From Escherichia coli (GTDB lineage Bacteria > Pseudomonadota > Gammaproteobacteria > Enterobacterales > Enterobacteriaceae), in the NCBI RefSeq assembly GCF_041248615.1, contig NZ_CP158425.1: 64,000 nucleotides of DNA; one strand, given 5' to 3'. Of the stretch, positions 1 through 64,000 are shown one piece after another (position 1 is the first letter of the stretch; the number at the start of each line of letters is the position of its first letter). The notes beneath the pieces are model-generated. The model did no database searches and was not told where the DNA came from. It worked only from the letters and a program-made list of their open reading frames with translations. The translations under genes and the position numbers were made by a program.

Positions 1-551
1 CACACTCAGCCATTAACAACCCTATGATTAACCTTCTGGCGCAGGGTCGTGCAGCGAAAATTGCACTGTTTATTTGCACCCAAACCATCTCCGACTTTAT
101 TGCTGCGGCAAGTGTTGAAACTGCCAATCGAATTACGGGGCTCTGCAACAATTATATAAGCTTGCGAGTCAACGATACTCCTACTCAGACGCTTGTTGTA
201 GAGAACTTTGGTAAGAGTGCGATAAGCACAAATATGGTCACTTATACGACCGGTTCAGAAACATCTTTGCCGCATAATAACTTCTCAGGTTCAATCTCAG
301 AAAGAAAGCAGACAACTTTAGAAGAGAGTATTCCAAAGGATCTCTTGGGTCAGGTCCCTATGTTTCACATAGTTGCCAGGCTTCAAGATGGCAGGAAGGT
401 TGTAGGCCAAATCCCTATTGCTGTTGCTGAGAAACAAATGAAGCCAAACACAACTCTGTCGGAAATGCTTTTCAAGAAGGCCGGAAAAGTTACTTTGCGT
501 CAAAATCTCGATATCAAAAATCTTAATAAATTTCTAAGGAAGTTGCATTGA
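1..551 (+). CDS. C-terminal fragment of a P-loop ATPase (FtsK/HerA/VirD4-like); 5' end lies outside the window
   Basis: Frame of ORF 24..551 is open back to the window edge; GRAAKIALFICTQT resembles the GR-K-G...TQ box that follows Walker B in this ATPase superfamily. Confidence 0.35.
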   Translation, partial: HSAINNPMINLLAQGRAAKIALFICTQTISDFIAAASVETANRITGLCNNYISLRVNDTPTQTLVVENFGKSAISTNMVTYTTGSETSLPHNNFSGSISERKQTTLEESIPKDLLGQVPMFHIVARLQDGRKVVGQIPIAVAEKQMKPNTTLSEMLFKKAGKVTLRQNLDIKNLNKFLRKLH

Positions 552-1660
552 TGGATGAAAAAATTGTCCTGACGCGCCAGCAAATTTTAAGCTCTGCACT
601 AAAAGTCAGCAAATGTCGCTCGCTCGTAAAAAGGCGCTTTCAGTCTTTGGGTTTAAAGTACGCAGATTCTCAGGAAGTTCGAGATCGGCTAACTAAGATA
701 GAAAAAAACGCGTTTCATCATTTGGGAAAATTTTGTCAGAGCAACGATATCGATTCCCTATTCTCCATGGCAAATACCCTGTCTGAGCTTTTCCTTTTAA
801 AGGGAGAGTTGATCACGACTGATCCCTTTGGGGACCGTGAAACCAGCTACTGGTCGGTACCACAAGGTTCATGCCATGAATGGATTCAATCGCTGACCAC
901 CAGCGAAGGTCCTGAACGTAAATTCGTTAGTTTCCGTATTTCTTTCGATAACAATGACGAACGGTGTGATCTTGTAAAGAAGAATGCCCGTATGCTTGGT
1001 TGTTATCTTTTGCCTTATTTCGTCGATTTGACACGCACGGTGGGCGCATTCATTAATTTGCCAGGTAGTGTCTCTTTTAAACAAGTACAGCGCATCAAAC
1101 CCCAGATTCATCCAGAAACAACACATAGTCATATAGTTACTATTGAGGACTCTCCCTTTCTTTCTCGGTTAAAATTTAAAATCATTACTGCCATAGATCG
1201 GCTTCCTGACCCTAATGGCCTTTATACAAACACCTTTAACAGCATTATTGACCGTGCACTGCTGACTCATCTCAAAACCGAACAGGAAAAAATAGATAGT
1301 CCAAGAGTCTGCAAAAATGTGATTTCGGCTTTTGCCGACTCAACTCTTTCTCTGCCGGTGTTTAACATCGGCCTAAACGAGCAGTACAGATACTGGACGC
1401 CGTGGGGCATCAACTTTATAGAATTTTCCCGCCAGGCCGCAAAAGCAAGGACCGCTGTATTTGTTCCTGATGTGGGACAGATCGAGTGGAAAAGCGCAGA
1501 GCATAAAGAACTGGCGGAGTTAAGCCTCATCGACCAAATCATACCTAAACAGTACCACTGGCTCCTGGGTATCCCGACGATGTGGCGTAACAACTATTGC
1601 AATCACGATCAGAGGCTAGCTCTTTTTCGTGAATGGAGGGAAAGCAATGGCTGCGGATAA
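548..1660 (+). CDS. hypothetical protein
   Basis: 370-aa ORF; start overlaps the upstream stop (ATGA), consistent with translational coupling. Confidence 0.5.
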   Translation: MMDEKIVLTRQQILSSALKVSKCRSLVKRRFQSLGLKYADSQEVRDRLTKIEKNAFHHLGKFCQSNDIDSLFSMANTLSELFLLKGELITTDPFGDRETSYWSVPQGSCHEWIQSLTTSEGPERKFVSFRISFDNNDERCDLVKKNARMLGCYLLPYFVDLTRTVGAFINLPGSVSFKQVQRIKPQIHPETTHSHIVTIEDSPFLSRLKFKIITAIDRLPDPNGLYTNTFNSIIDRALLTHLKTEQEKIDSPRVCKNVISAFADSTLSLPVFNIGLNEQYRYWTPWGINFIEFSRQAAKARTAVFVPDVGQIEWKSAEHKELAELSLIDQIIPKQYHWLLGIPTMWRNNYCNHDQRLALFREWRESNGCG

Positions 1661-2309
1661 TACAAGCAGAGCAGCAGTGCTCAGAACAATGCTTTTTTTT
1701 GGCATGGTCATTTATTTTGGTTACAGCCTGGCTTTCCAGAATACTGAGGAGCTCAAATATCAGATTACTCAGGAGGTTAATGCAAGCCGGTCCATCATAT
1801 CAAATGACCGTTGGAAGTCTGTTATTGCAAATAGTGAAGCGACTTTAAATTGGTTGGTACATGACTATAAGTTAATTGACTATCTGAATACTATTCTGAT
1901 CCCTGACACCAAAAAACCAGCCAGAGGTATTAACATTGTTGCTGAAAAATTTACCTCTATTAATTACACTATGGCCAAAAACATACCCCTCTTACTTTAT
2001 CAGTCCATTTTCCGGTGGAACTTAATCCTGGGGTGGCTAATCGTTTTTCTGCCCTATCTATTTGCCATGCTAGCAGATGGAATGTACCAGTGGAAATTGA
2101 AGAGGTACGTATTTGGTAAGGTTACAGTTCAGTTTTATCGTATTTGGTTTCGAGCATTTTGGGTGATCAGTGCTTTAACGATGGTCTACCTGGTCATGCC
2201 GAATATGTCACTATTTAACAATATCGCTCAACTTTTCCCACCAGTCGCTTTATTGATACTGGGAATTGCATTGAATCGCTTGTGGTCTAACTTTCAAAAA
2301 CTCATGTAA
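1629..2309 (+). CDS. integral membrane protein
   Basis: 226-aa ORF with several hydrophobic segments; overlaps the upstream gene. Confidence 0.45.
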   Translation: MNGGKAMAADNTSRAAVLRTMLFFGMVIYFGYSLAFQNTEELKYQITQEVNASRSIISNDRWKSVIANSEATLNWLVHDYKLIDYLNTILIPDTKKPARGINIVAEKFTSINYTMAKNIPLLLYQSIFRWNLILGWLIVFLPYLFAMLADGMYQWKLKRYVFGKVTVQFYRIWFRAFWVISALTMVYLVMPNMSLFNNIAQLFPPVALLILGIALNRLWSNFQKLM

Positions 2310-2319
2310 AGGTGGTCAG

Positions 2320-3501
2320 ATGTTAAGCAGTAAAAAAAGGAAGTCCCCTACAAATATCAAAGAATCGCTCAATGATAACGCTGACCGTTTTTATAAGATG
2401 TTTCGCATTCATACCACGGCAAAAGTTGCTATGTCGCTAATTGCCATGACCGCTGTAGGGTTTTCTTTCTACAATCTTTACGAACAATGGCAGGACGCTG
2501 AAGGGAAGAAAGACCATATAGCTGTAATACGGATTTCTGGCGAGATGGGTACCGGCTCGGAAACGGGCGATGGAACAGTGATCGCAACAGCTCTTGCCAA
2601 AGCTTACAATAATCCCCATGCCAAAGCAGTTATTATCGAGGCAGAGTCAGGTGGTGGTGGTCCCTCTGACGCCATCATTATTTACCGCCAGATAAACGCG
2701 CTTAAAAACCACCAGCCACAGATTGAACGCGTATCAGATGCCGGTTGCTCTCTTTCATCTGTAGCCGCTGACAAGAGTAACAAAACCGGGAGCACAGAAC
2801 GTGGCGATGAAGCACGGTCGAAGCAAAACTCCCTCGAAGTACTCTCCAGCGGTACCGGTCGTTTTTTCTCTGATATCGCAGACTCATATAAACCAATCAT
2901 CGTTAGTGTGAAAGGCATATGCGCATCCGCATGCTATTACGCGGTATCGCCCGCTGATGCAATTTATGCCGACAGTAATGCCCTGATCGGTTCTATCGGT
3001 GTGCGTATGGACCACTGGAATCTGTCAGAGATCATGAGCACAGTAGGCGTCAAGAATGAGCCCCTTACGGCCGGTGAGTTCAAAGATGCTCTTGACCCCT
3101 TCCACCCATTGTCCGATTCAACGAGGGAGTTCATGCAGAAGGAGATCCTGAACACGATGCATGAAAAATTTATAACTGATGTTGAACTTGGACGGGGTAA
3201 AAAGCTTCTCTCGCGTCATGATGCCGATGCTGTTTCTCTCTATTCAGGCCGTGTATGGCCAACACCTCAGGCAGTTAAGTACGGCCTGGTGGATGGAGAT
3301 CTTACGTCAGTAGAGATCCGTACACGTCTTTCAAAAATGTACTCCACTGACACGTTCAAAAACTACAATGAGCCTCATCGTAATCTCCGTTCTGCACTCG
3401 GCATGCTGATGAGCCTGTCTTCAAATATTGAGAGCCTTACCGGTACCACTACCCGCTTGGTAGAATCTGTTAATGCCACCAGCTACCCCTCTGTGAGGTA
3501 A
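2320..3501 (+). CDS. S49-family (SppA-like) serine peptidase, membrane anchored
   Basis: N-terminal TM segment; motifs GICASACYYA and LIGSIGV resemble the SppA active-site region. Confidence 0.55.
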   Translation: MLSSKKRKSPTNIKESLNDNADRFYKMFRIHTTAKVAMSLIAMTAVGFSFYNLYEQWQDAEGKKDHIAVIRISGEMGTGSETGDGTVIATALAKAYNNPHAKAVIIEAESGGGGPSDAIIIYRQINALKNHQPQIERVSDAGCSLSSVAADKSNKTGSTERGDEARSKQNSLEVLSSGTGRFFSDIADSYKPIIVSVKGICASACYYAVSPADAIYADSNALIGSIGVRMDHWNLSEIMSTVGVKNEPLTAGEFKDALDPFHPLSDSTREFMQKEILNTMHEKFITDVELGRGKKLLSRHDADAVSLYSGRVWPTPQAVKYGLVDGDLTSVEIRTRLSKMYSTDTFKNYNEPHRNLRSALGMLMSLSSNIESLTGTTTRLVESVNATSYPSVR

Positions 3502-3502
3502 C

Positions 3503-4234
3503 ATGGATGCTTTCAATCTGCTGTGGAGCATTACGGGGGTAGCTTTCATTATCCTTATTTTCGTCGTGTTGCTGTGTCTGTTGGGTTTTATGACCTCTGC
3601 CATAGCGGAACGGCGGACTGCAAAGGCAATTGAATCTGGGCTTCCTGAAGAAGCTCAGGGGCTACTTAGTGATCTCACCTTTCAGTTGTCGGCTCATAGC
3701 ACTACTCAGGTTGATCACATTCTCGTAGCCCCACATGGTATATACGTCATAGAGCAGAAAAACTACGTAGGCAAGCTCTACGGTACTCTGGAGGAAAGCC
3801 ACTGGCGGAAATGGACTCAGTCCCGAACCCTCAAGTTGCAGAACCCGTTTAAGCAAAACCAGGGGCACATCAGGGCTATTCAGTCTGCTCTTAAGGCTAG
3901 AGAACTGGAATGTATCAATGTCGTCATCATAAACGGACGTTGTAAGTTTGATGGCATCAAGCCGGAATGGTTATGTATGGGGATGGACGATTTTATCCAT
4001 AAAGTCAAACAACGACGAGGGCTACGGTTGTTCACACCGGAGTCTGTTCAGCACATCTGTTCGGTGTTGAAGTCAACAAGGAAGTCGCCAGGGCTCTATA
4101 CGGACCTTACTCATATTCACAACATAACGACAAAGTACAAAGCCCCGATGAAATTCGAGCAACGAGTAACATACATTCTGCTCAACTTTATCCATTATCT
4201 GTGGGCAAGTCTGTTCACTAAGCAGAAGCCTTAG
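3503..4234 (+). CDS. NERD-domain (nuclease-related) protein with N-terminal TM helix
   Basis: HILVAPHGIYVIEQKNYVGKLYG...W fits the NERD pattern; coupled to the upstream stop. Confidence 0.55.
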   Translation: MDAFNLLWSITGVAFIILIFVVLLCLLGFMTSAIAERRTAKAIESGLPEEAQGLLSDLTFQLSAHSTTQVDHILVAPHGIYVIEQKNYVGKLYGTLEESHWRKWTQSRTLKLQNPFKQNQGHIRAIQSALKARELECINVVIINGRCKFDGIKPEWLCMGMDDFIHKVKQRRGLRLFTPESVQHICSVLKSTRKSPGLYTDLTHIHNITTKYKAPMKFEQRVTYILLNFIHYLWASLFTKQKP

Positions 4235-4272
4235 CGCTCTATCATTGGTAAGGCTGTAAAATGTCTGCAAAA

Positions 4273-4306
4273 GGCCCCATCGGTAAATTGTTGGGGCTTT
4301 TTCTTT
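4273..4306 (+). terminator. rho-independent terminator
   Basis: GCCCCA/TGGGGC stem followed by TTTTTCTTT just after the 3503..4234 stop. Confidence 0.5.
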
Positions 4307-4520
4307 GCGTAGTTCTGATACGGTTTATCCTGTGGAGCATTATGGCCACCAGCCAGCTGGTGACTGGCCAACGCTTTGTATGACGTAGCCTACTCAGGGC
4401 AGGCTATTTTAGAGGGACCGATTTTTATCCGGGCTAATTTAGAAAGAGATAATTTGAACTTAGGCGGGCTGACCACCAGCAGAGAGGTAAATCACTAGCC
4501 GGTGATATTGACAGAAGTCG

Positions 4521-4883
4521 TCAGGGGTTTAACGCCGGAATATTTTGCCAGGCCTCCTGCAAGGTCTGCAAGACTTCTACAAGTGATAGTGACGGCCACA
4601 GGACTGTTTCCGTCATTATCACTCCAGGTGGCTCGCACTCTACTGGTACCAGAATTAAAACAACACGAGTTCCTTTTACCTGGTAGGCAAGGTTTACTGC
4701 CGGTTGGCGGTAGGAGGCCAGTACACCCTCACCATATTGAGCAGGGTTACTTGCCCAGTTCCGCACCATTGCATACACCTGAGGCATATACCGACTATCC
4801 AGATCCCCTTTGGGCCGTCTGAACGGCACGATTTCTTCTGAGCGGTAGGTGGTCGTTGTTGTATTGGTTGTCATCTTTGTCAC
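4521..4883 (-). CDS. hypothetical protein
   Basis: 120-aa ORF with GGGGAGGTGA RBS upstream. Confidence 0.45.
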   Translation of the reverse strand: MTKMTTNTTTTTYRSEEIVPFRRPKGDLDSRYMPQVYAMVRNWASNPAQYGEGVLASYRQPAVNLAYQVKGTRVVLILVPVECEPPGVIMTETVLWPSLSLVEVLQTLQEAWQNIPALNP

Positions 4884-4939
4884 CTCCCCTGTTCGTCCAT
4901 TTAGAGTTTTAAGCTGCTTTACACATCACACTCAACTGA

Positions 4940-5224
4940 TTATTTAAGCTGGTCATCGTCTCTGGCCAGCATAGCCCAACCATTCGACTGGTTTTCGCGG
5001 GAGTAAGGATTCATTTCAAAATAACTATCTACCGCGTCGCTGTCCGCAACAGAACTGTTGTTAGCTCTCTTTGAACCCTGAACCACTACAGCATCAACCT
5101 CTGCGGCTTTCCCGTTGCGCTGTACCAGGATTTTAACCGTCTTGGGCTTACGTCTTGCGAGCAGTTTGTTGGCGATAAAAAGCACAACAATCCAGGCCAA
5201 AAGCACGTATAAAAATTTATTCAT
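4940..5224 (-). CDS. small membrane protein
   Basis: 94-aa ORF, N-terminal TM helix, AGGAGG RBS. Confidence 0.5.
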   Translation of the reverse strand: MNKFLYVLLAWIVVLFIANKLLARRKPKTVKILVQRNGKAAEVDAVVVQGSKRANNSSVADSDAVDSYFEMNPYSRENQSNGWAMLARDDDQLK

Positions 5225-5580
5225 AATGCCCTCCTTTGTATGTGATTATTATACCTGCTTCCATTGCAGGCCAAACAGGTTCGGTGTATGAAAAATAGAC
5301 TTCTCTCCGGCGTATAGCAATCTACTTACTGATCTGTTTTCGTATCAAACTGTATGGCATAACCGAGGGGCGTACGTGGTGAGTCAGAAAGTTACTTTTC
5401 CGTAATAGTTAATTTCAGATCCTTCTTCCAGTTACGCTTCAGTATAAAACCGATACCCTCTAATTCAGCATCCTTCACGTTTAATACGCTTCACTTTAAG
5501 GCAGGGCTTTTCGGTTGATATGAATTCTTTTTCCGGTTGCTGGACATGGGTTTCATCCTGATAGTTAAAATTGCAGGCTA

Positions 5581-5883
5581 TCAGTCACCACCACCACCTC
5601 CTCCTCCTCCTCCTCCACCGCCACCATCACAACCACCAGCTATGCTATTTTCACCATTACAATCACCTCCGAGGGGGTTCAAATGGCTGCTCCCCTGTAG
5701 ATGGTGTCCTTGCCAGATCGAACCCGAACCAGCGCCTCCTGAGCGTCTTTGCTTGCCCTGAGGCAATTGTGCAGGCTCACCAGCACCGGCGGTCCCAAAA
5801 ATGTCCCGGGCAATTTTATAAAGAAGGTAAAAAGGTACGCCCAGCATCATAAAAAAGATTACTGAAAATATTACACGTTCCAT
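5581..5883 (-). CDS. small membrane protein with C-terminal poly-Gly tract
   Basis: 100-aa ORF, AGGAGA RBS, TM helix; Gly tract is encoded by a CCN/GGN triplet repeat. Confidence 0.45.
   Translation of the reverse strand: MERVIFSVIFFMMLGVPFYLLYKIARDIFGTAGAGEPAQLPQGKQRRSGGAGSGSIWQGHHLQGSSHLNPLGGDCNGENSIAGGCDGGGGGGGGGGGGGD
5583..5630. repeat. triplet microsatellite (CCA/CCT)n, about 14 units
   Basis: Uninterrupted CCN triplets visible in the sequence. Confidence 0.9.
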
Positions 5884-6315
5884 TGATGATCTCCTGTCTT
5901 GTGAGAGACCAGTTATATCAGGGTGATTCAGTATTTCCGTTTAGAAAAGAGTACTAATTTGGCCCTGTTCGATCTTAATTTGCCATCCGGGAAAAAGTCA
6001 TAGGGATAGGCCTGCCAGAGTCAATAACTTCCAGTGATCTGGAGGAGACCCCGGCTCTCTGAGCCCTCATGGATGGTACGGCTTTACCCCCTGTAAACAG
6101 ATTCACGTTCCGCAGGACAAACATCGACTACTGACGTCTCATATTTGCTGACGCTAATCCGACGTCTCATTGCCGTCTGCTTGTTTTCTTTAAAGGGTGT
6201 ATTAGACGAATATCAAATCGGAATGGTAGGGGATGTGTGGGCACCATGCCCGGCCCTCTTTGAGCATCTGAGAGATTGGAGACCTAGCCGGGTAAGATAG
6301 CTACTTTCTTACGGG

Positions 6316-6684
6316 TTACCCTTCAAATCCAAAGACGAAACGGACGCTGCCGTTCTCCACGTGGAGACGCTTTACTTCTTCGACAAATTCCTGGATCACC
6401 TCTCCGGCGTTATCGGGTGGTATGGCTGACAAAATTTCTTCCGAAGTCAGCCATGAGTATGAATGTTCACCGAATAAATCATCATCTTCGGACGGTATAT
6501 CATCAGGTAATCCGCGTAATGCGTGGATAAAAACTGCTGATGTGCTCGCCCTTTCACGATCTACATCAAATCCGAGCCAGGCAAAGTGGAGATATGATCG
6601 GTCCCCTTTATAATTGCTTGATAAATTAATCCATTTACCAGGCTTTTCTTCCCTTTGAAATCGCCAGCAGATATCAACGCCCAT
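6316..6684 (-). CDS. hypothetical protein
   Basis: 122-aa ORF in a minus-strand gene string. Confidence 0.4.
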   Translation of the reverse strand: MGVDICWRFQREEKPGKWINLSSNYKGDRSYLHFAWLGFDVDRERASTSAVFIHALRGLPDDIPSEDDDLFGEHSYSWLTSEEILSAIPPDNAGEVIQEFVEEVKRLHVENGSVRFVFGFEG

Positions 6685-6848
6685 TAAGAAACTCCATTAC
6701 TATCGTTCGTATGAGATAACTATCATTTCAGAATACTATGACTTCTTCCCGTATAGAACTAATCGCTCACGCCAACTGGGCGAAGCCAACCGGTTCCGCC
6801 ACTTCGCTCATTGGTTTTTAGGCGTAAGCACTGAAGCCAGTCTCCATG

Positions 6849-7391
6849 CTAACTGGCGAGCCTGCGAAAGTCAGACTCGTTGTTATAAAGCGGCATATCG
6901 TAAGCGGTGTCTGAAATGAACATGCGGATCTGCTCAAGCGTCATGCCACAATGAAAACGGTTTACGCTCACATTGGCCCGGGGGAAGTCAGCACAAAACG
7001 CATTCAAAACATTTTCATGGACAATGCCAATGTTGATCAACGCAGCTGGCCCGTTGTCACGGAAGGATACGACACGGAATCCCCCATACCAGCCTGAATG
7101 GGAGAAAAATGAAAATGCGCCGGATGCCAGACCATTAGACAGGTCATAGCGCAATTTCCCGCACAGAGACTGGCTGTCTTTGCTGTACACGCGATTAATG
7201 AAAATACCGGGACCAACTTCTACCGGCTGCTTGTTGCTTGCTAAACACGGAAAGCCCACCAGCGAAACCTCCCTTTCTCCTGACCAGTTTACCTGATACC
7301 CGGCAGTGAGAAAGTCCGTCAGTTCTACGCCAGAAAGAGCATTAATGGCCGCGATATCGGTAGTCAAAATATTTACGTTTTTCATATTCAT
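6849..7391 (-). CDS. hypothetical protein
   Basis: 180-aa ORF. Confidence 0.45.
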   Translation of the reverse strand: MNMKNVNILTTDIAAINALSGVELTDFLTAGYQVNWSGEREVSLVGFPCLASNKQPVEVGPGIFINRVYSKDSQSLCGKLRYDLSNGLASGAFSFFSHSGWYGGFRVVSFRDNGPAALINIGIVHENVLNAFCADFPRANVSVNRFHCGMTLEQIRMFISDTAYDMPLYNNESDFRRLAS

Positions 7392-7452
7392 CTCATCTTT
7401 ATTCTAAAGTGCGTTTTTTGTCTATCAGCCCGAGGATTGAAAATTTGAATAT

Positions 7453-7890
7453 TTAATGTGACAGATAAATACCTGTCACTTTTTCAAAAACAGCCTGTAA
7501 TTGAATATCGAGAGAGTTCATTTTAAAATCCACCAGCTCACCTTTATTATCGCAAACCAAATAAAAATAGGAGTCAAATGCGTCTGTATCTTCATCTTTA
7601 AAAATACGGAAGGAATTAATTTTATCATGCCCTTCAAATTCGGCATGAATACCATAGCGAACCGAGCCGTCATCGAACTGAACAACCCGTCGTACAGAAT
7701 TAATCCGGACGTACTGTTTTAAGGCCCTCGCGAAATCGGCATTTAACGCCAACGCTCGTAAGATTGAATCAGCGGTTTCATTCTGCTTTTTACGATCGTA
7801 TTCAAATATCCCACAGCCGGTGTTACGAAAGACCGGCTGAAGAGCATTAACCAGGTTGAAGGAATCCACGTTTCTGTCGTTTCTGTACAT
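7453..7890 (-). CDS. hypothetical protein
   Basis: 145-aa ORF. Confidence 0.45.
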   Translation of the reverse strand: MYRNDRNVDSFNLVNALQPVFRNTGCGIFEYDRKKQNETADSILRALALNADFARALKQYVRINSVRRVVQFDDGSVRYGIHAEFEGHDKINSFRIFKDEDTDAFDSYFYLVCDNKGELVDFKMNSLDIQLQAVFEKVTGIYLSH

Positions 7891-7934
7891 GAGATATCTC
7901 CTGCCCCTCCGCTATACGAAGGGGCTTGATAGGG

Positions 7935-8231
7935 TTACTGCCAGGCTGCGATCACTTCTTCGCACTGGAAATGAGATAAGCACTGCTGGAGTAGAAGAGC
8001 CAGCACCGCTGTGTTAGGGACGCGATTGTTACACCACGCGTTGAAAAGCAGCTGCCATGGACCGGCATAATACCCGGCCAGTTTCTTTTTTTGTTTAGCT
8101 GTACGGCAGCGGGAAATGGCCTGCTGATAAAGGCTTTCATTCTCATCACCAGCCCGTTTTTGCAGAGTGCGATAAATATACGAATAAAGACTGTCAGAAC
8201 AGTTTGAAGCGTACGCCAGTTGTTTTTTCAT
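7935..8231 (-). CDS. hypothetical protein
   Basis: 98-aa ORF with AGGAGG RBS, perfect TATAAT -10 and the GGTTATTAGC box upstream. Confidence 0.45.
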   Translation of the reverse strand: MKKQLAYASNCSDSLYSYIYRTLQKRAGDENESLYQQAISRCRTAKQKKKLAGYYAGPWQLLFNAWCNNRVPNTAVLALLLQQCLSHFQCEEVIAAWQ

Positions 8232-8284
8232 AATACCTCCTGTTTAGAAGTATTATATGTAAACAGCCTCAGCGGCTAATAACC
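8232..8284 (-). promoter_or_regulatory. promoter with conserved GGTTATTAGC box, 17-bp spacer and TATAAT
   Basis: Minus strand reads GGTTATTAGCC-17nt-TATAAT-RBS-ATG. Confidence 0.5.
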
Positions 8285-8351
8285 CGTAGCAATATAATTT
8301 GCATTTTTTCTATTTCTGAAGACGCTTTTTAAATTAATATTTACTGAGTTA

Positions 8352-8630
8352 TCACAACTTATTATTCTTCCCGTCTGCTGTTTTATTAATCCCCCAGTTA
8401 GTAATCACGCCAAGTCGGCGCAATTTTTCACGTTGTTCATAAATAAAAAAATCGCCAAGGCAGTCTTTTAAAACTTCACTATCCTGATATTTTATTTTTT
8501 GAAGCATCCTCGCAACTATGGCGCGTTTCAGGAATATGGCTGCATCAGACTCAAGCATTTGTGAGGACTGTCTGACGGTCTCCTGCATGTCGACGATACT
8601 GCTGAGCTTTCGTCTGACCACGCTTAGCAT
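8352..8630 (-). CDS. hypothetical protein
   Basis: 92-aa ORF. Confidence 0.35.
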   Translation of the reverse strand: MLSVVRRKLSSIVDMQETVRQSSQMLESDAAIFLKRAIVARMLQKIKYQDSEVLKDCLGDFFIYEQREKLRRLGVITNWGINKTADGKNNKL

Positions 8631-8814
8631 AGTGTCCGGGAACCGCTTAGCGGCTGAATGTAACCCGCAACAACGTTACGCATTGTTTTACTCACTGCAA
8701 TTTTCCATTTAAGTCTGTTTGTTCCACCAGCTGCTAACATCAGCGTTATTCATCCTGAGGTTTCGCCCGCGATTGACAGATCAGAGGCAGCATGGATGAA
8801 ATTGCCAGAGTAGA

Positions 8815-9096
8815 TCACTGCATACGCGAATAGTGGTTTGTATTCAGTTCTGCGTTTGCCTGCTTTTCCAGTGCTGTCATAACCCGGCGGAGCATCGCCA
8901 GAGCCTGAACAGGCGAGCTCCCAAACTGCACTTTCACTTCAGCCGTATCATGATCCTGAATCAGGTCGAGTATATTCACTTCGATCCCTGCCCCGTTTTC
9001 ATCTTTTGCCGTGCACTGAATACTTACCCGGGTCACCGAATCCGTCAGGACTGGCAGTGGGTTAGTTTTGTCTACGTTGATAACAGCCTTCTTCAT
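8815..9096 (-). CDS. hypothetical protein
   Basis: 93-aa ORF immediately downstream of the ParB-like gene. Confidence 0.4.
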   Translation of the reverse strand: MKKAVINVDKTNPLPVLTDSVTRVSIQCTAKDENGAGIEVNILDLIQDHDTAEVKVQFGSSPVQALAMLRRVMTALEKQANAELNTNHYSRMQ

Positions 9097-9161
9097 TGCC
9101 CTGTTTCCCCTTGTCCTGAAAAAGTTACCGACCCGTCCGGATGGAGGGGTCGGTCAGAAAA

Positions 9162-10346
9162 TCATGACTGTCCCTTGTTCATCTTATCAGCATGCTTACG
9201 CAGGTACTCTTTCAGGTCAGCATGAGCGTTGATGATATCGTTCATTTCATCATTGGTCAGAACAAGCGTGTAAGTATCAGTACTGACAGATTCACCTTCT
9301 TTAAGCTTGGCTTCTTCAGCAATACGTTCAAAAATCGGGATCGCGGTGTCTGCAATGACGGTCACAGTCTTTTTGTTCAGAACGCTGGACATGGAAGGTG
9401 CTTTACCTGCCGGGTTCTGTTTAGGAGCGCTGTCCTTTGGAGCTGGAGCCGGTTCCTGTACCGGTGGCGTATCCAGCGTCTCCGTATTGCTTTCATCGTT
9501 CAGTTGATCCGGTACCGGGGTGTTATCGGTAGTATCATCTGCCGGTTGCTCAGCACCGATGTTTTCCGGAGTCTGCGGATCTGCCATGCGCTCTTCTACC
9601 TTGGCAGCTTTGACGAATTTCAGCGTGTTTTTCGTCGCCTTGCCATAGATGGAGATCGCTTTGTTGATGTTATCTACCGCATCCTCACCGCTGTACATAT
9701 ACTCGTCCAGTGCAACGTACATGCTCACCTGATCGCTCACAAGCATGGTCTGTAGTTCAGAAGGCAGGTCCAGTACGCGAACCATCTGGCGAAGATGCTG
9801 CTCTGATTTACCACGTTTTTTTGCCAGTTCCGCAAAGGTCTTAGGCTCTTCTTTATCTTCAACCAGACGCTTAATTGAAAGCGCTTCAGCTACGACAGAC
9901 AGCGCCAGGTTGGAGTTGCCGGTCAGGGTGAAGAGTTCTGCTTTTGAAGCGCTACCGCGAAACTCTTCGCAGCGAATACGAGTAATGCGTTCACGCCCTT
10001 CTGCTTCCAGCTGGCGGTTTGCAATAGCGATGGAACGGATACGGCAAGCCCCCTGACGCAGTACAGGTACGCCATTAACCATCTGAACAACGATAGGCGT
10101 CACGCTGAACGGGTCTTCCATGTAGGCATCGGCCAGGCTGTTCAGGTGTTCCACAACGTGAGGCATTGAATAGTAGAGCTCGCCCATACCGGCCGTGCGG
10201 GTGTTAAAGCCTTCCTGCTCTACAACAACCGAAGGGTCAATGATAAGGCCGTTGCCTTTACGGGCACCGTTACCAGTGCGTTCCAGGTAACCACGAAGGC
10301 TGATTTCGTTGCTGTTGTTTTTTACTTCAGTTTCGATTGCGGACAT
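9162..10346 (-). CDS. ParB N-terminal domain protein (ParB/Srx-like), paralog 1
   Basis: GFNTR and VNGVPVLRQGACR motifs shared with ORFs 58095..59258 and 62469..63524; no ParA partner. Confidence 0.6.
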   Translation of the reverse strand: MSAIETEVKNNSNEISLRGYLERTGNGARKGNGLIIDPSVVVEQEGFNTRTAGMGELYYSMPHVVEHLNSLADAYMEDPFSVTPIVVQMVNGVPVLRQGACRIRSIAIANRQLEAEGRERITRIRCEEFRGSASKAELFTLTGNSNLALSVVAEALSIKRLVEDKEEPKTFAELAKKRGKSEQHLRQMVRVLDLPSELQTMLVSDQVSMYVALDEYMYSGEDAVDNINKAISIYGKATKNTLKFVKAAKVEERMADPQTPENIGAEQPADDTTDNTPVPDQLNDESNTETLDTPPVQEPAPAPKDSAPKQNPAGKAPSMSSVLNKKTVTVIADTAIPIFERIAEEAKLKEGESVSTDTYTLVLTNDEMNDIINAHADLKEYLRKHADKMNKGQS

Positions 10347-10560
10347 TTTTGTTCTCTTTTTTGGTTGGTTGTTTAACTGCGCTACAACACAACAATACCA
10401 GGTTCGACATTTTTCCTAATAGGTTGCGGAGAAGAAAAAGTAACTTTTTTTAAAAATTTTCCTGAGGCAATACTACTCGATCCGTCCGTTTTAAATCTTC
10501 ACAACAGTGGGCCGTTTTTACGTTTAAGCAAAATAACTGGTTCAGAAGGTGACTCAGAGA

Positions 10561-10575
10561 GAAAAGTTACTTTTC
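10561..10575. promoter_or_regulatory. palindromic motif GAAAAGTTACTTTTC (candidate operator)
   Basis: One of at least 14 copies of AAAAGT(A/T)ACTTTT in intergenic DNA; a second copy at 10435-10451. Confidence 0.5.
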
Positions 10576-11447
10576 CGGTTGTCTGGGCCAGTGATGGGAG
10601 AGTGGCAGGACAGGAATGGCTAAACCGGTGCGGGTCTCTTGTAAGTCGCAGGGGATTCAGGAGATATAGAGGTAAACTGGTACGTTCAGTTTTTGGATTG
10701 AGCCGGGCTTTTGGCCCGGGCTTAAGGAAGCAGAAATTTGAACGAACTGGCAGGTAATGCTTTATGCCGCCGACAGCTGGCCGTCAGTGCTTTGCTGTTC
10801 TGGTTTGACAGTTGGGGGATAACCGGCAGTTAGCCGCTGGCATTCCGCATCACAGAAAGCCCTGAGGTTGCTGAAGACGGACTCCATGAAATCAGCATGA
10901 GCATACGAGTCTACAGGACGTGTCTTGTTATCTTTCATCTTGTTCTCCTCAATCATTATTAAAACCAGCGGATTTAGTTTCTGGCGCTCCATCTGCTGAC
11001 CGGCTTTCCCAGAGAGCAGCGATGTGTCGGGTTCTTTTTCTCATTTTATCGTTTTCATCGGGCCCATCCGGGCGTATAAGAGACCGATTTGGCATGTTTA
11101 GGAAACGTACTGGCGTAATTAAAAGCTGAGGTTGGATTTGGAATAAAAGGATGCTTTTCCCGTTTGTCGGGTCTTTCGCCACCGCTGCACGATGATTCTG
11201 TCAGGCATTCTGCGCCCTCCCAGGCTGCACATCTGGAAACAAGCGTTGGGATGTTCCCTTCCCCTGCTCACCGTAGAAAGATCGGCAAGTCCCGACGGTC
11301 GTTCCGTACGAGCCGGGTCCAAATAATGAATAAATAAAACGCCGCTTCAATTGTATTGACAATAGAAGTCAGGAGGATCATAGTGTCATTCATGGTGCGG
11401 CTTTCGCACCACCGCCCCGGCGGTACCGGGCAGAACTGGAGTACCTC

Positions 11448-12392
11448 ATGAAACTTTCCCGTCAGACGACTTCTGATACTTCTGTTGATGGCCGTTCACG
11501 CGCATATGCCTGGGGCCGTGTCCATTATTTCATTATCGAACATGCACCAATGGCTGAGCTGGTCGCTATTGACGAGCTGCTGGAAAAAGCTGGCTGGAGC
11601 AATGACGGCTGTCCGAACTATGAGAAAGATGACGAGTTTGGTAATGCTGGTTACAGCTGTGGTTACTGGATCGATATTGACAGCGTGGGAAGCTTCAAGG
11701 CTGACTACAAACGTCTTAAGGGGGAGATTAGTGCGCATATCGCCTCAAAGGCGGCAGAGGTGGAGATCCGCGTACTGGACTCGATGTCCGACAAAGAATG
11801 TAAAGATGTTGCCTCGGTGGCATCTACTGTTCGCCGTGACTTACGTACGCAGTCCGAATCGCTTCATTCACTGCGTACAATCGTAACGGTTGATCATTAC
11901 AATCCCTATGTGACCACCAGCCGCCCGCTGAGCATTTCCGCCTGGACACTTATCCACGACTGTCTGAAAACAGGCACCATCAATGACGTCTGTTCACGGT
12001 TGAGTTCATTAATCCTGCACTCTGAAGCCGCGATTGCCCGTTGTAAGGGAAGCTCCGACTACTCTTCGGAACACGCTCAGCTATCGTTTTTTGCTGGTAA
12101 CGACTATGTCACCAGACGCACCCTTGTTGATGCAGCTCACGAAGAGGCTCTGCGAATGAACCGCCGCTTTGATGAACGCATTGCAATGAACGCGGATTCT
12201 GATGCCAGAAGGCTCCAGTGCGAATTCAACCTTAGCAACCATGTCGTACAGCGTAGGACCGTTGAATCTGCTCATATCCAGGCACTCAATGAAGACGTCA
12301 CCCGTTCACAGGCGGAACCACGCTGCCCTGGAAAGCTTCTTCTGAATATGACCAGTCATGAGGAAGTGCGGGACTCACTGAGCGCCTGTTAG
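11448..12392 (+). CDS. hypothetical protein
   Basis: 314-aa ORF heading a short plus-strand gene set. Confidence 0.45.
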   Translation: MKLSRQTTSDTSVDGRSRAYAWGRVHYFIIEHAPMAELVAIDELLEKAGWSNDGCPNYEKDDEFGNAGYSCGYWIDIDSVGSFKADYKRLKGEISAHIASKAAEVEIRVLDSMSDKECKDVASVASTVRRDLRTQSESLHSLRTIVTVDHYNPYVTTSRPLSISAWTLIHDCLKTGTINDVCSRLSSLILHSEAAIARCKGSSDYSSEHAQLSFFAGNDYVTRRTLVDAAHEEALRMNRRFDERIAMNADSDARRLQCEFNLSNHVVQRRTVESAHIQALNEDVTRSQAEPRCPGKLLLNMTSHEEVRDSLSAC

Positions 12393-12488
12393 TCCAGCGA
12401 CACCCCCTGCGGCTCTACTACCGGGCCGCAGTCTGCTCCTGCCCAGATGGTGCCAGTGGTGTAATGAATTTGTTTAATAAGGCTAAGT

Positions 12489-13091
12489 ATGATGAATAAA
12501 GAACAACTAATCGACAAACTGGAACGCGTGGTATGTGGTCAGTACTCCTACGAAATGCAGGAGCTTGCGTATTCGGCCCTCTGCTGCATTAAAGGCACCC
12601 CGGACGACTGCGCTAAGTTCCCTGTTACGCGTCCGCTGCCTGACACCTTAGTGGACGTATGGGACGAAATCGGGCAATACCTTGGCACAGGCAAAGCCAT
12701 TGAAACTCGCAGTTGCGGCGTTTCGCTTCTGCTTCATGGACACTGCTACGATTCAAATCATGTGCTTTACTGGCGCAATGCTGGCGCACTTCCAGCAGCT
12801 TGCGATACGCCACTGGCTGGTGGGTCTCGCAAACTGTTCACCTGCTCAGCCTGTGGAGTGGACGGTCTGGATGAACCACCTGAAACCAGTTGCCACTGCT
12901 GCACAGAGGGGGCCCACTGGGTTGAGAGCAGGCTCTTCACCTCCGGGCAGGCAGACCCTGAAGAATTTAGACCCGTGGCGGTCGTGAAAGAGTGTGCAGG
13001 CTCAACGCCGGATGATCGGCTCATCTGGAGTGTGATTGAACAGCTCAACGGCGAACTGGCGGAAGGCGATAAACTATTTAAGCGACGCTGA
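12489..13091 (+). CDS. cysteine-rich hypothetical protein
   Basis: 200-aa ORF with many Cys/His residues. Confidence 0.45.
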   Translation: MMNKEQLIDKLERVVCGQYSYEMQELAYSALCCIKGTPDDCAKFPVTRPLPDTLVDVWDEIGQYLGTGKAIETRSCGVSLLLHGHCYDSNHVLYWRNAGALPAACDTPLAGGSRKLFTCSACGVDGLDEPPETSCHCCTEGAHWVESRLFTSGQADPEEFRPVAVVKECAGSTPDDRLIWSVIEQLNGELAEGDKLFKRR

Positions 13092-13144
13092 CAGATCACG
13101 GCAGCATTTATAACAGACGAACTCCAGAATAATTTAAAGCAACC

Positions 13145-13501
13145 ATGAACATGAAAAAGCCCAAAGCTGCATTACAGAATGCCATGAAAGAAGATGTGCC
13201 AGCTGTGACACAGATTCAGATGCGATCTACGGTTTCCAGAAAGGTTCGCTATGTAAAACAGGCAAATCGAGAGGGTCTGAAATTATCTGAGTGGATGTCG
13301 CGGCATCTCGACGCTGTCTGTGATACCGCAGATGAGATTCATAAAGGCAAACGCTCAACTCCGGTTGCGCCTGGGAAGATTCCCCCAGAGGTATACCAGG
13401 TGATATACGATCAGTGCGGCGGGTTCGTGGAGTGTGATGCTAATGCCCAGGTTATCTGGGAAGCCTGCCGTAATGCCATTCTTAACGGAGACAAAGGGTA
13501 A
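13145..13501 (+). CDS. putative ribbon-helix-helix DNA-binding protein
   Basis: QIQMRSTVSRKVRYVKQANREGLKLSEWM has a beta-strand then helix pattern; paralog of ORF 38999..39256. Confidence 0.4.
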   Translation: MNMKKPKAALQNAMKEDVPAVTQIQMRSTVSRKVRYVKQANREGLKLSEWMSRHLDAVCDTADEIHKGKRSTPVAPGKIPPEVYQVIYDQCGGFVECDANAQVIWEACRNAILNGDKG

Positions 13502-13531
13502 ACGGCAGGTATCGCCTGTCATTTTACCCTT

Positions 13532-13750
13532 GTGAGGACAATACTGATGAACCATGAGAGCCGAACTGTATACCTGAACACGGCCATTGAGGCCCTGCTG
13601 AAAGCTGAGGCGGCTCTGAACGATCTGGCATTAGCCTATGAGCTTAAACCTGATGAAAAGGCAAGCGCATGCCATCCCAGAACCGGCACACTTTCCACTG
13701 CGTCCCAGGTAAAAAAACTCCGCCGTGTCCTTGAGAAGCAGAAGGTATGA
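13532..13750 (+). CDS. hypothetical small protein
   Basis: 72-aa ORF. Confidence 0.3.
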   Translation: MRTILMNHESRTVYLNTAIEALLKAEAALNDLALAYELKPDEKASACHPRTGTLSTASQVKKLRRVLEKQKV

Positions 13751-14063
13751 AGGGCTGCATCAGCCAGGCCCGGATATAAATACATGCTCTGCCAGGTGAG
13801 TACCACTGCCCGGTAGCCGAATGATAAGTTTTGATTTCACGGTTGCAATTTCTCCCTCTGGCATCACTGCTCCACGATGCACCCCGATCAGCTTAGCGTC
13901 TGAAAATGAAGATGCACCGGACCTGCATGAAGCGGAACGGTGCCCAGCTGAGTGTTTGTGGGCACAATGAACCGCAATTTCATGATGGGAATGAAAGATG
14001 GCTGGTGGCCCGCTGATATGAACGCTTACCCTGCATAACGTTACTAACCACAATCTTTTCACT

Positions 14064-14099
14064 AAAAGAAAAAAGGGTTCCTCCGCTTTAGAGGAACCC
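14064..14099 (-). terminator. rho-independent terminator
   Basis: GGGTTCCTC/GAGGAACCC stem with T-run on the minus strand; a second GC-rich hairpin at 14141-14161. Confidence 0.5.
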
Positions 14100-14168
14100 T
14101 TTCAAAAGGTGCCGATGGCATACTAATCCACACCCTGAAAAGAGGGGGGTTGCCCCCCTCTTTGTCAG

Positions 14169-14327
14169 CTACTTACCGGATTCGTAGGCCAGGATAGCAA
14201 ATACCTCCCTTGTTCCGTCTTTCATCCGCAACTCGCAAAGCGAGTTTCGTGTGAGCCAGGTGAATATCAACAGCGTTAAACAAACTATTAATATGCACAA
14301 AACAATGGGTTGGTTCGGCATTTTCAT
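14169..14327 (-). CDS. small membrane protein
   Basis: Hydrophobic 52-aa core of ORF 14169..14468; start uncertain. Confidence 0.3.
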
Positions 14328-14681
14328 GGCCTTCTTCTCCTTGCATTTAAGCAGGCAAGAGGCTACGCTGTGTGTGACTAGCATACAGGGGCCTCGGGTT
14401 AATTGAAAAATTACTCGGGGCTTTCTGCTTTTACCACAGTCAAACAGTGTTACCGCTGGCTGGGGCAAAAGCCTCCAGCACCAGCGTCATTATATCACTC
14501 TGCCCTGATCAGCCAAACACCCTGCCTGCATAAATCATTGATTTATAATTTATTTGACATGAGTCACTTCCGGTTGTCGGAGACAGTCTTTTTACACTAA
14601 AGAAAAGGGTAACGGGCAGCTGCTTGGTCGGAACATACAGTGCAGTTCCTGCCCGTTTAATTTCCGGATGCAATGGTAGGA

Positions 14682-15287
14682 TCAGGAGGCACTGGTTCCG
14701 TTGATTAGGGAAAGCTTATGTGCCTGAATACGGCTGTATTCGAGATGGGATGGAATATTACAGATGCGCTCCAGTCGATCATGCAGCCTCGTGTAGGTCA
14801 GTCGATGAATACCGGACATTTCATCAAGTAGCCAGCGCTTGATGTAAGGGTTACAGGAAAGCCGGGCAAGATCGTCGTCATCCACTTCGTCAAAGAACCA
14901 GTACTGCTCCATCGGGACTACCTGAAATATCCACGGCCGGGGATAGTCCCCTGTGACAACCAAAAACCATGCGAGAAAGCATAGACACAGCTCAACGATC
15001 ATCAGCATCGAAAATTGCGAATAACTTAGACCAGGCACATAGGGTGAACTATCCGCAACATACCCCCTGAACAATTCCGCCACAAGGTAGCCCAATAGCG
15101 ACAAGGCCAGCATCAGGGTCAGGATTAATCCCCCATTAAACGCTACCGAAGCCTTTTGAACCCGATCAGGTGCTGTCCGGCTGCGATAGTTGGTCACTAC
15201 TCTTTCTACAAGTGCCCTTATGGCAGCCTGTTCTTTACTGACATCAGCTCCGGAAAAACCGGACGGGCTTTTATTTAATTCAGTCAT
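14682..15287 (-). CDS. membrane protein
   Basis: 201-aa ORF with three hydrophobic segments. Confidence 0.5.
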   Translation of the reverse strand: MTELNKSPSGFSGADVSKEQAAIRALVERVVTNYRSRTAPDRVQKASVAFNGGLILTLMLALSLLGYLVAELFRGYVADSSPYVPGLSYSQFSMLMIVELCLCFLAWFLVVTGDYPRPWIFQVVPMEQYWFFDEVDDDDLARLSCNPYIKRWLLDEMSGIHRLTYTRLHDRLERICNIPSHLEYSRIQAHKLSLINGTSAS

Positions 15288-15502
15288 ACCCCACTCCTGT
15301 TATGTGCTCTACTGAACAAACACGTAGATCATACAGAGCTCACGGACGCACTCCTGCCAGATAAAGGAGGGAATTTGGCTGTAAGACGGTTAGCCAACAG
15401 TTCAGGTTATGCGTGGGATCCGGCCAGTCAGAAAGGATTCCGTTATTAACAGGCAAGGTTAAAGGCAGATGGACGTTGAAATTGTGGATGCTAAAAGGGG
15501 TA

Positions 15503-15784
15503 TTACTCTTTTTCCTGCATAGCGGCTTTTTCAGCCCGGGTGGCCAGGCGAGCATTTCCGAAAGGTTCACGGACAAGCAGGGGCTTCTCCTTCTTCCAGC
15601 CCCTGATAGCCGTTTCTCCAAAACGACGTGGTGCATTGCCGTTCCAGCGAGCAATCACATGATTATCATGAATTTCTATAATGACAACGGGGTGGACAAT
15701 GACCGTTGTAATGGTGGTATTTCCCATTTTGGTACGGGTTACAGACCAAACCTGCATCCCGGATTCCAGCTGGCTGATTTTCAT
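15503..15784 (-). CDS. hypothetical protein
   Basis: 93-aa ORF with AAGGA RBS; overlapping alternative frames judged less likely. Confidence 0.4.
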   Translation of the reverse strand: MKISQLESGMQVWSVTRTKMGNTTITTVIVHPVVIIEIHDNHVIARWNGNAPRRFGETAIRGWKKEKPLLVREPFGNARLATRAEKAAMQEKE

Positions 15785-16158
15785 ATTATATCCTTAAGCC
15801 AACACGAACTGCGCCACAAAAATTAATGTGGCGCAATTTACCATAAACAATAAACATCAGATACCCGTGAAGAGATTTCCCTTTATTTTAAAATTCTTCT
15901 GGAGAAAAAATGATATTTCCAGAAGAAGTCAGCGAAATTCAGAAACGGCCATCACAATGGTGCTGCGCTGACGCTGGCGTTCTGCCTTGCGCTGCCTGCG
16001 GCGATAGATCTATTTTGCGCTGACGTAAGGGCAGTCCTCACGGGTATACCAGCAGCAGCCGCAAGGTTCGGGCCGGGGTTTTCCGGCAAGTCCAAATGGT
16101 TTCATCAAGTCACCTTTTTAATATTTTTAATGGCAAGATACTTCCCTAACACATTGTT

Positions 16159-16470
16159 TTATCGCATATAACGCTGTTGCATAAACAGATACAGATAACC
16201 CTCAGGAGAAAACATGCAAAGGTTATCAGTGATAACCGCATCCAGATACCGAGTGTCAGTCTGTAAACGTTTTATCACCAGAAAATGTGCTGCCGCAGCC
16301 TTAATGCCAGAACTACCGTTTACAACATTATGTATACCCGCTTCGAATAACGAACGAGCATGAATTACCTTTTCCCGGGCCGCTTCGATCTCCGCATTAA
16401 TAACGCATTGCCGCGCCTGGATGACTGCCTCTCCGGTTAAATCGCGGAAATTCATTAGAGATGTGATCAT
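16159..16470 (-). CDS. hypothetical protein
   Basis: 103-aa ORF preceded by the GGTTATT box and TTATAAT. Confidence 0.45.
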   Translation of the reverse strand: MITSLMNFRDLTGEAVIQARQCVINAEIEAAREKVIHARSLFEAGIHNVVNGSSGIKAAAAHFLVIKRLQTDTRYLDAVITDNLCMFSPEGYLYLFMQQRYMR

Positions 16471-16692
16471 GATTAACTCTCCAGATTATGTGGAATCATT
16501 ATAACAACTGGCATCCCGCCACAAATAACCTGAGAAAAATTCTTTGAAATATTCCTATATATAAGGAATTACAGTCGGAAAAGAAACGATGAAATAGCGC
16601 CGACCGCTTAAAATCGATAAATTAAAATGGACGGCACTGGAATGAAAAACTGAAAGTAGTAAGACCGTAATTATCCTTCACGGATGTAAGCT

Positions 16693-16893
16693 TTATAAGA
16701 GGAGTACTGGCAAAGCTTTGCCAAGTACTTCGGCGGTTGTGTCTACGATTTTACGGATGTCATCGATCTGCGAAGGCTTATTCAACACCACCGTAAAAAG
16801 CTCTCCTTCGTTATCAGCCTGCTCGCAGTTTCCGTATCGGCTCCCGTCGTACAGCTGCACAATACGTGACATAGAAGACTTTGTTTGTTTCAT
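16693..16893 (-). CDS. hypothetical small protein
   Basis: 66-aa ORF. Confidence 0.35.
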   Translation of the reverse strand: MKQTKSSMSRIVQLYDGSRYGNCEQADNEGELFTVVLNKPSQIDDIRKIVDTTAEVLGKALPVLLL

Positions 16894-16932
16894 GGCTTTG
16901 CACCTGCTTTTAGGCAGTTTGGTTACTGGTTA

Positions 16933-17157
16933 TCAGAAGCTGGTTTCATGCGCTTCCGGCTGGGACACGAACTGGTATTTGACGCCGCCAGGCACACCTA
17001 CTGCTTCGGCAATAGAGTCGCAAAGCCGCGATAAATCATTTAGTGTCATCGGATATTCAATATCTACAGAATATAAAGCACCTGCATTTTCAGCATCTTC
17101 GATGTTTTTATACTGGGCACTAAATATAGCAATGGTCTGAATTTCGTGGTTATGCAT
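16933..17157 (-). CDS. hypothetical protein, paralog of 23435..23674
   Basis: Shares EYPMTLNDLSRLCDSIAEAVGVPGG with IEHPMTLNDLSLLCESVADAVGAPGG. Confidence 0.45.
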   Translation of the reverse strand: MHNHEIQTIAIFSAQYKNIEDAENAGALYSVDIEYPMTLNDLSRLCDSIAEAVGVPGGVKYQFVSQPEAHETSF

Positions 17158-17211
17158 GAACCGGTCCTTATTAAATTATAAAAGCCACCCGAGAGTGGCC
17201 TGAGTTGAAAC

Positions 17212-17415
17212 TTAAATCTGTGAAGTATTTTTGAGAGATTTTTTGCGATCCAGATGCCGGGCAACAATGGTTCCGATAACAAGTAGCATGATGACCGCAC
17301 TGAAGAAGGTGCTGTCAGGGACGCCCTGGAAAAAATCACTGAAACTGTAAACAATAAAAATCAATGCGCAAAAATAGAAAACGATACGAACATAAGGGGT
17401 AAAAAACATTTTCAT
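17212..17415 (-). CDS. small membrane protein
   Basis: 67-aa hydrophobic ORF. Confidence 0.4.
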   Translation of the reverse strand: MKMFFTPYVRIVFYFCALIFIVYSFSDFFQGVPDSTFFSAVIMLLVIGTIVARHLDRKKSLKNTSQI

Positions 17416-17594
17416 CGGTTGCCTTCCATTCAGGGAGAATTCTCAGTAATTACATCACACCTGAAGAGAAACTATTTTCGTATAAATGAGCATTTTCGAC
17501 ATATCAGAGGGGGGGTTTACTCATAAATGAGGTAGTAAGGGTCACACTTGAGGTGAAAGTTACTTTCCTGGCTGCGAACGAACTATCTCAAATG

Positions 17595-17888
17595 TTAGAG
17601 GTGTGCGTTCGCCTTGAGAGCCTCATGCCCTGAGGAGCTCAACTTGAGCCGATAGTATAAACCTGGCTCCAGATGGCTTGCTGGCTGGCATAACTCCACG
17701 AGGCCGAGCCGGAACAGGACCGGAGAGCTCCTGCACGTCACATCATCAGGATTCCCCATAAACGTACGCCGTTCTCTGGCCCGTCTGAAATTGCCAGAGA
17801 TATCATAGACCGTGCCGGATGCCATCCGTCGTAACACGTAAATCTGTGCCATTGTAAGCTTCTGGGCGGAACTGCTTAAACCTGACAT
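17595..17888 (-). CDS. hypothetical protein
   Basis: 97-aa ORF. Confidence 0.4.
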   Translation of the reverse strand: MSGLSSSAQKLTMAQIYVLRRMASGTVYDISGNFRRARERRTFMGNPDDVTCRSSPVLFRLGLVELCQPASHLEPGLYYRLKLSSSGHEALKANAHL

Positions 17889-18178
17889 ACCTTCCCCTCC
17901 TTATATAAAACAATCCGCCAGCAGCTCGACTGGCGGACAATGTTTGACTGGCAACAGCAAGGACATACTATTTAGTGACAAGTTTGATCTTGGTTTCACT
18001 CATTCGAAGTCGAAACTCCTGAAAACCCTGCTCTACCGCTAACTCCAGCCACTCAACGGGAATGGTATAGCTACAATCAGACCCACCCAAAGCGGCATCA
18101 CAAGCGTAATCCCAGTCCTCATCCTGAACCGCCCCGGGAATCCTGGAGACTAAACTTCCTGAGAAAGAGGTAAACAGG

Positions 18179-18505
18179 ATGACTAAAAATACTCGTTTTT
18201 CCCCCGAAGTCCGTCAACGGGCAGTCCGTATGGTTCTGGAAAGTCAGAGCGAATATGACTCACAATGGGCGACAATTTGTTCCATTGCTCCAAAGATTGG
18301 CTGTACGCCGGAGACTCTGCGTGTCTGGGTTCGCCAGCATGAGCGGGATACCGGGGGCGGTGATGGAGGGCTCACCACCGCTGAACGTCAGCGTCTGAAA
18401 GAGCTGGAACGTGAAAATCGTGAACTGCGCCGCAGTAACGATATCCTTCGCCAGGCTTCCGCTTATTTTGCGAAGGCGGAGTTCGACCGCCTCTGGAAAA
18501 AATGA
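18179..18505 (+). CDS. IS3-family transposase OrfA
   Basis: 108-aa product recognised from memory as IS629/IS1203 OrfA. Confidence 0.9.
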
Positions 18506-19392
18506 TGCCACTGCTGGATAAGCTGCGTGAGCAGTACGGGGTCGGACCGCTATGCAGCGAACTGCATATTGCCCCGTCAACGTATTACCACTGTCAGCAA
18601 CAGCGACATCATCCGGATAAACGCAGTGCCCGTGCGCAGCGCGATGACTGGCTGAAGAAAGAGATACAGCGCGTATACGATGAAAATCACAAGGTATACG
18701 GTGTGCGTAAAGTCTGGCGTCAGTTGTTACGGGAAGGTATCAGAGTGGCCAGATGCACTGTGGCACGTCTCATGGCGGTTATGGGACTTGCCGGTGTTCT
18801 CCGGGGTAAAAAGGTCCGTACGACCATCAGCCGGAAAGCCGTTGCCGCAGGCGACCGCGTAAACCGTCAGTTCGTGGCAGAACGACCTGACCAGCTGTGG
18901 GTGGCTGATTTTACTTACGTCAGCACATGGCGGGGCTTCGTCTATGTGGCGTTCATCATTGATGTGTTTGCCGGATACATCGTGGGGTGGCGGGTCTCAT
19001 CGTCCATGGAAACGACATTCGTGCTGGATGCACTGGAGCAGGCGTTATGGGCCCGTCGACCGTCCGGCACGGTCCATCACAGTGATAAAGGTTCTCAGTA
19101 TGTATCGCTGGCCTACACACAGCGGCTTAAGGAAGCCGGATTACTGGCATCAACAGGAAGTACAGGCGACTCGTATGACAACGCGATGGCGGAGAGCATC
19201 AATGGTCTTTACAAAGCGGAGGTAATACACCGTAAGAGCTGGAAAAACCGTGCAGAAGTGGAACTGGCCACACTCACGTGGGTGGACTGGTATAACAATC
19301 GACGATTGCTGGAAAGGCTGGGCCATACTCCTCCGGCAGAAGCAGAAAAAGCTTATTATGCTTCCATCGGAAACGATGATCTGGCAGCCTGA
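18502..19392 (+). CDS. IS3-family transposase OrfB (integrase core)
   Basis: 296-aa product; -1 frame relative to orfA with a poly-A stretch at the junction. Confidence 0.9.
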
Positions 19393-19434
19393 GTTCACAG
19401 ATAAAACACTCTCCAGGAAACCCGGGGCGGTTCA

Positions 19435-19772
19435 TCCAGTTTTGGATTCATCCCCTGGGCGTAAGCCACAGTATCGCGGGATGCGGGAGAGCCCTCAAGC
19501 TCAGCATTAGTGATCAGGTATACACCATGACTGTGCGCGAGAAGCACTTTTGGCACCAGATGTGTGCTGGCAATTTTTGAGGATGAGGGAAAGAAAACCC
19601 TACCAGCTTTACGCGCCTCTTCTTCAGTCTGTCCCTCAGCGTTAAGGAGGGCTCCCCCCGGATAGCATGCCGGGTCATAGATCTGATCTGCGGTGACCGA
19701 AAACGTTTTTGCGGTGCGAATTTCTTCGATCAGTTTATTAATATCCGCCATTTCAAATACGAGAGTGGTCAC
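19435..19772 (-). pseudogene. N-terminal part of a gene interrupted by IS629 copy 1 (remainder at 17968-18121)
   Basis: ORF 19395..19772 takes its last 13 codons and stop from the IS; removing the IS and one TCC restores an open frame to a stop at 17968. Confidence 0.4.
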
Positions 19773-19776
19773 AGGC

Positions 19777-20124
19777 TTACTCTCCCTCTTCAGTGGACAA
19801 CATCAGATACTTTGTTGCCAGCAGAAGCTCTCCCACATCCTTGAGGGACAATTCAGCTTTGCCTTCTACGGCAAGCTGCAAGCGCTGTCGAATTGCATGA
19901 ACAGAATCTGAAGATAAAGATGCCATTTTGCGCAAAACGGCATTAGCCTTTTCTACAGCAGGATACAGAATTTCTGAGTTGGTATTATCTTCGTCATTAT
20001 CAAAGATAATTTCAGAATCCATATTGATGTTATCTTCAAGCCAGCTTGAAAGCACTTCAAGTAATGACATCACCTTTTCAATTTGCATATCGCCTCCTCT
20101 GTTAATGTGAAACAAATATAACAA
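19777..20124 (-). CDS. hypothetical protein
   Basis: 115-aa acidic ORF with GAGGAGG RBS. Confidence 0.45.
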   Translation of the reverse strand: MLYLFHINRGGDMQIEKVMSLLEVLSSWLEDNINMDSEIIFDNDEDNTNSEILYPAVEKANAVLRKMASLSSDSVHAIRQRLQLAVEGKAELSLKDVGELLLATKYLMLSTEEGE

Positions 20125-20142
20125 AGTGGCTTACCCGGCTAA

Positions 20143-20198
20143 TAACCTGAGCAGAAAGTTTTCGCACTTTGTTTGAAAACAACTTTTCTGCTCAGGTT
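20143..20198. promoter_or_regulatory. inverted repeat (about 17-bp arms) overlapping the GGTTATTAGC promoter box
   Basis: AACCTGAGCAGAAAGTT ... AACTTTTCTGCTCAGGTT immediately upstream of the 19777..20124 promoter. Confidence 0.45.
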
Positions 20199-20603
20199 AA
20201 TGTTAAAGTCGCTGTGTAAAAGATAAAGGGCACTAAAGATGATTTAAGCATCAAACAGACTAAATCGGATTCCGTCTTTTATATCGCTTTTAAAATAGAA
20301 TGAATGAAATATAAATTTAGCGTTTATGATTGAACGCTGTAGAGGTTGATTTATCCAGTGATATTCAGTTTGGGGCCTTAAAAAGGTTTTATTTTGGATT
20401 CGAATTACAAAGGGAGCACCGACATTTTTCTGGGGGCTCCCGCAGAGAAAAAGCGGTGAGGCTATGAAGACGAAGAGGAGGTATTCGACGAAATACTGTA
20501 TGGCCACAGGAGAGCTTCAGCACCCATATCCTGCCGTCTCGCTCGCCTGTAATGATTTCAACATGTACAACGTCATACCACGTAGTTGTATTTCTCACTT
20601 TGT

Positions 20604-20924
20604 TTATGCTTCCTGACACCGTGTGAACGCAATCTTCGTCTGGATGCGTTCATAGATGGAAAACTGCCTTTCAATGGAACCGGCATTAGACAGTAATTCA
20701 TGAAGCTCAGCAGAGTCTGTATCGGGAACGATAGCTACAGAAACTCCATATCTCCGTCCAATTTTGATTAGGTGCGCAAGCTGTTCTTTTTCGGATTCTG
20801 TGAGCATTGCCAGATCTCTTCCGGACACCTGCTCTATAAACGAACCAAGGTTTTTGGGAAAAAAGGGTTCGGCATCAGAGTTATGTGCTGGGCGCGTCTG
20901 CGGCTTATCGAAGCTATTGGGCAT
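20604..20924 (-). CDS. hypothetical protein
   Basis: 106-aa ORF. Confidence 0.4.
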   Translation of the reverse strand: MPNSFDKPQTRPAHNSDAEPFFPKNLGSFIEQVSGRDLAMLTESEKEQLAHLIKIGRRYGVSVAIVPDTDSAELHELLSNAGSIERQFSIYERIQTKIAFTRCQEA

Positions 20925-21103
20925 GAATAGAACCTATACAGTTAGAGAACTGGAGAATGGATAAAGACTCTATGAAAATCAGTTGTGCTACACTCGAATG
21001 CTAATCAAGCTTTATGATGGCTTTAGTAGGGATGGCCGTCAACTTAAACCGATAAGAAGGGAGCCATTTATCGTTAAAGTAACTTTCCCGGATGATGCTC
21101 TTT

Positions 21104-21331
21104 TTACGAAATAAGTTTCTCACACTCCTGTATAAGAGTCGCCCTGGAACGAGATCGACTGGCTTTGCTTAATGAAGAGCGTAGTTGATGTTCATCAACC
21201 CCATCAGCGATAAACTGACCGATTTTTGTTTCAAGCCGCTGCATTGCCTCGTAAAGCTTGGCATCCGCATTATTTTTAAGAAACCTCAGTATATAATCAG
21301 CAATAATTTGGACGGGAGTGAACTTATACAT
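21104..21331 (-). CDS. hypothetical small protein
   Basis: 75-aa ORF. Confidence 0.3.
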   Translation of the reverse strand: MYKFTPVQIIADYILRFLKNNADAKLYEAMQRLETKIGQFIADGVDEHQLRSSLSKASRSRSRATLIQECEKLIS

Positions 21332-21558
21332 TATGTATCCTTAAGACGTTGTGTTAAATGATTCAAAAAAATTTATAACCAGACGTAAATTATTATACAT
21401 AAGTAAGCACTTTAGCTAACAAGCTGGAGGAGTGAATTTCGGTTAGCAACTATATTTTAGAAGCTGATTGCTGAATAGACAAAGCCCGGCTTACCGGGCA
21501 TTCATTTAATTAGATGCTAGAAATCTGACCCGTCGTCTGACTTTTATTCCAGGCAGAG

Positions 21559-31996: not shown

Positions 31997-32425
31997 TCAA
32001 CCCTTAATGAAATTGTGCCCCCAGGTGTTAGGCTTAAATGCCTGCTCTTTGATATATGTTTTCATTACCTTGCAGGTTTTTTTCAGGGCTTTGGTATTGG
32101 CATCGGTTACTGGGATAAAATGGCGAGAATGACGGTTTTCCCGGTACTGCTTATCAGCGTTTGGGTCAATTGCTTCGCTTTGCAGGAGCCCTTCGTGCCT
32201 GCCAATTACTATTACGTAGTTCATTTCACCTGAAACACGATCCGTGAGTAATTGAAGGGAAATATCAGCTGCTCGCGTGGCCTGGCTTGCAGATATTTTT
32301 GCATGCAAGAAAGCCCCCTTTCTGAATTTGGCCGGAGTTAGCCCTGTAATATCCTCAACACTAAAATTAAGTGAGGAAAGAATTGAAAATAAGTCGCAGC
32401 TAATGACTTCAGTATTATTAGGCAT
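31997..32425 (-). CDS. hypothetical protein
   Basis: 142-aa ORF. Confidence 0.4.
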   Translation of the reverse strand: MPNNTEVISCDLFSILSSLNFSVEDITGLTPAKFRKGAFLHAKISASQATRAADISLQLLTDRVSGEMNYVIVIGRHEGLLQSEAIDPNADKQYRENRHSRHFIPVTDANTKALKKTCKVMKTYIKEQAFKPNTWGHNFIKG

Positions 32426-32519
32426 TTTACCCGTCCCCGTCCATATTCATGATACGGTAATGATACCAGGTCGATATCATTACCTAATAACTTGGTGAAA
32501 GAAAATCTGTAATTTTTAG

Positions 32520-32897
32520 TTAACTAAAATTAATAGTCTCAATACTGCTCAAGAATTCTTTTTTTACGTCCGGTGTAAAAGGTATACGTTCAATGTATTT
32601 ATAAAGTGTCGCAAATGTTTTGGGTTCAATGTTTCGGGAGATAATGTCATCAATCGGATCTTCGAACATATTGATAAAGATATCGACATGCTGCTCTCCG
32701 CTTTCTGATGCCTTTGAAAGAAGACTGACCACTTCAATGTAGCGATTATCCTGCTCTGCAATGAACAACCAGTGCCCTTCGTTAAAGGCGGGTGCAGCGC
32801 TGTAGCGTTTAACAACAATTTCTGAAAGATTATATCCTGCCTGATTCAGCAGATTATTAAAGTTGAGTTGAGTTGAAATCACGTCTAACGTTTTCAT
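32520..32897 (-). CDS. hypothetical protein
   Basis: 125-aa ORF with AAGGAGG RBS, TATAAT and the GGTTATTAGC box upstream. Confidence 0.45.
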   Translation of the reverse strand: MKTLDVISTQLNFNNLLNQAGYNLSEIVVKRYSAAPAFNEGHWLFIAEQDNRYIEVVSLLSKASESGEQHVDIFINMFEDPIDDIISRNIEPKTFATLYKYIERIPFTPDVKKEFLSSIETINFS

Positions 32898-32961
32898 AAA
32901 ACCTCCTTTTCATCTGTACTTATTATACTGTTACCCAACCCCCAGCTAATAACCTCCCAGC
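32898..32961 (-). promoter_or_regulatory. promoter with GGTTATTAGC box and TATAAT
   Basis: Minus strand reads GGAGGTTATTAGCTGG-16nt-TATAAT-RBS-ATG. Confidence 0.5.
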
Positions 32962-33304
32962 AAATTTTCAGAAAAAAAACACCGCCTTTTATTTAAGATT
33001 GAACACATCCTTTTTAAATACCAACAATGATTATGAAACCACAATGTAAGTGAAGCGCCATTATGGAAAAGTAACTTTTGTGCAGCTCATAAATTTTATT
33101 TATTAGTTACGTTCCTTTGTCTTGTGGTCGAAGTTCATCAGGCGAGGCCTAAGAAGAATATGTGTGGTTTCAGCCAATGCGGTGATCGGGCATTATAATT
33201 TGGTCGGGCTATTATACGTGGGTAAAGGTAGTGGTAGGGAGAGGATCAGGTTAAATTGCATTTTCCCGGTTGCCTTCCCTGGCCTACCGGTTTCAGGTCA
33301 GACG

Positions 33305-34486
33305 CTAAGACCAGCGGTAATACTTAAAGTAGTCCTCATTTACAGCCAAAAACTCCCTTAAACCGTTCATTAATCCCTTTTCAAACGCTGTAACGATAAA
33401 CCGGTATCCGTCCAGTGTTTCAATGTAGTAGATCCCGCCCGGTGTTATTCCAACATGCAACACCTCGGCTGTCATCATAAACTGGCCTTCCGGAAAATCA
33501 TGCGACAGGTATATAAAACCCGTCGTGGCCGGTGCGGGTGTGGCATTCACTAAGACACCGTTAAACTGCTGCCCGTGCCTCGCCGGTACAAGCTCACTTC
33601 CCCTGGTTGACTTATCGAGCAGCCCCTTAACATCTTTTTGCTCTTTAGATGAGGTATAGCCCCGCACATCACTCCCATCACCTGGGCGAGAGCCGGTGCC
33701 GACATGTGCAAGACGACGGTAAGCGCTGCGCATATTGATGTGGCAGGATGCCCCGGCTCTACCCTGAAGCCTTACGCCAAAATCTTCGCAAAGTAATAAA
33801 ATCTGACGTAGCTGGTGTTCATACACGGACGCAGAAAGTGAAAGGTTGAAACTGGAAAAGGTCAGTTCTAAAACCTTTTCCCGTTTGTCATTGAAATGTG
33901 CTTCCAGCCTGATGATTGGCTTTTCCGACATTGCAAAAGCTTTGTCCGTTGCTCTGTACCGGCATTCATCTCCGAAACATTCTTCAACAACGCTGGCTAT
34001 AACCGTGTCGTGATCGCCATCTTCCGGAGCTGGCACAAAGATTTCAAATTGTGCCGGTGTCTCCGGCTCCAGCAGAACGGGATATAAACGCGGAGAATTA
34101 AGCAATGCGCATTCAGAATTAATGAGCTTAACCCAGGCGCTTTTGTCGTCCGGATCCTTAAGCTGCTGTCCAAGGTTATCGCAAAAGTCTACTATCTGAC
34201 GGGTATGCTCATCCGTGACTGCACAGATCAGGTTAAGACCATGCGTGGCCATACTCAATTCCCGGGTTCGGGACTGGGAATTGATCGACCAGGGGTTAAG
34301 TGAAAGCGAAATAGGGCTTATGGAAGGGACGACCGTCTCATTCTGCAAATCTGTAAGCTGGCAGTTCGCAGTAGGCTTCGGGGAAAGGGTACTAAATATG
34401 TAACTTGCCTGTTGTTTAGTACTGGCCTGGATATAAAACATCGCGTCCATGCTTGTATCCCGGGATGAAATTGAAAATAGCTTCAT
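33305..34486 (-). CDS. hypothetical protein immediately downstream of the HigB-like gene
   Basis: 393-aa ORF starting 9 nt after the toxin stop; no helix-turn-helix recognisable. Confidence 0.5.
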   Translation of the reverse strand: MKLFSISSRDTSMDAMFYIQASTKQQASYIFSTLSPKPTANCQLTDLQNETVVPSISPISLSLNPWSINSQSRTRELSMATHGLNLICAVTDEHTRQIVDFCDNLGQQLKDPDDKSAWVKLINSECALLNSPRLYPVLLEPETPAQFEIFVPAPEDGDHDTVIASVVEECFGDECRYRATDKAFAMSEKPIIRLEAHFNDKREKVLELTFSSFNLSLSASVYEHQLRQILLLCEDFGVRLQGRAGASCHINMRSAYRRLAHVGTGSRPGDGSDVRGYTSSKEQKDVKGLLDKSTRGSELVPARHGQQFNGVLVNATPAPATTGFIYLSHDFPEGQFMMTAEVLHVGITPGGIYYIETLDGYRFIVTAFEKGLMNGLREFLAVNEDYFKYYRWS

Positions 34487-34494
34487 TTTTAACC

Positions 34495-34791
34495 TTAATG
34501 GATGAGCGATTTATAGTCATGTGCTGACAAATGGACATTATGTGCGCCATCATTCCATTCAAAGAATAATCGATACTTAGAGTTTACTCGAATGGAGGAA
34601 TAACGGTTTGACGTCATTCTTAAGCGTTCATAACGCAAGCTGTTGGATAATAACTCCCGCTCACTCTGGACATTATCCAGCGTTTCGAGTCGACACAGAA
34701 TCGCGTTAATAATTTCAGAAGGAATACCTGCCGTTGTTTTTCCATTACGGAAGAACTTTTCAAGCCGTCTGTCTTTAAATGAATGGATCAT
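34495..34791 (-). CDS. higB: HigB-like (RelE-fold) toxin
   Basis: MIHSFKDRRLEKFF ... SSIRVNSKYRLFFEWNDGAHNVHLSAHDY matches the HigB killer-protein pattern. Confidence 0.65.
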   Translation of the reverse strand: MIHSFKDRRLEKFFRNGKTTAGIPSEIINAILCRLETLDNVQSERELLSNSLRYERLRMTSNRYSSIRVNSKYRLFFEWNDGAHNVHLSAHDYKSLIH

Positions 34792-34840
34792 AGTTCCTCC
34801 GTAATAATTGACCTTAAAATTAAATTAAAAGGGCTTTGAA

Positions 34841-35311
34841 TTAATGAATCCCTAAAATGCGGGCGGCGACTGCCAGCTGCTTATCACTTAACTGACGCTG
34901 GTGGGTTAAAGAAGACTTAAGGCTTTCCAGAAAATTATTACTGCTGGATTGCTGGGTGATTGCATCAACCATTTTTTGATGAGATCTGCACCATGCATTG
35001 AACGCAGAGTTGTGGGCGTTTTCAGTCCTCAAACGCTCGTTTTGCAAGGATGCTGACACTTTGCGGGCAGCTTGAGCATTAATGCGGTACAGCGCATTCA
35101 GCGTGTAAGAAGTGCGGGTCGTTTCGAGGCTGTAACCCGTGGCTTTACAAGCCATACAGCGACTTCTATAAAAATGCTTACGCTCTCCCCGACCATTGCA
35201 TTTATCGCAAAGAATACGAAAAGTATATTCCGCAGTACCTTTTACAGAATCAACACAGCGGATTTTTGCGCTGGAGATTTCAATTCCACTGCGATCATAA
35301 TATTTGGTCAT
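34841..35311 (-). CDS. zinc-ribbon protein with two CxxCxGxG motifs
   Basis: CDKCNGRG and CMACKATG; GGTTATTAGC promoter box upstream. Confidence 0.5.
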   Translation of the reverse strand: MTKYYDRSGIEISSAKIRCVDSVKGTAEYTFRILCDKCNGRGERKHFYRSRCMACKATGYSLETTRTSYTLNALYRINAQAARKVSASLQNERLRTENAHNSAFNAWCRSHQKMVDAITQQSSSNNFLESLKSSLTHQRQLSDKQLAVAARILGIH

Positions 35312-35745
35312 AATGTGATTCCTCCGGTTAGTTCTGGAGTAATCATGACAGAATGAATCTACTGGCTAATAACCTGAGAGTAAATATTTTAAAAAAACAT
35401 TGAGAGAGGGTCTGCAAATTTATACACGAAGGATTCAAATATAATTTTGTTTAAAAAATTAAGAGCATTCTGAAGTAAAAGTGCATCAAAAAGCATTCAT
35501 GGATAAATCATGTACTGGTGCCAGCCATTTAAACGCGGGCATTGTTCCGGAGTGATTAAACGGTTTAGCATCATAGATTAAAACCAAAAGGAAGGCGTCC
35601 TTCCCGTCTCGGGAATATTACTTTCCCGTTTGCAATTTAAGAGCCACTTAATGAGAAAGTAATAATTAAGTCATGCTCAACTCTACATATTACATTGAGG
35701 ATGGCGTAACAGGGTACGGCATACTACCGCACCCTTCTGAAGAGC

Positions 35746-38163
35746 TTATGTTTGAGGGAATTCTATAGCAAATGTGGCCGTGCCAGATTGACCACTTACA
35801 GCGGGAGTAACGGGATACGTGCGCTCTTCACCATTACCAAGATCCAGTGACAGCGATTTAGTTTCACCAGGCTGGACCGTAACTCCGGCAACCGTAACGC
35901 CGAACTGGGCATTTTTCTGAACAGTCAGGGTTCCGTTTAACTGTCCGGTAATGATAGAACCGTCCTGACGCCGCAACACACTGGTTCGGATGATGGCCAG
36001 CGGCGTGTTGTCCGTTGCTTTCAGTGCTACGGCTGTGGCCAGCGTCTTGAGATTATCCAGCATAATCAGATTCGCAGGCTGGTAGGTAAAATTAAGCGTT
36101 TTAGTGGTCCGGTTACCTGATTCGTCAATAGCCAGTGCCTCCAGATGATACATCTGTCCCGATTCGTCAGTGTTGGGGAAGATTCTGGGGTATTCCGGAA
36201 TAAAGACATCCTTGGATAACGGCGTGAATGCCAGGGTGACCTTTTCAGAGTTAGGTCCACCAGCGAGCTGAAGCGATGTCAGGGAAGCATCCCCAGAGGC
36301 ATCAGTAACGCTTATGCGAAGGTTCTCAAGCCCTTTAACCAGTTTTCCTTCTGCGTCTGCGCCATTAAAACTGAACGCGATAACCGGAAGCGTTGAGTCA
36401 ATTTTCAGCGGTGCATTAAGCGTTTTGGTTCCGGTGTTTCCAACAAGATCCGTGGCAGAGACGCTAACCACCGTATAATCCCCGTCCGGTAGACCAGCGT
36501 ATGAGAAGGTGGCGTTTTTGGTTTTATAATCGCTTTCACTGACGGTCACAGGCTTCAGCGTGAAAGGTTCCCCCCGGGCATTTTTAAGGGTGGCTTCGAA
36601 AACTTTGGTATCCCAGTAGCTGATGTTCCAGGCGTTGACGCGATCATTATCGGTGGCCGTCATAGTGATTGTCTTGGAGGCCTTGTTTACCTGAGCGACA
36701 TTAACCACCGGTGGGTTGTTATCCCAGATAACCGTAAAATTACCAGCAAGCGCATCGAATATGCTGTCACCATCTTTTCCCGAGTAAAGGTGCAGATACT
36801 CAAATCCTTTGTCACTGGTGTAGTTGAAGTTAACCGTCATCTCGCATGAACTTTGTCCGATAGGTATAGTGCAGAACCAGGCTGCATTTTTTACCGTTCT
36901 GAACTTTTGCACGTATGGTCGGGGTTCAGCGGTTACCTTTATGCGGCTAATGGTGGCGGTTTTAACGCTGATTGAGGCCTGAGTTAACCACTCACTGGTA
37001 TCACTCCGGTACATCTCTTTAGCCACTATCTTCGGGGCTATTTCCATCGCCGGGGCTGGAGTGAAGTTGAGGGAGTTATGATGAATTCGTCTTACTCCTC
37101 CTGCCAGAGTCTGGAATTCATGATAAGTATCCCCCACATTGGGATATATGTATTTGAAAGTATAAATATTATAAGTGCTATCGGACGTCTGGAAATTCGA
37201 GTCCGCCCAGCCATATTTGGAACCGTTAACAGCAGTAAAGTCACTTTTTTTCCTTAATACCCGTACGGAAATAGGGTTCTGGAAGACGGTCATGCCAGAC
37301 TGATAAGTGACCCATGATCCGGTAGTGGCGTCCTGCACCTGGATGATATCGTCAGGCTTAACCCGATCAATTACGCTTCGGCGGCTTAGTTCGATCCTGT
37401 TTCCCGCTTTGTCATAAAGGTAGATCCCCACTTTATATTCAGAGCGGTTTTCCGGTGCCAGGGCATTGCTGCTTGCGTCGGCGACTTGAACGGTTACGCT
37501 ACCTTCCACTGTATTAATTTCCGCTGGCTTTTTACGCTCCACTCCAGCGGCATCGGTTATGAAATATTCAGCATTAGCAAGCCCGGAACCTTTATCACTC
37601 AGTCCATTAAAGACCAGTGCCTGGACGCTGGCGTACTGCATACCGGCTGGTACTGAAGTGAAGATCGCTTCGCTGCCAAAGTTCCACCCGTTTCTCGTAT
37701 AACTTATGGTACCCGTTGCCGGAGGCGTTCGGTCAATTGCAAGCGGGTAATCCTGCCGGGAGACCTCCTTCCCTTGCAAGTCGGTAATCACCTCTCTGAG
37801 GGTGAAGCTATCTTCTCCCATCGCTGGTACGGTCAGAGTCTTGCCGTAATAATCAAAGCCTGTCGAAGATGTGGTACGGTCATCTACGGTAACCAGGCTG
37901 CTTTTCGTGCTCCAGATGAGGCTCCCGTCACTTTTCAGCAGACTGAGCGTAATATAACGGTCCAGACCGGAAATAACGGCAACGTCAAAGCTCGTTACCG
38001 GATTAATCCATACGGATGCAGGCGATACGGTCTTTTTAACGTTCAGGGTATCTTTAAAGCTGAATTCTGCGATTTCAGCGGAAGCTCCTGCGCTGAAACC
38101 TGCAAATGCAATAAGCAGGGCTAGTTTGATTTTCATGGGTTGTCTCCTGATCAGGTTCCCCAT
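35746..38163 (-). CDS. large secreted protein, paralog A of an about 800-aa family
   Basis: Sec signal peptide ending ASA; conserved LISGLDRY and C-terminal LTVQKNAQFG blocks shared with two other ORFs. Confidence 0.6.
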   Translation of the reverse strand: MGNLIRRQPMKIKLALLIAFAGFSAGASAEIAEFSFKDTLNVKKTVSPASVWINPVTSFDVAVISGLDRYITLSLLKSDGSLIWSTKSSLVTVDDRTTSSTGFDYYGKTLTVPAMGEDSFTLREVITDLQGKEVSRQDYPLAIDRTPPATGTISYTRNGWNFGSEAIFTSVPAGMQYASVQALVFNGLSDKGSGLANAEYFITDAAGVERKKPAEINTVEGSVTVQVADASSNALAPENRSEYKVGIYLYDKAGNRIELSRRSVIDRVKPDDIIQVQDATTGSWVTYQSGMTVFQNPISVRVLRKKSDFTAVNGSKYGWADSNFQTSDSTYNIYTFKYIYPNVGDTYHEFQTLAGGVRRIHHNSLNFTPAPAMEIAPKIVAKEMYRSDTSEWLTQASISVKTATISRIKVTAEPRPYVQKFRTVKNAAWFCTIPIGQSSCEMTVNFNYTSDKGFEYLHLYSGKDGDSIFDALAGNFTVIWDNNPPVVNVAQVNKASKTITMTATDNDRVNAWNISYWDTKVFEATLKNARGEPFTLKPVTVSESDYKTKNATFSYAGLPDGDYTVVSVSATDLVGNTGTKTLNAPLKIDSTLPVIAFSFNGADAEGKLVKGLENLRISVTDASGDASLTSLQLAGGPNSEKVTLAFTPLSKDVFIPEYPRIFPNTDESGQMYHLEALAIDESGNRTTKTLNFTYQPANLIMLDNLKTLATAVALKATDNTPLAIIRTSVLRRQDGSIITGQLNGTLTVQKNAQFGVTVAGVTVQPGETKSLSLDLGNGEERTYPVTPAVSGQSGTATFAIEFPQT

Positions 38164-38270
38164 GATACTTTTTCAGTGTTCGAGATCTTTTCGGGAAAAT
38201 AGCTAATTTTAATGTTTTTCTTTTCTGCCCGGCGGGACTTGTTTTGTTTACGTAAATGCAAAAATACAAG

Positions 38271-38285
38271 AAAAGTTACTTTTTG
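38271..38285. promoter_or_regulatory. palindromic motif AAAAGTTACTTTTTG (candidate operator)
   Basis: About 110 bp upstream of the secreted-protein gene start; followed by GATAGG as in the copy at 53061. Confidence 0.5.
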
Positions 38286-38539
38286 ATAGGGTTAAAATTA
38301 GGTTTTCCCAATTTCCAGAAGCAAGCGAAAGCAGAACTAGCTTAATAGCCATTAAAAACGCCATGCCTATTGATAAATAAAGCTCATTACATTTAATGAT
38401 TAGAGCATTTAAAACTGAATTAGCGAAAGAATTTCGGTTAGCTTTTTATTGCATGAGTGAAACAGTATTAATAATCCGGAGCCATCAGAACGTACTCTAA
38501 AGACTCCGGTATACAGATATCTTGCCAGTAAAAATGGCC

Positions 38540-38791
38540 TTACTCCTCATCATCCCCCAGCGCTTTTTTGATGGCGCGGCGGCGGGCTGCATCACCTACA
38601 CGATATCCGACTGAATATACGTCATTCAACCGGCGCAGAATAAGATTTATTTCCTCATCCTGAATGTAGGCAGGTAAACACAGAACTACGTCGCCATCTT
38701 CATCATAGACTCGAACAACTTCCTTCTGCCCATCTCGCTCGCGAATAATCTGGACATGCTGAACCCTGGTGTAATCTGGGATTACGCTCAT
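38540..38791 (-). CDS. hypothetical protein
   Basis: 83-aa ORF. Confidence 0.4.
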   Translation of the reverse strand: MSVIPDYTRVQHVQIIRERDGQKEVVRVYDEDGDVVLCLPAYIQDEEINLILRRLNDVYSVGYRVGDAARRRAIKKALGDDEE

Positions 38792-38998
38792 TTTAAATAT
38801 CTCTCTTTAATTGTTGTTACCAGTTAGCTATAAGCCGGTTTATTCAGGTACTCAGTGTTCTGCACAGCAATCGCCTGTTCGTGGATCATTAACACTGCTG
38901 GGCGGGCTTTAAGGCGCTTGCTGGTGAGAAAACGCTTCACTTCTTTAAGTTCGCTGCCAGCCGACAGCATATTGAAGACATGCTGTTTGAGACTGTTG

Positions 38999-39256
38999 TT
39001 ATTTTTGGCCACTTGTTTCTCCATCATCTTTGTACATGGTTGTGTCGGGCTGGCCTGCCAGATCACACACGTTATCCATATGCTTTTGGACCCAGTCTGT
39101 TAGACCCAGGCCTTCGGCCTTTGCCTGATTGACGTAACGCAGTTTCCGATCAGGGGTAACCCGCATCTGTAGTTGTGCCGTCGCTGGAACCGCCTCTTTC
39201 AGGGCGTTAAGGCCCCTCTGATCACGGGCCTGATTTGATGGTTTACCGTTTGGCAT
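38999..39256 (-). CDS. putative ribbon-helix-helix DNA-binding protein
   Basis: LQMRVTPDRKLRYVNQAKAEGLGLTDWV; paralog of 13145..13501. Confidence 0.4.
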   Translation of the reverse strand: MPNGKPSNQARDQRGLNALKEAVPATAQLQMRVTPDRKLRYVNQAKAEGLGLTDWVQKHMDNVCDLAGQPDTTMYKDDGETSGQK

Positions 39257-39680
39257 CTGAGGTATCGCTCTCCCGGCGAGCGGTGGACGACTCTAATTCT
39301 TTTGCGATTGCTTTATCTACGGCATCCAGCTGCATAGCAAACTTGATTTCAAGCGAACAGCGTAATGCCTTCAGGGCGCGTTCTTTGGTGCTGTATTGTG
39401 GTATGCCGTTCTGGCTACCATTCATGCCTCGCATGCGGCGGGAGGTTGCATCGACAACCTCTCCCTCTTCCCGTGTGCCGTGAACCGTAGTTCCGCTCCA
39501 TGTCGGATAAACAGTGCCAGTGGCGGTGTTGAAGCTCCAGCCGTTTTGGTATTCCCCCGAGACCTCTGGTACGGGCATATCGCGTTCAACGCTATAGTCA
39601 GACCAGCGTAAAGCGCGGTTTATTCTGGCCTGTGCCACCAGCTCATCATAGGCGGCTTGTTCTTTTTTATTCATCGCCAT
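39243..39680 (-). CDS. hypothetical protein
   Basis: 145-aa ORF. Confidence 0.4.
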   Translation of the reverse strand: MAMNKKEQAAYDELVAQARINRALRWSDYSVERDMPVPEVSGEYQNGWSFNTATGTVYPTWSGTTVHGTREEGEVVDATSRRMRGMNGSQNGIPQYSTKERALKALRCSLEIKFAMQLDAVDKAIAKELESSTARRESDTSDAKR

Positions 39681-39783
39681 TTAGGGCAATCTCCTTAAAG
39701 GGGAATTAGGTGTTATATCGGTACGTAAGTGCTTTTCAGGCCTAATCTCTGACAAGGCCTGATGTGCCAGACTGCCGTTGCAT

Positions 39784-40308
39784 TCACCGTTTTATGGCGG
39801 TTGACTGAGCCTCATTAAGAGCCGCAATTAGTTCAGGCGAAGTCGGCTCCAGATTTTTGGAAGCGTTCAGCAGCTCCTTAAGTGAAGAGATTTCCTTTGG
39901 CTCTACCTGGTTTGCTTCAGGAGCCGTTTTTTGAACTTCATCCAGAGTACGCTGTGCACCGTTATCCAGCACCAGCACACCCCCAGCACGAATTTCTGAA
40001 ATGGTGCGCACCGTATACATCATTTTATCCCAGACACGGCTACCAACCTCGATCCCGGAATCAGCTACTTTTTTTTCATTATGCTTTTGAAAAATTTCTT
40101 CTAACCATGTGGTGAAGCGCTTTCCAAAAGTATTGGCGGCTAAAGAAGTGCAGGAATAAACCTGTTCGACCTGTTTTGTTCCATTTTTATCAGTGAATGT
40201 AATGAGACCGATTCGTCCACTGTTAACAGTGTAAAAGCGAGGTTGAAAGCCAGCTTTGAGAAGGTTTTCAATAGCTGAAAAAAAATCTTTTTTGAGCATC
40301 GGTTTCAA
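39784..40308 (-). CDS. hypothetical protein
   Basis: 174-aa ORF. Confidence 0.45.
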   Translation of the reverse strand: MKPMLKKDFFSAIENLLKAGFQPRFYTVNSGRIGLITFTDKNGTKQVEQVYSCTSLAANTFGKRFTTWLEEIFQKHNEKKVADSGIEVGSRVWDKMMYTVRTISEIRAGGVLVLDNGAQRTLDEVQKTAPEANQVEPKEISSLKELLNASKNLEPTSPELIAALNEAQSTAIKR

Positions 40309-40628
40309 GATGGTTTTCCTTTTATGCCCGGTGCCGCCGGGACGGTGGCATTAAATATACGCCATGTAAGTAAATTAATTTTTACCCATTTGATTGTCAA
40401 TACAAACAAAAAATAAACCATGTTTATTATTTTACCAGCGATGCTATTTTAAAGTCCGTCTAAAATAAAAAACCAAAAAGTTAAATTTGAAGCCATCCTT
40501 CCTAAATTCATTTCTTGCGCATATTAGCCCCTGCTTTAAGTATATAATTTTTGAAAAAGTTGTCTGGAGGTTATTAGCTCGTGCATCTGGATTGTTAATA
40601 TAAAGCCAACACAGAAAAGGAAAACAAA

Positions 40629-41393
40629 ATGTATAAATTAGTATCTCCTCGTGAACTGACTGAGATTATTACCGGTTTACTGCTTAAACCTGAACTCCTT
40701 GGTGAGCTGGACTCACCAGAAAAGCATCGGATGTTTATGGCAGATTTAGGCCGGGTGGTGGCAGAACATTGTGGAGGTCTGGTAAACAGCGTCGTCTTGC
40801 CAGGAGCTGAAGTTACAGTGCCGGATGGGTTACCGCTTAACGGCCAGCCAGTACGTTATCTCGGAATCAAAGAGAGCATCCCTCACCTCCTTGTAGAGCC
40901 TGATGCTTCCTTACCTTCGCTCGCTAAAAACGTCTGGATGTATGCAGATCCTGAAGGCTGGAAAGAACATTTTGGAGCTGAGGAAGACTGCCTTACTCAT
41001 GAAATGATGCAGCTGTTCCGTAAAGGTATCCAGGCTCTTCAGAAGGAGCATGATACCCCTGAAATTAGCCTCACACTTCAGGACTGGCGCCTGGAGGAGG
41101 AAACACTGAGAGAAGAGGACAGTCAGGCCTATCAGGTCAGCGTTACCGGCCAACATAACATCCACTGTGAAGTTGTTAACAAGGAAGGTAACCCCTGTTT
41201 TGGTGTCATGTTCGAAATCGATCAGGGTGTGCCTGCCTTACACATCAACACCGGCGGGGATATGTTGCTCCACATTCATTGCGCCCATAACGGACTCGTT
41301 CTGACCCCTGATGCAAGCGGTCAGCGATTTGAGAAGGCTCCCGTTGACCGCTTCGCTTATAACAGCCCATCCCTGCTGTTGTCTGCCGACTAA
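40629..41393 (+). CDS. hypothetical protein
   Basis: 254-aa ORF, first gene of a plus-strand operon. Confidence 0.45.
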   Translation: MYKLVSPRELTEIITGLLLKPELLGELDSPEKHRMFMADLGRVVAEHCGGLVNSVVLPGAEVTVPDGLPLNGQPVRYLGIKESIPHLLVEPDASLPSLAKNVWMYADPEGWKEHFGAEEDCLTHEMMQLFRKGIQALQKEHDTPEISLTLQDWRLEEETLREEDSQAYQVSVTGQHNIHCEVVNKEGNPCFGVMFEIDQGVPALHINTGGDMLLHIHCAHNGLVLTPDASGQRFEKAPVDRFAYNSPSLLLSAD

Positions 41394-41410
41394 CCAAGGC
41401 CAAATCTGAA

Positions 41411-42235
41411 TTGTCCTGTTTAAGTAACCAACCCGCTGCCGCCAGGCGGGTAAATCCTCTTAATGGAGTTTTAATGCAAATCTCAACTGAAGTTCTGAAC
41501 GTCTTATCTCGCTGCCGTGCTGAAGGGAACTTTCTTTTCCTGGCCGACCAGCTCGACCGCAGCATTTATGTTAAGACAAACAAAGTGCTGGAAGCTGCCG
41601 GTGGCAAATGGAACCGAAAAGAGCAGGCACATATTTTTACGGCGGATGCAGCTGAGCGTATCGAGCAAATCATTCTGACAGGTTCGGTCGACATCCCACG
41701 TGATTTGTTCAATTTCTTCCCTACCCCTGAGAATTTAGTCACAGATATGGTTCTACGCGCTGAACCAGCTGCCGGGGAACGTGTTCTGGAGCCTGAGTTT
41801 GGTGATGGCCGCATTCTGAAAGCCTTAAAACTGGCGGCTCCGGATGCATTGATTACCGGGATCGAATTGAACGATGAGCGATTCCTTGCAGTGAAGAACG
41901 ATAGTGTCCTTAGCACAGGGGCCGAGCTGGTGCATACCGACTTTCTTGGGTACCAGCCCGATGAAACTTTTGATGTTATCGTTATGAATCCACCATTCCT
42001 TAAACGCTCTGACGTTAAACATGTCATGCATGCCATCGCAATGCTCGCTAAGCGAGGTCGCTTACAGGCCATTCTGTCAGCTGGGGTATTGTTCCGGGAA
42101 GACACACTGACAAAAGCGCTCAGGGAGCGAGTCAAACAACTTGGCGGACAAATTTCGCCTCTTCCGGATGATACATTTAGGGAGTCCGGAACAAAGGTCA
42201 AAACAGCCCGCCTTGAAATTGATCTTCGCCGCTAA
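41411..42235 (+). CDS. N6-adenine-type DNA methyltransferase (NPPF motif)
   Basis: LEPEFGDGRIL (motif I), ITGIEL, VIVMNPPF (motif IV); paralogous to the domain in 54842..55840. Confidence 0.55.
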   Translation: MSCLSNQPAAARRVNPLNGVLMQISTEVLNVLSRCRAEGNFLFLADQLDRSIYVKTNKVLEAAGGKWNRKEQAHIFTADAAERIEQIILTGSVDIPRDLFNFFPTPENLVTDMVLRAEPAAGERVLEPEFGDGRILKALKLAAPDALITGIELNDERFLAVKNDSVLSTGAELVHTDFLGYQPDETFDVIVMNPPFLKRSDVKHVMHAIAMLAKRGRLQAILSAGVLFREDTLTKALRERVKQLGGQISPLPDDTFRESGTKVKTARLEIDLRR

Positions 42236-42328
42236 CTGACAAGCAACCGGAAAGAAATCTTAATACGAGTAGCCGGTTAAAGTTACCTGACCGGCTTAAC
42301 TGACTAAATCAATAAAGAGTGAACAGAA

Positions 42329-42592
42329 ATGACGCATACTGCCGTTTCTCAGGCTAATAGTGCTTTGCAGCTACCCACGCTGGAGCATGTCTACGCACTT
42401 CTGAAAGCAAATTGTAAACCTGACCGCTTTGACGGGCGTGACGGACCCGTGTGGGGCCAGGAATACTCGTGGAATCTGGCAAAAGATCGCTTACAGGATC
42501 TGGAGAAATACGGTAAGGCATATGTCTCCCGTCATGAAGACCGTATGGGGGAAGGATTTAGTTTTGGTCCTGACCTGTTAATTATTCGCTAA
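42329..42592 (+). CDS. hypothetical protein
   Basis: 87-aa ORF. Confidence 0.4.
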   Translation: MTHTAVSQANSALQLPTLEHVYALLKANCKPDRFDGRDGPVWGQEYSWNLAKDRLQDLEKYGKAYVSRHEDRMGEGFSFGPDLLIIR

Positions 42593-42612
42593 CGCTCTTA
42601 AGGCCTGATGAT

Positions 42613-43224
42613 ATGGTAAGCACAACTGGAAAAAATATGTTTTCAAAGCCTATGACCACTTTCACACCAGAACGTATTGAACAAATTTTGGAATTTTCCG
42701 AGGGTAGTAACCCAAGCGAAGCAATGAGTCTTAGAGCTGACGAAGTTGCTGTACTGGCACGTATTGGAAAGGCAGTTATGTCGATTGCGCCTGTTTATCA
42801 GTGCGAGTTTTGCCACCATGACGCAACCGGGCAACTTCAGTGGCACTGGGAAGATGTGAACAAAGCTTTTTATGATAAATACGATCCAGACAGACGCGGA
42901 AGACGTCGAATCCTCTATACCGCCCCGCCGATGCCTTTAGTTTCGGCTGACCTGCTTAACATGGCTTCATCTGCTATTGAAGACTTGCTCACTAACAAAG
43001 ACAGAAGTGGTGCGGGAATGTGGAATGACATTCCAGAACAGCTACGACGCGCAGCAGAACTGGTAATGGATAATAGCCGGGCCGCTGAAATAGAAGCGAT
43101 GCTGATGCGTCTTTATGTAGAATGTGACACCGGTGAGCGCAGAGGCAACGGCAGTCAATCTGGCGTAGCAATGCCTTCGTGGCAAACCGTTGAAGAGGCA
43201 CGTGTGTTGCTGGGGGTGAAATGA
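42613..43224 (+). CDS. hypothetical protein
   Basis: 203-aa ORF. Confidence 0.4.
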   Translation: MVSTTGKNMFSKPMTTFTPERIEQILEFSEGSNPSEAMSLRADEVAVLARIGKAVMSIAPVYQCEFCHHDATGQLQWHWEDVNKAFYDKYDPDRRGRRRILYTAPPMPLVSADLLNMASSAIEDLLTNKDRSGAGMWNDIPEQLRRAAELVMDNSRAAEIEAMLMRLYVECDTGERRGNGSQSGVAMPSWQTVEEARVLLGVK

Positions 43225-43688
43225 TGCAGTTCTCGCCAGGGCAGTTTGTAATTCACAACAAGAAGCGCCTTGCGGAACGAAGGTAGACGTACTGACTGAG
43301 GTTCACTCCCCTCTCGACTGGTGGCGTAATACCGCCAGGTTTTGATTCATATATGCCGTCCGTTAACGCATTTATATCTGTCATACCTAATTTATCCTGA
43401 TTCTTTTTTACACAAAGTAAAAGCATCACTTAATGCGATATGTGGATGCCGATAGTTTCAGGCTAATGTTATAAGTTTTGCAATCGTTGCCAGTTTGGAT
43501 ACCACAGCAATGTCAGATGTAATTCCAAAAAGAAAGATTTACGTCCTGAACGCACAATAAGGTTTGTCGAAAGGCAAATTATAGATTTGTAATTTCGAGC
43601 ACCATATGGAGAAGTTTTTTATACTTTTACGAACATAGTGACCTTTAGGAAAAGCTTAAAATAACACCAAACCTAAAGGGGAATAAGA

Positions 43689-46109
43689 ATGAAACATCTC
43701 GCTTTTATTACTGCTGTAGCCGGACTCGGTATGTCTGTTCAGGCCCCAGCTCAGATATATGAATCGGCCTTTAAGGACACGAACGGTATTGAGATCCACG
43801 CCCCGTCTTCTCGTCTTATGCTTAATCCGGCATCACCGGTAACTTTGACACTTATTTCAGGTCTTGATCGTTTCGTTAATGTCAAAGTCACGAAAGACAC
43901 TGGAACTGTCATTCTTAATACTACGACTACACGGACGGGTGTATCAGACCGACTAACAGCTGCTGACGGTAGTGAGTTCTACGGCAAAAAAGTAACTTTG
44001 CCTGCTTTGGGTGAAGGCAAATTTGTCGTTCAGATAAACGTGTTAGATCTCAATCAGAAGCCTGTAGCGACCTATAACTATAACTGGCTAATTGATGTCA
44101 CCCCTCCAGCGGCAAATGCTCTTACCGCTAATACTGGTTCTGGCTCTACCGCTGGTGACGTGTGGAAGCTTGGATTAGAGGCAACGGGGCAGTATGACTT
44201 CACCTCTTCGGGCGTAAGTGATGCAAATGGTATTGATAAGGGCCTAATATATATTTACAGGCAGGACGGTAGCCTCTACAGCACTACACAGATGCAGTAT
44301 GACGTATCCGGCCAAAAGATGTACCACACTTACTCTAAGAATTCAGTTAAGGGAACCGGAATACCAGACAGCAACCTGGATGAAGACTTTACTGCAAAAG
44401 TTGTTATCTTCGATAACGCAGGTAATAGCCGAACGCTGCCAACTCAAAAATTTCGCTACGACAACACGCTGGGTGAGATGACACTGTGGGCCGTTCATGA
44501 TCCAAATACGTCTTCCAGCGTCGTACCCGGGGTTTCTAATTATCCGGCTTACAAAGCCGGTATGGTCGTTAACGAAAACCCTATTCGATTAGTCTACCGG
44601 ATCCCAAAATCTAACTACCGTGCTTATTCAGAAGGTGGGCTTCAGTTCATCAATCAATATTCCGCCCCCAAAGAGATAGCTGTAGACAGCACTTATGCTT
44701 ATGTTGAAATGACTCTTCCCTATGGCTCAATTAATGGGGATATGGCTCGTATGGCGAACTTTGGCCAGTGGGGAGGGTATTATCCGTCATACAGCCTCGT
44801 TCTAAACCCATCTGCAAACCAAACGCCTGCATTTGCGGGTACCTGGGTAGATTTCCTCGATGATAAGGGGAACTGGGTTAAGTGGAAGGATTTTGAGAGT
44901 GTGGCTTCATCACGACTGCCAATTAAAATTTCCCGACTTCGTTTTAACGTTGAAGCCCGGCCCTTTGCACAGGAGATCGGCGGTAAGGCGACCTGCACCA
45001 TTCCGGCAGGAAAAACCTCGTGTGAAGCGCCTGAGACGTTTGATATGGCCTTGGGTACCCAGGGCTACAATAGAATCCTTTACTTCGTTCGCAGCATCAG
45101 CAATCCCATTTTGCGGTCTGAGCAATGGATTATGACACGCTGGAACAATAAACAACTGCCGGTAATAAACTCGATATCATATGACGAGACTAACAAGCAG
45201 CTGGATGTACTGGCGTCACTTGAAGGCGATGGTAACTGGTTCGACTCGGTCTCATTGAGGGAATTTTATCTTTCCGATAAGAACACCGGTACCCGGATGT
45301 CACCAACAGGCGTAATCAAATCTCGTATCTCAGGTAACTACACGATTGCTTATGATTTATCCCGTCAGTCTGAAGGAAAATACAACGTTGAGGTCAACAT
45401 CAGGGACTTCTTCCAGAACCAGACCAATAAAACTTTCGGAGAAATTGCTCTGGATAACACTCCTCCGACAGTGGCCATAACATTCGACGGAAAGCCGGTA
45501 AAAGACGATACGGTAGTGTACGGCCTGGAGAACCTCAGGATCGCTCTGGCAGATAATCTGACAACCCCGAGGATAACCCGTCTTCAGCTCGTAGGTGGCC
45601 CCACAGCTGATAACGTTGAGCTTACGTGGTCACCGGCAGGCAAAGATACATACATGCCTGAGTATCCGAGGCTGTTCCCAAATTTCGAACCATCTGAAAA
45701 TTATTCAATTAGCGTAACAGTTGCCGATAGTCAGTCGAATACCAAAACCTATACTCAGAAGTTCAGTTATCTACCGAATAACCTTGTGCAGTTACATAAT
45801 CTACGCACATTGTCGGTCAGTTCACCTCTCAAAACGACAGATGGCGTACCACTTGCGTACCTGTCCACTAACGTTCTGCGTAAGACAAATGGAGAAATTG
45901 CTAAAGGGGTCCAGAACGCAACGCTGACTGTGCGGAAGGATGCAGCCTTCGGTATTAAATTTAATGGGGCACAGGCGGCTCCAGGCGAGTCAGTTGAGGT
46001 GCAAATAGATATGGGCCAGGGGGATAATCTTCTGTTACCCGTTTATCCTTCCGAAAATGGGAAAGTTGGCACCTCAGAATTCATGATTCAGATCGACGAG
46101 TTGAAGTAA
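43689..46109 (+). CDS. large secreted protein, paralog B of the about 800-aa family
   Basis: Signal peptide ending AQA; same conserved blocks as paralogs A and C. Confidence 0.6.
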   Translation: MKHLAFITAVAGLGMSVQAPAQIYESAFKDTNGIEIHAPSSRLMLNPASPVTLTLISGLDRFVNVKVTKDTGTVILNTTTTRTGVSDRLTAADGSEFYGKKVTLPALGEGKFVVQINVLDLNQKPVATYNYNWLIDVTPPAANALTANTGSGSTAGDVWKLGLEATGQYDFTSSGVSDANGIDKGLIYIYRQDGSLYSTTQMQYDVSGQKMYHTYSKNSVKGTGIPDSNLDEDFTAKVVIFDNAGNSRTLPTQKFRYDNTLGEMTLWAVHDPNTSSSVVPGVSNYPAYKAGMVVNENPIRLVYRIPKSNYRAYSEGGLQFINQYSAPKEIAVDSTYAYVEMTLPYGSINGDMARMANFGQWGGYYPSYSLVLNPSANQTPAFAGTWVDFLDDKGNWVKWKDFESVASSRLPIKISRLRFNVEARPFAQEIGGKATCTIPAGKTSCEAPETFDMALGTQGYNRILYFVRSISNPILRSEQWIMTRWNNKQLPVINSISYDETNKQLDVLASLEGDGNWFDSVSLREFYLSDKNTGTRMSPTGVIKSRISGNYTIAYDLSRQSEGKYNVEVNIRDFFQNQTNKTFGEIALDNTPPTVAITFDGKPVKDDTVVYGLENLRIALADNLTTPRITRLQLVGGPTADNVELTWSPAGKDTYMPEYPRLFPNFEPSENYSISVTVADSQSNTKTYTQKFSYLPNNLVQLHNLRTLSVSSPLKTTDGVPLAYLSTNVLRKTNGEIAKGVQNATLTVRKDAAFGIKFNGAQAAPGESVEVQIDMGQGDNLLLPVYPSENGKVGTSEFMIQIDELK

Positions 46110-46269
46110 CTACCCGGAGCCGACAGTAAAACTGACGGCTTCAATTTTACTGCCCTCCTCGACTCCGATCAGCCAGTACGTCTTCAGAGATTCGCAAGGA
46201 AGAACCGAAAGAAAAGTTACTTTAATCGTACGTTTCCAGCGATGCTTTCAAAAGACAATGCATACTCGT

Positions 46270-48115
46270 TGATTACGACAATGGGAGTGAGTGTCGAACC
46301 CCTTGAGTAAGGATACTTGGTAAATATACAGCCCCGGGGATTCTCTTCCTTCAACCGGGGATGACAACGGGAGTGAGTCCGGCAACTCACACCTGTTGTC
46401 ACTTCTCTGACATATCGTCATACGAGCTTACTCAAGCGCATCCACAAAGATGGGATCGTTTTGAATCTAAACTGGTACTGGTTAGCCAGTCACTTGCATC
46501 TACTCCCCCGTCGATATTTAAGTGACAATTGTAGTGATCTGCAATACTGGTGTCTCAGAAACACTGACGACGGTAGAGACTCAATACCCTAACCCCTGAC
46601 AACAGAAGTGAGCTTAGAGGTGTTACGCTGCTGTCACCTAATGCTTGGGAATTGCCTGACTCACAACCATTGTCATCCGGAGCTACTGATTAACGTTGAA
46701 CCGCTGGACTTTAATGACAGTGGTAGTGATGGATAGGCTCATTTCCATTGTCGTCATTTTATCGGACAAGCCTCTTCGTCCTACAGGTTTAAGCTGACAA
46801 TGGTAGTGATTGGATGATCTCACTACTGTTGTCACTCAGTTCTTTGAGCGGACCCTTCCCTCGGTTGGTCGGCATTAACAACGGTAGTGACTCGATTGGC
46901 TCACTGCCATTGTCATCGTGTAAATGACGTACCTTATCAGCTCAGCTGAAAGCAATGACAACGGTAGTGACTCTAATTGCTCACTGCCATTGTCGTCGTG
47001 TCTATTGAGAGCCTTATCAGTGCACCTGAAAAGCAATGACAACGGTAGTGATTCTAATGGCTCACTACCGTTGTCACCGTGTGTATTGAGAGGATGGTCC
47101 ACCTAACTGGACGTATATGACAATGGTAGTGACTTTAATAGCTCACTACCATTGTCGGTGTGTGAATTGAGAGGATGAGCAGCTCAGCTGTACGTCCATG
47201 ACAATGGTAATGACTTAATGAGCTCACTACCGTTGTCACCCTGTTAATTAAGAGGCTCATCTGCTCTTCTGGAAGGCTATGACAACGGAAGTGACTTGCT
47301 GGGCTCACTGCCATTGTCGCCGTATGAATTGAGAGGATCATCCGCTCTTCTGGATGGCAATGACAACGGTAATGACTTAATAGGCTCACTACCATTGTCA
47401 CCCTGTGAATTGAGAGGATGATCTGCTTAACCAGACGGCCATGACAACGGTAGTGACTTTCTGGGCTCAATACCGTTGTCACCCTGTGAGTTAAGAGGTT
47501 GACCCGCTCTACTGGACGGCCATGACAACGGTAGTCACTTTCTGGGCTCACTACCGTTGTCACCCTGTGAGTTAAGAGGTTGACCCGCTCTACTGGACGG
47601 CCATGACAACGGTAGTCACTTTCTGGGCTCACTACCGTTGTCGCCATATAGAATGAGAGGAGCATCAGCTCAACTGAACGGCAATGACTACAGTAATGAG
47701 CTGGATGAAGCATAACCATTGACATCTGGCCCAACCGGAAGCCGTATTCGCCAATCCAATCGAGATTCACAATGGCCGTGACTCGCCGCATTAAGTTCCG
47801 GTGTCCTCCCAAAGCTGAACGCACACTCGGAGGACAATGACAATGCCAGTAAGGTACACATCATTACCATTGTCACTATAGCTACCAGAGAAGCCGGGAT
47901 TTGAATGTCGATGGTAGTGAGTGGGTCAACTCACTGCCATTGTCACCCCGTTACGATATTTTCCGTTGGATGTACTGGCCAATGAAGTAAAGCGTAGAAA
48001 CCGGGTGTTAACAGGTGACTCAGGAGAAAGCGTTGAATTTCGCAATCTCGATCTACATAGGGTGGTAGAGAACAATGACAACGGTAATGACTTTTGACTC
48101 ATTACCGTTGACGTG
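46270..48115. repeat. array of about 20 palindromic iteron pairs with about 81-bp periodicity (incA-like copy-control region)
   Basis: Units ATGACAACGGTAGTGAC-8nt-CTCACTACCGTTGTCAC recur every 80-81 bp (47118, 47198, 47279, 47360, 47441, 47522, 47603 and others). Confidence 0.7.
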
Positions 48116-48187
48116 AAAGAGCGGGCTGGGACTAACGAAAATCGAAGAAGTAATTTAGCACCCGGAGCCTAAACCGCCGGGTTAACT

Positions 48188-49276
48188 TTAGCTGGCGTTG
48201 CTGTTCTTTTTCTGGCTTCGAAGACTACGAATATAGCGCAGTTCTTCAGCGGTTAAATCATGGACGGTAAGAACATCATCGCCGTCAATCGGGTCAGCTG
48301 GTGGGCATAACTCACCTTCTAAAACAGAAGACCCTGAGTTCTCTTCTTCATCTTCAACCACTTCTAAAGGAGGCTGAGTATTGTTCAAATTCAGATCGGG
48401 ATCCCGCTTATGAATCTGGAAGTATACTTTTCCGTCTTTCTTAATTTCGGTGTACTTGAGGTATCCTATCGATGCCAACTCTTCAAGAGCCTTTCTCACG
48501 GTAGCATTCTGACTATTTGCTCGTGTTTTGAGGTTCAGACGATTTTTCAGCCGAGTAAGGGATATCGGTATAGGATTTGGCGGTAATGACTCTATGAACG
48601 TATAGAGAGCCTGGGCGCTTTCCTTCTTGGCCAACTCCTTAATTGCCTTCAGCTGCATCAAAACCTTATGATCGTATTGATAGAGCTCGAAAATCTTAGG
48701 ATCAACCTGAAGGACAACCTGATCTGATTCCGGGTCTAACAGGGCAGACTGTACCAGATGCGTTGTATAGACTTTGGACGAGTTATTACTGGTGAACGAC
48801 AAGGTAACGGATGCTAACCTGCGTAAGGAGGCGTCTATACGTTTTCTGGACGCTGTAGATGAGCGATAATTTTCAGGCGTACATAGCTTGAGGAATTCAG
48901 TGAATTTTAAGCTTATCGTGTCATTGTTAATCGGATGATTGGCATAGGTTCGAATGATGCCCATCCACGTCTTAAAATCTACTGACATATTAAGACGCTC
49001 ACCGACAATTGAAATATTGGTGAACCCCTCGCTCTCCATTAAAGAGAGCGTCTGTAACTCTTTCGTTGCGTCAAAGCCAACCGTTTTATATTCCCGATTT
49101 TGACGCCCCACACTCTTTGGTGATGGGACGAACAGCCCGAGCCGCATCAAAGCAATAGACTGCACCGTACGGTTGCTGTTAGGACGCAAAATGATGTCTT
49201 TACCTGATTCTTTCTCTCTAACAGAGAAAGCCCTGGTGACCAGGTCCTGCTGCTCAGTATCTTTCTCTTTAGTCAT
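48188..49276 (-). CDS. repA: replication initiator RepA, P1/RepFIB family
   Basis: TVQSIALMRLGLFVP, DFKTWMGII, LYQYDHKVL, ALYTFIESLP and IGYLKY match P1 RepA blocks recalled from memory; iterons on both sides. Confidence 0.85.
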   Translation of the reverse strand: MTKEKDTEQQDLVTRAFSVREKESGKDIILRPNSNRTVQSIALMRLGLFVPSPKSVGRQNREYKTVGFDATKELQTLSLMESEGFTNISIVGERLNMSVDFKTWMGIIRTYANHPINNDTISLKFTEFLKLCTPENYRSSTASRKRIDASLRRLASVTLSFTSNNSSKVYTTHLVQSALLDPESDQVVLQVDPKIFELYQYDHKVLMQLKAIKELAKKESAQALYTFIESLPPNPIPISLTRLKNRLNLKTRANSQNATVRKALEELASIGYLKYTEIKKDGKVYFQIHKRDPDLNLNNTQPPLEVVEDEEENSGSSVLEGELCPPADPIDGDDVLTVHDLTAEELRYIRSLRSQKKNSNAS

Positions 49277-49495
49277 AATTAGTTATCACTGAATGTGTAA
49301 ACAGATTGGTGAATAGTAAGCCCCAGCGAACTCTATGTCACTGGATGGATCATTGTGATGATCCATATCTGTGCATAAGTTCTACCTAAAAAAACGACTC
49401 CACTCATTAAAACTTGGCAAAAACTCTTTGCATACAATGACCTGCAACTCTTATCAACAACGGATCAGATCAAGTTAAAAAGATCTAATGAAAAG

Positions 49496-50020
49496 TCACT
49501 ACTATTGTCGCTCTGATCACTACTGATGTCAAAAAACTCATTACCAACGTTATAATAATCACTACTAATGTCAAAATAATCACTACTGTTGTCACTGATC
49601 ACGTCTCAGGCCTTGTGCCGTCTGGCCTGGAGGCAGCGGGGATCTCTTTTGATCTATCAGGAACACTAAGGTACTAATTATTGGAACTACCTTGTGGAAA
49701 ATGGGGATAAATAAATGCTTAGTTCTTATACAGGTCTCAACTTGCCTCCCTGATAAAAACTGTCGTCAAAGCTAAATCACAGCCACAGGCATTTTCGGTG
49801 GATAAATTTTTGAGAAATAGAAGCATACATGCAGACTCGTGTCGCAAGTAATTGAAAGTAATGATTTATTTAAATAATGCGAGTCACCTTACCTCACAGT
49901 GGAAGTTTAAGTCTAACCTCACTACCATTGTCACTTAAAATCATTACCAACGTCGAAATAGTCTCTACCATTGTCTTTTAAGTCACTCCCGTTGTCACTT
50001 ATGTCGCTACTGTTGTCAGT
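49496..50020. repeat. origin iterons: two sets of five direct repeats (TCACTACNNTTGTC) at 21-22-bp spacing
   Basis: Set 1 starts at 49496, 49517, 49538, 49559, 49580; set 2 at about 49918 to 50004. Confidence 0.7.
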
Positions 50021-50245
50021 GACAATGCTCCAGCCCAGTAACCATGCGGCCTACAGCGTACCGGGATCTTCTTTGTACTCTCTGGCACCTTTGGGATCAT
50101 TTATTGGATCTACATGAGGGATAAAATCTTTTGACGATTTCGTAGTGCAGTTATACCAGCGACTTAGCAAGACAAAAGCTGCAATTTAGTGACGAGTTAC
50201 TAGTCTGCCCAACAAGAGCAATGCAGAGAAGATATGTGGTGAAAT

Positions 50246-50279
50246 GACCATGGTAGTGAGTCTAATCACTACCATGGTC
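50246..50279. repeat. perfect palindrome built from two iteron half-sites
   Basis: GACCATGGTAGTGA-GTCTAA-TCACTACCATGGTC. Confidence 0.6.
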
Positions 50280-50383
50280 CGCAGTAAGCGTTACTTACGC
50301 AATGAACGTCGGACTGATTTGCAACAACATGGGCTACGGCGCATCAGAAGGCGGCCGTTGTGCTTCAGCAAAACAGCCCTGCT

Positions 50384-52840
50384 TTATTTTAATTCTTCAA
50401 TGTTAATCATGAACTCAGATCTGCCAGTAAGGCCGGATACAGCAGGGAAAATAGGAAAGCTACGGCTGTCCCCGAGCCCCAAATCCAGTTGAAGCTCTTT
50501 GCTTTCACCTGGCATCGCAGAAACGCCATTTACAGTCACGCCGAATGCAGCGTCCTTACGGACAGTAAGCACTGCGTCCTGAAGCCCTGTAGCGATTGAA
50601 CCATCCTTTTTACGCAGCTGGCTGGCATACAGAACAGCCAGAGCAGTATTGTCAGATGTTTTGAGAGAAGCATTGACAGCTAAGGTTTTCAGATTCTCTA
50701 GCCTGACGAGATTGTTTGGAAGGTAGTTAAATTCGACTGAGCTTTCTTTAACGTTGTTCATCTCATCTTTGGCCTGAACTGTGAGAGTGTATGTTTCGCC
50801 TTCATTAAGAGACGGAAAGATCTTGGGATAATTAGGTGCATACAGGTTGTTTCCCAGATTCACCCAAGACAATTCCACCGCATCAGAAACAGGGCCACCG
50901 CGAAGAGTCATACGGCTTAAGGATGGTTTAGTTAGAGCATCGGTGAGCTGTATACGGACGTTCTCCAGCCCATATACTGTTACGTTTTTGCTGATCGGTT
51001 TTCCTTCGTAGCTAATACTTACAGATGGTGCTGTATTATCAACGACAACTGTTTGATAAGGGAGGTTACCGGTATTGTTGAATGTATCTTGGGCATTAAT
51101 CACCACGTTATAACTGCCTTCTGGTACCTCTTTCATGTTGAACTCATACGTGTAGTTCCCAGACGCCATATTTCTACCTGTTTGTTTGCCGGTTACGCTT
51201 ATTTCTGCGTTGTTACGGTTTTTATCTGACAACCAAACTCGATTTACATAAACATGGTCGAAATATGAACCATCTCCAGGTTGATTCACGTAAACCTGGA
51301 GAATGTTGGTGGTTTCATTGTAATCAAATCCAGTGACGGAGGGACCCAGTGTATGCCAGGCTATATTCTCCCATATAGGGGCAAAGAAGGTTGCTTCGGT
51401 GGTTGACCTTACTTCATAGCCACTATGAAGATAACCGGTAGTGCCATTTATAATATCCTGGGGCAAAGAGACGGTACAGGTTGTTGAGCCAGCTGGAATA
51501 CTGCATGTTGCTCCGCCAGTGATTTTTTGATCATATGGCCTGGCCTGTACATTGAATCGGATATTAGTAAGTTTTATAGGCATATCAGATGCCTTGAACA
51601 GGTTCCAGTTTACGCTGTTGAACCATGTTCCATCAGCCTTTTGTCGTTCTATGGGTGAACTTCCCCAAGCCGGACTCTTTACAGAGGCAGGATCCCAGTT
51701 GAGCCAGCTGGCATACTGACCAAGATCTCCTCCAGACCATTGATATGTATTCACAGGTCTATAGTAGTTTCCATCTAAGGCACCCTGTGGCAGCTTAACT
51801 TCCACGTAGACATAGGTGGCATCTTCGGAAAGGACCTGTACTCCGCCATAGTTATTGGTAATGCTCATGCCACCATTTCGATATGGCTTCCAGTTAGTTC
51901 TTGGGATACGTATAACCAACTTGTAGGGGTTTTCCAGCACTGTAAGGCCTCGTTTAAACGGGACGTATCCCGAAGAAATGCCGGGTACAACACTGGTGCT
52001 TACACGTGAGTCATGAACTGCAAATGGCGTAAATTCTCCCATTTGATCGTCATATAAAAACCGCTGGGGAGGAATGTTAAGCGTATTTCCTGCCAGGTCC
52101 GTAACGATGAAATTGAAGGTGAATTCTTCATCAAGATCACTTGAGGGCATGCCAGCCTGGGTGTTCATATCTTTAATCCACGGATAGAACGCACGTTTAT
52201 TGGCTGTGTCATAACTCAGGTTATTGTCGGAGACCACAGAACCATTACTTCGTTTAATGACAAGACGGATCTTGTCAATTCCACTAGCATCCTCAATACC
52301 GTCTGCAAATATAGAAAACTGGCCACTACCGCCTCGGCCCAACTCCCAAAGTGGCCCAGAAAGTACCATGTCGTAACCTGCGTTTTGACTCGGATAAATA
52401 CTCTTATAGCGTGGAGGAGTTGTATCAACGATGAAATGATAAGTAGATGTGCTCACTACAGTCTGGCGAATATCCAGAGTTTCATTGACTACAGTAAAGG
52501 TCCCTTCTCCGAGCGCCGGTAGAACCATATCCTTTCCATAGTATTCTGTTCCATCGGCAGCAACGATACGATCTGCAACGCTCGTTTTGGTCGAGACGGA
52601 GGAATACATAACCTTTTTATCGCTGTCTCGTGTGACCGTCACTCGCTCGTACCGATCAAGACCCGATATCAAGTTCAGAGTCAAAACACCAGCGGGATTA
52701 AGATATGTTTGTGTTGCAGGTTTGATATTCCGAACAGCCTTATTGGTATCTGTAAATGAGTAGCTAAATACCTGAGCATGTGCCGAAGATACAGTAGCAA
52801 GGGCAGTTGCAACCATGCAGCCAATTAGAGTTTTACGCAT
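50384..52840 (-). CDS. large secreted protein, paralog C of the about 800-aa family
   Basis: Signal peptide ending AHA; C-terminal LTVRKDAAFG block. Confidence 0.6.
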   Translation of the reverse strand: MRKTLIGCMVATALATVSSAHAQVFSYSFTDTNKAVRNIKPATQTYLNPAGVLTLNLISGLDRYERVTVTRDSDKKVMYSSVSTKTSVADRIVAADGTEYYGKDMVLPALGEGTFTVVNETLDIRQTVVSTSTYHFIVDTTPPRYKSIYPSQNAGYDMVLSGPLWELGRGGSGQFSIFADGIEDASGIDKIRLVIKRSNGSVVSDNNLSYDTANKRAFYPWIKDMNTQAGMPSSDLDEEFTFNFIVTDLAGNTLNIPPQRFLYDDQMGEFTPFAVHDSRVSTSVVPGISSGYVPFKRGLTVLENPYKLVIRIPRTNWKPYRNGGMSITNNYGGVQVLSEDATYVYVEVKLPQGALDGNYYRPVNTYQWSGGDLGQYASWLNWDPASVKSPAWGSSPIERQKADGTWFNSVNWNLFKASDMPIKLTNIRFNVQARPYDQKITGGATCSIPAGSTTCTVSLPQDIINGTTGYLHSGYEVRSTTEATFFAPIWENIAWHTLGPSVTGFDYNETTNILQVYVNQPGDGSYFDHVYVNRVWLSDKNRNNAEISVTGKQTGRNMASGNYTYEFNMKEVPEGSYNVVINAQDTFNNTGNLPYQTVVVDNTAPSVSISYEGKPISKNVTVYGLENVRIQLTDALTKPSLSRMTLRGGPVSDAVELSWVNLGNNLYAPNYPKIFPSLNEGETYTLTVQAKDEMNNVKESSVEFNYLPNNLVRLENLKTLAVNASLKTSDNTALAVLYASQLRKKDGSIATGLQDAVLTVRKDAAFGVTVNGVSAMPGESKELQLDLGLGDSRSFPIFPAVSGLTGRSEFMINIEELK

Positions 52841-53060
52841 ATGATGCTCCGGGAATAGGTTATAGCCTTATTCTACGGATTCAGCCTACAAGGTCCGGTC
52901 GGATAAAGTGATAATTTGCCTGTTAAAAGAGACATCAAGTGAGAAAGCAACCAACGTACAGAATGCAAAATGGCGGCAGTGCATCTGGATGACGCAAAAG
53001 TAACTTTTTGTATCCACTTTTTTGGATTTTAGCCTTCAAAATGAGTATTCAACCAATCAT

Positions 53061-53074
53061 AAAAGTAACTTTTG
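53061..53074. promoter_or_regulatory. palindromic motif AAAAGTAACTTTTG (candidate operator), second copy at 52996-53009
   Basis: Two copies 150-230 bp upstream of the secreted-protein gene start. Confidence 0.5.
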
Positions 53075-53212
53075 ATAGACGCTGCTCCTTTATGTTTGCC
53101 AATTGTGCTGATATGTTTGTAAATTCAAGGAAGCGAGATTTTAAAAGCATCTGTTGAGTCAAATTTATGTAAAATAACAGGGAAACCATCACTTCTAGGT
53201 TGAGGAAACCCA

Positions 53213-53839
53213 ATGTTATACATGCTCTTATGCTGTTTTCTGATGCTCAACAGTACATTCGTTATGTTCAGAGCAATGTCTGCAATAAGTAAAGGATCCG
53301 CTAAAGAAAACCGGTCTGAAATATCGCTGATAGTCCTAGCAACACTTGGAATCGCATCACCATTCATTGTCGCAATGATTACTATTAATGAAAGTATGAC
53401 ATCTAAAACAGTAACAGATTTTTCTTTGGGTGCTCAGTGGTACGGAATGGTTTCAGCGGTAGCGCTAATGGGGTTATATGCTCGACGCGTTTGGAAAGAG
53501 AAGAAGTCCTTATTTACTGGCGCTTTCCTGGCCTCTTCCTTAATGGCCTTTATTTTTACTGACAGCCTTGTTTTCGTATCCCAGAAGGACACCGGCGTTC
53601 TGGCTACTTTCGTACTCGATAAAAACGCTGGAGATATTGATTGTAGTCGCCCGGCTATGATTGTCCATTACAGTAAAGGTGTTCCAACGGACTGGCGTTG
53701 CCCAACCAGTATCATGTTGATGGCGTATTCTTCATATCCTTTTTTACCCTGGCCTGAGTATAGCCATGGTACCAGCCAGTCTCTTACGGTTGTTATTGAT
53801 ACATTTATGGAAAACGCTGTTAATCTCAGCCAAAAATAA
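53213..53839 (+). CDS. integral membrane protein
   Basis: 208-aa ORF with several TM segments. Confidence 0.5.
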   Translation: MLYMLLCCFLMLNSTFVMFRAMSAISKGSAKENRSEISLIVLATLGIASPFIVAMITINESMTSKTVTDFSLGAQWYGMVSAVALMGLYARRVWKEKKSLFTGAFLASSLMAFIFTDSLVFVSQKDTGVLATFVLDKNAGDIDCSRPAMIVHYSKGVPTDWRCPTSIMLMAYSSYPFLPWPEYSHGTSQSLTVVIDTFMENAVNLSQK

Positions 53840-53846
53840 AAAATAA

Positions 53847-53868
53847 ACCTCTCTAGTGAGAGGTTTTA
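53847..53868 (+). terminator. rho-independent terminator between convergent genes
   Basis: ACCTCTC-TAGT-GAGAGGT stem followed by TTTTAT. Confidence 0.55.
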
Positions 53869-53896
53869 TAAACCTGAGCCACCAATCTAATTAACT

Positions 53897-54178
53897 CTAT
53901 ATTTTTGTTTTAGCTTTTTTAAAGATAGACTTACCGAATAAAACAGCAATTATAGAGCAAAGGCCTGGCGTTAGGACAAAAGCTAATAATGCACTGCCAA
54001 AACTTGTCATTTCAGGCACCAGGAACCAGCTGATAGGCCACGTCAGGGCTGGTAAATTTAGCGGATCATAAAGCGCATGTAGAGCGCTTAACACACAGTA
54101 AAGTGCTAAAAAGCAAACTAGATAAACAACGATCCACATTTTAATTTGCTCAGCAATTTCAAATTTTGGACTGCCCAT
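53897..54178 (-). CDS. small membrane protein
   Basis: 93-aa hydrophobic ORF. Confidence 0.4.
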   Translation of the reverse strand: MGSPKFEIAEQIKMWIVVYLVCFLALYCVLSALHALYDPLNLPALTWPISWFLVPEMTSFGSALLAFVLTPGLCSIIAVLFGKSIFKKAKTKI

Positions 54179-54620
54179 GCTTTACCTCAGTGGCTGAATA
54201 TTGATGGTTAATATCTTTAATCACCCGTAAGCACTTAGTGCATACCTTAGTTCGATTTGTCTGCTTGTCCAGAGTGTATTTAACTTCAAGTTGACCTCCA
54301 GCATTAAGCAAAGTGAGCATCTCATCTTCTAACACGCTTCGGTAAATGGTCTTGGCCGAGAGTGTGCCCGGTAAAGAGTACTCAACATAATTGTTTGAAA
54401 CTCTTACCGATTTAGGGATTTTACCACTGAGCTGGGTTTCATTCGTTGAAGGCATTACAGTTACTTTAATCACAGTTGCCGGTGACCAGAAATCCTGATA
54501 ACGCACTTTATGAATTTTATCAGCTCTAAGGCCTAACCACACATTTCCGGCGATAAGAACAATAAGCAATCCATAAACTGATCGTCGAATGTTACGCCTT
54601 TTAATCACAATGTCCCCCAT
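54159..54620 (-). CDS. membrane-anchored hypothetical protein
   Basis: 153-aa ORF with N-terminal TM helix. Confidence 0.45.
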   Translation of the reverse strand: MGDIVIKRRNIRRSVYGLLIVLIAGNVWLGLRADKIHKVRYQDFWSPATVIKVTVMPSTNETQLSGKIPKSVRVSNNYVEYSLPGTLSAKTIYRSVLEDEMLTLLNAGGQLEVKYTLDKQTNRTKVCTKCLRVIKDINHQYSATEVKHGQSKI

Positions 54621-54841
54621 CCCTCAAATATCATTCTAAATAACTGCACCAGGATATCATGAGCGTAATTAATAGAATTCTTCATAACCGGGGTTTTCAG
54701 TTGAGTTTGCGGACTCTTTACTTTGCGGTTTCTCACCCTCTAGTTGAGTATCCCTGACAGGCTTGGATTTACCCATGCTCCTCTGAAAGGTATCCATAAC
54801 AAACTCAATATCTTCTTCTGGCAGGCTGGTGGGTTGGTTGC

Positions 54842-55909
54842 TCATAGGACTTCCTCTTGTTGAATACGTTCGGCGTACAGGATGCGAACCGAAACGGTCG
54901 TGTTTTCAAACTCGTTCTCAAAAACGTCCATCCATTCCGTCCGGAATTCTTCCCCCAAAAGGTTATCGAGCCCCTGAAGAGATAATGGAAGAACGGCTGC
55001 TAGAGATCCCCCGGCTGCGAGATGAGATGCAGCTGCCTGGAGATGCCGCCTGGCCCGGTTATCGGCAAAAGGTGGGTTCATCACGACATAATCAAACTTC
55101 TTCTGTTGATTAGACTTAGACCATGTGAGGAAGTCAGCTTCTGTCGTATCGTATCCCTTAGCCCGGGAGATAAGGCAATTCAAAGTATCAAGCTCGATGC
55201 CAGTAACGATCACACCGGCAGGGAATGATTTAAGCAAATCCGCATGGCCAATATTAGGCTCCAGGAGGGTATCCCCTTCCCCTGCACCAAGCAGGGAAGA
55301 TACATATTCGCTGATTCGGCAAGATGAAGGGTAAAACTGATGCGATACAATATCAGGCATCTCCCCTATCTGGCCGATGTAACGAATAACCTCACACGGA
55401 TCATAGGAAAATGTCACATCGTATTTTGTTACTGTTGCCCCTAAGAACCGAAGGGTGTCAGCGGCAACACTCGAAGATTTGCGTTCGGCGAGAGACCCTA
55501 AAGATGTCCAGCAACTCCATTTATTGTCCCCGTCATTTTTAAACATCAGTTCAGAAAGCTGCATCCGGGTATCAAAGTCGATGCACTGCTTAAGTACAGG
55601 GAATGCCTCCAAAGATTTCTTGCTATGAGCCATACGGTCGGCAGGTAATGCCAGCGGTACGATAGCTGATAAAATATTGTTAAGCCGCTCGGCGATATCA
55701 GGGTGGACGTCAATATGCATTGATCCATTTTTGTAAACCCTGAAACGAATACTGTTGCCATCGATGCAGATCCATTTTCTGAACCCCTCATGTTCGACCA
55801 ACGCCTCAACCAATGATTTGGTGTTATGGATCGCCTTCACCTGTTCGCCACGGAAGAATGCGCATATAACGCGGAGCTCGCTCAGCGGTGAAATGCCAGA
55901 CTCTTTAAA
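54842..55909 (-). pseudogene. C-terminal methyltransferase domain of a gene split by IS629 copy 2
   Basis: EPNIGHADLL, TGIELD and VVMNPPF motifs; no ATG start (track start is GTG); frame open upstream to the IS boundary. Confidence 0.55.
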
Positions 55910-55967
55910 ATCCTGAACCGCCCCGGGAATCCTGGAGACTAAACTTCCTGAGAAAGAGGTAAACAGG

Positions 55968-56294
55968 ATGACTAAAAATACTCGTTTTTCCCCCGAAGTC
56001 CGTCAACGGGCAGTCCGTATGGTTCTGGAAAGTCAGGATGAATATGACTCACAGTGGGCGGCAATTTGTTCCATTGCCCCAAAGATTGGCTGTACGCCGG
56101 AGACTCTGCGTGTCTGGGTTCGCCAGCATGAGCGGGATACCGGGGGCGGTGATGGTGGGCTCACCAGCGCTGAACGTCAGCGTCTGAAAGAGCTGGAACG
56201 TGAAAATCGTGAACTGCGCCGCAGTAACGATATCCTTCGCCAGGCTTCCGCTTATTTTGCGAAGGCGGAGTTCGACCGCCTCTGGAAAAAATGA
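55968..56294 (+). CDS. IS3-family transposase OrfA
   Basis: 108 aa, nearly identical to 18179..18505. Confidence 0.9.
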
Positions 56295-57181
56295 TGCCAC
56301 TGCTGGATAAGCTGCGTGAGCAGTACGGGGTCGGACCGGTATGCAGCGAACTGCATATTGCCCCGTCAACGTATTACCATTGTCAGCAACAGCGACATCA
56401 TCCGGATAAACGCAGTGCCCGTGCGCAGCACGATGACTGGCTGAAGAGAGAGATACAGCGCGTATACGATGAAAATCATCAGGTGTACGGTGTGCGTAAA
56501 GTCTGGCGTCAGTTGTTACGGGAAGGAATCAGGGTGGCCAGATGTACAGTGGCGCGCCTCATGGCGGTTATGGGACTTGCCGGTGTTCTCCGGGGTAAAA
56601 AGGTCCGTACGACCATCAGCCGGAAAGCCGTTGCCGCAGGCGACCGCGTAAACCGTCAGTTCGTGGCAGAACGACCTGACCAGCTGTGGGTGGCTGATTT
56701 TACTTACGTCAGCACATGGCGGGGCTTCGTCTATGTGGCGTTCATCATTGATGTGTTTGCCGGATACATCGTGGGGTGGCGGGTCTCATCGTCCATGGAA
56801 ACGACATTCGTGCTGGATGCACTGGAGCAGGCGTTATGGGCCCGTCGACCGTCCGGCACGGTCCATCACAGTGATAAAGGTTCTCAGTATGTATCGCTGG
56901 CCTACACACAGCGGCTTAAGGAAGCCGGATTACTGGCATCAACAGGAAGTACAGGCGACTCGTATGACAACGCGATGGCGGAGAGCATCAATGGTCTTTA
57001 CAAAGCGGAGGTAATACACCGTAAGAGCTGGAAAAACCGTGCAGAAGTGGAACTGGCCACACTCACGTGGGTGGACTGGTATAACAATCGACGATTGCTG
57101 GAAAGGCTGGGCCATACTCCTCCGGCAGAAGCAGAAAAAGCTTATTATGCTTCCATCGGAAACGATGATCTGGCAGCCTGA
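56291..57181 (+). CDS. IS3-family transposase OrfB
   Basis: 296 aa, nearly identical to 18502..19392. Confidence 0.9.
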
Positions 57182-57223
57182 GTTCACAGATAAAACACTC
57201 TCCAGGAAACCCGGGGCGGTTCA

Positions 57224-57847
57224 ATCCACCCTTAATTTCTGCCAGGGGTATTTAGACGGCTCGCAAACTCCGGTAGTGATCATGCGGGTGGAGAACCCAA
57301 AAGCTTTGTTTGTCTTGTGACTGCGGCTCAGAGACTGGAAGACGTCGTAAACCCTTTCTTTAATAAATTGATTGCGGTCATTAAGCAAAGCAACGACTGT
57401 GCCCACTACAGCGTCAGCTGTGAAATCAGGGATCACCTGAGGCGGCATAATATAACGGTCGGCCGTAAACTGCTTATCCCATTCGTTACGTTTGGCATCC
57501 GACATGATAGGCAAAACATCAGTGAGTGCCATAACGCGTTTCCAGTATTCTGATCTCAGAGCGTTTTCTGCGAACAAGGCATCCGCTTCTGAGATGCTGT
57601 GGTTGTAGCCTGAGAGATAAGAATAAAGTTTCTGGTGATTGTGGGTTTTGAACTGGACAGCCATGAGTTTCAACAAGCAGAGTTCATCATTATAGGACTC
57701 AACAAGATCCGCGATAATGCCGAGCTCTTTGCGCATATCTGGAAGAAATGTTTCAGGAGAGCTAACCACCAGGCTATGAGAGGTTGTTAAAGCCAGTACG
57801 CTGTGACCTGCATTATCGGGTTTAGCTTCAGAATCAAGAGATGACAT
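57224..57847 (-). pseudogene. N-terminal part of the gene split by IS629 copy 2
   Basis: ORF 57221..57847 takes its stop codon from the IS terminus. Confidence 0.5.
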
Positions 57848-57978
57848 TTTACCGGTCCTTTAGAAAAAACTTTTACCAGGATAGCAACGTCGCTCAGTAA
57901 CCTAATAGGTTCAGTGACACGAAAAAGTTTTTTATGTCTCTGAATAAAACTTAAAGATGTCAACTCATAGAAAGAAGC

Positions 57979-58005
57979 AAAAAAAAAGCCCCGCATAAAC
58001 GGGGC
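57979..58005 (-). terminator. rho-independent terminator
   Basis: GCCCCG-CATAAA-CGGGGC stem with a 9-nt T-run on the minus strand, downstream of the ParB-like gene. Confidence 0.6.
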
Positions 58006-58094
58006 AAGAACGATACATGGAGGTTTAAAAAAGGCGGGCAAAAAGCCTGAATCCTTAATGACTCTGACAAAACCAGCACTTTGCCAAAAGTAAA

Positions 58095-59258
58095 TTATTC
58101 TGCGTCCGGCTGTGGGTCAGTATCCTGATCGGTCTCTTCCCCTGCCTTCTTAGCATTTTTTTTACGTGGGTATTTTGGCTTCTCACCATTAAGTTTTGCC
58201 TGACGATTCTCCGCACGGCGAAGCTGCTTGTTCTCTGATTCTGTGATCTCTTTTGAAAGATTTCTCAACATCTCCAGAGTACTGCGGTTCAACGTAATGT
58301 TGATTTCTTCGTCAGCACTTGAATCTGTCAGCTCCGGCAATTCAATATCCCCCAGTTTCTGTAATAAGCTGGTGGTGATGAGTTTGACGCCTTCTACGGC
58401 TTTTGTGGCAATAACCGGCGGAATCCGTGCTGGCTTGAAGTCTGAAGGTCTGACTCGTACCTGACCATGTTGGGTTTTTTTCACCGTGATGCCATTCGCA
58501 TCGGCCTGCTCAAGTTCTGCGATCATCTTCTTGATACGTGAAATTGCTTCTGTTTCGCCGAGCTCATCGATCAGTGAAAGCACGTTAACATACGAAATAG
58601 CGTCAGCATGAATCCATTTCTTGATAACAACAGAACAGGTTGTCAGGCGGATAAGAGAACTGATGGTCGTCGGGCTTTTATTTTCACGTTGAGCAATTCG
58701 TTCGAGTGACCAGCCAGCAAGAGAATGTAGGCGACGATAGGACTCGCCAAGCGCAACAGGAGAAAGCGCAAGACCACGGTTACCATCAATGGTCGCGAGC
58801 TCACAGCCAATTTCATCTTCTTTAATCTCAACGCAAAGGATTGTGATGTCATGATCTTCATCACATGCCATCATTGCGGCTTTTAAACGGCAGTGCCCCT
58901 GGCGAACAAAAGGTACCCCATCAATGACACGTACTCGGATAGGGTCTACATAGTCACCTCGAATGTAGGCATTCTTGATGTTGTAGATGTGTTCTTCAAC
59001 CTCAGGGAGCTTATAGTAATCGTCACCCATTCCCATTTCGCGGGAGTTGAAGCCTGGCGTGACCTGAATTACTGAAGGGTGGATAGCCCATGCTTTCTGG
59101 TCACTTACTTCAGTACAAAGTTCAGGGTTTGCATCACGGAACTGTTTAAGCCCAGTGACGTAACGGCCTGTGCCAGTAACTACTGAAAAGGCAACATGGG
59201 CCGTTTTAAAGACCTTGTCATTAGCTTGCTGTGTAGGTTCTGTCAGTAAAACACTCAT
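58095..59258 (-). CDS. ParB N-terminal domain protein, paralog 2
   Basis: GFNSR and IDGVPFVRQGHCR motifs; upstream of the IS-split methyltransferase gene. Confidence 0.6.
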   Translation of the reverse strand: MSVLLTEPTQQANDKVFKTAHVAFSVVTGTGRYVTGLKQFRDANPELCTEVSDQKAWAIHPSVIQVTPGFNSREMGMGDDYYKLPEVEEHIYNIKNAYIRGDYVDPIRVRVIDGVPFVRQGHCRLKAAMMACDEDHDITILCVEIKEDEIGCELATIDGNRGLALSPVALGESYRRLHSLAGWSLERIAQRENKSPTTISSLIRLTTCSVVIKKWIHADAISYVNVLSLIDELGETEAISRIKKMIAELEQADANGITVKKTQHGQVRVRPSDFKPARIPPVIATKAVEGVKLITTSLLQKLGDIELPELTDSSADEEINITLNRSTLEMLRNLSKEITESENKQLRRAENRQAKLNGEKPKYPRKKNAKKAGEETDQDTDPQPDAE

Positions 59259-59606
59259 AGGGGCTCCGTTACATTTTTCTGCTTACTTTCTGCGTAGCGG
59301 GGATACTACCGAAAAAAAAATTCATAATTTTTCGCAAAAAAGGTACTTTTTGAGCCTATTCTGATTTTTTACAAAAAAAGGTGGCTCCCCATTACTTGTG
59401 ATGGCATAAAAATCGCTTCATAAACAAATACATAAATCCAAAACATAAAGTTCAGGTATAAGTGAGGAAAAATCTTATAAATCCGAAATGCTGAAAGTCA
59501 AAACTGTGCGTCTTAAACAACTTTTTTTTGCTCCCTAAGTTATTAGTTAAAGCCCGTGGTTAGGTACGATACCAGCACCTAAATTTCTCTCTCAGGTATA
59601 GACACT

Positions 59607-60440
59607 TTGACTCGACATCTCAGACACATGCCGATAATCAAATGGGCTGGTGGAAAAACGAAACTGATGCCTTTCATCAGCCATCACTACCCACACGATC
59701 ATAGTTGCCGGTGGGTAGAACCCTTTATAGGCGGTGGTGCCGTTTTTCTGAACATGTTTGCACAAAATGCATTGCTTGCAGATAGCAATCCAGACTTGAT
59801 CAACCTATACAGGACTATTCAAAGACAGAAAACTAACTTTATAAATCAGGTCCAAAACTTGGCGGATAAAACCTTTGTCGAAAAGGACTACTATGAGATG
59901 AGGGACCGTTTCAACAAAACCTGTATTTCTGGTCAATCGCTTCAAAGAGCGGCTTTGTTTTACTCCCTGAATCGCCTGGGCTATAACGGTATGTGCCGCT
60001 ATAACTCAGAAAGAATCTATTCAGTGCCGTGGGGGAAACATACAGAACTGAAGCTTGACCTCAATAAAATAGACTACCTTTCATTTCGTCTTTCAGGTAT
60101 TGAACTGATCACCGCTGGTTTTGAGGAGACTCTGGCCGCAACCGGTGAAGGAGATCAGATTTACTGTGATCCGCCATATGACAAAACAAGCAAAACTAGT
60201 TTTGTCAGTTACGATGGTAAACCGTTCAGCCAAAGCGACCACGTGCTGTTAGCAAATATGCTCGTTGACGCTCACAGAAAAGGCGCTGCTGTTGCGATAT
60301 CAAATAGCCTGACATCATTCACTTTGGGCCTCTATGAAGAGCGTGGATTCGTCATACACAGACTCAGCGCTTACCGATCCGTAGGAAGTAAGCCGAATAC
60401 ACGGAAAACGGAAACAGAAATACTGGCCGTGCTGAAATAG
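59607..60440 (+). CDS. Dam-like (D12 class) N6-adenine DNA methyltransferase
   Basis: IKWAGGK and DPPY motifs. Confidence 0.8.
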   Translation: MTRHLRHMPIIKWAGGKTKLMPFISHHYPHDHSCRWVEPFIGGGAVFLNMFAQNALLADSNPDLINLYRTIQRQKTNFINQVQNLADKTFVEKDYYEMRDRFNKTCISGQSLQRAALFYSLNRLGYNGMCRYNSERIYSVPWGKHTELKLDLNKIDYLSFRLSGIELITAGFEETLAATGEGDQIYCDPPYDKTSKTSFVSYDGKPFSQSDHVLLANMLVDAHRKGAAVAISNSLTSFTLGLYEERGFVIHRLSAYRSVGSKPNTRKTETEILAVLK

Positions 60441-60448
60441 AGTAAATT

Positions 60449-61116
60449 CTAATCAACTAGGCTAATCCATTCCTCAAAAGTTAATACCTCAGGGTAAGTT
60501 CGTTGAACATAAGGTATAAACTGAAGCTCTTCTATTCTCCGGTCGCCCCTCTTTCCTTCGCAAATAAATGAAATGAGTCCTTGCTGAGAAAGGCCAGTAA
60601 GGACGCTCATAAGTCTTATATTTAGACTTTTAAGCTGTAAGTCGTTATTAATGTCCTCCACTTTATGAGAGCTCTGGCCTGAACGTTTAAGATACTCGTA
60701 AACCATGAAATTCGAATTTCGTCGTTTTAACAATTTTTCGGTTATGCATTCCTGAATGAAGTCGCCAAGAGCATCTAAAAGCGGACTGAGAACTACCGGG
60801 AAAGTTAATGTGTAACTTTGAGAAGTTTTAGACAAAGTGAATGAGTTTAGAAAGCTAAAGTTTAGTCTCTTTTTTGAATATGGAACATAAGCGACAAGAG
60901 TAGTCGACATAACAGTAAGTAAAGCTTCAAGATGGTTCACTGTTATTAAAGTGGTTTTATCTGTATTTCTAAGATTATGGAAATCAATAAACGCTACTCT
61001 TGAACGGCTAAGCCAATCTTGTACTTTAATGTCGATAGAAAATTGCGAGATATGATTTGAACATTCATTTTGGGTGATAGGGCATGCAGACGAAAGATGG
61101 TTATGGATTATCATGC
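60449..61116 (-). CDS. hypothetical protein convergent with the Dam-like gene
   Basis: AT-rich ORF; start set at the internal Met because the longer track ORF runs through the upstream palindromic motif at 61201. Confidence 0.35.
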
Positions 61117-61537
61117 ATAGCACAAAAAAAGGAAAACGGCAGGCTGTGGGGCATTGAAAACCGGTTAAAGAAAGCTTAGACGTTTCATATGCGCTTACCG
61201 GAAAAGTAACTTTTCTTAACGTTGGCTTTGACGATGTTCTTGCATTTTTACAAATGAAACCGAGACCCAGATCATTGTGCATTTTAAAGTCCATCTCCAT
61301 CATCACCTTTTAGCCTTAACTGTATGGTATTGGTATACAAAAAATTAAAATTATAATTAATAAGATTATCATTTTTTTACAATAGAAAAGGTTCTGATAG
61401 AGGGGAATTTAAATGTAAAAGATTTATACTCGCAGATCTTTATGAGGGATAAAACCCATTGCGTAAGCAACAATATTACGTGAGTGAGTCCTAACGACAG
61501 TTAAAGTCTTGGCTCTATATTTAAGCAGCAAAAACAT

Positions 61538-62254
61538 TTAACTGTCTTGGAGTTTATTTAACTTAAAAACTGTTATTGCAGCATAATTTTTCGAATCAAA
61601 TTCATAGAATTTTCTGACTTTTCCAGTCAAATGATAACGTTCACCCAATAAAATGTGATCCTGTTTATCGGCCGTTAAAGCGATCCCGTCATTTCTAACT
61701 TTACCAGTAAATGTAAAAAAATAACTCCCTTTACTTTTTGCGTACGCGGCCCTGACTTCAGTAAATGTTAGTTCAATGCTTATGACCTGGCCGATATTGT
61801 AGCTATGTTTTAAAATTTCTTGTTCATTTTCCGGAGTTTCAGACAACATCACATCAAAAGTTGTAAAGAAACAATCCAGCTGGCGTTCTGTCAAGAAACG
61901 GTTATTGTCTAATTGCGCCAATATACTATTAGAAAACTTAGTGTTAGCCTTTTTTGCTTTCTCAATAAGGACGTGGTTTCTGGATTTCCATGCTTCGAGT
62001 GTTGGGTTAACACGCAGTTCCGGAATGTTATCGAGAAAGGTAATTGGCTCTAGTGCCACTAATTTTTCAATAATGGGTCCAACTGTTTGTACCCCATGAC
62101 ACTTTTCACATAAATCAGCCCCTTTGTGGCCTGTGCCCGCACATTCGTTACATTCTCTTTCGATAGGTGCATAATAATTTCCATCTCCGTTAAGTGATAC
62201 ATTCACTGAGGCTGGTACCATATGACCATCAAGAGTAAAGAAAAGAGATTTCAT
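61538..62254 (-). CDS. zinc-finger protein with two CxxCxGxG motifs
   Basis: CNECAGTG and CEKCHGVQ in a 238-aa AT-rich ORF. Confidence 0.45.
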   Translation of the reverse strand: MKSLFFTLDGHMVPASVNVSLNGDGNYYAPIERECNECAGTGHKGADLCEKCHGVQTVGPIIEKLVALEPITFLDNIPELRVNPTLEAWKSRNHVLIEKAKKANTKFSNSILAQLDNNRFLTERQLDCFFTTFDVMLSETPENEQEILKHSYNIGQVISIELTFTEVRAAYAKSKGSYFFTFTGKVRNDGIALTADKQDHILLGERYHLTGKVRKFYEFDSKNYAAITVFKLNKLQDS

Positions 62255-62451
62255 TTTCGAAACACCTCCAAACGTGCCTCTACGATTGCTACAGCTTCTT
62301 TCACAGTTTTTTCATAGTGGTCATGCCCTTCAGGAAATTGATCAAAACGTTTACCGTGTTCTAACTCTTCCATGTTGCGTTTAAGGACTTCATGAGTTAG
62401 AAGCAAATCACTATAATTATCGATAAGAGTCAGCTTTATAGGTTTAATCAC
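62251..62451 (-). CDS. hypothetical small protein
   Basis: 66-aa ORF overlapping the next start (ATGA). Confidence 0.35.
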   Translation of the reverse strand: MIKPIKLTLIDNYSDLLLTHEVLKRNMEELEHGKRFDQFPEGHDHYEKTVKEAVAIVEARLEVFRK

Positions 62452-62468
62452 TCAACTAATCCTCGTTT

Positions 62469-63524
62469 TTAATATTCCTTAAGGAGATCTCGAATTTCCA
62501 GAAGCTCTTCTAATTTTGGTTTAGAAACAATGATTGCTGTATTTTCGTCGTTAAGTAAAGACAATAAAATATTTAGCTTTTCATCATTCAAGATTATTTG
62601 AACACCATCATTGGAAAATATTACATTATTACTATTAACATTTTTGAACAAGTGTGCACTATCTCTACCAAATTTTAGTTCTGTTTGAGTATTCGTTATA
62701 GATTCCGTATGTGTACTTTCCACAAGCTCAAGAAATTCAGATTTTAGCCGTTCTGTTTTCTTATGCGAGAGGCGCTTAATACCCAAAGTCTTACGAGTGA
62801 CTGCCGAATTTTTCTTTTCTGGTCCGCCTTTATTTAAGGTGTCTGGTCCTGCTCCAGCTGCATTGTGTTCAGGTATGCCTACAATTTTGCTCGTTGTAGT
62901 CTCAATATTCTTAACGCCAGGTAAGAAACCTTCTATATGTTTTAAAACCATTTTGTGATCGTTGGAATATTTTAACATTATTTCAATGGCGAGCGTTTTT
63001 TTGATTAGATTTAGGCTAATCAAACGTTGAAGCTCTAATGGCATATCAAGGATTTTTAGCATATTACGAATTGCGGTAGTTGATCGTTGATATCGCATTG
63101 CTAGTTCTTCAACCGAATACCCGAGACTAACAGCATGAGCTAATGCATGAGCTTGCCCAACCGGATTTAGCCCATTGCTTCTGTTACCATCGAGGTTCTC
63201 AAGGTATTCTTCAATTTCGTTTTTATAATCGATTAGGATAACAGATAATTTTGGAATATTAGCACCTTCAGAAATTGCTAATTTTAAGCCATGAAAACGA
63301 GTATGACCTTGACGAACTAAATATTTACCTTTTCTTTTTACGACCTTGATCATATCAACCTGCCTTCCTTCCTTAAAGGCTTGTTTGATTGACACAATCA
63401 TCGACTTGACAGGTTCTTGTTCGTAACACAAATCTCCGATTACCGCCTCTCGGGGATTAAATCCCTTTTCAATTTCAACTAGATTAGTATCCACTTCAAT
63501 GACTGTATGTTTGCTGTTGTTCAT
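62469..63524 (-). CDS. ParB N-terminal domain protein, paralog 3
   Basis: GFNPR and YLVRQGHTR motifs; AT-rich. Confidence 0.55.
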   Translation of the reverse strand: MNNSKHTVIEVDTNLVEIEKGFNPREAVIGDLCYEQEPVKSMIVSIKQAFKEGRQVDMIKVVKRKGKYLVRQGHTRFHGLKLAISEGANIPKLSVILIDYKNEIEEYLENLDGNRSNGLNPVGQAHALAHAVSLGYSVEELAMRYQRSTTAIRNMLKILDMPLELQRLISLNLIKKTLAIEIMLKYSNDHKMVLKHIEGFLPGVKNIETTTSKIVGIPEHNAAGAGPDTLNKGGPEKKNSAVTRKTLGIKRLSHKKTERLKSEFLELVESTHTESITNTQTELKFGRDSAHLFKNVNSNNVIFSNDGVQIILNDEKLNILLSLLNDENTAIIVSKPKLEELLEIRDLLKEY

Positions 63525-64000
63525 ATCTTCCTCCTGTTTACTACATGATACATGAACCTCAAATTTGCCAAATAGGGCTGATACATCTAAAAGGTAAACT
63601 CAAAAAATTTGCTTAATAAAATTAAAATAAAAACTGTCTTGAATAAAACAATGATAGTAGACCCTCGTTCATTTCCGTTTGCGATCTGTAGATATTGTTA
63701 AAGGAGCGCTATTCCTTGTTTTATATGGACTTATCATTGTTTTCAACAGGATAGATCAATTCTTTAGATCACTAAAGATCAATAGAGTTCAAGTAAAGAT
63801 CACGGCATCTTTAACTCATTGATTATAGTGACTTTATGAAAGGATCCGGCATTCGGATGCATGCGAAAAGCATTTGAATGAATAAGGAAGGCATTTACTG
63901 GAATGCTTATGGCATTTAGGTTAATGCGTAAAAAGCATTTGCAAGAATATGTTATAAACAGTTTGCCAAATGAAAATCTTATCACCGACGAGTTAAGTTA

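What the first reader, a model, noticed from the sequence alone, without database searches (positions are those of the whole stretch)
1..4234. Translationally coupled operon: ATPase fragment, 370-aa protein, membrane protein, S49 peptidase, NERD-domain protein
Five plus-strand genes with overlapping stops and starts end in a membrane-anchored S49 peptidase and a membrane-anchored NERD protein, downstream of what looks like the C-terminus of an FtsK/HerA/VirD4-type ATPase. An ATPase with a protease and a nuclease-like effector in one tight operon resembles defence or abortive-infection systems, or an accessory module of a conjugative coupling apparatus. The operon is cut by the window edge.
Basis: inference. 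Interest (0 to 1): 0.55.

Follow-up and report, generated by a model that had tools for sequence, protein, structure and literature searches.

The report
IncHI2 plasmid DNA-transfer operon tail
This is the downstream half of the well-known conjugative DNA-transfer (Tra1/Dtr) operon of IncHI2 resistance plasmids, so it is ordinary, although nobody appears to know what its last two genes (a membrane protease and a membrane nuclease-like protein) do.

Summary
They are not a stand-alone defence operon. Window 1-4300 is 100% identical to about 960 sequenced IncHI2 plasmids, and the window is the last 64 kb of E. coli plasmid p14408_M1, which carries repHI2. Extending upstream gives one eight-gene operon: mobI, orf, mobH relaxase (traI), traD/traG coupling protein, orf370, traJ/dtrJ (DUF4400), S49 peptidase, NERD protein. 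It is transcribed away from the oriT region and ends at a hairpin plus T-run at 4269-4306.

The "ATPase fragment" is the C-terminus of a VirD4-type coupling protein of the SXT_TraD subfamily. The same eight genes occur in R27 (IncHI1) and in more distant IncHI-like plasmids.

Both the S49 and NERD proteins keep their catalytic residues (S203/K255; D71/E84/K86) and are under purifying selection. No complete known defence system was matched. An S49 gene follows dtrJ even in distant marine MOBH plasmids, whereas NERD is found only in IncHI-type plasmids. orf370 is an orphan with no recognisable fold.

Verdict: already known and low interest. One modest open question remains: what the conserved S49/NERD tail does.

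The parts
1..551 (+). 3' end (last 183 codons) of traD (called traG in R27 nomenclature), the type IV coupling protein (T4CP)
   Evidence: Matches NCBIfam SXT_TraD positions 496-635 of 636, E 3.5e-46. The full 694-aa gene in identical plasmids scores 676.8 bits against a cut-off of 366. RefSeq CDS WP_001284076.1 ends at window 551.
551..1660 (+). orf370: soluble 369-aa protein of unknown function, found only in IncHI-type plasmids, between the T4CP and TraJ genes
   Evidence: No Pfam, NCBIfam, PADLOC or PHROG hit. Only 19 representative clusters among 1.84 billion proteins. The AF2 model (pLDDT 79.5, pTM 0.82) has no fold neighbour outside its own family. 31 columns are invariant across 9 homologues. 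pN 0.20 against pS 0.84 versus IncHI1.
1647..2309 (+). traJ / dtrJ-family polytopic membrane protein (DUF4400), the T4CP partner needed for DNA transfer in related plasmids
   Evidence: PF14348, 1.6e-12. RefSeq names it 'IncC plasmid conjugative DNA transfer DtrJ family protein'. Four hydrophobic segments. Its Rts1 homologue is essential for conjugation (PMC10838148).
2320..3501 (+). S49-family Ser/Lys peptidase with an N-terminal anchor; catalytic domain predicted to face the periplasm
   Evidence: PF01343, 5.8e-28. S203 and K255 align with B. subtilis SppA S147 and K199 in 3RST/4KWB. A 58-aa insertion at residues 131-188. Below the curated SppA and SohB cut-offs. The K/R-rich N-terminus followed by hydrophobic residues 36-54 suggests N-in/C-out topology (inference).
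3503..4234 (+). Membrane-anchored NERD (PD-(D/E)xK-like) protein; NERD domain predicted to face the cytoplasm
   Evidence: PF08378, 1.9e-21. D71, E84 and K86 are invariant in 7 homologues. TM segment 12-30 with K/R after it. The best Foldseek neighbours of the AF2 model (pLDDT 83) are PD-(D/E)xK nucleases, but none is significant (E >= 0.012).
4269..4306 (+). Hairpin plus T-run: probable intrinsic terminator that ends the operon
   Evidence: AAAAGGCCCCA...UGGGGCUUUUUCUUU; MFE -18.6 kcal/mol, z = -3.1 against shuffles. It lies in the convergent intergenic gap before the minus-strand gene that ends at 4521. The simple terminator scan missed it, probably because the unpaired region at the top of the stem exceeds the scan's 8-nt loop limit.

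Best explanation
Window 1-4306 is the distal half of the DNA-transfer (Dtr) operon in the Tra1 region of an IncHI2 conjugative plasmid.

The whole operon is mobI (traH in R27), orf245, mobH relaxase (traI), traD/traG coupling protein, orf370, traJ/dtrJ, S49 peptidase and NERD protein. It is transcribed away from the oriT-containing intergenic region. On the other side of that region lie the divergently transcribed pilus and mating-pair genes, including trhF, trhH and trhG.

How it works, from what is established for the families involved: MobI and the MobH relaxase nick oriT. The VirD4-type coupling ATPase, together with its membrane partner TraJ/DtrJ, hands the relaxase-bound single strand to the F-like type IV secretion system.

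The last three non-core genes (orf370, S49, NERD) are co-transcribed and tightly packed lineage-specific accessories. They are conserved and apparently catalytically competent.

My best inference for the last two: the S49 enzyme is a periplasm-facing, membrane-anchored Ser/Lys protease that removes or processes membrane peptides or proteins made when the transfer apparatus is expressed, an SppA/SohB-like housekeeping role. The NERD protein is a membrane-tethered, cytoplasm-facing nuclease-like protein that acts on DNA near the coupling complex. Both probably modulate conjugation rather than being required for it.

Shown here: the identity of the operon, the domain and catalytic-residue calls, and the conservation. 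Inferred: the topologies and the roles of S49, NERD and orf370.
For: - 100% identity over 4300 nt to about 960 plasmids typed IncHI2 / MOBH / MPF_F. The window maps to p14408_M1, which carries repHI2.
- Upstream in that same record lie mobI, orf, mobH and traD.
- Full-length TraD scores 676.8 bits (cut-off 366) and the MobH relaxase 255.7 bits (cut-off 200).
- The same eight-gene order occurs in R27 itself, in another IncHI1 plasmid, in a Klebsiella IncHI-like plasmid and in a metagenomic relative.
- The order MobI, orf, TraI_2, T4CP, orf, DtrJ, S49 is also found in Motilimonas, Vibrio and metagenome plasmids whose S49 is only about 30% identical.
- Tight gene junctions, no significant internal promoter, and a terminal hairpin.
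- Catalytic residues are conserved and selection is purifying.
- Literature: IncHI1/2 relaxases form MOBH11 and need a MobI-like factor, TraH in R27 (bioRxiv 10.1101/2025.04.21.649884). DUF4400 TraJ is essential in Rts1, SXT and R27 (PMC10838148). DtrJ is another name for TraJ (PMC11493245).
Against: - Nothing contradicts the identification of the operon.
- The proposed roles of S49, NERD and orf370 have no direct evidence. No paper in the searchable library discusses them.
- From my memory of the abstract of Lawley et al. 2002 (J Bacteriol 184:2173; not held here), only 9 of the 14 Tra1 ORFs of R27 were needed for transfer. On the Dtr side these were traH, traI, traG and traJ. By counting, this implies the S49 and NERD homologues are dispensable in laboratory matings. 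A strict conjugation role is therefore unlikely.
- IS insertions in the NERD, S49 or traJ genes occur in a few natural plasmids.
Confidence: 0.92

Rival explanations
1. The S49 peptidase and NERD protein, with or without orf370, form an anti-phage or abortive-infection module that merely rides at the end of the transfer operon. For example, they could protect piliated donors from pilus-specific phages or degrade incoming foreign DNA at the membrane.
For: - NERD domains occur at the N-termini of defence proteins. There are weak domain-level matches to PglW (BREX), MkoA (Mokosh) and MAD6.
- The catalytic residues of both proteins are intact.
- The genes appear dispensable for mating in R27 (my recollection of Lawley 2002; not verified here).
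- The plasmid's flanking region is rich in methyltransferases, an HNH endonuclease and toxin-antitoxin genes.
Against: - No PADLOC model matches S49, orf370 or TraJ, and the NERD matches cover only the domain at 21-24 bits.
- The pair is never seen as a free-standing cassette. S49 is glued to dtrJ over very deep divergence, which is unlike mobile defence islands.
- The predicted opposite topologies (protease outside, nuclease inside) argue against a simple sensor-effector pair.
Confidence: 0.07
2. S49 is a dedicated maturation or turnover protease for a component of the coupling complex or pilus, such as TraJ/DtrJ, the T4CP, or the pilin leader. NERD is a second DNA-processing nuclease of the relaxosome, for instance for termination or for processing the complementary strand. 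On this reading both are true conjugation factors whose loss is masked in standard laboratory matings.
For: - The dtrJ-S49 adjacency persists at about 30% S49 identity across Enterobacterales, Vibrio, Motilimonas and metagenome plasmids.
- Tight gene junctions consistent with translational coupling.
- IncC plasmids keep a related S49 gene next to dsbA on the backbone.
- Purifying selection only a little weaker than on TraJ and TraD.
Against: - Rts1, whose every conjugation gene was mapped by systematic deletion, lists no S49 peptidase among its conjugation genes; the two proteases it needs are a LepB-like S26 peptidase and a TraF-family peptidase.
- The R27 ORFs are apparently non-essential (my recollection of Lawley 2002).
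- NERD is absent from the non-IncHI relatives.
Confidence: 0.25
3. The S49 gene is a remnant of a phage head-maturation (prohead) protease, and the block is prophage-derived.
For: The best PHROG hit is phrog_53, 'head maturation protease', E 5.4e-33. S49 includes the phage lambda protein C family (own knowledge).
Against: - An N-terminal membrane anchor, and no capsid, portal or terminase genes nearby.
- The closest solved relatives are bacterial SppA enzymes.
- The gene is embedded in a transfer operon in every relative examined.
Confidence: 0.01

Closest known systems
Tra1 region (Dtr side) of IncHI1 plasmid R27: traH, orf, traI, traG, orf, traJ, then two further ORFs
   Same: Identical gene order and gene number. 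Amino-acid identity to an IncHI1 plasmid (L003) is TraD/TraG 83%, TraJ 82%, S49 73%, orf370 66%, NERD 63%. There is the same divergent arrangement with trhF, trhH and trhG across the oriT-containing intergenic region.
   Different: The incompatibility subgroup differs (repHI2 here). Synonymous sites are saturated between the two. No structural difference was found in this block.
Dtr module of MOBH12 elements (IncC/IncA plasmids, SXT/R391 ICEs, IncT Rts1): traI, traD, orf, traJ/dtrJ
   Same: The same core logic of MobH relaxase, SXT_TraD-type T4CP and a DUF4400 membrane partner, with a small unknown ORF between the T4CP and TraJ genes.
   Different: In Rts1, gene numbering leaves at most one ORF (orf205) between traJ (orf204) and dsbC (orf206), so there is no room for an S49-NERD pair there. 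IncC keeps a 26%-identical S49 gene elsewhere, next to dsbA. orf370 has no detectable homologue outside IncHI-type plasmids.
Signal peptide peptidase A (SppA) and SohB, the bacterial S49 membrane proteases
   Same: S49 fold, Ser/Lys dyad in the same positions (S203/K255 against SppA_Bs S147/K199), and an N-terminal membrane anchor.
   Different: Scores fall below the curated equivalog cut-offs for SppA (121 < 155; 96 < 311) and SohB (55 < 259). It carries a 58-residue insertion (131-188) and is plasmid-borne within a transfer operon. Its substrate is unknown.
Single-domain NERD proteins (for example pXO1-01 of Bacillus anthracis; Grynberg and Godzik 2004, own knowledge)
   Same: A NERD domain with the D...ExK core, often with a predicted TM helix. 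Bacillus plasmid homologues were detected.
   Different: Here the gene is fixed as the last gene of a conjugative Dtr operon and carries a roughly 100-residue helical C-terminal extension. No biochemical data exist for this protein.

Membership tests
IncHI-type (MOBH11) Tra1/Dtr transfer operon | A type IV coupling protein of the SXT_TraD subfamily immediately upstream, in the same operon | tested here: met
   The window fragment matches TIGR03743 positions 496-635, 3.5e-46. The full-length gene from the identical plasmid scores 676.8 bits against a cut-off of 366.
IncHI-type (MOBH11) Tra1/Dtr transfer operon | A MobH-family relaxase, and a MobI-like factor next to oriT, upstream on the same strand | tested here: met
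   MobH NF041494 scores 255.7 bits against a cut-off of 200. mobI is annotated by RefSeq in the source plasmid. My own NCBIfam scan of the MobI protein gave no hit at 1e-5, but Pfam MobI PF19456 is on record for the positional homologues in L010, L012 and L016.
IncHI-type (MOBH11) Tra1/Dtr transfer operon | A DUF4400 / TraJ (DtrJ-like) membrane protein downstream of the T4CP | tested here: met
   PF14348, 1.6e-12; four hydrophobic segments.
IncHI-type (MOBH11) Tra1/Dtr transfer operon | Located on an IncHI replicon with F-like mating-pair genes | tested here: met
   repHI2 lies at window 48188-49276. trhH and the trhG-like genes are divergent from mobI. PLSDB typing is IncHI2A / MOBH / MPF_F.
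IncHI-type (MOBH11) Tra1/Dtr transfer operon | Genes required for conjugative DNA transfer (genetic test) | not testable with these tools
   The homologues traI, traD and traJ are essential in Rts1. The R27 data (Lawley 2002) were not readable here.
SppA / SohB signal-peptide-peptidase equivalogs (S49) | An S49 domain with the catalytic Ser/Lys dyad | tested here: met
   PF01343, 5.8e-28. S203 and K255 align to S147 and K199 of B. subtilis SppA.
SppA / SohB signal-peptide-peptidase equivalogs (S49) | A score above the curated whole-protein cut-off of the SppA or SohB models | tested here: not met
   TIGR00706 121.2 < 155.45; TIGR00705 96.1 < 311.45; PRK10949 59.1 < 746; SohB 54.9 < 259. It is therefore an S49-family member but not an SppA or SohB orthologue.
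NERD / PD-(D/E)xK nuclease-like domain | A NERD profile match and a conserved D...ExK core | tested here: met
   PF08378, 1.9e-21. D71, E84 and K86 are invariant. The fold neighbours are PD-(D/E)xK nucleases but individually non-significant.
NERD / PD-(D/E)xK nuclease-like domain | Demonstrated nuclease activity | not testable with these tools
   No solved structure or sequence match in the PDB. No literature was found.
Known anti-phage defence systems (PADLOC-DB v2) | Full-length matches of the component proteins to the models of one system | tested here: not met
   There are no hits for the TraD fragment, orf370, TraJ or S49. NERD gives only domain-level hits to PglW (24.1 bits) and MkoA (20.8 bits).
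   All matches are to T4CP or VirB4-type conjugation ATPases (TraD, VirD4-like, MobC, VirB4); none is to FtsK or HerA.

The most novel reading that the evidence does not exclude
The S49 peptidase is an ancient, so far unstudied companion of the T4CP-DtrJ membrane complex in MOBH1 plasmids. The IncHI lineage added orf370 and a membrane-tethered NERD nuclease. Together they would perform a real but condition-dependent function. Candidates are proteolytic maturation or clearance of a coupling-complex or pilus component, DNA trimming at the secretion channel, or a donor-specific anti-phage or anti-competitor activity. Any of these affects how efficiently IncHI resistance plasmids spread in nature.
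Probability: 0.25. Interest if true: 0.45.

Novelty: already known. Interest (0 to 1): 0.15.

Why it matters
IncHI2 plasmids are major carriers of mcr, ESBL and heavy-metal resistance genes, and their transfer operon is already mapped and annotated in about a thousand records. The finding therefore adds nothing new at the level of "what is this locus". One small point is worth keeping. Three conserved genes in the core DNA-transfer operon (orf370, S49 peptidase, NERD) have no assigned function, even though their catalytic residues are intact and they are under purifying selection. The dtrJ-S49 linkage also extends to distant marine MOBH plasmids. If these genes modulate transfer or donor survival, they would be candidate targets or markers for the spread of IncHI plasmids.

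Tried and rejected
- **Defence system:** PADLOC scan of all five proteins. Only domain-level NERD hits, so rejected.
- **Phage origin:** PHROG scan. S49 hits head-maturation proteases, as expected for the family, but the context and the membrane anchor rule this out.
- **Positional analogues of orf370:** a profile-profile comparison with the roughly 190-aa ORFs at the same position in Vibrio and Motilimonas plasmids gave 8% probability, E 0.004, over a C-terminal 'W-P ... GIP' stretch. This is too weak to call.
- **NERD in Vibrio gigantis p1:** the ORF downstream of its S49 gene is not a diverged NERD; there is no similarity.
- **NERD structure:** no PDB sequence match. The Foldseek neighbours are PD-(D/E)xK nucleases, but all have E >= 0.012.
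- **Literature:** Lawley et al. 2002 and 2003 are not held. Searches for S49 or NERD in IncHI or IncC conjugation, and for the R27 locus tags, returned nothing relevant.
- **Internal promoter for S49/NERD:** promoter-like sites are fewer than in shuffles (2 against 7.3), so there is no support.
- **Natural IS insertions as a guide to dispensability:** a handful fall in traJ, S49 and NERD. They are too few to say anything.

Full report
**Observation.**
ORF listing and direct reading of the junctions confirm five co-directional plus-strand genes between 1 and 4234:
- the 3' end of an ATPase gene, ending at 551
- a 369-aa ORF, 551-1660
- a 220-aa membrane protein, 1647-2309
- a 393-aa S49 peptidase, 2320-3501
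- a 243-aa NERD protein, 3503-4234

Two junctions overlap: 1 nt (TGATG) and 14 nt. The other two are gaps of 10 nt and 1 nt. Purine-rich Shine-Dalgarno-like sequences precede three of the four starts: traJ, S49 and NERD. A hairpin with a T-run at 4269-4306 (-18.6 kcal/mol, z = -3.1) closes the unit, ahead of a convergent minus-strand gene. The promoter scan gives no support for an internal promoter (2 sites against 7.3 expected).

**Identity of the locus.**
Megablast of window 1-4300 finds 980 plasmid records. Of these, 978 are at least 99% identical, and almost all are typed conjugative. It also finds 243 E. coli records, of which 242 places are on plasmids.

The window is the last 64 kb of E. 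coli NRZ14408 plasmid p14408_M1. This stretch carries repHI2 at window 48188-49276. In that same record, the sequence upstream of window position 1 contains the rest of the coupling-protein gene. Before it lie a MobH relaxase gene, a 245-aa ORF and mobI. Across a roughly 760-bp intergenic region lie the divergent mating-pair genes: a thioredoxin-family gene at the position I take to be trhF, then trhH, then a gene for a TraG-N-domain protein that I take to be trhG.

The full-length coupling protein scores 676.8 bits on NCBIfam SXT_TraD (cut-off 366). The relaxase scores 255.7 bits on MobH (cut-off 200). The finding is therefore the distal half of the Tra1/Dtr operon of an IncHI2 plasmid.

R27, the IncHI1 prototype whose Tra1 region was dissected genetically, has exactly the same eight genes in the same order. 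So do another IncHI1 plasmid, a Klebsiella IncHI-like plasmid and a metagenomic relative.

The literature held here supports this reading:
- IncHI1/HI2 relaxases form the MOBH11 clade and need a MobI-like factor, TraH in R27 (bioRxiv 10.1101/2025.04.21.649884).
- The DUF4400 protein TraJ/DtrJ is an essential DNA-transfer component in Rts1, SXT and R27 (PMC10838148; PMC11493245).

**The individual proteins.**
- *ATPase fragment.* It is VirD4-type, not FtsK/HerA.
- *Membrane protein.* It is DUF4400/DtrJ-like, with four hydrophobic segments.
- *S49 protein.* It matches Pfam S49. It aligns without gaps to B. subtilis SppA across the catalytic core. This places S203 on the nucleophile S147, and K255 on the general base K199 (an alanine in the crystallised mutant) (the residue roles are from my knowledge of the SppA literature). 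It fails the curated cut-offs for SppA and SohB and carries a 58-residue insertion. Its K/R-rich N-terminus followed by a moderately hydrophobic segment suggests an N-in anchor with the protease domain outside (inference).
- *NERD protein.* It matches Pfam NERD and keeps an invariant D71...E84-x-K86 core across seven homologues. A strong TM helix at residues 12-30 is followed by basic residues, which puts the domain in the cytoplasm (inference). The AF2 model (pLDDT 83) has PD-(D/E)xK nucleases as its nearest PDB neighbours, though none is significant.
- *orf370.* It is an orphan. There are no family hits and only 19 clusters among 1.84 billion representatives. A confident model (pTM 0.82) has no fold neighbours beyond its own family.

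**Are the accessory genes functional?**
Between IncHI2 and IncHI1, synonymous sites are saturated (pS 0.74-0.84), while non-synonymous differences stay low:

| Gene | pN |
|---|---|
| TraD | 0.10 |
| TraJ | 0.12 |
| S49 | 0.165 |
| orf370 | 0.20 |
| NERD | 0.24 |

All five are under purifying selection. The accessory genes are somewhat less constrained than the essential ones.

**Distribution.**
S49 and NERD co-occur almost perfectly in IncHI2 and IncHI1 plasmids: 268 records each in the 60-80% identity band, and 956 and 967 records at 99% or more.

At greater distance, an S49 gene still directly follows dtrJ in Vibrio gigantis p1, in Motilimonas eburnea and in metagenomic plasmids (S49 28-32% identical to the window protein). 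These lack NERD and have a shorter unrelated-looking ORF in place of orf370. IncC plasmids carry a 26%-identical S49 gene elsewhere, beside dsbA. Another plasmid has one beside an OmpA-like gene.

TM-NERD homologues at 26-40% identity are solitary genes on other plasmids, two of them typed MOBH. So S49 is an old companion of the MOBH1 transfer module, whereas NERD and orf370 are additions specific to IncHI-type plasmids.

**Interpretation.**
The defence or Abi reading is not supported:
- No PADLOC system is matched. Only the bare NERD domain resembles the N-termini of PglW and MkoA.
- The genes are never found as a free cassette.
- The predicted topologies of protease and nuclease are opposite.

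IncHI entry exclusion is already assigned to EexA and EexB (PMC11493245).

From my memory of the abstract of Lawley et al. 2002 (not readable here), 9 of the 14 Tra1 ORFs of R27 are required for transfer. On the Dtr side these are only traH, traI, traG and traJ. Counting against the R27 gene list, the S49 and NERD ORFs would be among the dispensable ones. This is an inference, not a verified statement.

The most likely roles are therefore modulatory. S49 would be a periplasm-facing Ser/Lys membrane protease acting on peptides or proteins produced when the transfer apparatus is expressed. NERD would be a membrane-tethered nuclease-like protein acting near the coupling complex. Neither role has been shown.

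**Verdict.**
The locus is already known and annotated in about a thousand plasmid sequences, and its core has been characterised genetically. Interest is low. The one residual question is the function of the conserved orf370/S49/NERD accessories, together with the deep dtrJ-S49 linkage. No paper in the searchable library addresses it.

Noticed in passing
window 46871-47699, 49516-49594, 49960-50018 (flanking repHI2 at 48188-49276, minus strand): A 10-copy 81-bp tandem array lies downstream of repHI2, and two short arrays of 21-bp repeats lie upstream. All share a core like CACTACC(A/G)TTGTCAC. They are presumably iterons and a copy-control or incompatibility array of the IncHI2 replicon.
   Followed up: no
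window 35746-38136 (-), 43689-46109 (+), 50384-52840 (-): Three large genes for Ig-like-domain proteins (about 800 aa each) surround the replication region. They resemble the R27 RSP-type bacterial Ig-like proteins that have been implicated in conjugation (the title of PMC8730810 was seen).
   Followed up: no
window about 4500-35000, minus strand: A long block of about 45 mostly small hypothetical genes runs convergent to the Dtr operon. It includes a Hok toxin (14169-14288), DUF6012 and HNH endonuclease genes (21559-22815), a 795-aa protein with a PAPS-reductase domain (23924-26308), a DNA methyltransferase (29492-30742) and a RelE/ParE toxin (34495-34791). It is interrupted by an IS3-family element (18179-19392). 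The block looks like an establishment or anti-restriction region; its function is unassigned.
   Followed up: no
window 5581-5883 (-): An annotated 100-aa hypothetical protein contains a run of 13 glycines. On the plus strand the same stretch reads as a poly-proline run, so it is a GGN/CCN homocodon tract about 40 nt long. It could be prone to slippage.
   Followed up: no
L006 (IncC plasmid pMS-37b) 6935-8770; L014 7476-8942: Related plasmid S49 peptidase genes sit outside the Dtr operon. In IncC the gene is directly upstream of a DsbA-family gene. In a metagenomic plasmid it is directly downstream of a gene for an OmpA-like protein. This hints at an envelope-related role for this plasmid S49 clade.
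   Followed up: partly
window 60001-64000: G+C content falls to 36-38%, against about 46% for the rest of the window.
   Followed up: no
L018-L020 and hit H43 (IncHI2 plasmids pF2_14D_HI2, pYD786-1, pSA186_MCR1, NZ_CP119741): Natural IS insertions interrupt traJ (IS1203), NERD (an IS3-family element and ISApl1) and S49 (an IS5-family element) in a few otherwise identical plasmids. PLSDB still types the three that were examined as conjugative.
   Followed up: partly

Follow-up and report, generated by a model that had tools for sequence, protein, structure and literature searches.

Introduction

KorB of the IncP plasmids RK2/RP4, an HTH protein of the ParB family, is encoded together with incC/ParA and korA in a central control operon, and its operator OB (TTTAGCSGCTAAA) is a 13-bp palindrome of 6-1-6 architecture. 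Noc of Bacillus subtilis is a chromosomal ParB paralog that has no ParA and needs a membrane-targeting N-terminal helix, with many palindrome copies scattered over the replicon. RK2 carries 12 copies of its 13-bp palindrome (PMC10954446), and EMSA has shown that ParB of IncC plasmids binds 22-bp inverted repeats at 14 scattered sites, of which 10 are intergenic and 4 lie in ORFs (Kiss et al. 2024, PMC10954446). The Shigella virulence plasmid, which is H-NS-silenced and temperature-regulated, encodes the ParA-less ParB-like protein VirB, whose inverted-repeat sites (virS) lie upstream of VirB-dependent promoters (PMC10770331).

Here, we analyzed a 64,000-nucleotide stretch of Escherichia coli DNA (the window), which is IncHI2 plasmid backbone from traD through RepHI2, and a palindrome that recurs in it. 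We found no earlier description of this palindrome in the literature.

Results

Recurrence of the palindrome in the window

An earlier note on this DNA had listed a 13–15-bp palindrome at 14 positions; a copy was located at every one of them, and two further copies were found in traD and in an Ig-like protein gene (Table 1). In total, the window contains 8 exact and 14 one-mismatch 13-mers, against 0.00 and 0.20, respectively, expected from 100 shuffles, which upholds the claim that such recurrence is unlikely by chance. The consensus, gAAAAGTWACTTTTc, is a palindrome of 13–15 bp with a 6-1-6 architecture. A logo built from 88 sites is a symmetric 15-mer, with a preference for A/T at ±6 and G/C at ±7 and with unrelated flanks, and thus fits a dimer site. 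The two subclasses proposed earlier, ending in TTYCYGG and in TTTTGATAG, do not emerge as separate classes from this logo, where the only preference is symmetric. A Rho-independent terminator or structured RNA is not supported, as the hairpins are weak (MFE −0.4 to −3.5 kcal/mol) and no better than shuffled sequence (z-scores −0.13 to +1.48).

Fifteen window copies are perfect AAAGTWACTTT 11-mers. Three of these are intragenic (485 in traD, 43988 in the Ig-like gene and 61202 in an annotated ORF), as are 18 of the 44 copies on the whole plasmid; the motif is therefore not confined to intergenic DNA, as had been claimed. Its density in coding and intergenic DNA is nonetheless unequal, with a strong intergenic enrichment on the IncHI2 plasmid (26/44 sites in 20% of the sequence, p=2e-8). 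Nearly all copies had been said to lie about 100–250 bp upstream of operon starts. This is borne out for about 10 of the 15, which sit 90–230 bp upstream of a start codon, but not for the copy at 46212, which lies downstream of a gene 3' end. Since the motif is present in only 10 of the 40 window intergenic regions of at least 100 bp, and in 21 of 89 across the backbone (about a quarter), it marks a subset of operons. As a scan for consensus promoters placed none reliably, site-to-promoter geometry is approximate.

Table 1. Copies of the palindrome and ParB-like genes in the window (positions from its first nucleotide; mismatches relative to the 13-mer)
Feature	Position	Strand	Match	Context
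Palindrome copy AAAAGTTACTTTG	485..497	.	perfect 11-mer	inside traD 3' end, 60 bp upstream of next gene; orthologous R27 position conserved
Palindrome copy GAAAGTTACTTTT	5387..5399	.	one mismatch	intergenic, ~165 bp upstream of gene 4940-5224 (-)
Orphan ParB/KorB-like protein, 394 aa	9162..10346	-		phrog_1033 1.6e-21; TIGR00180 partial; PF17762
Perfect palindrome	10436..10448	.	exact	90 bp upstream of ParB-like gene 9162-10346; ends 12 bp upstream of -35-position element ACCTATTAGG; R27 orthologous site conserved
Perfect palindrome	10562..10574	.	exact	216 bp upstream of ParB-like gene 9162-10346
Palindrome copy GAAAGTTACTTTC	17555..17567	.	two mismatches, yet perfect 11-mer	intergenic
Palindrome copy TAAAGTAACTTTC	21075..21087	.	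two mismatches, yet perfect 11-mer	~150 bp upstream of gene 20604-20924 (-)
Palindrome copy TAAAGTTACTTTT	23806..23818	.	one mismatch	~130 bp upstream of gene 23435-23674 (-)
Perfect palindrome	28855..28867	.	exact	~205 bp upstream of gene 28323-28649 (-)
Perfect palindrome	33067..33079	.	exact	~170 bp upstream of gene 32520-32897 (-), ~115 bp upstream of that gene's GGTTATTAG/TATAAT promoter-like module
Perfect palindrome	38271..38283	.	exact	~108 bp upstream of Ig-like protein gene 35746-38163 (-)
Palindrome copy AAAAGTAACTTTG	43988..44000	.	perfect 11-mer	in Ig-like protein gene 43689-46109, 300 nt from start; orthologous R27 position conserved
Palindrome copy AAAAGTTACTTTA	46212..46224	.	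one mismatch	103 bp downstream of Ig-like gene, unannotated stretch beside repHI2
Perfect palindrome	52996..53008	.	exact	divergent region, Ig-like gene 50384-52840 (-) / 53213-53839 (+)
Perfect palindrome, second copy	53061..53073	.	exact	divergent region 50384-52840 (-) / 53213-53839 (+)
Orphan ParB-like paralog, 387 aa	58095..59258	-		phrog_1033 3.3e-28; TIGR00180; PF17762
Variant AAAAGGTACTTTT	59338..59350	.	variant	80 bp upstream of ParB-like gene 58095-59258; variant kept upstream of R27 ortholog
Perfect palindrome	61202..61214	.	exact	in annotated ORF 60449-61306 (-), 90 nt from start; conserved in R27
Orphan ParB-like paralog, 351 aa	62469..63524	-		phrog_1033 1.9e-25

Distribution and conservation on IncHI plasmids

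The earlier note proposed an element-wide motif but set its scale too low, the motif being plasmid-wide and common to the IncHI family. On the whole 229-kb IncHI2 plasmid, AAAGTWACTTT occurs 44 times against 0.18 expected, and 42 copies are present on the IncHI1 plasmid R27. It is the most over-represented 10–13-mer on both plasmids and the sole enriched palindrome family that they have in common. About 44 palindrome copies were found on every IncHI-type resistance plasmid examined, and enrichment of the motif extends to IncHI3-type plasmids and related Klebsiella, Yersinia and Leclercia-like plasmids. The resistance region of the IncHI2 plasmid (197–228 kb) contains no copy.

Between IncHI1 and IncHI2, which are ~70% identical, 22 of the 24 alignable sites are perfectly conserved, while their flanks are 65–84% identical (p ~1e-32). 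Within genes, 45 of 48 third-codon positions in the palindrome copies are conserved (94%), compared to 444 of 1016 (44%) in the flanks (p=7e-13). Judged by these alignments, the motif is kept unchanged by selection, intragenic copies included, and the conservation of copies inside genes speaks for a role beyond that of simple promoter operators.

Three orphan ParB-like proteins

The three ParB-like proteins that had been named as candidate binders all exist, each with a phrog_1033 match, and no other DNA-binding family was recognized by Pfam, NCBIfam or PHROG in the window proteins scanned. The ribbon-helix-helix paralogs proposed beside them were not recovered, as a Pfam search of 54 small window proteins (E<=0.1) finds neither an RHH nor a small HTH family; nor is the window free of HTH regulators, as had been stated, since the ParB-like proteins carry Pfam HTH_ParB. 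In the 394-aa and 387-aa proteins, which are 32% identical, Pfam detected this HTH (PF17762) alone and no N-terminal ParB domain.

A structure model was made for the 394-aa protein only. This AF2 model has pLDDT >90 for most of residues 21–240, and its best PDB match in Foldseek is RK2 KorB (8qa9, E 4.6e-8, TM 0.66 on target), followed by ParB and Noc; VirB is absent among its fold matches. On the evidence of the model, the protein has a ParB/KorB fold, with a ParB/Srx-like N-terminal domain and then an HTH DNA-binding domain, followed in the overall layout by a disordered acidic/proline linker and a C-terminal helical domain. The GERR nucleotide-binding box reads G-A/H-C/T-R across the three paralogs (R-Q-G-A-C-R-I-R in the 394-aa protein, G-H-C-R and G-H-T-R in the others), with the last arginine kept and the glutamate and first arginine lost, which makes CTP-dependent clamping uncertain. 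The recognition helix is only moderately conserved between IncHI2 and IncHI3 orthologs, despite the invariant motif.

Two of the three genes, encoding the 394-aa and 387-aa proteins, have the motif in their own upstream region in IncHI1, IncHI2 and IncHI3, in the latter gene as the motif or its variant. At least two copies precede most orthologs of the 394-aa gene examined, including the two upstream of the R27 ortholog, and on IncHI3-type, K. grimontii, Yersinia and Leclercia-like plasmids a cluster of 5–6 copies in 900 bp lies directly upstream of it; here the motif is unchanged though the ParB-like orthologs are only 35–50% identical. The 351-aa gene has no motif upstream, its product has no clear ortholog on IncHI3-type plasmids, which nonetheless carry the motif, and its R27 ortholog, R0037, is barely expressed in published arrays; this paralog is an unlikely binder. 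In the same R27 arrays, the ParB-like orthologs R0042 (that of the 387-aa protein, with very high expression) and R0104 are strongly expressed, while the adjacent genes are silent. No KorA-like HTH or ParA partner adjoins any of the three genes; their neighbors are small proteins without recognizable domains, methyltransferases or RepB.

Discussion

Comparison with described systems

The system resembles that of RK2 in its ~1 site per 5 kb, in having sites both near promoters and far from any promoter, and in the long disordered linker and C-terminal domain that KorB and the 394-aa protein have in common. It differs in that the two proteins are only 19% identical in structural alignment, in that incC/ParA and korA are not adjacent, in the three paralogs with an altered box, and in its ~44 sites, many of them conserved and intragenic.

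IncC/IncA plasmids are likewise a large group, with the same MOBH relaxase/MPF_F typing, and carry inverted repeats across a conserved backbone that are bound by a KorB-domain ParB, some beside regulated promoters (PMC10954446). However, the IncC core TTTCACATGTGAAA is unlike the IncHI palindrome: 40 kb of an IncC locus (L018) contains 7 copies of this parS core and none of AAAGTNACTTT, nor did this core emerge among the repeated palindromes of the IncHI plasmids. The binder also differs, being in IncC the ParB of the parAB053 partition operon, with a site in its own promoter, whereas the IncHI candidates are ParA-less orphans and IncHI parAB has no palindrome nearby.

With Noc, the IncHI candidates share the lack of a ParA and the scattered palindromes, and the fold search with the 394-aa model places Noc structures near the top; no membrane-targeting helix is evident in the 394-aa or 387-aa protein, however, and division-site control does not apply to a plasmid. 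The likeness to VirB lies in a plasmid-encoded ParA-less ParB-like protein and in the placement of its sites, but VirB is a relative of P1-type ParB, with a site unlike the IncHI palindrome in sequence.

A proposed operator network

The idea of a dimer-type operator with a ParB-like binder, modeled on KorB of IncP plasmids, had been raised earlier. It is the best-supported reading, given KorB as the top structural match, the motif upstream of two ParB-like genes and the IncC equivalent, although the ribbon-helix-helix alternative, the subclasses and the intergenic confinement that accompanied it fall away. We give about even chances to the palindromes being specific dsDNA loading sites of a dimeric plasmid-encoded ParB/KorB-type HTH protein, most likely 9162-10346 or its paralog 58095-59258, in a ~44-site network of all IncHI-type plasmids. 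We infer the identity of this candidate binder, its nucleotide dependence and the direction of regulation.

In such a network, each palindrome would be bound by a dimer of the candidate protein, which would control its own promoter from sites 80–220 bp upstream of the start codon. Transcription would be modulated at a distance, from sites ~60–170 bp upstream of some backbone promoters and from the conserved intragenic sites, possibly by KorB-like spreading or sliding. Repression is the favored sign, on the basis of analogy and steady-state array data alone: "establishment" and surface-protein operons would be quiet once the plasmid has settled, and would be expressed in a burst upon entry into a new recipient without the protein.

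Alternatively, a ParB-like binder at the palindromes might act as a VirB-type anti-silencer (or BisD-type activator), relieving H-NS/Hha silencing of the AT-rich IncHI backbone and contributing to the temperature-dependent expression that characterizes these plasmids. We consider this rather unlikely. The sites are placed ~80–220 bp upstream of start codons and do not cover core promoters, which resembles the position of VirB sites upstream of VirB-dependent promoters (PMC10770331); genes for H-NS and Hha are present on IncHI plasmids; at 37 C, H-NS represses the conjugation of R27 (PMC7366339); and the R27 arrays show induction of R0042, together with its neighbors, by 2.7-fold at 25 C and by 3.4-fold in an htdA mutant. 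However, the genes beside strongly expressed R0104 are silent at steady state, which fits repression better than activation, and KorB, the best structural match, is a repressor.

It appears quite unlikely that the binder is instead a host factor or a different conserved protein of the IncHI backbone whose fold is unknown (e.g., TrhR/TrhY, HtdA or a small protein that lacks annotation). Most backbone proteins lack a recognizable domain, sites are also present in the oriT/trhR region and upstream of trhF and htdT, and co-occurrence of the motif with ParB-like genes cannot separate their products from other conserved backbone proteins. Against this, the 6-1-6 palindrome and its multi-copy scattered layout match ParB/KorB/Noc-type systems, the sites are in the ParB-like genes' own promoters across IncHI1/2/3, and the motif is absent from acquired DNA on the plasmid. 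We also know of no E. coli regulator consensus that it matches.

Very unlikely, in our view, is that the palindromes are scattered parS centromere sites for segregation or compaction, with any transcriptional effect secondary. The IncC sites, which are both intergenic and intragenic, are ParB-bound and act in partition and incompatibility (PMC10954446); here, too, intragenic copies are conserved, and spacing on R27 is rather more even than random (CV 0.73, P=0.019). But IncHI plasmids already carry two partition modules, ParAB and ParMR, and the ParB of the Par1 partition module is of P1 type. Moreover, parAB has its own tandem repeat array upstream of parA and no palindrome nearby (none in pEGY1 98.5–110.4 kb, with parAB at 107.3–109.6 kb, nor near R27 parAB), and the candidate ParB-like genes have no adjacent ParA.

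Finally, a non-binding feature is scarcely credible: a restriction/modification target is suggested by the GTWAC core and the several methyltransferases encoded on the plasmid, and a recurrent-peptide by-product by the 11 of 18 intragenic copies in frame AAA-GTW-ACT-TT, but GTWAC alone occurs at expected frequency (426 vs 476), the conserved stretch spans 11–15 bp, most copies are intergenic, and the unrelated flanks and weak hairpins speak against a mobile miniature repeat and an RNA/ssDNA hairpin or terminator.

Significance

The proposed ParB/KorB-type network may be taken further, to a possible but doubtful ParA-independent "plasmid chromatin", in which one or two orphan ParB-fold proteins of the three paralogs, with their non-canonical nucleotide box, would load at the ~44 selected sites and control the whole backbone at a distance, either silencing establishment, surface-protein and transfer operons after entry or countering H-NS/Hha for temperature-dependent transfer. 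If true, ParB-based global control would have evolved independently a third time, KorB and VirB being the earlier cases, and no larger network of sites would be known from any plasmid.

IncHI plasmids disseminate mcr-1 as well as ESBL and carbapenemase genes and are the carriers of multidrug resistance in typhoid strains, and their regulation is known mainly via H-NS/Hha and the HtdA/TrhR/TrhY circuit. A conserved ~44-copy site, unchanged across IncHI1, IncHI2, IncHI3 and relatives, would expose an unrecognized layer of backbone control. With just three candidate proteins and one short DNA site (GAAAAGTWACTTTTC duplex), the proposed system is directly testable and, if true, would bring IncHI plasmids, a family of clinical importance, within the "sliding clamp regulator" concept recently revived for ParB-CTPase/KorB. 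The invariant 15-mer could further be used to mark the whole family, or as a target for titration by which IncHI plasmids would be destabilized or de-regulated, as SGI1 naturally does to IncC plasmids through mimic parS sites.

The palindrome on the IncHI backbone

Over the 24 kb searched (20000-44000), the window was about 100% identical to many IncHI2 backbones of E. coli, Salmonella and Enterobacter, and window DNA found no match in a phage collection. We mapped the window onto an annotated reference plasmid, pEGY1-MCR-1 (NZ_CP023143.1, 228,947 bp), to which nearly all of it aligned at ≥99.99%; it spans the stretch between the end of traD and the RepB gene adjoining RepHI2.

An earlier note had proposed that a palindrome recurring in this DNA (duplex, GAAAAGTWACTTTTC) is the operator of an element-wide regulon. 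When the window was checked, a copy was present at every coordinate that the note had listed, and two further copies, both intragenic, had been overlooked (485 and 43988). The pattern AAAAGTWACTTTT gave 8 exact matches in the window vs 0.00 expected from shuffles, and 14 matches vs 0.20 expected when one mismatch was allowed, the largest shuffle giving 2. The copies at 17555 and 21075 are mismatched at both outer positions of the 13-mer, yet both are perfect AAAGTWACTTT 11-mers. Perfect 11-mers number 15 in the window, 12 of them intergenic, and are accompanied by a single-mismatch variant, AAAAGGTACTTTT (Table). In a logo built from 88 sites of the IncHI2 plasmid and the IncHI1 plasmid R27, AAAGTWACTTT was invariant, with A/T in 68% of sites at ±6 and G/C in about 45% at ±7. 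The palindrome is a symmetric 15-mer, gAAAAGTWACTTTTc, with unrelated flanks; the "subclasses" once distinguished by TTYCYGG and TTTTGATAG reduce to a weak symmetric preference plus chance.

The complete IncHI2 plasmid contains 44 copies of AAAGTWACTTT vs 0.18 expected from base composition, and the shorter AAGTWACTT is flanked by A and T in 44/44 occurrences. AAAGTWACTTT is the commonest 10-13-mer of this plasmid, as it is of R27 (42 copies), and the sole palindrome family enriched on both. The resistance region of the IncHI2 plasmid (197-228 kb) contains zero copies. Enrichment was also found on an IncHI3-type plasmid of K. pneumoniae (15 copies in 41 kb), on contigs of K. grimontii (8 in 21 kb) and Yersinia intermedia (7 in 21 kb), and on a Leclercia-like plasmid. 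The palindrome is real, very strongly nonrandom and conserved throughout the IncHI family. No description of this IncHI motif was found in the searchable literature, older subscription papers excluded, and the paper on the R27 transcriptome is silent on any such motif (PMC7366339).

Position and selection

On the IncHI2 plasmid, 26 of the 44 sites lie within the CDS-free 20% of the sequence (p = 2e-8), and the remaining 18 are intragenic. Counting coding against intergenic copies plasmid-wide thus bore out an intergenic enrichment, but the confinement to intergenic DNA that had been claimed did not hold. Start codons lie 80-230 bp downstream of the intergenic copies. Some promoters could be guessed by eye: at 5224 and 32897, for example, a TATAAT element precedes the ATG by about 30 bp, with the palindrome about 100-130 bp further upstream; in a consensus sigma-70 scan, promoter-like matches were no more numerous than in shuffles. 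Among intergenic regions ≥100 bp long, the motif was found in 21/89 in the backbone and 10/40 in the window part, so the palindrome marks a subset of transcription units. Motif-linked regions outside the window include the oriT/trhR region and those upstream of trhF, htdT and parM.

We then compared sites between the IncHI2 plasmid and R27 where ±150 bp could be aligned, with a flank identity of 65-84%. The 11-mer was perfectly kept in 22 of the 24 alignable sites (chance probability about 1e-32), the other two being one-base variants, and perfect conservation was seen in 14 of 16 alignable intragenic sites. Within intragenic copies, third-codon positions were conserved in 45/48 cases vs 444/1016 in flanking codons (Fisher p = 7e-13), which indicates that the DNA sequence itself is under purifying selection, inside genes as well. 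Selection of this kind within genes is unexplained by a simple promoter operator and is explained by site networks of the ParB/KorB/Noc type.

Several other readings of the palindrome were rejected. Beside parA, where a Par1 centromere would be sought, there is instead an array of tandem repeats containing AACCCCCTTAATC, with no palindrome nearby; the Par1 ParB is of the P1 type (PF08775), and the array probably represents the centromere or incompatibility repeats of this system. For the same reasons, the Par1 partition ParB is unlikely to be the binder. A mobile repeat does not agree with the unrelated flanks of the 88 sites. Folding gave no meaningful hairpin (minimum free energy, -0.4 to -3.5 kcal/mol, with shuffles equally good), and GTWAC alone occurs at the expected frequency, against a restriction/modification site.

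Features of the window and related loci
Feature	Replicon	Position (strand)	Remarks
ParB-like protein, 394 aa	Window	9162-10346	phrog_1033; TIGR00180 below cut-off
ParB-like protein, 387 aa	Window	58095-59258	phrog_1033; TIGR00180 below cut-off
ParB-like protein, 351 aa	Window	62469-63524	phrog_1033; TIGR00180 below cut-off
Single-mismatch variant AAAAGGTACTTTT	Window; R27 (L007)	59338-59350; 45095-45107	Identical in IncHI1 and IncHI2
11-18 tandem repeats containing AACCCCCTTAATC	pEGY1-MCR-1; R27	103894-106848; 25653-27722	Directly upstream of parA, outside window
GGTTATTAG copies	Window	8276-8284, 20139-20147, 27841-27849, 32946-32954, 35366-35374 (-)	
GGTTATTAG copy	Window	40569-40577 (+)	
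GGTTATTAG copy	Window	26620-26628	Inside gene
IncC palindrome ACTTTCACATGTGAAAGT	L018 (pNDM102337)	290, 3874, 4333, 9648, 12984, 24028, 27443	
1.3-kb insertion sequence	Window	18125-19431, 55914-57222	108-aa and 296-aa ORFs; putative, IS3-family-like
Three orphan DNA methyltransferases	Window	29492-30742, 41474-42235, 59667-60440	
DndC-like PAPS reductase, 794 aa	Window	23924-26308	
Ig-like proteins, about 800 aa	Window	35746-38163 (-), 43689-46109 (+), 50384-52840 (-)	

Other features of the window

A second element, GGTTATTAG, is present in 7 copies in the window vs 0.39 expected, and in 7 copies in R27. It forms part of a conserved intergenic module lying 30-60 bp before start codons, in the order A/T tract (e.g., TTTTTTCTGAAAATTT), GGTTATTAG(CC) at the -35 position, a spacer of about 16 nt, and a TATAAT-like hexamer; GGTTATTAGCC is a quasi-palindrome (GGYTA-T-TARCC). 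The module might represent a distinct class of promoters, or else a second regulator could use it as an operator. In the promoter of the 394-aa ParB-like gene, an element related to this module lies just downstream of the palindrome.

The window holds about 60 genes, mostly uncharacterized and nearly all on the minus strand, an orientation shared by almost all genes between 4500 and 40300. With its orphan DNA methyltransferases, DndC-like PAPS reductase, hok, DUF957/DUF3085, HNH and RelE/HigB-like genes, this stretch has a makeup characteristic of establishment or anti-defence regions of plasmids. Three Ig-like proteins are also encoded in the window. Their genes, possibly encoding relatives of the IncHI RSP surface proteins, have the palindrome upstream of two, inside one and just downstream of one. 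Relative to pEGY1-MCR-1, the window carries two additional copies of a 1.3-kb insertion sequence, the second of which interrupts a DUF4942 gene (halves at 54842-55840 and 57221-57847). Two alignments of window positions 46872-47695 to the reference plasmid (80.7% identity, offset about 80 bp) indicate tandem repeats of about 80 bp adjoining repHI2 (48188-49276) that are presumably iterons.

Candidate binders

As candidate binders, the earlier note had put forward ribbon-helix-helix paralogs and, by analogy with KorB, ParB-like proteins. The former were not recovered, since a Pfam scan of 54 small window proteins gave neither an RHH nor a small HTH family. PHROG and NCBIfam likewise yielded no DNA-binding candidate among 20 small neighboring proteins: their scans were empty or matched only families of unknown function, with one weak anti-termination-Q-like match. 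The ParB-like suggestion gained support: three paralogs with a mutual identity of 26-32% are present, all matching a "ParB-like partition protein" family (phrog_1033), and KorB is the top fold match of the 394-aa one. By Pfam, they contain the HTH_ParB domain only, and their counterpart of the GERR box, the nucleotide-binding box of canonical ParB proteins, reads G-A/H-C/T-R. In an AlphaFold2 model, the 394-aa protein is confidently predicted over most of residues 21-240, followed by a disordered linker (residues 256-321) and a helical C-terminal domain; its best PDB matches were RK2 KorB (8qa9), then ParB and Noc. A profile search of the genome contigs with the ParB-like alignment found one locus only.

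Two perfect sites lie 90 and 216 bp upstream of the 394-aa gene, and the proximal palindrome ends 12 bp ahead of a -35-position element. Its orthologs also have sites upstream: two in R27, five to six within 900 bp on the IncHI3-type and K. grimontii plasmids, two in Yersinia, and one plus a variant on the Leclercia-like plasmid. The 387-aa gene is preceded at 80 bp by the variant AAAAGGTACTTTT, in IncHI2 and R27 alike, and in IncHI3 by a consensus copy at 118 bp instead; the variant might act as an autoregulatory site weakened on purpose, or be specific to one paralog. The 351-aa protein was set aside as an unlikely binder, since its gene has no site upstream, IncHI3 has no clear ortholog of it, and its R27 ortholog is barely expressed (PMC7366339). 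Site clustering, IncHI3 presence and recognition-helix conservation argue against this protein only and do not separate the 394-aa from the 387-aa paralog. Since IncHI3 has other site clusters, e.g., five near the traL operon, clustering alone has no power to single out the 394-aa protein.

We also considered published R27 microarrays. R0042, the 387-aa ortholog, located between the Dam methylase and a DUF4942 gene, gave 6132 units at 25 °C and 2278 at 37 °C, and reached 20561 when htdA was mutated (PMC7366339). R0104, three genes after flmA and by that position inferred to be the ortholog of the 394-aa protein, gave 2196 and 2155 units at 25 and 37 °C, and the adjoining R0106-R0109 were "not expressed" (PMC7366339). 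Strong constitutive expression of both ParB-like genes beside silent neighbors fits autoregulated global DNA-binding proteins, and the same pattern leans toward repression.

Related known systems

Mechanistically, KorB with its operator OB on RK2 is the nearest model; it shares with the IncHI system a 13-bp 6-1-6 palindrome, about one site per 5 kb, and sites of which some are near promoters and some far, and KorB is the best fold match of the 394-aa protein. Unlike the KorB system, IncHI lacks incC/korA neighbors, and it differs further in its three paralogs, altered box and much larger number of sites. In plasmid terms, the closest relative is IncC, whose KorB-domain ParB binds 14 scattered 22-bp inverted repeats by EMSA (Kiss et al. 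2024, PMC10954446), 10 of them intergenic and 4 in ORFs (PMC10954446). When we scanned an IncC locus (L018), the IncC palindrome ACTTTCACATGTGAAAGT, which corresponds to the published ParB-bound parS sites, was present in 7 copies in 40 kb, and the IncHI motif was absent. The ACTTT/AAAGT of the outer arms in the IncC palindrome recalls the IncHI half-sites, but arranged the opposite way; unlike in IncHI, the binder is the partition ParB, with a site in the parA promoter. Noc/NBS and VirB/virS are further analogues.

Together, the palindrome is best explained as the putative binding site of an orphan KorB/ParB-like protein in a plasmid-wide network, with the 394-aa protein favored over the 387-aa protein as the candidate binder. 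The network might act in repression, anti-silencing or segregation. Such an IncHI palindrome network is of clear interest to plasmid biology.

What the first reader, a model, noticed from the sequence alone, without database searches (positions are those of the whole stretch)
5583..5630. Triplet repeat encoding a C-terminal poly-Gly tail in a small membrane protein
About 14 uninterrupted CCN/GGN triplets end ORF 5581..5883, which has an RBS and an N-terminal TM helix. Slippage would change tail length without a frameshift, a possible length-variable feature. The opposite-strand poly-Pro ORF lacks translation signals.
Basis: seen in the sequence. Interest (0 to 1): 0.35.

Follow-up and report, generated by a model that had tools for sequence, protein, structure and literature searches.

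The report
Length-variable poly-glycine tail, IncHI2 plasmid gene
A small, plasmid-specific membrane protein of unknown function ends in a run of 13 glycines encoded by a triplet repeat that gains and loses whole codons between otherwise identical IncHI2 resistance plasmids; this is an ordinary slippage-prone repeat in a dispensable gene, useful mainly as a typing marker and as an assembly caveat.

Summary
There are 13 uninterrupted Gly codons, not about 14, at 5587..5625. They end the minus-strand ORF 5581..5883, which has an AGGAGA ribosome-binding site and an N-terminal helix.

The window is IncHI2 conjugative-plasmid backbone, and the ORF is RefSeq hypothetical protein WP_000442694.1. The tract is a compound microsatellite: GGT GGC GGT (GGA)6 (GGT)4 GAC TGA.

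The two runs vary independently between complete plasmids whose 258-nt gene body is identical: (GGA)3-6 and (GGT)4-10, giving 11 to 16 glycines. Protein records with 9 and 3 glycines also exist. Two plasmids differ from the window over 3.6 kb only by this indel. A second major lineage carries an Asp-interrupted tract that is almost uniform, as slippage predicts.

Nothing shows the variation is adaptive:
- One allele holds 48% of 974 records.
- There is no on/off switching.
- The gene has no detectable homologues outside IncHI2 and shows only weak purifying selection.
- Tn10 disrupts it in the archetype plasmid R478.

Verdict: a real, polymorphic, probably neutral in-frame repeat in a dispensable orphan gene. 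Interest is low.

Side observation: 10 co-oriented Chi sites lie in window 1-12000, one inside this gene.

The parts
5581..5883 (-). ORF for a 100-aa orphan protein (RefSeq WP_000442694.1, 'hypothetical protein'), restricted to IncHI2 plasmids
   Evidence: ORF list. PGAP annotation in pSTM6-275 and many other plasmids. No Pfam, NCBIfam or PHROG family. No distant homologue among 1.84 billion representatives. It is the only frame of six without stops in the compared segment, with 6 synonymous and 8 non-synonymous differences against L007 (P=0.08).
5587..5625 (-). Compound trinucleotide microsatellite encoding 13 Gly: GGT GGC GGT (5617-5625), (GGA)6 (5599-5616), (GGT)4 (5587-5598)
   Evidence: Sequence and TRF. 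Allele series between plasmids. Exact-allele count of 466 of 974 PLSDB records.
5584..5586 (-). Terminal Asp codon (GAC) after the Gly run. The same GGT-GAC motif also interrupts the tract in the second plasmid lineage.
5890..5895 (-). Shine-Dalgarno-like AGGAGA, 6 nt upstream of the ATG
   Evidence: Sequence. Invariant in all six aligned plasmids.
5788..5880 (-). Codons for residues 2-32, a predicted helix whose hydrophobic core (residues about 4-26) is the putative transmembrane anchor
   Evidence: Hydropathy. AlphaFold2 helix 2-32 with block pLDDT 87-94.
5633..5640 (-). Canonical Chi site GCTGGTGG formed by codons Ala82-Gly83-Gly84, two codons upstream of the tract. It is one of 10 co-oriented Chi sites in window 1-12000.
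5737..5745 (+). Site (TCCTGAGCG) that is duplicated on both sides of Tn10 in plasmid R478, where the transposon splits this gene after about codon 49
   Evidence: R478 annotation and junction sequences. The truncated 64-aa product P0013 reads into the IS10 end.

Best explanation
The tract is a slippage-prone, in-frame compound trinucleotide microsatellite, (GGA)n(GGT)m. It lies at the 3' end of an IncHI2-specific orphan gene.

The gene most likely encodes a small single-pass membrane protein: an N-terminal hydrophobic helix followed by a Gly/Ser/Gln-rich disordered tail. Strand slippage during replication adds or removes whole GGA or GGT units, so the C-terminal poly-Gly tail changes length (3-16 Gly observed) without a frameshift.

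The variation is probably neutral or nearly so. The tail is low-complexity and unstructured. The alleles behave as slow lineage markers rather than a fast switch. The gene itself is dispensable for plasmid carriage.

Shown here: the repeat anatomy, the codon-unit polymorphism, its confinement to the tract, and the natural knock-outs. Inferred: slippage as the mechanism, translation and membrane insertion of the product, and neutrality.
For: **Polymorphism confined to the tract**
- Nine DNA alleles occur in complete plasmids with zero substitutions in the 258-nt gene body: a6b4, a5b5, a4b6, a5b4, a4b5, a4b4, a5b6, a4b7 and a3b10, where a counts GGA units and b counts GGT units.
- L002 and L005 match the window over 3.6 kb except for a 6-nt and a 3-nt tract gap.
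- Several non-modal alleles recur in independent complete assemblies from different countries and hosts.

**Distribution**
- A 99-nt query was run against 974 PLSDB records. 466 were exact, 58 were 95-99% identical, 439 were 90-95% (mostly the interrupted allele) and 11 were 80-90%.
- In an even sample of E. coli complete genomes, 44 of 60 rows were identical and about 11 were same-lineage tract variants.

**Interruption stabilises the tract**
- The lineage with GGA GGA GGT GAC GGA (GGT)4 was uniform in all 26 sampled rows. This is the usual behaviour of interrupted repeats.

**Gene features**
- A ribosome-binding site is present, the frame is open, and AlphaFold2 predicts a helix at residues 2-32 with the rest disordered.

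**Dispensability**
- Tn10 splits the gene in R478, with a 9-bp target duplication.
- The resulting 64-aa product is recorded on 460 contigs.
- pEGY49_MCR-1.1 has an internal deletion that ends in the tract.
- An 80-aa frameshift form is recorded on 81 contigs.
Against: - No direct evidence of transcription or translation was obtained. No sigma-70-like promoter was found in the 432 nt upstream.
- The purifying-selection signal is weak: 6 synonymous to 8 non-synonymous, P=0.08.
- Three alleles keep the total at 13 Gly (a6b4, a5b5, a4b6). This could hint at selection on length, or it could reflect unit conversion at the GGA/GGT junction.
- Some of the variation could be sequencing error. Hundreds of short-read contigs end inside the tract, and single-residue variants (V, R, E, C, A) occur on single contigs.
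- Mutation rate and within-culture heterogeneity were not measured.
Confidence: 0.72

Rival explanations
1. Adaptive length variation. The poly-Gly tail would act as a tunable spacer or linker of a membrane protein, for example one involved in plasmid establishment, exclusion or an interaction with host or phage. Slippage would then supply selectable diversity, as in a contingency locus.
For: - The tract is the only variable site in otherwise identical 3.6-kb contexts.
- Many alleles exist.
- Three alleles conserve a total of 13 Gly.
- The gene sits in a long same-strand array of small orphan genes. That array also holds a methyltransferase, an HNH protein and Hok. It resembles regions that carry establishment and anti-defence genes.
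Against: - Changes are in-frame, so there is no on/off switch.
- The runs are short (3-10 units).
- One allele holds 48% of records, and the other major lineage is fixed.
- Alleles track sublineages and do not appear scrambled.
- The gene is knocked out in R478 and its many descendants.
- No phenotype is known.
Confidence: 0.1
2. The tract would matter as DNA and not as protein. It would be a G-rich, Chi-adjacent element: a canonical Chi plus one-mismatch Chi GGTGGTGG repeats, a possible two-tetrad G-quadruplex, and a polypurine run. It would belong to an oriT-proximal array that modulates RecBCD or replication. The ORF would be incidental.
For: - Canonical Chi lies at 5633-5640, two codons before the tract.
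- (GGT)4 contains two one-mismatch Chi sequences.
- CCACCAGC is the most frequent 8-mer in window 1-12000, with 10 copies all in one orientation, all conserved in the divergent locus L007.
- With G-quadruplex folding allowed, the predicted energy of the coding strand drops from -26 to -72 kcal/mol. These are RNA parameters and only indicative.
- Short-read contigs often break in the tract.
Against: - The frame is open in every variant and has a strong ribosome-binding site and a hydrophobic N-terminus.
- The Chi is lost in pAGR6137a, where AGGCD becomes AGFD, with the tract retained.
- Nine other Chi sites in the cluster have no such tract.
- There is no experimental link.
Confidence: 0.08
3. 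The apparent length variation would be largely a sequencing or assembly artefact of a difficult G-rich repeat.
For: - Partial proteins of 86-94 aa that end in the tract are recorded on 205, 136, 127, 84, 38, 38 and 23 contigs.
- Two Logan contigs end 2 nt after the same tract position.
- Odd single-residue variants occur on single contigs.
- Chimeric 'partial' proteins P0026 and P0029 join the tract to window ~4700.
Against: - The same non-modal alleles recur in independent closed assemblies from different laboratories and countries: a5b4 three times, and a4b4, a4b6, a5b6 and a4b5 twice each.
- All changes are whole 3-nt units confined to pure runs. From general knowledge, this is not the usual error profile of long-read homopolymer errors or Illumina substitutions.
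- The interrupted allele is stable across hundreds of records.
Confidence: 0.07
4. The ORF would be a precursor of a ribosomally made, post-translationally modified peptide of the microcin B17 type, with a Gly-rich core containing Cys.
For: The C-terminal region GGDCNGENSIAGGCDG13D is Gly-rich with two Cys. From general knowledge, the microcin B17 precursor McbA also carries a run of about ten Gly.
Against: - No neighbouring gene matches any Pfam, NCBIfam or PHROG family for cyclodehydratase, dehydrogenase, export or immunity.
- The N-terminus is a hydrophobic helix, not a leader peptide.
- One Cys is lost in pAGR6137a.
- The gene is often disrupted.
Confidence: 0.02

Closest known systems
Coding simple-sequence repeats (microsatellites) of bacteria, including contingency loci
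   Same: Tandem short units that expand and contract by slipped-strand mispairing. Alleles differ by whole units between close relatives while the flanks stay identical. An interruption stabilises the array.
   Different: Classical contingency loci switch genes on and off through frameshifts or promoter spacing, and they use long runs. Here the unit is a codon, the runs are short (3-10 units), only tail length changes, and no phenotype or rapid switching is shown.
McbA, the plasmid-encoded microcin B17 precursor with a poly-Gly run (from general knowledge)
   Same: A small plasmid-encoded product with a long uninterrupted glycine run next to Gly/Cys-rich sequence.
   Different: There is no leader peptide and there are no McbBCD-type modification, export or immunity genes nearby. 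The N-terminus is a membrane helix, and the Gly run is at the extreme C-terminus.
Small single-pass membrane proteins of plasmids (for example Hok-type toxins, entry-exclusion proteins)
   Same: Short ORF, one N-terminal hydrophobic helix, plasmid backbone location, and a Hok family gene in the same region.
   Different: There is no sequence-family match. At 100 aa it is longer than type I toxins, it has a 70-residue disordered tail, no antisense RNA was detected, and disruption is tolerated.

Membership tests
Polymorphic coding microsatellite (SSR) | Head-to-tail copies of a 1-6 nt unit | tested here: met
   TRF finds a period-3 array at 5586-5638. The codon parse is (GGA)6(GGT)4 plus GGT GGC GGT.
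Polymorphic coding microsatellite (SSR) | Copy number differs between close relatives in whole units while the flanks are conserved | tested here: met
   Nine alleles occur with an identical 258-nt gene body. L002 and L005 are identical to the window over 3.6 kb except for the tract.
Polymorphic coding microsatellite (SSR) | Interrupted arrays are more stable than pure arrays | tested here: met
   The GAC-interrupted allele was uniform in all 26 sampled rows of its lineage, whereas the pure-run lineage shows about 11-13% non-modal alleles.
Contingency (phase-variable) locus | A repeat change switches expression on or off, by frameshift or promoter spacing | tested here: not met
   Every observed tract change is a multiple of 3 and lies at the 3' end of the ORF, so the frame is kept.
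Contingency (phase-variable) locus | High-frequency reversible switching within a clonal population | not testable with these tools
   This needs read-level or fluctuation data. Contig breaks in the tract are compatible with heterogeneity but equally with coverage loss.
Microcin B17-type (thiazole/oxazole-modified) precursor | Adjacent cyclodehydratase/dehydrogenase (McbBCD-like) and export/immunity genes | tested here: not met
   Seven neighbouring ORFs have no relevant Pfam, NCBIfam or PHROG hit. Annotated neighbours are hypothetical proteins, a NERD protein and an S49 peptidase.
Microcin B17-type (thiazole/oxazole-modified) precursor | N-terminal leader peptide followed by a Gly/Ser/Cys-rich core | tested here: inconclusive
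   A Gly-rich core with 2 Cys is present, but the N-terminus is a 19-23 residue hydrophobic helix. One Cys is lost in pAGR6137a.
Single-pass (bitopic) membrane protein | One hydrophobic segment of about 20 residues predicted as a helix | tested here: met
   Residues 4-22 have mean hydropathy 2.24. AlphaFold2 predicts a helix at 2-32 with high confidence. Membrane insertion and topology were not tested.
Type I toxin (Hok-like) | Match to a toxin family, size under about 60 aa, and a cis-antisense RNA | tested here: not met
   There is no family hit and the protein is 100 aa. Rfam gives only a sub-threshold Mu-gpT-DE hit upstream of the start (24.4 bits against a gathering score of 49).

The most novel reading that the evidence does not exclude
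The tract and the Chi site two codons upstream could both belong to a functional oriT-proximal module of IncHI2 plasmids. That module would be a dense, co-oriented Chi array: 10 sites in 12 kb, conserved in a divergent relative, and one-sided with respect to mobI and the presumed oriT. Its role would be to limit RecBCD degradation of DNA ends created at oriT. The small same-strand genes, including this membrane protein with its adjustable poly-Gly tail, would act in plasmid establishment. On this reading tail length would be under diversifying or stabilising selection and would not be neutral.
Probability: 0.08. Interest if true: 0.55.

Novelty: new member of a known kind. Interest (0 to 1): 0.22.

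Why it matters
Biologically this matters little. It is one more in-frame coding microsatellite, in an orphan gene that the archetype plasmid R478 carries in disrupted form.

It has three practical uses:
- The (GGA)a(GGT)b allele is a cheap marker with finer resolution than the surrounding, invariant backbone. It could sub-type epidemic IncHI2 resistance plasmids that carry mcr-1, mcr-9, blaCTX-M and similar genes.
- The tract is a recurrent contig-break and error site in short-read assemblies, so protein 'variants' and 'partial' records at this locus should be distrusted.
- The natural knock-outs (Tn10, deletion, frameshift) show that the gene can be ignored, or used as a neutral insertion site, in plasmid engineering.

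The co-oriented Chi cluster beside the transfer origin, seen in passing, is probably the more interesting lead in this part of the window.

Tried and rejected
- **Family searches.** Pfam, NCBIfam and PHROGs on the protein and six neighbours gave nothing useful.
- **Remote homology.** A word-indexed search found only relatives at 56% identity or more, including truncated and frameshifted forms. An exhaustive HMMER scan of 1.84 billion representatives added only weak low-complexity matches to large proteins. The family is IncHI2-restricted.
- **Rfam.** On 4300-7000 there was only a sub-threshold Mu-gpT-DE match at 5881-5923(-), treated as chance.
- **Promoters and terminators.** No promoter lies directly upstream and no terminator directly downstream. 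A 7-bp inverted repeat (5558-5564 / 5578-5584) overlaps the stop codon but has no T-run.
- **Single-strand promoter idea.** Both strands of the 432-nt upstream spacer, and the plus strand of the 356-nt downstream spacer, fold no better than shuffles (z = +0.35 to +0.51). Rejected.
- **Selection test.** In six frames against the most divergent locus L007, the annotated frame is the best open frame, but the signal is weak.
- **GC skew.** Looked for a strand switch near 12 kb; uninformative.
- **Literature.** No paper mentions the RefSeq protein accessions. No IncHI2 paper read here reports the repeat. No paper linking Chi and oriT was found.
- **Typing locus smr0199.** I asked whether this IncHI2 typing locus is the same gene. 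It lies near the Tra1 genes and its allele 2 is 460 bp. I could not map it because pMG101-A and BX664015 are not in the collections. In R478 this gene is split by Tn10, which makes it an unlikely choice for a typing amplicon. Unresolved.
- **Microcin B17-like precursor.** Rejected for lack of partner genes.

Full report
**What the window is**

A 1.5-kb query around the finding matches 988 PLSDB plasmids at 95% identity or more. They are mostly 200-300-kb conjugative plasmids of Escherichia, Salmonella and Enterobacter. The best annotated match, pSTM6-275, is typed IncHI2A / MOBH / MPF_F.

The ORF at 5581..5883 (minus strand) is annotated there as hypothetical protein WP_000442694.1. It lies just beyond a plus-strand block: the coupling-protein gene (annotated traD), a hypothetical gene, a DUF4400/DtrJ-like gene, an S49 peptidase gene and a NERD-domain gene. 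It is the third gene in a long run of small minus-strand hypothetical genes.

**Check of the observation**

- The ORF is 100 codons and ends I-A-G-G-C-D-G13-D-stop.
- There are 13 uninterrupted Gly codons at 5587..5625. On the coding strand they read GGT GGC GGT (GGA)6 (GGT)4, followed by GAC and TGA.
- TRF finds it as the only period-3 array in 64 kb.
- AGGAGA lies 6 nt upstream of the ATG and is invariant in the six plasmids aligned.
- Residues 4-22 are strongly hydrophobic.
- AlphaFold2 from the single sequence predicts one confident helix at residues 2-32 and a low-confidence, unstructured remainder.
- The residues after position 30 include 27 Gly out of 70.

**Does the tract vary?**

Yes. 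I fetched 19 related copies from complete plasmids that are intact through the tract, plus R478 (split by Tn10), pEGY49_MCR-1.1 (internal deletion) and three assembly contigs. I parsed the tract codon by codon.

In the lineage of the window, the 258-nt gene body is identical in every copy. The tract takes these forms, written as (GGA)a(GGT)b:

| Allele | Total Gly |
|---|---|
| a6b4, a5b5, a4b6 | 13 |
| a5b4, a4b5 | 12 |
| a4b4 | 11 |
| a5b6, a4b7 | 14 |
| a3b10 | 16 |

Protein records with 9 and 3 Gly also exist (P0043 on 30 contigs, P0048 on 2 contigs). pEC_ABCX4-1 and pEC15-MCR-50 are identical to the window over 3.6 kb except for a 6-nt and a 3-nt gap in the tract. The tract is therefore by far the most mutable site in the neighbourhood, and the two pure runs change independently. 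This is what slipped-strand mispairing produces.

**How common are the variants?**

A 99-nt query centred on the tract puts any single difference below 99% identity. It gave 974 matching records:

| Identity to window allele | Records | Share |
|---|---|---|
| Exact | 466 | 48% |
| 95-99% | 58 | 6% |
| 90-95% | 439 | 45% |
| 80-90% | 11 | 1% |

The 90-95% class is almost entirely a second lineage found in Enterobacter, Klebsiella and Citrobacter (for example pKPC-272, and R478 itself). Its tract is GGT GGC GGT GGA GGA GGT GAC GGA (GGT)4, that is G6-D-G5-D. All 26 evenly sampled rows of that class had the same length and identity. With its longest pure run cut to four units, the interrupted tract is nearly fixed.

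An even sample of 60 of the 243 matching records from E. coli complete genomes gave 44 identical rows and about 11 same-lineage tract variants. The rest were the other lineage or partial matches. Each of the five variants I fetched differed only in the tract.

The tract is thus polymorphic on the timescale of plasmid sublineages. It is not scrambled, which argues against rapid phase variation.

**Is the ORF a gene?**

Evidence for:
- It is open in all variants.
- It has a strong ribosome-binding site and a plausible membrane anchor.
- PGAP calls it consistently.

The comparative evidence is only modest. The most divergent copy found (L007, a Logan contig) has 14 differences in the 258-nt body, 6 synonymous and 8 non-synonymous. 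The expected synonymous fraction is 0.23, giving P=0.08. The other five frames contain stops. At 5.4%, the body is more diverged than the flanks (1.6-3.7%).

No homologue outside this plasmid group was found, either by the word-indexed search or by the exhaustive HMMER scan. No family model matches. I therefore treat it as a fast-evolving orphan gene whose translation is likely but unproven.

**Is it needed?**

No, at least not for carriage.
- In R478, the IncHI2 archetype, Tn10 sits inside the gene. The IS10 ends abut the gene sequence on both sides, flanked by the duplicated 9-mer TCCTGAGCG, which is window 5737-5745.
- The resulting 64-aa product ends LMNPLMIF..., the translation of the IS10 terminus. 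It is recorded on 460 contigs.
- pEGY49_MCR-1.1 has an internal deletion running from the tract to codon ~18.
- An 80-aa frameshift form at a C5 run is recorded on 81 contigs.
- From general knowledge, R478 is transfer-proficient, so the gene is not required for conjugation.

**Mechanism and rivals**

The best-supported account is a neutral or near-neutral in-frame microsatellite in the disordered tail of a dispensable small membrane protein (confidence about 0.7).

- **Adaptive tunable tail.** Not excluded. Three alleles keep 13 Gly, and the genomic setting resembles establishment regions. But it has no positive support.
- **Purely DNA-level role.** Prompted by the Chi site two codons upstream and by G-quadruplex potential. 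The open frame argues against it, as does loss of that Chi in pAGR6137a with the tract retained.
- **Artefact.** A real concern for draft assemblies. It does not explain identical non-modal alleles in independent closed genomes.
- **Microcin B17-like precursor.** Fails for lack of partner genes.

**Assembly caveat**

Partial proteins that stop within the tract are recorded on 205, 136, 127, 84, 38, 38 and 23 contigs. Two contigs that I read end 2 nt after the same tract position. No 31-mer within the 39-nt tract is repeated, since the longest pure run is 18 nt. The breaks therefore reflect coverage or quality loss, or mixed alleles, and not a k-mer repeat. Which of these applies needs the reads.

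**Comparison with the known, and novelty**

The phenomenon, a coding trinucleotide SSR with an interruption-stabilised allele, is textbook. This instance appears undescribed: no paper cites the protein accessions, and the IncHI2 papers I read do not mention the repeat. I file it as a new member of a known kind, with low interest.

**Seen in passing**

The Chi octamer is 15-fold over-represented in the window: 21 copies against 1.4 expected. Its complement is the most frequent 8-mer in window 1-12000, with 10 copies all on the minus strand regardless of gene strand, and all conserved in L007. In R478 this cluster begins just right of mobI and the relaxase gene and has no counterpart on the left. 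That orientation is the one recognised by RecBCD travelling away from the presumed oriT. This may deserve its own follow-up.

Noticed in passing
window 897-11921 (minus strand); R478 locus L018/L025: The canonical Chi octamer GCTGGTGG occurs 21 times in the window against 1.4 expected. Ten sites in the first 12 kb are all on the minus strand, whatever the gene orientation. Its complement CCACCAGC is the most frequent 8-mer there, and all ten sites are conserved in the divergent locus L007. In R478 the cluster starts just right of mobI and the relaxase gene (presumed oriT side). The 50 kb to the left holds only 5 sites in mixed orientation. This orientation stops RecBCD moving away from oriT. 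No description was found in the searchable literature.
   Followed up: partly
window 5737-5745; R478 NC_005211.1 202.8-211.9 kb (L018 17800-26960): Tn10 (IS10-tetB-IS10) is inserted in the poly-Gly gene in R478 with the 9-bp target duplication TCCTGAGCG. The truncated 64-aa product is recorded on 460 contigs, including a 5.4-Mb one.
   Followed up: yes
window 5587-5625; loci L008, L009: Hundreds of short-read contigs (NCBI and Logan) end inside the tract, giving 'partial' proteins of 86-94 aa. Two 'partial' proteins (P0026, P0029) join the tract to sequence from window ~4700 on the other strand, probably through mis-assembly. The cause is unknown: coverage loss, sequence-specific errors or mixed alleles.
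   Followed up: partly
window 6318-6848: A segment of about 530 bp containing the 122-aa gene 6316..6684 is absent from the divergent IncHI2-like contig L007. This is an indel polymorphism next to the poly-Gly gene. That 122-aa protein has weak PHROG hits (phrog_10141, E=3e-5).
   Followed up: no
window 5881-5923 (minus strand): A sub-threshold Rfam match to Mu-gpT-DE RNA (24.4 bits, gathering score 49, E=0.012) covers the ribosome-binding site and 5' leader of the poly-Gly gene. It is probably chance.
   Followed up: no
window 46866-47699: An array of about 10 copies of an 81-bp unit (78% matches; also scored at periods 162 and 243). Shorter 21-bp repeat arrays lie at 49516-49594 and 49960-50018. 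These are possibly iterons or partition sites of the IncHI2 replicon.
   Followed up: no
window 4849-4883 (gene 4521..4883, minus strand): The neighbouring 117/120-aa hypothetical protein starts MTKMTTNTTTTTY. This short poly-Thr run is encoded by ACC repeats (GGT on the plus strand). The adjacent 94-aa gene (4940..5224) also has an N-terminal hydrophobic segment, so there are two small putative membrane proteins side by side.
   Followed up: no
L017 (pEC476), H1 (NZ_MF678350.1), L024 (pEGY49_MCR-1.1): The spacer just downstream of the gene is a recurrent target for rearrangement. In pEC476 an IS3-family element lies about 120 bp past the stop. In NZ_MF678350.1 an IS903B splits the 1.5-kb query. 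In pEGY49 a deletion has one end in the tract.
   Followed up: partly

Follow-up and report, generated by a model that had tools for sequence, protein, structure and literature searches.

A Conserved Box at the -35 Position of IncHI Promoters

In an IncHI2 resistance plasmid and related plasmids, about ten promoters have a conserved 11-base box, GGTTATTAGCC, in place of the -35 element. This box marks a previously undescribed plasmid gene-control circuit, and we did not find the motif in the searchable literature. The box is probably the core of an IncHI-specific promoter cassette that works on double-stranded DNA and joins a sigma-70 extended -10 to a -35 region predicted to bind a factor.

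The stretch of DNA analysed (the window) is the final 64 kb of a 238-kb Escherichia coli IncHI2 mcr-1 plasmid (NZ_LT599829.1). Copies of the box head transcription units in an array of mostly uncharacterised genes, which run in one direction and separate the Tra1 relaxase operon from the RepHI2 replicon. The array encodes orphan DNA methyltransferases, a ParB-like protein, a HigB-like toxin operon, and DUF957, DUF3085, DUF4942, and DUF6012 proteins. A strand bias noted in the first-pass annotation was borne out: annotated genes from 4521 to 35311 are all on the minus strand, barring four genes (11448-13750) and an IS3 transposase. Of the two directions in which transfer could proceed, this orientation is compatible with one only. 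A literature search for a nic site or transfer direction in IncHI plasmids or MOBH relatives found none.

The box is a pseudo-palindrome (GGYTA-T-TARCC) located at -39 to -29 and bears no likeness to TTGACA. A standard two-hexamer sigma-70 scan called none of the box promoters; thus, a canonical -35 is missing. Exact copies of GGTTATTAGC number five in the window against 0.09 expected, a count reached in none of 100 shuffles, and with one mismatch there are eight against four expected. The relaxed pattern YTATTAG-N18-TAnnnT occurs 11 times (0.8 expected), and all copies except one lie directly upstream of a start codon in the correct orientation. In a matrix scan of the whole plasmid, using a matrix trained on the same seven top sites that it scored, those sites scored 24.7-32 and the next site 19.5, compared to a best score per shuffled plasmid of 14.5-22.5 (n = 20). 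All seven strong sites of the 238-kb plasmid fall inside the window.

The seven strong sites share a layout: an A/T tract resembling an UP element (approximately -60 to -47), the box, a spacer, a -10 hexamer, a short leader, a ribosome-binding site (RBS), and a start codon. The spacer between the box 10-mer and the -10 hexamer is 17 bp, or 18 bp at one strong site. TGn directly precedes the hexamer in five of the seven, and the start codon follows the hexamer by 20-40 nt with a strong RBS. Terminator-like hairpins lie upstream of several boxes, which points to independent transcription units. The first-pass annotation had described much of this layout at seven sites, and six of them stand; the seventh, at 57847, carries a variant box and not a GGTTATTAGC match. 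The T-runs upstream of the box and the strong RBSs downstream are both present. The proposed spacer of 16-17 bp is 17 bp when counted between the last base of the 10-mer and the hexamer, and the proposed flanks, (C/T)CA...(C/T)GG, are conserved only in part.

Strong and Variant Sites

Six of the seven strong sites are on the minus strand. The first (8252-8284) has GGTTATTAGC at 8275-8284, a 17-bp spacer, and TATAAT at 8252-8257. It precedes a start at 8231, from which a 98-aa protein and downstream minus-strand genes are read, and the box of its R27 orthologue is at L010:44686. The second (16498-16530) has a variant box, GGTTATTTGT, at 16521-16530, a 17-bp spacer, and TGT-TATAAT (hexamer 16498-16503) ahead of a start at 16470. 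The third (20115-20147) has GGTTATTAGC at 20138-20147, a 17-bp spacer, and TGT-TATATT (hexamer 20115-20120). Its gene, for the DUF957 protein, starts at 20088; the start previously placed at 20124 adjoins the -10 hexamer. Orthologous boxes are at L010:34154 and L008:38886. The fourth (27816-27849) is the site with the 18-bp spacer, between GGTTATTAGT (27840-27849) and TGT-TATGAT (hexamer 27816-27821). A terminator-like hairpin lies upstream (27949-27961), and the GTG start at 27773 opens a gene for a 263-aa protein followed by a PAPS-reductase-family operon; the orthologues were aligned. The fifth (32922-32954) has GGTTATTAGC at 32945-32954, a 17-bp spacer, and TATAAT at 32922-32927, with the start at 32897 of an operon containing an N6/N4 DNA methyltransferase. 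The sixth (35342-35374) is the best conserved in the five-lineage alignment. It has GGTTATTAGC at 35365-35374, a 17-bp spacer, and TGT-CATGAT (hexamer 35342-35347), and the operon starting at 35311 encodes a 156-aa zinc-finger protein, a HigB-like toxin, and a 393-aa protein. The seventh is on the plus strand (40569-40601), with GGTTATTAGC at 40569-40578, a 17-bp spacer, and TGT-TAATAT (hexamer 40596-40601). It was aligned across five lineages and precedes genes for a 254-aa protein (start 40629) and then a methyltransferase.

Six to eight weaker box variants, including the 57847 site, have the layout of the strong sites, with 17-bp spacers at those described here. The ParB-like protein gene (start 10346) has a variant promoter at 10392-10424 on the minus strand, with ACCTATTAGG at 10415-10424 and TGG-TATTGT (hexamer 10392-10397). 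The box at its R27 orthologue is GGTTATTAGG, and an AAAGTTACTTT palindrome (10437-10447) adjoins the box on its upstream side. The same ACCTATTAGG and 17-bp spacing occur at the site that the first-pass annotation listed as a weaker form (57878-57910, minus strand), where the box (57901-57910) sits within a perfect palindrome, AACCTATTAGGTT, and is followed by TATCCT (57878-57883) and the start of the DUF4942 protein gene (57847). A weak minus-strand member at 21392-21424 has GCTTGTTAGC at 21415-21424 and ATG-TATAAT (hexamer 21392-21397) before a start at 21331; a terminator-like hairpin (21484-21499) is directly upstream. Two more variants on this strand are at 28688-28720 (ACCTATTAGC at 28711-28720, TATCAT at 28688-28693, start 28649) and, as an internal promoter, at 32460-32492 (AGTTATTAGG at 32483-32492, TGG-TATCAT with its hexamer at 32460-32465, start 32425). 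A possible weak member on the plus strand (59538-59570) has AGTTATTAGT at 59538-59547 and TACGAT at 59565-59570, ahead of a Dam-family methyltransferase gene (start 59628). The first-pass annotation had overlooked the perfect plus-strand box at 40569-40578 and the weaker ones at 21415-21424, 28711-28720, 32483-32492, and 59538-59547.

Conservation Across IncHI Lineages

Eight promoters of R27 (IncHI1) have the same box in the same spacing and orientation, as do seven of pCF2206-1, five of a Lelliottia plasmid contig, and six of an Enterobacter contig. The box is thus kept in five IncHI lineages, and its flanks are approximately 70% identical or less. When orthologous upstream regions from four to five lineages were aligned, GGTTATTAG was the sole long invariant non-coding block; the other invariant stretches were short runs at the -10 region and at the RBS and start codon. 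Information content in an alignment of 23 sites is highest at the box, the TG, and the -10 hexamer. Across approximately 35 sites in the five lineages, the 17-bp spacing is invariant and the orientation single. The box is still perfect in the two most distant lineages even though several of their -10 hexamers are weak (CATTCT, TAAGAT, TAGCGT), a hint that the box adds positively to promoter activity.

Regulation of the Box Promoters

The first-pass annotation had suggested a dedicated regulator or sigma-factor site. As a class, this fits the fixed position, spacing, and orientation of the box and its conservation in five lineages. The standard sigma-70 extended -10 speaks against an alternative sigma factor and in favour of a DNA-binding protein that works together with sigma-70 RNA polymerase. 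Extended -10 promoters usually function without -35 contact. Host sigma-70 RNA polymerase would fire the box promoters by way of the A/T tract and the extended -10, and an IncHI-encoded, sequence-specific protein would bind the box and control all of them jointly. This protein is more likely a repressor than an activator, and we give the repressor version about an even chance. It would shut the regulon once the plasmid is established. In a cell still without repressor, the regulon genes would burst on by zygotic induction, as with ArdK at the IncN CUP elements. No helix-turn-helix, ribbon-helix-helix, or sigma-like match was found among the region's proteins in Pfam, NCBIfam, or PHROGs. Rigid 17-bp spacing, fixed orientation, and a conserved asymmetry (T left, G right) suit an element that contacts the transcription machinery and are less expected of a simple operator.

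Expression data for R27 bear on the sign of regulation. In microarrays of plasmid-bearing cells, operons with a perfect core box (approximately R0062-R0066 and R0106-R0109) were "not expressed" at 25 or 37°C, with or without htdA, and the imperfect-box genes R0098, R0104, and R0110 were expressed, R0140 at a lower level (PMC7366339, supplement). This is the opposite of what is expected for an activator present in the cell. The signals lean toward a repressor, given that our mapping of R27 ORF numbers to coordinates is approximate and that R0140 was placed on fewer anchors than the others.

An activator is a less probable, if still appreciable, explanation. The box would replace the -35 and bind a putative activator, encoded by the IncHI plasmid, through which sigma-70 RNA polymerase is recruited or remodelled, by class II activation or by sigma appropriation as at the MotA-box middle promoters of phage T4, and the regulon would be off by default. 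The missing canonical -35, the invariant spacing in one orientation, the retained asymmetry, and the perfect boxes beside weak hexamers would all be explained. The A/T tract also occupies the distal UP position, with the interval from -46 to -30 left open as in class II promoters, and silence of perfect-box operons in R27 donors fits an activator that is absent there too. However, the imperfect-box promoters of R27 are expressed, extended -10 promoters seldom need the -35 contact, and no candidate activator or protein like MotA, AsiA, or sigma region 4 was detected. A missing repressor is also a simpler switch for genes that a naive recipient needs at once than an activator that has yet to be made.

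It is improbable that no dedicated factor is involved, with the box either a relic of one ancestral promoter spread by duplication or an upstream element that RNA polymerase itself reads via sigma region 4 or the alpha C-terminal domain, and donor silencing left to H-NS and Hha. Homologues of both proteins are encoded by IncHI plasmids, the regulator search was negative, and, by sequence reading, TTAGCC at a 16-bp spacing matches TTGACA at three of six positions. The information in the box far exceeds the need of such a match, however, and 10-11 box positions are near-invariant while spacers and flanks have fully diverged. Specificity, frequency, and confinement to one plasmid family are the usual signature of a specific DNA-binding protein.

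Single-strand promoters of the Frpo/ssi type, also proposed in the first-pass annotation, are very unlikely and were largely refuted by folding. Here the entering strand would fold, the box and -10 would become duplex, and transcription would precede complementary-strand synthesis. Nearly all genes are on one strand facing the relaxase/oriT region, and the gene content is leading-region-like (methyltransferases, toxin-antitoxin genes, the ParB-like protein), although the published leading-region analysis covers methyltransferases, SSBs, and toxin-antitoxin genes only (PMC11541004). We folded 261 nt of ssDNA around each of eight sites, on both strands, and found no long stem-loop that turns the box/-35 and the -10 into duplex. 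Template-strand fold z-scores at four sites are between -0.7 and +0.8; negative scores are due to upstream terminator hairpins or to a single local repeat. That inverted repeat, reported with arms of about 17 bp, is real and has perfect 15-nt arms (20143-20157 and 20185-20199). As ssDNA, 20143-20199 folds at -18.7 kcal/mol (z = -5.8). Its 3' arm on the coding (minus) strand is CTCAGGTTA, the 5' part of the third box, and the -10 is outside. The repeat is found at this one site only and is specific to IncHI2, being absent from the orthologous promoter in R27 and pCF2206-1; it would be either a terminator-like hairpin that serves the upstream unit or another half-box in inverted orientation. Frpo recreates a canonical TTGACA and TATAAT (PMC11541004), whereas the -35 position here holds the non-canonical box, and the plus-strand member at 40569 points the opposite way.

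Least probable of all is a loading site for a phage-Q-like antiterminator giving read-through of the long array: the candidate, the zinc-finger protein encoded first in the operon behind the best-conserved box (35374), weakly matches the PHROG "anti-termination protein Q-like" (phrog_127, E = 0.0019) and has a Cys4 zinc finger, but the finger is of the DnaJ CxxCxGxG type, no PDB fold, of Q or of any other protein, significantly matches the AlphaFold model (pLDDT 80), and the 23-site alignment has no conserved -10-like pause element after the predicted start site.

Comparison With Known Systems

The co-regulated, double-stranded promoter cassette that we favour can be set beside four systems. 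The Frpo/ssi promoters of F-like and IncI leading regions share its proposed setting among establishment-type genes facing one way, and the sigma-70 -10 hexamer with an A/T-rich upstream tract. The IncHI box promoters differ in having no long intrastrand stem-loop and no canonical -35; what is conserved in them is a specific box rather than a structure.

The middle promoters of phage T4 (MotA box plus AsiA) carry a conserved asymmetric box instead of a -35, and the distance from it to a good sigma-70 -10, often an extended one, is fixed. In T4, as in IncHI plasmids, many promoters of a single mobile genome have such a box. The centre of the MotA box is near -30 and that of the IncHI box near -34, the sequences differ, and no MotA-like or AsiA-like protein was found in the IncHI region. 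The T4 promoters are activated by MotA/AsiA, whereas the R27 data lean the opposite way for IncHI.

In the KorA/KorB system of the IncP plasmid RK2, operators are likewise repeated at many plasmid-backbone promoters. KorA operators have a fixed position in the core promoter, and KorB, a member of the ParB family, binds a palindrome that is dispersed across the plasmid. The IncHI2 plasmid too encodes a ParB-like protein, and 44 copies of an 11-bp palindrome, AAAGTWACTTT, are scattered over it; we infer that the two are partners. There is no sequence or detectable protein homology between the systems, and the IncHI box overlaps the -35, not the -10.

The CUP/ArdK system of the IncN plasmids pKM101 and R46 has a short conserved sequence repeated at promoters of several non-transfer, establishment-type genes. 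According to PMC6289460 (citing Delver and Belogurov, 1997), the leading-region promoters overlap 13-nt CUP consensus sites, to which ArdK binds, and ArdK represses these promoters, its own included; CUP is bound by this single plasmid-encoded, autoregulating protein. The box sequence is not CUP, no ArdK homologue was recognised in the IncHI region, and the IncHI box keeps a constant position, -39 to -29, with its spacing and orientation fixed. CUP sites are in the leading region, and the IncHI array is a putative leading region. The regulon logic of many operons and one site is alike, with the sign of regulation at the IncHI box possibly the same.

A Shared Promoter Element Across the IncHI2 Backbone

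Promoters in the window carry a conserved 10-11 bp element, here called the box, at the -35 position (-39 to -29). The window corresponds at 100% identity to positions 174074-238073 of NZ_LT599829.1, which is plasmid p14408_M1 of E. coli NRZ14408, a 238-kb mcr-1 carrier with an IncHI2A replicon, a MOBH relaxase and F-type mating-pair formation. The rest of that record was used to take box counts over the whole 238-kb replicon as well. At the start of the window are the last genes of the Tra1 relaxase operon (traD and genes for a DtrJ-like protein, an S49 peptidase and a NERD nuclease). An array of about 31 kb (4521-35311) follows, consisting of mostly unannotated genes that are almost all on the minus strand and include orphan methyltransferases, Hok and HigB-like toxins, a ParB-like protein, and DUF957, DUF905, DUF3085 and DUF4942 genes. 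After the array are Ig-like protein genes, the RepHI2 replicon with its iterons and further backbone genes.

Seven strong sites have a common layout, in which a spacer of 17 bp (18 bp in one case) separates the box from a TATAAT-like hexamer, and a start codon with a strong RBS follows after 20-42 nt. A TG precedes the -10 hexamer at five of the seven, as it does at most sites of the other lineages described below. The sequence GGTTATTAGC has five exact copies in the window vs. 0.09 expected. The box core is GGTTATTAGCC and its degenerate form is a pseudo-palindrome, GGYTA-T-TARCC, with an asymmetry (T on the left, G on the right) that is retained at nearly all sites. The repeated box and -10 layout had been proposed in a first-pass annotation and is real; six of the seven strong sites were already in that annotation, which overlooked the seventh (40569-40578, plus strand). 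The promoter it placed near 20124 also stands, with the start position corrected to 20088.

A weight-matrix scan of the 238-kb plasmid for the box plus the -10 scored the seven strong sites at 24.7-32 and the next best at 19.5. That gap is partly circular, as the same seven sites served to train the matrix. In 20 shuffled plasmids, the highest score per plasmid was 14.5-22.5. The seven top-scoring sites of the real plasmid all fall inside the window. The relaxed pattern YTATTAG-N18-TAnnnT provides a model-free, non-circular test; it has 11 copies vs. 0.8 expected, 10 of which are directly upstream of a start codon in the correct orientation. Variant members found by the relaxed-pattern scan are located at 10415-10424 (the ParB-like gene promoter), 28711-28720, 32483-32492, 57901-57910 (ACCTATTAGG, previously listed as a weaker form) and 59538-59547. 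A weak site is present at 21415-21424 and one further site was found in the rest of the plasmid. The short site has 7 strong and 6-8 weaker copies at plasmid promoters, is strongly enriched, and is kept in five lineages.

The window also contains other repeats and insertions. About 10 tandem copies of an 81-bp unit are found at 46866-47699, each holding a near-palindrome of about 40 bp (TGACAACGGTAGTGA...TCACTACCGTTGTCA), and shorter 21-bp repeats flank repHI2 (49516-49594 and 49960-50018). Both are presumably RepHI2 iterons or incompatibility repeats. Two IS3-family insertions (18179-19392 and 55968-57181) match IS629/IS1203-type copies in Stx phages; they appear to truncate the DUF3085 gene (19395-19772) and to have come between a DUF4942 gene and a methyltransferase gene. 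At 5581-5883 (minus strand), a small protein that is predicted to be a membrane protein ends in 13 glycines followed by Asp (GGGGGGGGGGGGGD).

Conservation of the Box

A distant-mode search with the region of the site at 35374 returned about 270 plasmids at 60-80% identity. Four further lineages were compared: R27 (the archetype of IncHI1), pCF2206-1 (IncHI1B type), a Lelliottia amnigena contig and an Enterobacter contig, the last two found through homologues (58-61% identity) of the gene that opens the 35374 operon. Each has 5-8 copies of the box ahead of orthologous genes, with the orientation unchanged and the -10 at a distance of 17 bp, and the 17-bp spacing is found at about 33 of 35 sites across the lineages. 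In aligned orthologous upstream regions, GGTTATTAG is the sole long invariant non-coding block. Apart from this block, invariance is limited to short runs around the -10 and the RBS/start codon; spacer and flank sequences have diverged freely.

Scanning 100,044 representative genomes for exact matches to the pattern produced 29 hits, all of them single and scattered over unrelated taxa. This number is about chance level; one of the hits, in Proteus, sits within a long ORF. Hits in a scan of viral contigs were clonal coincidences, apparently coding, and nothing like the box promoters was found there. A full-text literature search for the box on either strand, whole or in part, gave primers and unrelated sequences, nothing relevant, and the IncHI regulation literature that we searched makes no mention of such a motif. 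The box is a previously undescribed, IncHI-specific promoter/operator element.

Promoter Type and the Factor That Reads the Box

The -10 hexamers agree with TATAAT at 4-6 of 6 positions. The promoters have the features of extended -10 sigma-70 promoters, namely TGn directly ahead of a TATAAT-like hexamer, a -35 that is weak or missing, and a distance of 20-60 nt to the start codon. They are canonical sigma-70 promoters only in part, with a good and usually extended -10 and a non-canonical -35. Because ATTAGC/TTAGCC occupies the -35 position, a standard two-hexamer sigma-70 scan did not recognize any box promoter. At about -60 to -47, the sites have in common an A/T tract (TTTT..AAAA(A/T)nTTTC) that resembles the distal half of an UP element. 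Terminator-like hairpins are found ahead of several boxes (21484-21499, 27949-27961 and 35589-35605), and the boxes therefore head separate transcription units.

The first-pass annotation had proposed either single-strand-activated promoters (Frpo/ssi-like) or a dedicated regulator or sigma-factor site. The dedicated regulator site is supported here: the 10-11 conserved positions are limited to one plasmid family, which argues for a plasmid-encoded DNA-binding protein, and an alternative sigma factor is disfavored by the perfect sigma-70 -10. We give about an even chance that the factor is a repressor. Extended -10 promoters with an A/T-rich upstream tract are expected to fire without a -35 contact, which favors an operator. 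In microarrays of R27 (Gibert et al., PMC7366339), operons with a perfect core box were "not expressed" at both temperatures in the wild type and the htdA mutant. The imperfect-box genes R0088, R0098, R0104 and R0110 gave clear signals and were up 2.6-6.5-fold in the htdA mutant at 25°C (PMC7366339). These comparisons involve small numbers and an approximate placement of R-numbers on the coordinates, with corA, flmA, the Tn10 genes and the H operon as anchors. Silence at a perfect box and leakiness at an imperfect one is the pattern that would come from a repressor.

Both the expected firing and the R27 arrays count against the box being a positive promoter element that is read by an activator. 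This alternative is somewhat unlikely in our view, although it would fit the rigidity of the 17-bp spacing, the single orientation throughout, the conserved asymmetry of the box and the fact that the box remains perfect even with weak -10 hexamers. It is improbable, in turn, that the box is a plasmid-specific -35 substitute read by a putative IncHI protein that would redirect the host sigma-70 RNA polymerase in the manner of T4 MotA/AsiA. We know of no conjugative plasmid with such a redirection, and we did not find homologues of a T4 MotA-type activator or a sigma-remodelling co-factor. If this were the case, IncHI plasmids would have promoters of a class peculiar to them, and their entry into a new cell would start a timed "early gene" programme.

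Single-Strand Promoters and the Leading Region

In Frpo-type promoters, a long stem-loop in the entering strand recreates duplex -35 and -10 elements (PMC11541004). The ssDNA folding suggested in the first-pass annotation was run on 261 nt around eight sites, on both strands, and no stem-loop was found that makes the -35 and -10 duplex. The template strand at 8284, 32954, 35374 and 40569 folds no better than shuffled sequence, and the fold signal at 21424 and 27849 is that of upstream terminator hairpins. The sole strong local hairpin is at 20147, with perfect 15-nt arms (20143-20157 and 20185-20199; z = -5.8). It pairs CTCAGGTTA with an upstream inverted copy, the -10 stays single-stranded, and it is absent from the orthologous promoters of R27 and pCF2206-1. 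Two readings of this hairpin are left: a terminator-like structure that serves the upstream unit, and an inverted second half-site. The box promoters do have a -10, but their -35 slot holds ATTAGC/TTAGCC and not the TTGACA-like -35 in a stem that is a feature of Frpo. Two defining features were tested and neither was found, which places the box promoters outside of the Frpo/ssi family, and the single-strand proposal is rejected. We conclude that the box promoters are ordinary double-stranded promoters. As a caution for annotation, genes on one strand with repeated promoters should not be equated with single-strand promoters without a folding test. A mini-hairpin in the box itself was also dismissed, since the variants, compared directly between sites, do not co-vary consistently.

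The gene content of the array resembles that of a leading region. The array genes face the relaxase operon and the probable oriT, upstream of mobI, and this would be the right orientation for transcribing the transferred strand only with the relaxase operon going first, which is one of two possible directions. The 40569 site faces the opposite way to the minus-strand members. Neither a nic site nor a transfer direction for IncHI/MOBH turned up in the literature searched, and attempts to map the nic site of the related IncA/C plasmids were unsuccessful (PMC5587640).

Candidate Regulators and Neighboring Genes

Sequence searches against Pfam, NCBIfam, PHROGs and the PDB, run with the product of each operon's first gene, TrhR, TrhY, HtdA, a 393-aa protein and small neighboring proteins, detected no DNA-binding domain in the region's proteins; the lack of a domain match does not prove that a regulator is absent. 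TrhR and TrhY are unlikely to read the box, as the tra operon promoters are without it, bar a weak look-alike between trhN and trhI. That look-alike (TCAGGTTGTTTGTG-N13-TGGAATAAT) is at 36916-36947 of the plasmid record, beyond the window, upstream of a hypothetical gene in Tra2, and is the sole candidate member among the transfer genes. A 103-aa protein behind the variant box at 16530 was considered as an autoregulated repressor and set aside; its homologues are all close ones, and no orthologue was detected in R27.

The best-conserved box, at 35374, is followed first by the gene of a 156-aa protein that has a DnaJ-type CxxCxGxG zinc finger and matches a "Q-like" PHROG weakly (E = 0.0019). 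Its AlphaFold model (pLDDT 80) has no fold match in the PDB. A Q-like antiterminator was dropped given the weakness of the PHROG match, the lack of a structural match and the lack of a conserved pause element downstream of the -10. The protein (34841-35311) and a 238-aa protein with the same type of zinc finger (61538-62254), both encoded on the minus strand and both assigned to phrog_4046, are paralogs. The family has 14 homologues among 5.8 billion proteins and appears to be restricted to IncHI-type plasmids. At 33305-34791 (minus strand) is a HigB-like toxin gene (PF05015) with, 9 nt on, the gene for the conserved 393-aa protein, in which we found no HTH and no family match. If the 393-aa protein is an antitoxin, it is an unusual one.

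A second repeated sequence in the region is the 11-bp palindrome AAAGTWACTTT, which is probably the palindrome that the first-pass annotation grouped with the promoters. There are 15 copies in the window (at 486, 5388, 10437, 10563, 17556, 21076, 23807, 28856, 33068, 38272, 43989, 46213, 52997, 53062 and 61203) vs. 0.08 expected, and 44 in the whole plasmid, none of them within its resistance/transposon region. The copies are both intragenic and intergenic, and some are near tra promoters (mobI, trhR, trhF and parM). Two are directly upstream of the promoter of the ParB-like gene (region 10347-10580), and one is also present at the R27 orthologue. This gene (9162-10346, minus strand) encodes a 394-aa protein with HTH_ParB, parB_part and phrog_1033 matches. 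The palindromes upstream of its own promoter suggest a KorB-like protein that would bind the scattered palindrome and autoregulate.

Significance and Comparison with Known Regulons

In Salmonella, E. coli and Enterobacter, IncHI1 and IncHI2 plasmids are major vehicles of resistance to multiple drugs and to colistin (mcr-1), and the array is the least understood part of this clinically important plasmid family. To our knowledge, the known regulators HtdA, TrhR/TrhY and H-NS/Hha leave the control of the large non-transfer array unexplained. In R27, about two-thirds of the ORFs have no resemblance to known ORFs (PMC4853401). The box defines the transcription units of the array and predicts a co-regulated set of 10-15 operons, rich in methyltransferases and establishment/anti-defence-like genes. 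The 11-bp site is a simple handle for a regulator search. If the regulon fires on entry to a new host, targeting its regulator would offer a way to block the establishment of the plasmid.

In architecture, the middle promoters of T4 are similar to the box promoters in having a box, the MotA box, instead of a -35, at a fixed distance to an extended -10. In mode of working, the closest likeness is to the IncN CUP/ArdK regulon and the IncP Kor regulons, where one short site is repeated over many backbone promoters. Because no homologous protein was found, membership in the ArdK or MotA families cannot be claimed. The KorA operators of IncP plasmids are at a fixed position. The CUP/ArdK sites of IncN plasmids overlap the promoters (PMC6289460). 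Together, the KorA and CUP/ArdK sites are a precedent for a fixed operator position in the global regulons of plasmids.

Follow-up and report, generated by a model that had tools for sequence, protein, structure and literature searches.

Orphan ParB-like paralogs, solitary methyltransferases and a dispersed palindrome in the IncHI plasmid backbone

Genes of an IncHI2 backbone stretch

The window (i.e., the whole stretch of 64,000 nucleotides analysed here) is 100% identical to the E. coli IncHI2 plasmid p14408_M1 and to NZ_LT599829.1, and the same stretch is found in hundreds of IncHI2 records. It forms the backbone of an IncHI2 (mcr-1) resistance plasmid; its left end lies in traD, about 6 kb to the right of the presumed oriT, and its right end adjoins RepHI2A. 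Three ParB-like genes, five methyltransferase genes and 14 sites of a 13-bp palindrome were located (Table 1). A sequence-only reading had described the 54 kb that hold these genes, between the Tra1 relaxase module and RepHI2A/Tra2, as an anti-restriction island. We reject this description: sequence comparison reveals synteny with the IncHI1 plasmid R27, and the span also contains the RepHI2 replicon with iterons, three Ig-like genes and toxin-antitoxin modules. Judged by this comparison, the stretch is conserved IncHI core backbone and no discrete island.

Table 1. Coordinates of the genes, insertion element and palindrome sites in the window
Feature	Position	Strand	Details
Orphan ParB-like paralog 1	9162..10346	-	394 aa; GFNTR, LRQGACR in N-terminal domain, then HTH; R27 orthologue 65% identical
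Orphan ParB-like paralog 2	58095..59258	-	387 aa; orthologue of R27 R0042 (74% identical); divergent from Dam
Orphan ParB-like paralog 3	62469..63524	-	351 aa; adjoins RepHI2A; R27 orthologue 58% identical
DndC/PAPS-reductase-like protein	23924..26308	-	794 aa; PADLOC DndC 4e-38; R27 orthologue 75% identical
Solitary beta-class N6/N4 DNA methyltransferase	29492..30742	-	416 aa; weak Mrr_N + PF01555; SPPY then DPFAG
Small SAM-dependent methyltransferase-fold protein	30911..31519	-	202 aa (range 202-206); PHROG 15480 at 4.6e-34
Solitary NPPF (gamma-type) methyltransferase	41474..42235	+	253 aa; NPPF motif; MTS/type II matches
DUF4942-MTS methyltransferase, C-terminal fragment	54842..55840	-	carries NPPF
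IS3-family element splitting DUF4942 methyltransferase	55910..57228	+	1.3 kb; ALIL frameshift pseudoknot
DUF4942-MTS methyltransferase, N-terminal fragment	57221..57847	-	aligns to R27 46612-47235
Dam-family N6-adenine methyltransferase	59628..60440	+	DPPY; TIGR00571 228 bits vs cut-off 115
Palindrome, 1 mismatch	485..497		3' end of traD; R27 has orthologous site
Palindrome, 1 mismatch	5387..5399		intergenic
Perfect palindrome AAAAGTAACTTTT	10436..10448		96 bp upstream of ParB-like 1
Perfect palindrome AAAAGTTACTTTT	10562..10574		222 bp upstream of ParB-like 1
Palindrome, 1 mismatch	23806..23818		intergenic, 138 bp upstream of gene 23435-23674
Perfect palindrome	28855..28867		intergenic
Perfect palindrome	33067..33079		intergenic
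Perfect palindrome	38271..38283		141 bp upstream of Ig-like gene 35746-38136
Palindrome, 1 mismatch	43988..44000		within Ig-like gene 43689-46109
Palindrome, 1 mismatch	46212..46224		intergenic, beside RepHI2 repeat region
Perfect palindrome	52996..53008		divergent intergenic region of Ig-like gene 50384-52840
Perfect palindrome	53061..53073		same intergenic region as 52996..53008
Imperfect palindrome AAAAGGTACTTTT	59338..59350		ParB-like 2/Dam spacer, 86 bp upstream of ParB-like 2; conserved in R27
Perfect palindrome	61202..61214		5' part of 284-aa gene adjoining Dam; orthologous sites in R27, L016

In six-frame translation, GFNxR and [VLI]RQGxxR have exactly three occurrences each, all within the same three ParB-like ORFs, whose products share 22-29% pairwise identity and are 58-74% identical to their R27 orthologues. 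All three matched Pfam HTH_ParB (E 1e-5 to 2e-4), the 'ParB-like partition protein' family PHROG 1033 (E 1e-21 to 3e-28, spanning the N-terminal domain and the HTH) and, under its cut-off, TIGR00180. A profile of the paralog family searched against PDB matched Spo0J/ParB (1e-19), Noc (1e-16) and KorB (4e-10), and the AF2 model of the 387-aa paralog (pLDDT 89) was matched by Foldseek to Noc, ParB and KorB. These profile searches, which the sequence-only reading had proposed for ParB and KorB, bear out the three ParB-N-domain paralogs that it had described; on profile matches and predicted structure, all three genuinely belong to the ParB/Noc/KorB fold, though as orphans. In each, the N-terminal ParB domain is joined by an HTH DNA-binding domain and by a C-terminus that is helical and divergent. 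The CTP-binding Box II reads GHCR, GACR or GHTR instead of GERR and Box III is also altered; therefore, a KorB-type CTP clamp mechanism should not be assumed.

The count of five methyltransferase genes was likewise upheld by family matches and motifs, one of the five being split by an IS3 element. RefSeq places the starts of the 253-aa and Dam genes at 41474 and 59628 rather than at 41411 and 59607 as first read, and these two genes lie on the strand opposite to the other three. The 416-aa enzyme is assigned to the beta class because SPPY precedes DPFAG (PF01555); it has no counterpart in R27 and is 50% identical to an IncC methyltransferase and 46% identical to that of L017, each encoded near or beside a ParB-like gene. 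The 202-aa protein, which belongs with a phage methyltransferase family (PHROG 15480), carries the SAM-binding GxGxG motif (here GLGLG) and has weak NCBIfam matches; its substrate may be other than DNA. In related plasmids the intact DUF4942+MTS methyltransferase is 563 aa long. A second copy of the IS3 element lies at 18121-19438, the two copies being 98.3% identical over 1319 bp. A divergent Dam/ParB pair is also seen in the metagenome contig L016. No nuclease match was found among the methyltransferase neighbours, and no recognisable endonuclease of the kind that would speak against the sequence-only reading adjoins any of them: the five genes are solitary. The 794-aa DndC-like protein, which also matched TIGR03183 at 6e-34 (under its cut-off), is a possible further DNA-modifying enzyme.

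A dispersed palindrome

The new observation here is an over-represented dispersed palindrome of 13 bp, AAAAGTWACTTTT. Its 14 sites in the window compare with 0.2 expected by chance, and none of 100 shuffles reached this number. The whole IncHI2 plasmid contains 43 sites and R27 contains 42, or about one for every 4-5 kb of backbone. No other palindrome is over-represented in both plasmids, and the resistance region has no site. Eleven of the 14 window sites are intergenic (P = 5e-5) and several sites fall inside genes, with most located 60-220 bp upstream of start codons. Their positions are orthologous, and the sites stay conserved where the spacers around them have diverged; copies are found at the oriT region, in tra operon regions, at the Ig-like genes for conjugation factors and at the genes of the paralogs themselves. 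In a Klebsiella IncHI1B plasmid with a ParB-like protein of only 36% identity, 41 kb hold 23 copies, and L016 has one site 43 bp upstream of a ParB-2-like gene. By analogy, this distribution suggests an operator network of the KorB/Noc type.

Candidate roles of the paralogs, palindrome and methyltransferases

The explanation that we consider best, and hold with middling confidence, combines orphan ParB regulators, palindrome operators and protective methyltransferases as a set of the IncHI backbone. The paralogs would be site-specific DNA-binding regulators of the plasmid and not centromere binders, and at least one of them is proposed to bind AAAAGTWACTTTT across the backbone, in the manner of KorB at the 12 OB operators on RK2 or of Noc at its scattered sites; we infer this link between palindrome and paralogs. 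Among the contents of plasmid establishment regions, orphan methyltransferases make up a major class, and the solitary methyltransferases, perhaps together with the DndC-like enzyme, would pre-modify plasmid DNA against restriction in new hosts. Paralogs and methyltransferases would thus form one control-and-establishment set belonging to the IncHI backbone; as far as sequence comparison indicates, its probable use is to control plasmid genes and evade restriction, not to partition the plasmid.

Partition is the role that family membership would imply, and the sequence-only reading had thought it unlikely for want of a ParA. A motif search indeed found no deviant Walker-A within the window, and no ParA is annotated anywhere in it; on the same plasmid, ParA occurs past the right end of the window, beside its own SopB-like ParB (record 15974-18228), followed by ParM and its partner (21334-23021), these loci being 16-23 kb beyond the window. 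A clustered, centromere-like array of repeats accompanies the genuine ParAB locus (TTAA-N5-TTAA beside parA; ACAAC-N3-GTTGT clustered beside parA in the Klebsiella relative), and the IncHI palindrome is absent from these parA-adjacent arrays. In R27, the published deletions Del1 and Del7 together cover all three paralog orthologues and leave the plasmid viable and stable; at most two paralogs are gone at once, such that redundancy could mask a maintenance role, and the orthologues are individually dispensable for stable inheritance. Because genuine ParAB and ParMR lie elsewhere and the R27 deletions are stable, a partition role remains unlikely. An accessory version, with the paralogs as extra centromere binders on dispersed parS-like palindromes using the plasmid's ParA, would suit ParB-family proteins and palindromes spread over a very large, low-copy plasmid, but the same ParA position, clustered repeats and deletions make it highly improbable. 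A leading-region anti-defence set, entering early and transcribed from the transferred strand so that methyltransferases, with or without the ParB-like proteins, counter restriction and other defences, is doubtful rather than improbable. Leading regions typically contain ParB homologues and orphan methyltransferases, as the sequence-only reading had stated. Furthermore, distant relatives of the paralogs are found in arrays whose genes all run in one direction, together with PsiA, PF03230 antirestriction, a faint AcrVA2-like match and the same Mrr_N-N6_N4 methyltransferase, which fits an establishment/anti-defence neighbourhood such as the F leading region; from 4521 to 40299 nearly every gene is encoded on the minus strand, directed toward oriT like F leading genes, and the run includes a hok/sok module, as in F. 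Position and strand argue against it: the stretch sits on the relaxase side of oriT ('lagging' by the usual convention), downstream of mobI, relaxase and traD, so that early entry would require the relaxase operon to transfer first; ParB-like 2, ParB-like 3 and Dam are about 65-70 kb from oriT; and the genes for Dam and for the 253-aa methyltransferase run on the opposite strand. The reported absence of ssb, psiB and ardA also holds, with none in the precomputed Pfam matches of a related IncHI2 copy (about 1-57.8 kb of the window) and none named in the RefSeq annotation of the whole window.

The palindrome network may also be real and bound by a different IncHI protein (TrhR/TrhY, HtdA or an uncharacterised HTH protein), the ParB paralogs being unrelated to it; many other conserved IncHI proteins could be the binder, and we regard this as a serious contender, although on balance it falls short of probable. 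It would account for sites at tra-region promoters and in the oriT spacer, for a ParB-2 recognition helix that is not the same in IncHI1/2 as in the homologues from Klebsiella and L016, which share the palindrome, and for one palindrome family facing three paralogs, which counts against their pairing, as the lack of an identified KorA-like partner counts against a KorB-like network. On the other hand, the sites spread far past the tra genes, ParB-like 1 and 2 have sites upstream in IncHI1, IncHI2, the Klebsiella plasmid and L016, and a dispersed short palindrome is the classic target of ParB-fold proteins (KorB, Noc). Action elsewhere, either HerB-like on host chromosomal sites with host reprogramming or VirB-like through relief of the H-NS silencing of the AT-rich plasmid backbone, with a contribution to temperature-dependent expression, appears unlikely: HerB, an orphan leading-region ParB-like protein, does bind the chromosome, R27 R0042 (the ParB-like 2 orthologue) shows high expression that rises 2.7-fold at 25 C, the temperature permissive for conjugation, and IncHI plasmids encode H-NS and Hha, but the paralogs have neither sequence similarity to HerB by BLAST nor its D3/D4 domains, and plasmid targets are favoured by a palindrome set that is dense and specific to the plasmid.

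Comparison with known systems

Among known systems, the favoured regulator-operator reading resembles KorB of the IncP-1 plasmid RK2, a ParB-fold protein with an HTH and one of the best Foldseek matches of the 387-aa paralog. KorB recognises a 13-bp palindrome (core TTTAGCGGCTAAA) at 12 scattered sites, roughly one every 5 kb, whether close to promoters or distant from them, and thereby controls backbone genes; the IncHI palindrome is likewise 13 bp and dispersed. KorB differs in that it doubles as the partition ParB, with the gene for its ParA (IncC) alongside, and in that it works with KorA, whereas IncHI has three paralogs with GHCR-like rather than GERR Box II, ParA not adjacent, no KorA identified and putative palindrome binding. 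Noc, the top Foldseek match (1e-16 with the family profile), is also a ParB paralog without ParA that has many dispersed palindromic sites; however, it is chromosomal, possesses a membrane-targeting N-terminal helix and canonical CTP motifs, and is only about 18% identical to the IncHI paralogs.

HerB (YfjB, F leading region) shares the character of an orphan, non-partition plasmid ParB-like protein with a nucleotide-binding domain and HTH, and plasmids of several MOB types, MOBH included, carry homologues; it differs in its 652 aa with extra D3 and D4 domains and in acting on the host chromosome. Two further ParB-fold proteins, VirB (Shigella) and BisD (ICEclc), have been recruited to regulate mobile-element transcription; likened here by description only, they are reported to be CTP-dependent, and they have few target sites rather than about 40. 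Leading-region orphan methyltransferases such as M.EcoGIX, proposed to protect incoming DNA, are similarly solitary and near ParB homologues on conjugative plasmids, whereas here five different enzymes lie on both strands and the leading-region position, like expression from the transferred strand, is only putative. Finally, IncC (IncA/C), whose locus has no AAAGTNACTTT sites and carries its own parS-like palindrome TTTCACATGTGAAA in four copies, encodes a ParB-like protein 30-34% identical to the IncHI paralogs and the Mrr_N-N6_N4 methyltransferase related to the 416-aa enzyme, the two genes lying about 1 kb apart on a MOBH plasmid.

Three ParB-fold paralogs on an IncHI backbone

Six-frame translation of the window yielded the motif GFNxR exactly three times and [VLI]RQGxxR exactly three times, all on the minus strand and all within three orphan ParB-like ORFs of 394, 387 and 351 aa (paralogs 1, 2 and 3; see table). 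Pairwise identity is 22-29% among the paralogs and 19% with the genuine ParB of the plasmid. Each paralog matches Pfam HTH_ParB and, under its cut-off, TIGR00180, and PHROG 1033 ('ParB-like partition protein') is matched by all three over the N-terminal domain and HTH (E 1e-21 to 3e-28). A word-indexed homologue search returned close relatives only; an exhaustive search of 1.84 billion representative proteins returned 660 relatives at E <= 1e-3. When a 66-sequence family profile was compared with the PDB, it matched Spo0J/ParB (1.4e-19), Noc (1e-16) and KorB (4e-10), and the AF2 model of paralog 2 (pLDDT 89, pTM 0.78), which has an extra helical C-terminal region, was matched by Foldseek to Noc, ParB and KorB with probability 1.0. 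The paralogs belong to the ParB/Spo0J/KorB/Noc superfamily (ParB-CTPase fold), with an N-terminal ParB domain followed by an HTH. Motif counts and profile matches thus bear out the three ParB-like paralogs of the sequence-only reading, whose observations (ParB paralogs, absence of ParA, methyltransferases) were accurate overall. Box I keeps the N and R (GFNxR). Box II reads GHCR, GACR or GHTR versus GERRxR, with only the G and the last R conserved, and is (V/L)R(D/Q)G(H/A)(C/T)R across the family; Box III is DGNR/TGNS-like versus canonical ENxxR. Because Boxes II and III are altered, CTP dependence of the paralogs is not to be assumed.

By Megablast the window is 100% identical to record 174,074-238,073 of p14408_M1 (NZ_LT599829.1, 238,073 bp), an E. 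coli plasmid with an IncHI2A replicon, MOBH relaxase and MPF_F, and at least 80% of the stretch is present in hundreds of IncHI2 records. The left window edge falls inside the coupling-protein gene traD, with mobI, a small gene and the MobH relaxase gene directly upstream; the RepHI2A initiator gene adjoins the right edge, and Tra2 lies beyond. We presume the 760-bp spacer between mobI and the divergent trh genes to be oriT, since the IncA/C oriT sits directly upstream of mobI. Synteny with the IncHI1 plasmid R27 takes in nearly all genes of the span, with orthologue identities of 65%, 74% and 58% for paralogs 1, 2 and 3, 71% for Dam, 68-71% for the DUF4942 methyltransferase and 75% for a DndC-like protein; the 416-, 202- and 253-aa methyltransferases are IncHI2-specific additions. 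The span also carries the RepHI2 initiator, three Ig-like (Big_3) genes, a HigB/RelE-type toxin gene and a hok/sok module. What had been called an island (9162-63524) is therefore IncHI backbone. In R27, the paralog 2 orthologue (R0042) ranks with the strongly expressed genes of the plasmid and is 2.7-fold up at 25 C, the conjugation-permissive temperature.

Several other features were recorded. The same IncHI2 backbone proteins are encoded on CP015574.1 (4.94-Mb contig; loci L005-L007), which carries either a chromosomally integrated IncHI2 plasmid or an assembly join. In the RepHI2 replicon, repHI2 is followed downstream by about ten tandem units of 81 bp and preceded by iteron-like repeats of 21 bp; a 229-aa ORF inside the repeat array is probably not a gene. 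A 93-aa hypothetical protein is labelled 'Brucella suis mprF' at 100% identity in the PLSDB resistance-gene prediction, a label that looks like a database artefact.

Coordinates of features in the window, on p14408_M1 (record) and on related plasmids
Feature	Position	Strand	Remark
Paralog 1	9162-10346	-	394 aa
Paralog 2	58095-59258	-	387 aa
Paralog 3	62469-63524	-	351 aa
AAAAGTWACTTTT sites	485, 5387, 10436, 10562, 23806, 28855, 33067, 38271, 43988, 46212, 52996, 53061, 59338, 61202		13 bp each
Ig-like gene	35746-38136	-	DUF4165/Big_3
Ig-like gene	43689-46109	+	DUF4165/Big_3
Ig-like gene	50384-52840	-	DUF4165/Big_3
Four-gene block	11448-13750	+	DUF5417 and three hypotheticals; last gene 13547-13750
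hok-family toxin gene and sok antisense RNA	14169-14288, 14325-14483	-	Rfam RF01794, 81 bits
'mprF'-labelled hypothetical	15503-15784	-	93 aa
IS3-family copy	18121-19438		truncates DUF3085 gene
IS3-family copy	55910-57228		splits DUF4942 methyltransferase
DndC-like gene	23924-26308	-	794 aa
RepHI2 replicon repeats	46871-47699, 49516-49594, 49960-50018
ORF in repeat array	47135-47824		229 aa; probably not a gene
Presumed oriT spacer	record 167,406-168,165		760 bp
AAAAGTWACTTTT in presumed oriT spacer	record 167482, 167967; R27 108335, 108820
Genuine parA/parB	record 15,974-18,228		Tra2
parM	record 21,334-22,371		Tra2; adjacent downstream gene runs to 23,021
Repeat-filled stretch upstream of parA	record 11637-15973; R27 25339-28464; Klebsiella plasmid (L014) 25153-26982		probably Par1 centromere

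A dispersed palindrome and the partition question

In a search for operators near the paralog genes, AAAAGTAACTTTT and its complement were found upstream of paralog 1. The 13-bp palindrome AAAAGTWACTTTT, counted in the window, the IncHI2 plasmid and R27 with one mismatch allowed, occurs 14 times in the window versus 0.2 expected, and none of 100 shuffles reached 14. Site totals are 43 (20 perfect) for the complete IncHI2 plasmid and 42 (25 perfect) for R27, with zero in the 48-kb resistance region. Palindromes with 5-7-bp arms were counted exhaustively; AAAGT-N-ACTTT was the sole one over-represented in both plasmids (51 and 46 copies), and no second family common to IncHI1 and IncHI2 was found for the remaining paralogs. 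Window sites are intergenic in 11 of 14 cases, versus a non-coding share of 25.5% (P = 5e-5), and their usual place is 60-220 bp upstream of a start codon; promoter-proximal sites include two at paralog 1, a conserved imperfect one at paralog 2 and those of the Ig-like genes. A search near the paralog 1 sites found no promoter consensus. Orthologous sites in R27 lie in the 5' and 3' parts of traD, twice in the oriT spacer, beside RepHI1A/RepHI2A, and upstream of paralogs 1 and 2 and of the Ig-like genes; the sites form conserved islands within diverged spacers. The existence of the AAAAGTWACTTTT set, its conservation and its preference for promoter-proximal positions are established. As a separate observation, the two copies inside the presumed oriT spacer may link AAAAGTWACTTTT to relaxosome or tra-promoter control.

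The palindrome extends to more distant elements. A Klebsiella IncHI1B/FIB plasmid, whose ParB-like protein is just 36% identical, has 23 copies in 41 kb, and each of its three tandem Ig-like genes has one copy 40-80 bp upstream; in the window, two of the three paralogous Ig-like genes (~800 aa) have one 140-230 bp upstream. A 4-kb metagenome contig with a Dam/ParB pair carries AAAAGTWACTTTT twice, once 43 bp upstream of the ParB gene. The IncC locus and the more distant loci of P0043, a ParB-like relative, were without AAAAGTWACTTTT. Comparison of recognition helices across the palindrome-carrying elements singled out no one paralog, and a literature search, with the subscription papers on R27 and R478 outside its scope, returned no paper relevant to AAAAGTWACTTTT. 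Separately, the IncC plasmid NZ_CP022063.1 (L015) has the parS-like TTTCACATGTGAAA four times in 40 kb around an orphan ParB-like gene and a methyltransferase.

Could the paralogs serve in partition? Type Ia ParABS systems are marked by a Walker-type ParA in the ParB operon, clustered centromere repeats beside the par genes and a ParB on which stable inheritance depends, and by the R27 literature and our searches the paralogs show none of the three. The window holds no deviant Walker-A ParA motif, and near the paralogs there are just one or two dispersed palindromes, without clustered centromere repeats. A genuine ParA/ParB pair lies in Tra2; its ParB is SopB-like and distinct from the paralogs, and 13-19 copies of TTAA-N5-TTAA are clustered beside its parA. 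The equivalent parA-side array of the Klebsiella IncHI1B relative is ACAAC-N3-GTTGT, and AAAAGTWACTTTT is absent from these centromere-like arrays beside parAB. In a systematic deletion study of R27, Del1 (40,355-46,955), which takes out the orthologues of paralogs 3 and 2, Dam and part of the DUF4942 methyltransferase, and Del7 (90,001-96,150), which takes out the paralog 1 orthologue, were both obtained, and stability was lowered only by Del16. A partition role is rejected on the separate parAB with its own array, the lack of ParA in the window and the R27 deletions, with redundancy among the paralogs possible. Both the absence of ParA from the window and the unlikelihood of a partition role had been proposed from the sequence; the first is confirmed and the second well supported. 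Tra2 also holds a ParM gene. Short palindromic repeats fill 3-4 kb of unannotated sequence upstream of the genuine parA, probably the Par1 centromere.

Solitary methyltransferases and the leading-region label

All five methyltransferase genes of the sequence-only reading were confirmed by family matches and catalytic motifs (SPPY, NPPF twice, DPPY). The 416-aa enzyme is beta-class (PF01555), with SPPY before DPFAG and a weak match to Mrr_N rather than to a ParB domain, so we reject a ParB-methyltransferase fusion. The 202-aa protein matches a phage methyltransferase family (5e-34) and qualifies by its SAM-binding fold only; the 253-aa enzyme is NPPF-type; the DUF4942+MTS NPPF enzyme (563 aa when intact) is interrupted here by a 1.3-kb IS3-family element; and the Dam-family enzyme scores 228 bits to TIGR00571. 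Our searches, which reach recognisable nuclease folds, returned no nuclease match among the methyltransferase neighbours, so the adjacent cognate endonucleases that the sequence-only reading had named as contrary to it did not appear. The methyltransferases are solitary, without a recognisable adjacent endonuclease. A restriction-modification pair of Dam with the 284-aa gene convergent to it has no support, the 284-aa protein being without a match in NCBIfam, PHROGs, PADLOC or PDB.

Near these genes, the DndC/PAPS-reductase-like protein (PADLOC DndC, 4e-38) has no other dnd genes in its vicinity and, like the methyltransferases, may modify DNA as a solitary enzyme. Its pairing with a ParB-like gene in the manner of IbrA/IbrB is rejected, as the two lie 13 kb apart and no IbrB-type match was found. 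The two IS3-family copies, 98.3% identical and both bearing an ALIL frameshift pseudoknot, lie as direct repeats at a distance of 37 kb and could offer a route to deletion of the intervening region.

Gene content favours a leading region in part. ParB homologues and orphan methyltransferases are listed in the literature among typical early-entry genes, and the F leading region carries a methylase, an antirestriction gene, ssb, the ParB-like HerB, psiB and hok, all directed toward oriT. More distant relatives of the paralogs keep similar company: P0031, a ParB-like relative 32-39% identical to the paralogs, sits in a one-direction array of establishment-type genes with an adjacent 46%-identical Mrr_N-N6_N4 methyltransferase, HigB, a faint AcrVA2-like match and PsiA; the P0043 loci are one-direction arrays with PF03230 antirestriction; the divergent Dam/ParB-2 pair is retained on the metagenome contig; and on IncC plasmids a ParB-like gene (30-34% identical) and a methyltransferase (50% identical) are separated by about 1 kb. 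By analogy with this company, both the leading-region and the anti-restriction readings are plausible. Position argues the other way. The sequence-only reading had called for oriT to be located, and the presumed oriT, placed by the IncA/C analogy, does lie left of the window, at a distance of about 6 kb, but the window is downstream of the relaxase operon, on the relaxase side of oriT rather than the opposite one, and relaxosome genes belong by usual convention to the lagging region. Genes at 4521-40299 are almost all on the minus strand, directed toward oriT, a run for which the transferred strand could serve as template only if transfer first crosses mobI, the relaxase gene and traD. Dam and the 253-aa methyltransferase are on the plus strand, and paralogs 2 and 3 are ~65-70 kb from the presumed oriT. 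In the IncA/C oriT study nic could not be mapped, and the reviews give no transfer polarity for IncHI, the original R27 papers being outside the literature search. As had been noted from the sequence, ssb, psiB and ardA were not recognised: SSB, PsiB and ArdA appear neither in the precomputed Pfam hits (most of the span) nor in the RefSeq annotation (whole window), and of the wider hallmarks ssb, psiB/psiA and ardA/klcA none was recognised in the window, only hok/sok being present. On balance, gene company keeps the leading-region label plausible, and position and the lack of recognised hallmarks tilt us somewhat against it.

Two observations touch the same stretch. A hok/sok-type module is found in the F leading region too. 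The four-gene block at 11448-13750 breaks the long minus-strand run, and its first three genes are without an R27 counterpart (the last has one), which suggests an IncHI2-specific insertion.

A possible plasmid-wide circuit

At least one orphan paralog would, in the mechanism we propose, bind AAAAGTWACTTTT and regulate IncHI backbone genes; the pairing of protein and palindrome, the direction of regulation and any nucleotide use by the paralogs are putative. The solitary methyltransferases, and possibly the DndC-like enzyme, would modify plasmid DNA and so blunt restriction in new hosts, with presumptive methylation targets and protective effect. The fullest form of this proposal is a KorB/Noc-like network in which about 40-50 AAAAGTWACTTTT copies across the plasmid are bound by one or more of the three ParA-less paralogs with their non-canonical, GHCR-type nucleotide pocket; genes for transfer, Ig-like adhesins, replication and establishment would thereby be silenced or activated in concert, possibly as the plasmid enters a new host. 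We hold this network to be rather unlikely as a whole and put it forward tentatively.

Plasmids of the IncHI1 and IncHI2 groups, major carriers of mcr-1 and other resistance genes, disseminate colistin, carbapenem and multidrug resistance in Salmonella, E. coli, Enterobacter and Klebsiella; function has been assigned for a minority of their backbone genes. Were the paralogs and the palindrome to form a KorB-OB-like circuit, this would explain the low burden of a ~240-kb plasmid and its coordinated, temperature-dependent transfer, and would offer a single cis element and a few proteins as targets for blocking spread. Five or six solitary DNA-modifying enzymes give a testable explanation of wide host range despite restriction. 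On the ordinary reading, the span amounts to no more than annotated IncHI backbone. Annotation of the genes as such goes back to the R27 sequence; novelty may lie in the plasmid-wide palindrome and in its possible connection with the ParB paralogs.

Among known systems, membership of the HerB (YfjB) family, which a preprint defines by a four-domain architecture with at least 80% coverage of D1-D4, is rejected: the paralogs lack that architecture, have no BLASTP similarity to F HerB at E <= 10 beyond chance short matches, and measure 351-394 aa versus 652 aa. Confirmation of the circuit would add a ParA-less, multi-paralog case with an altered nucleotide pocket to the ParB-fold regulators KorB, VirB, BisD and HerB. 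The scattered binding sites of Noc resemble the AAAAGTWACTTTT pattern. KorB of RK2 is likewise a ParB-fold protein, with a 13-bp palindromic operator at 12 dispersed sites from which it silences backbone genes at short and long range, and the IncHI plasmids share with it many dispersed, often promoter-proximal copies of one short palindrome, here putative operators.
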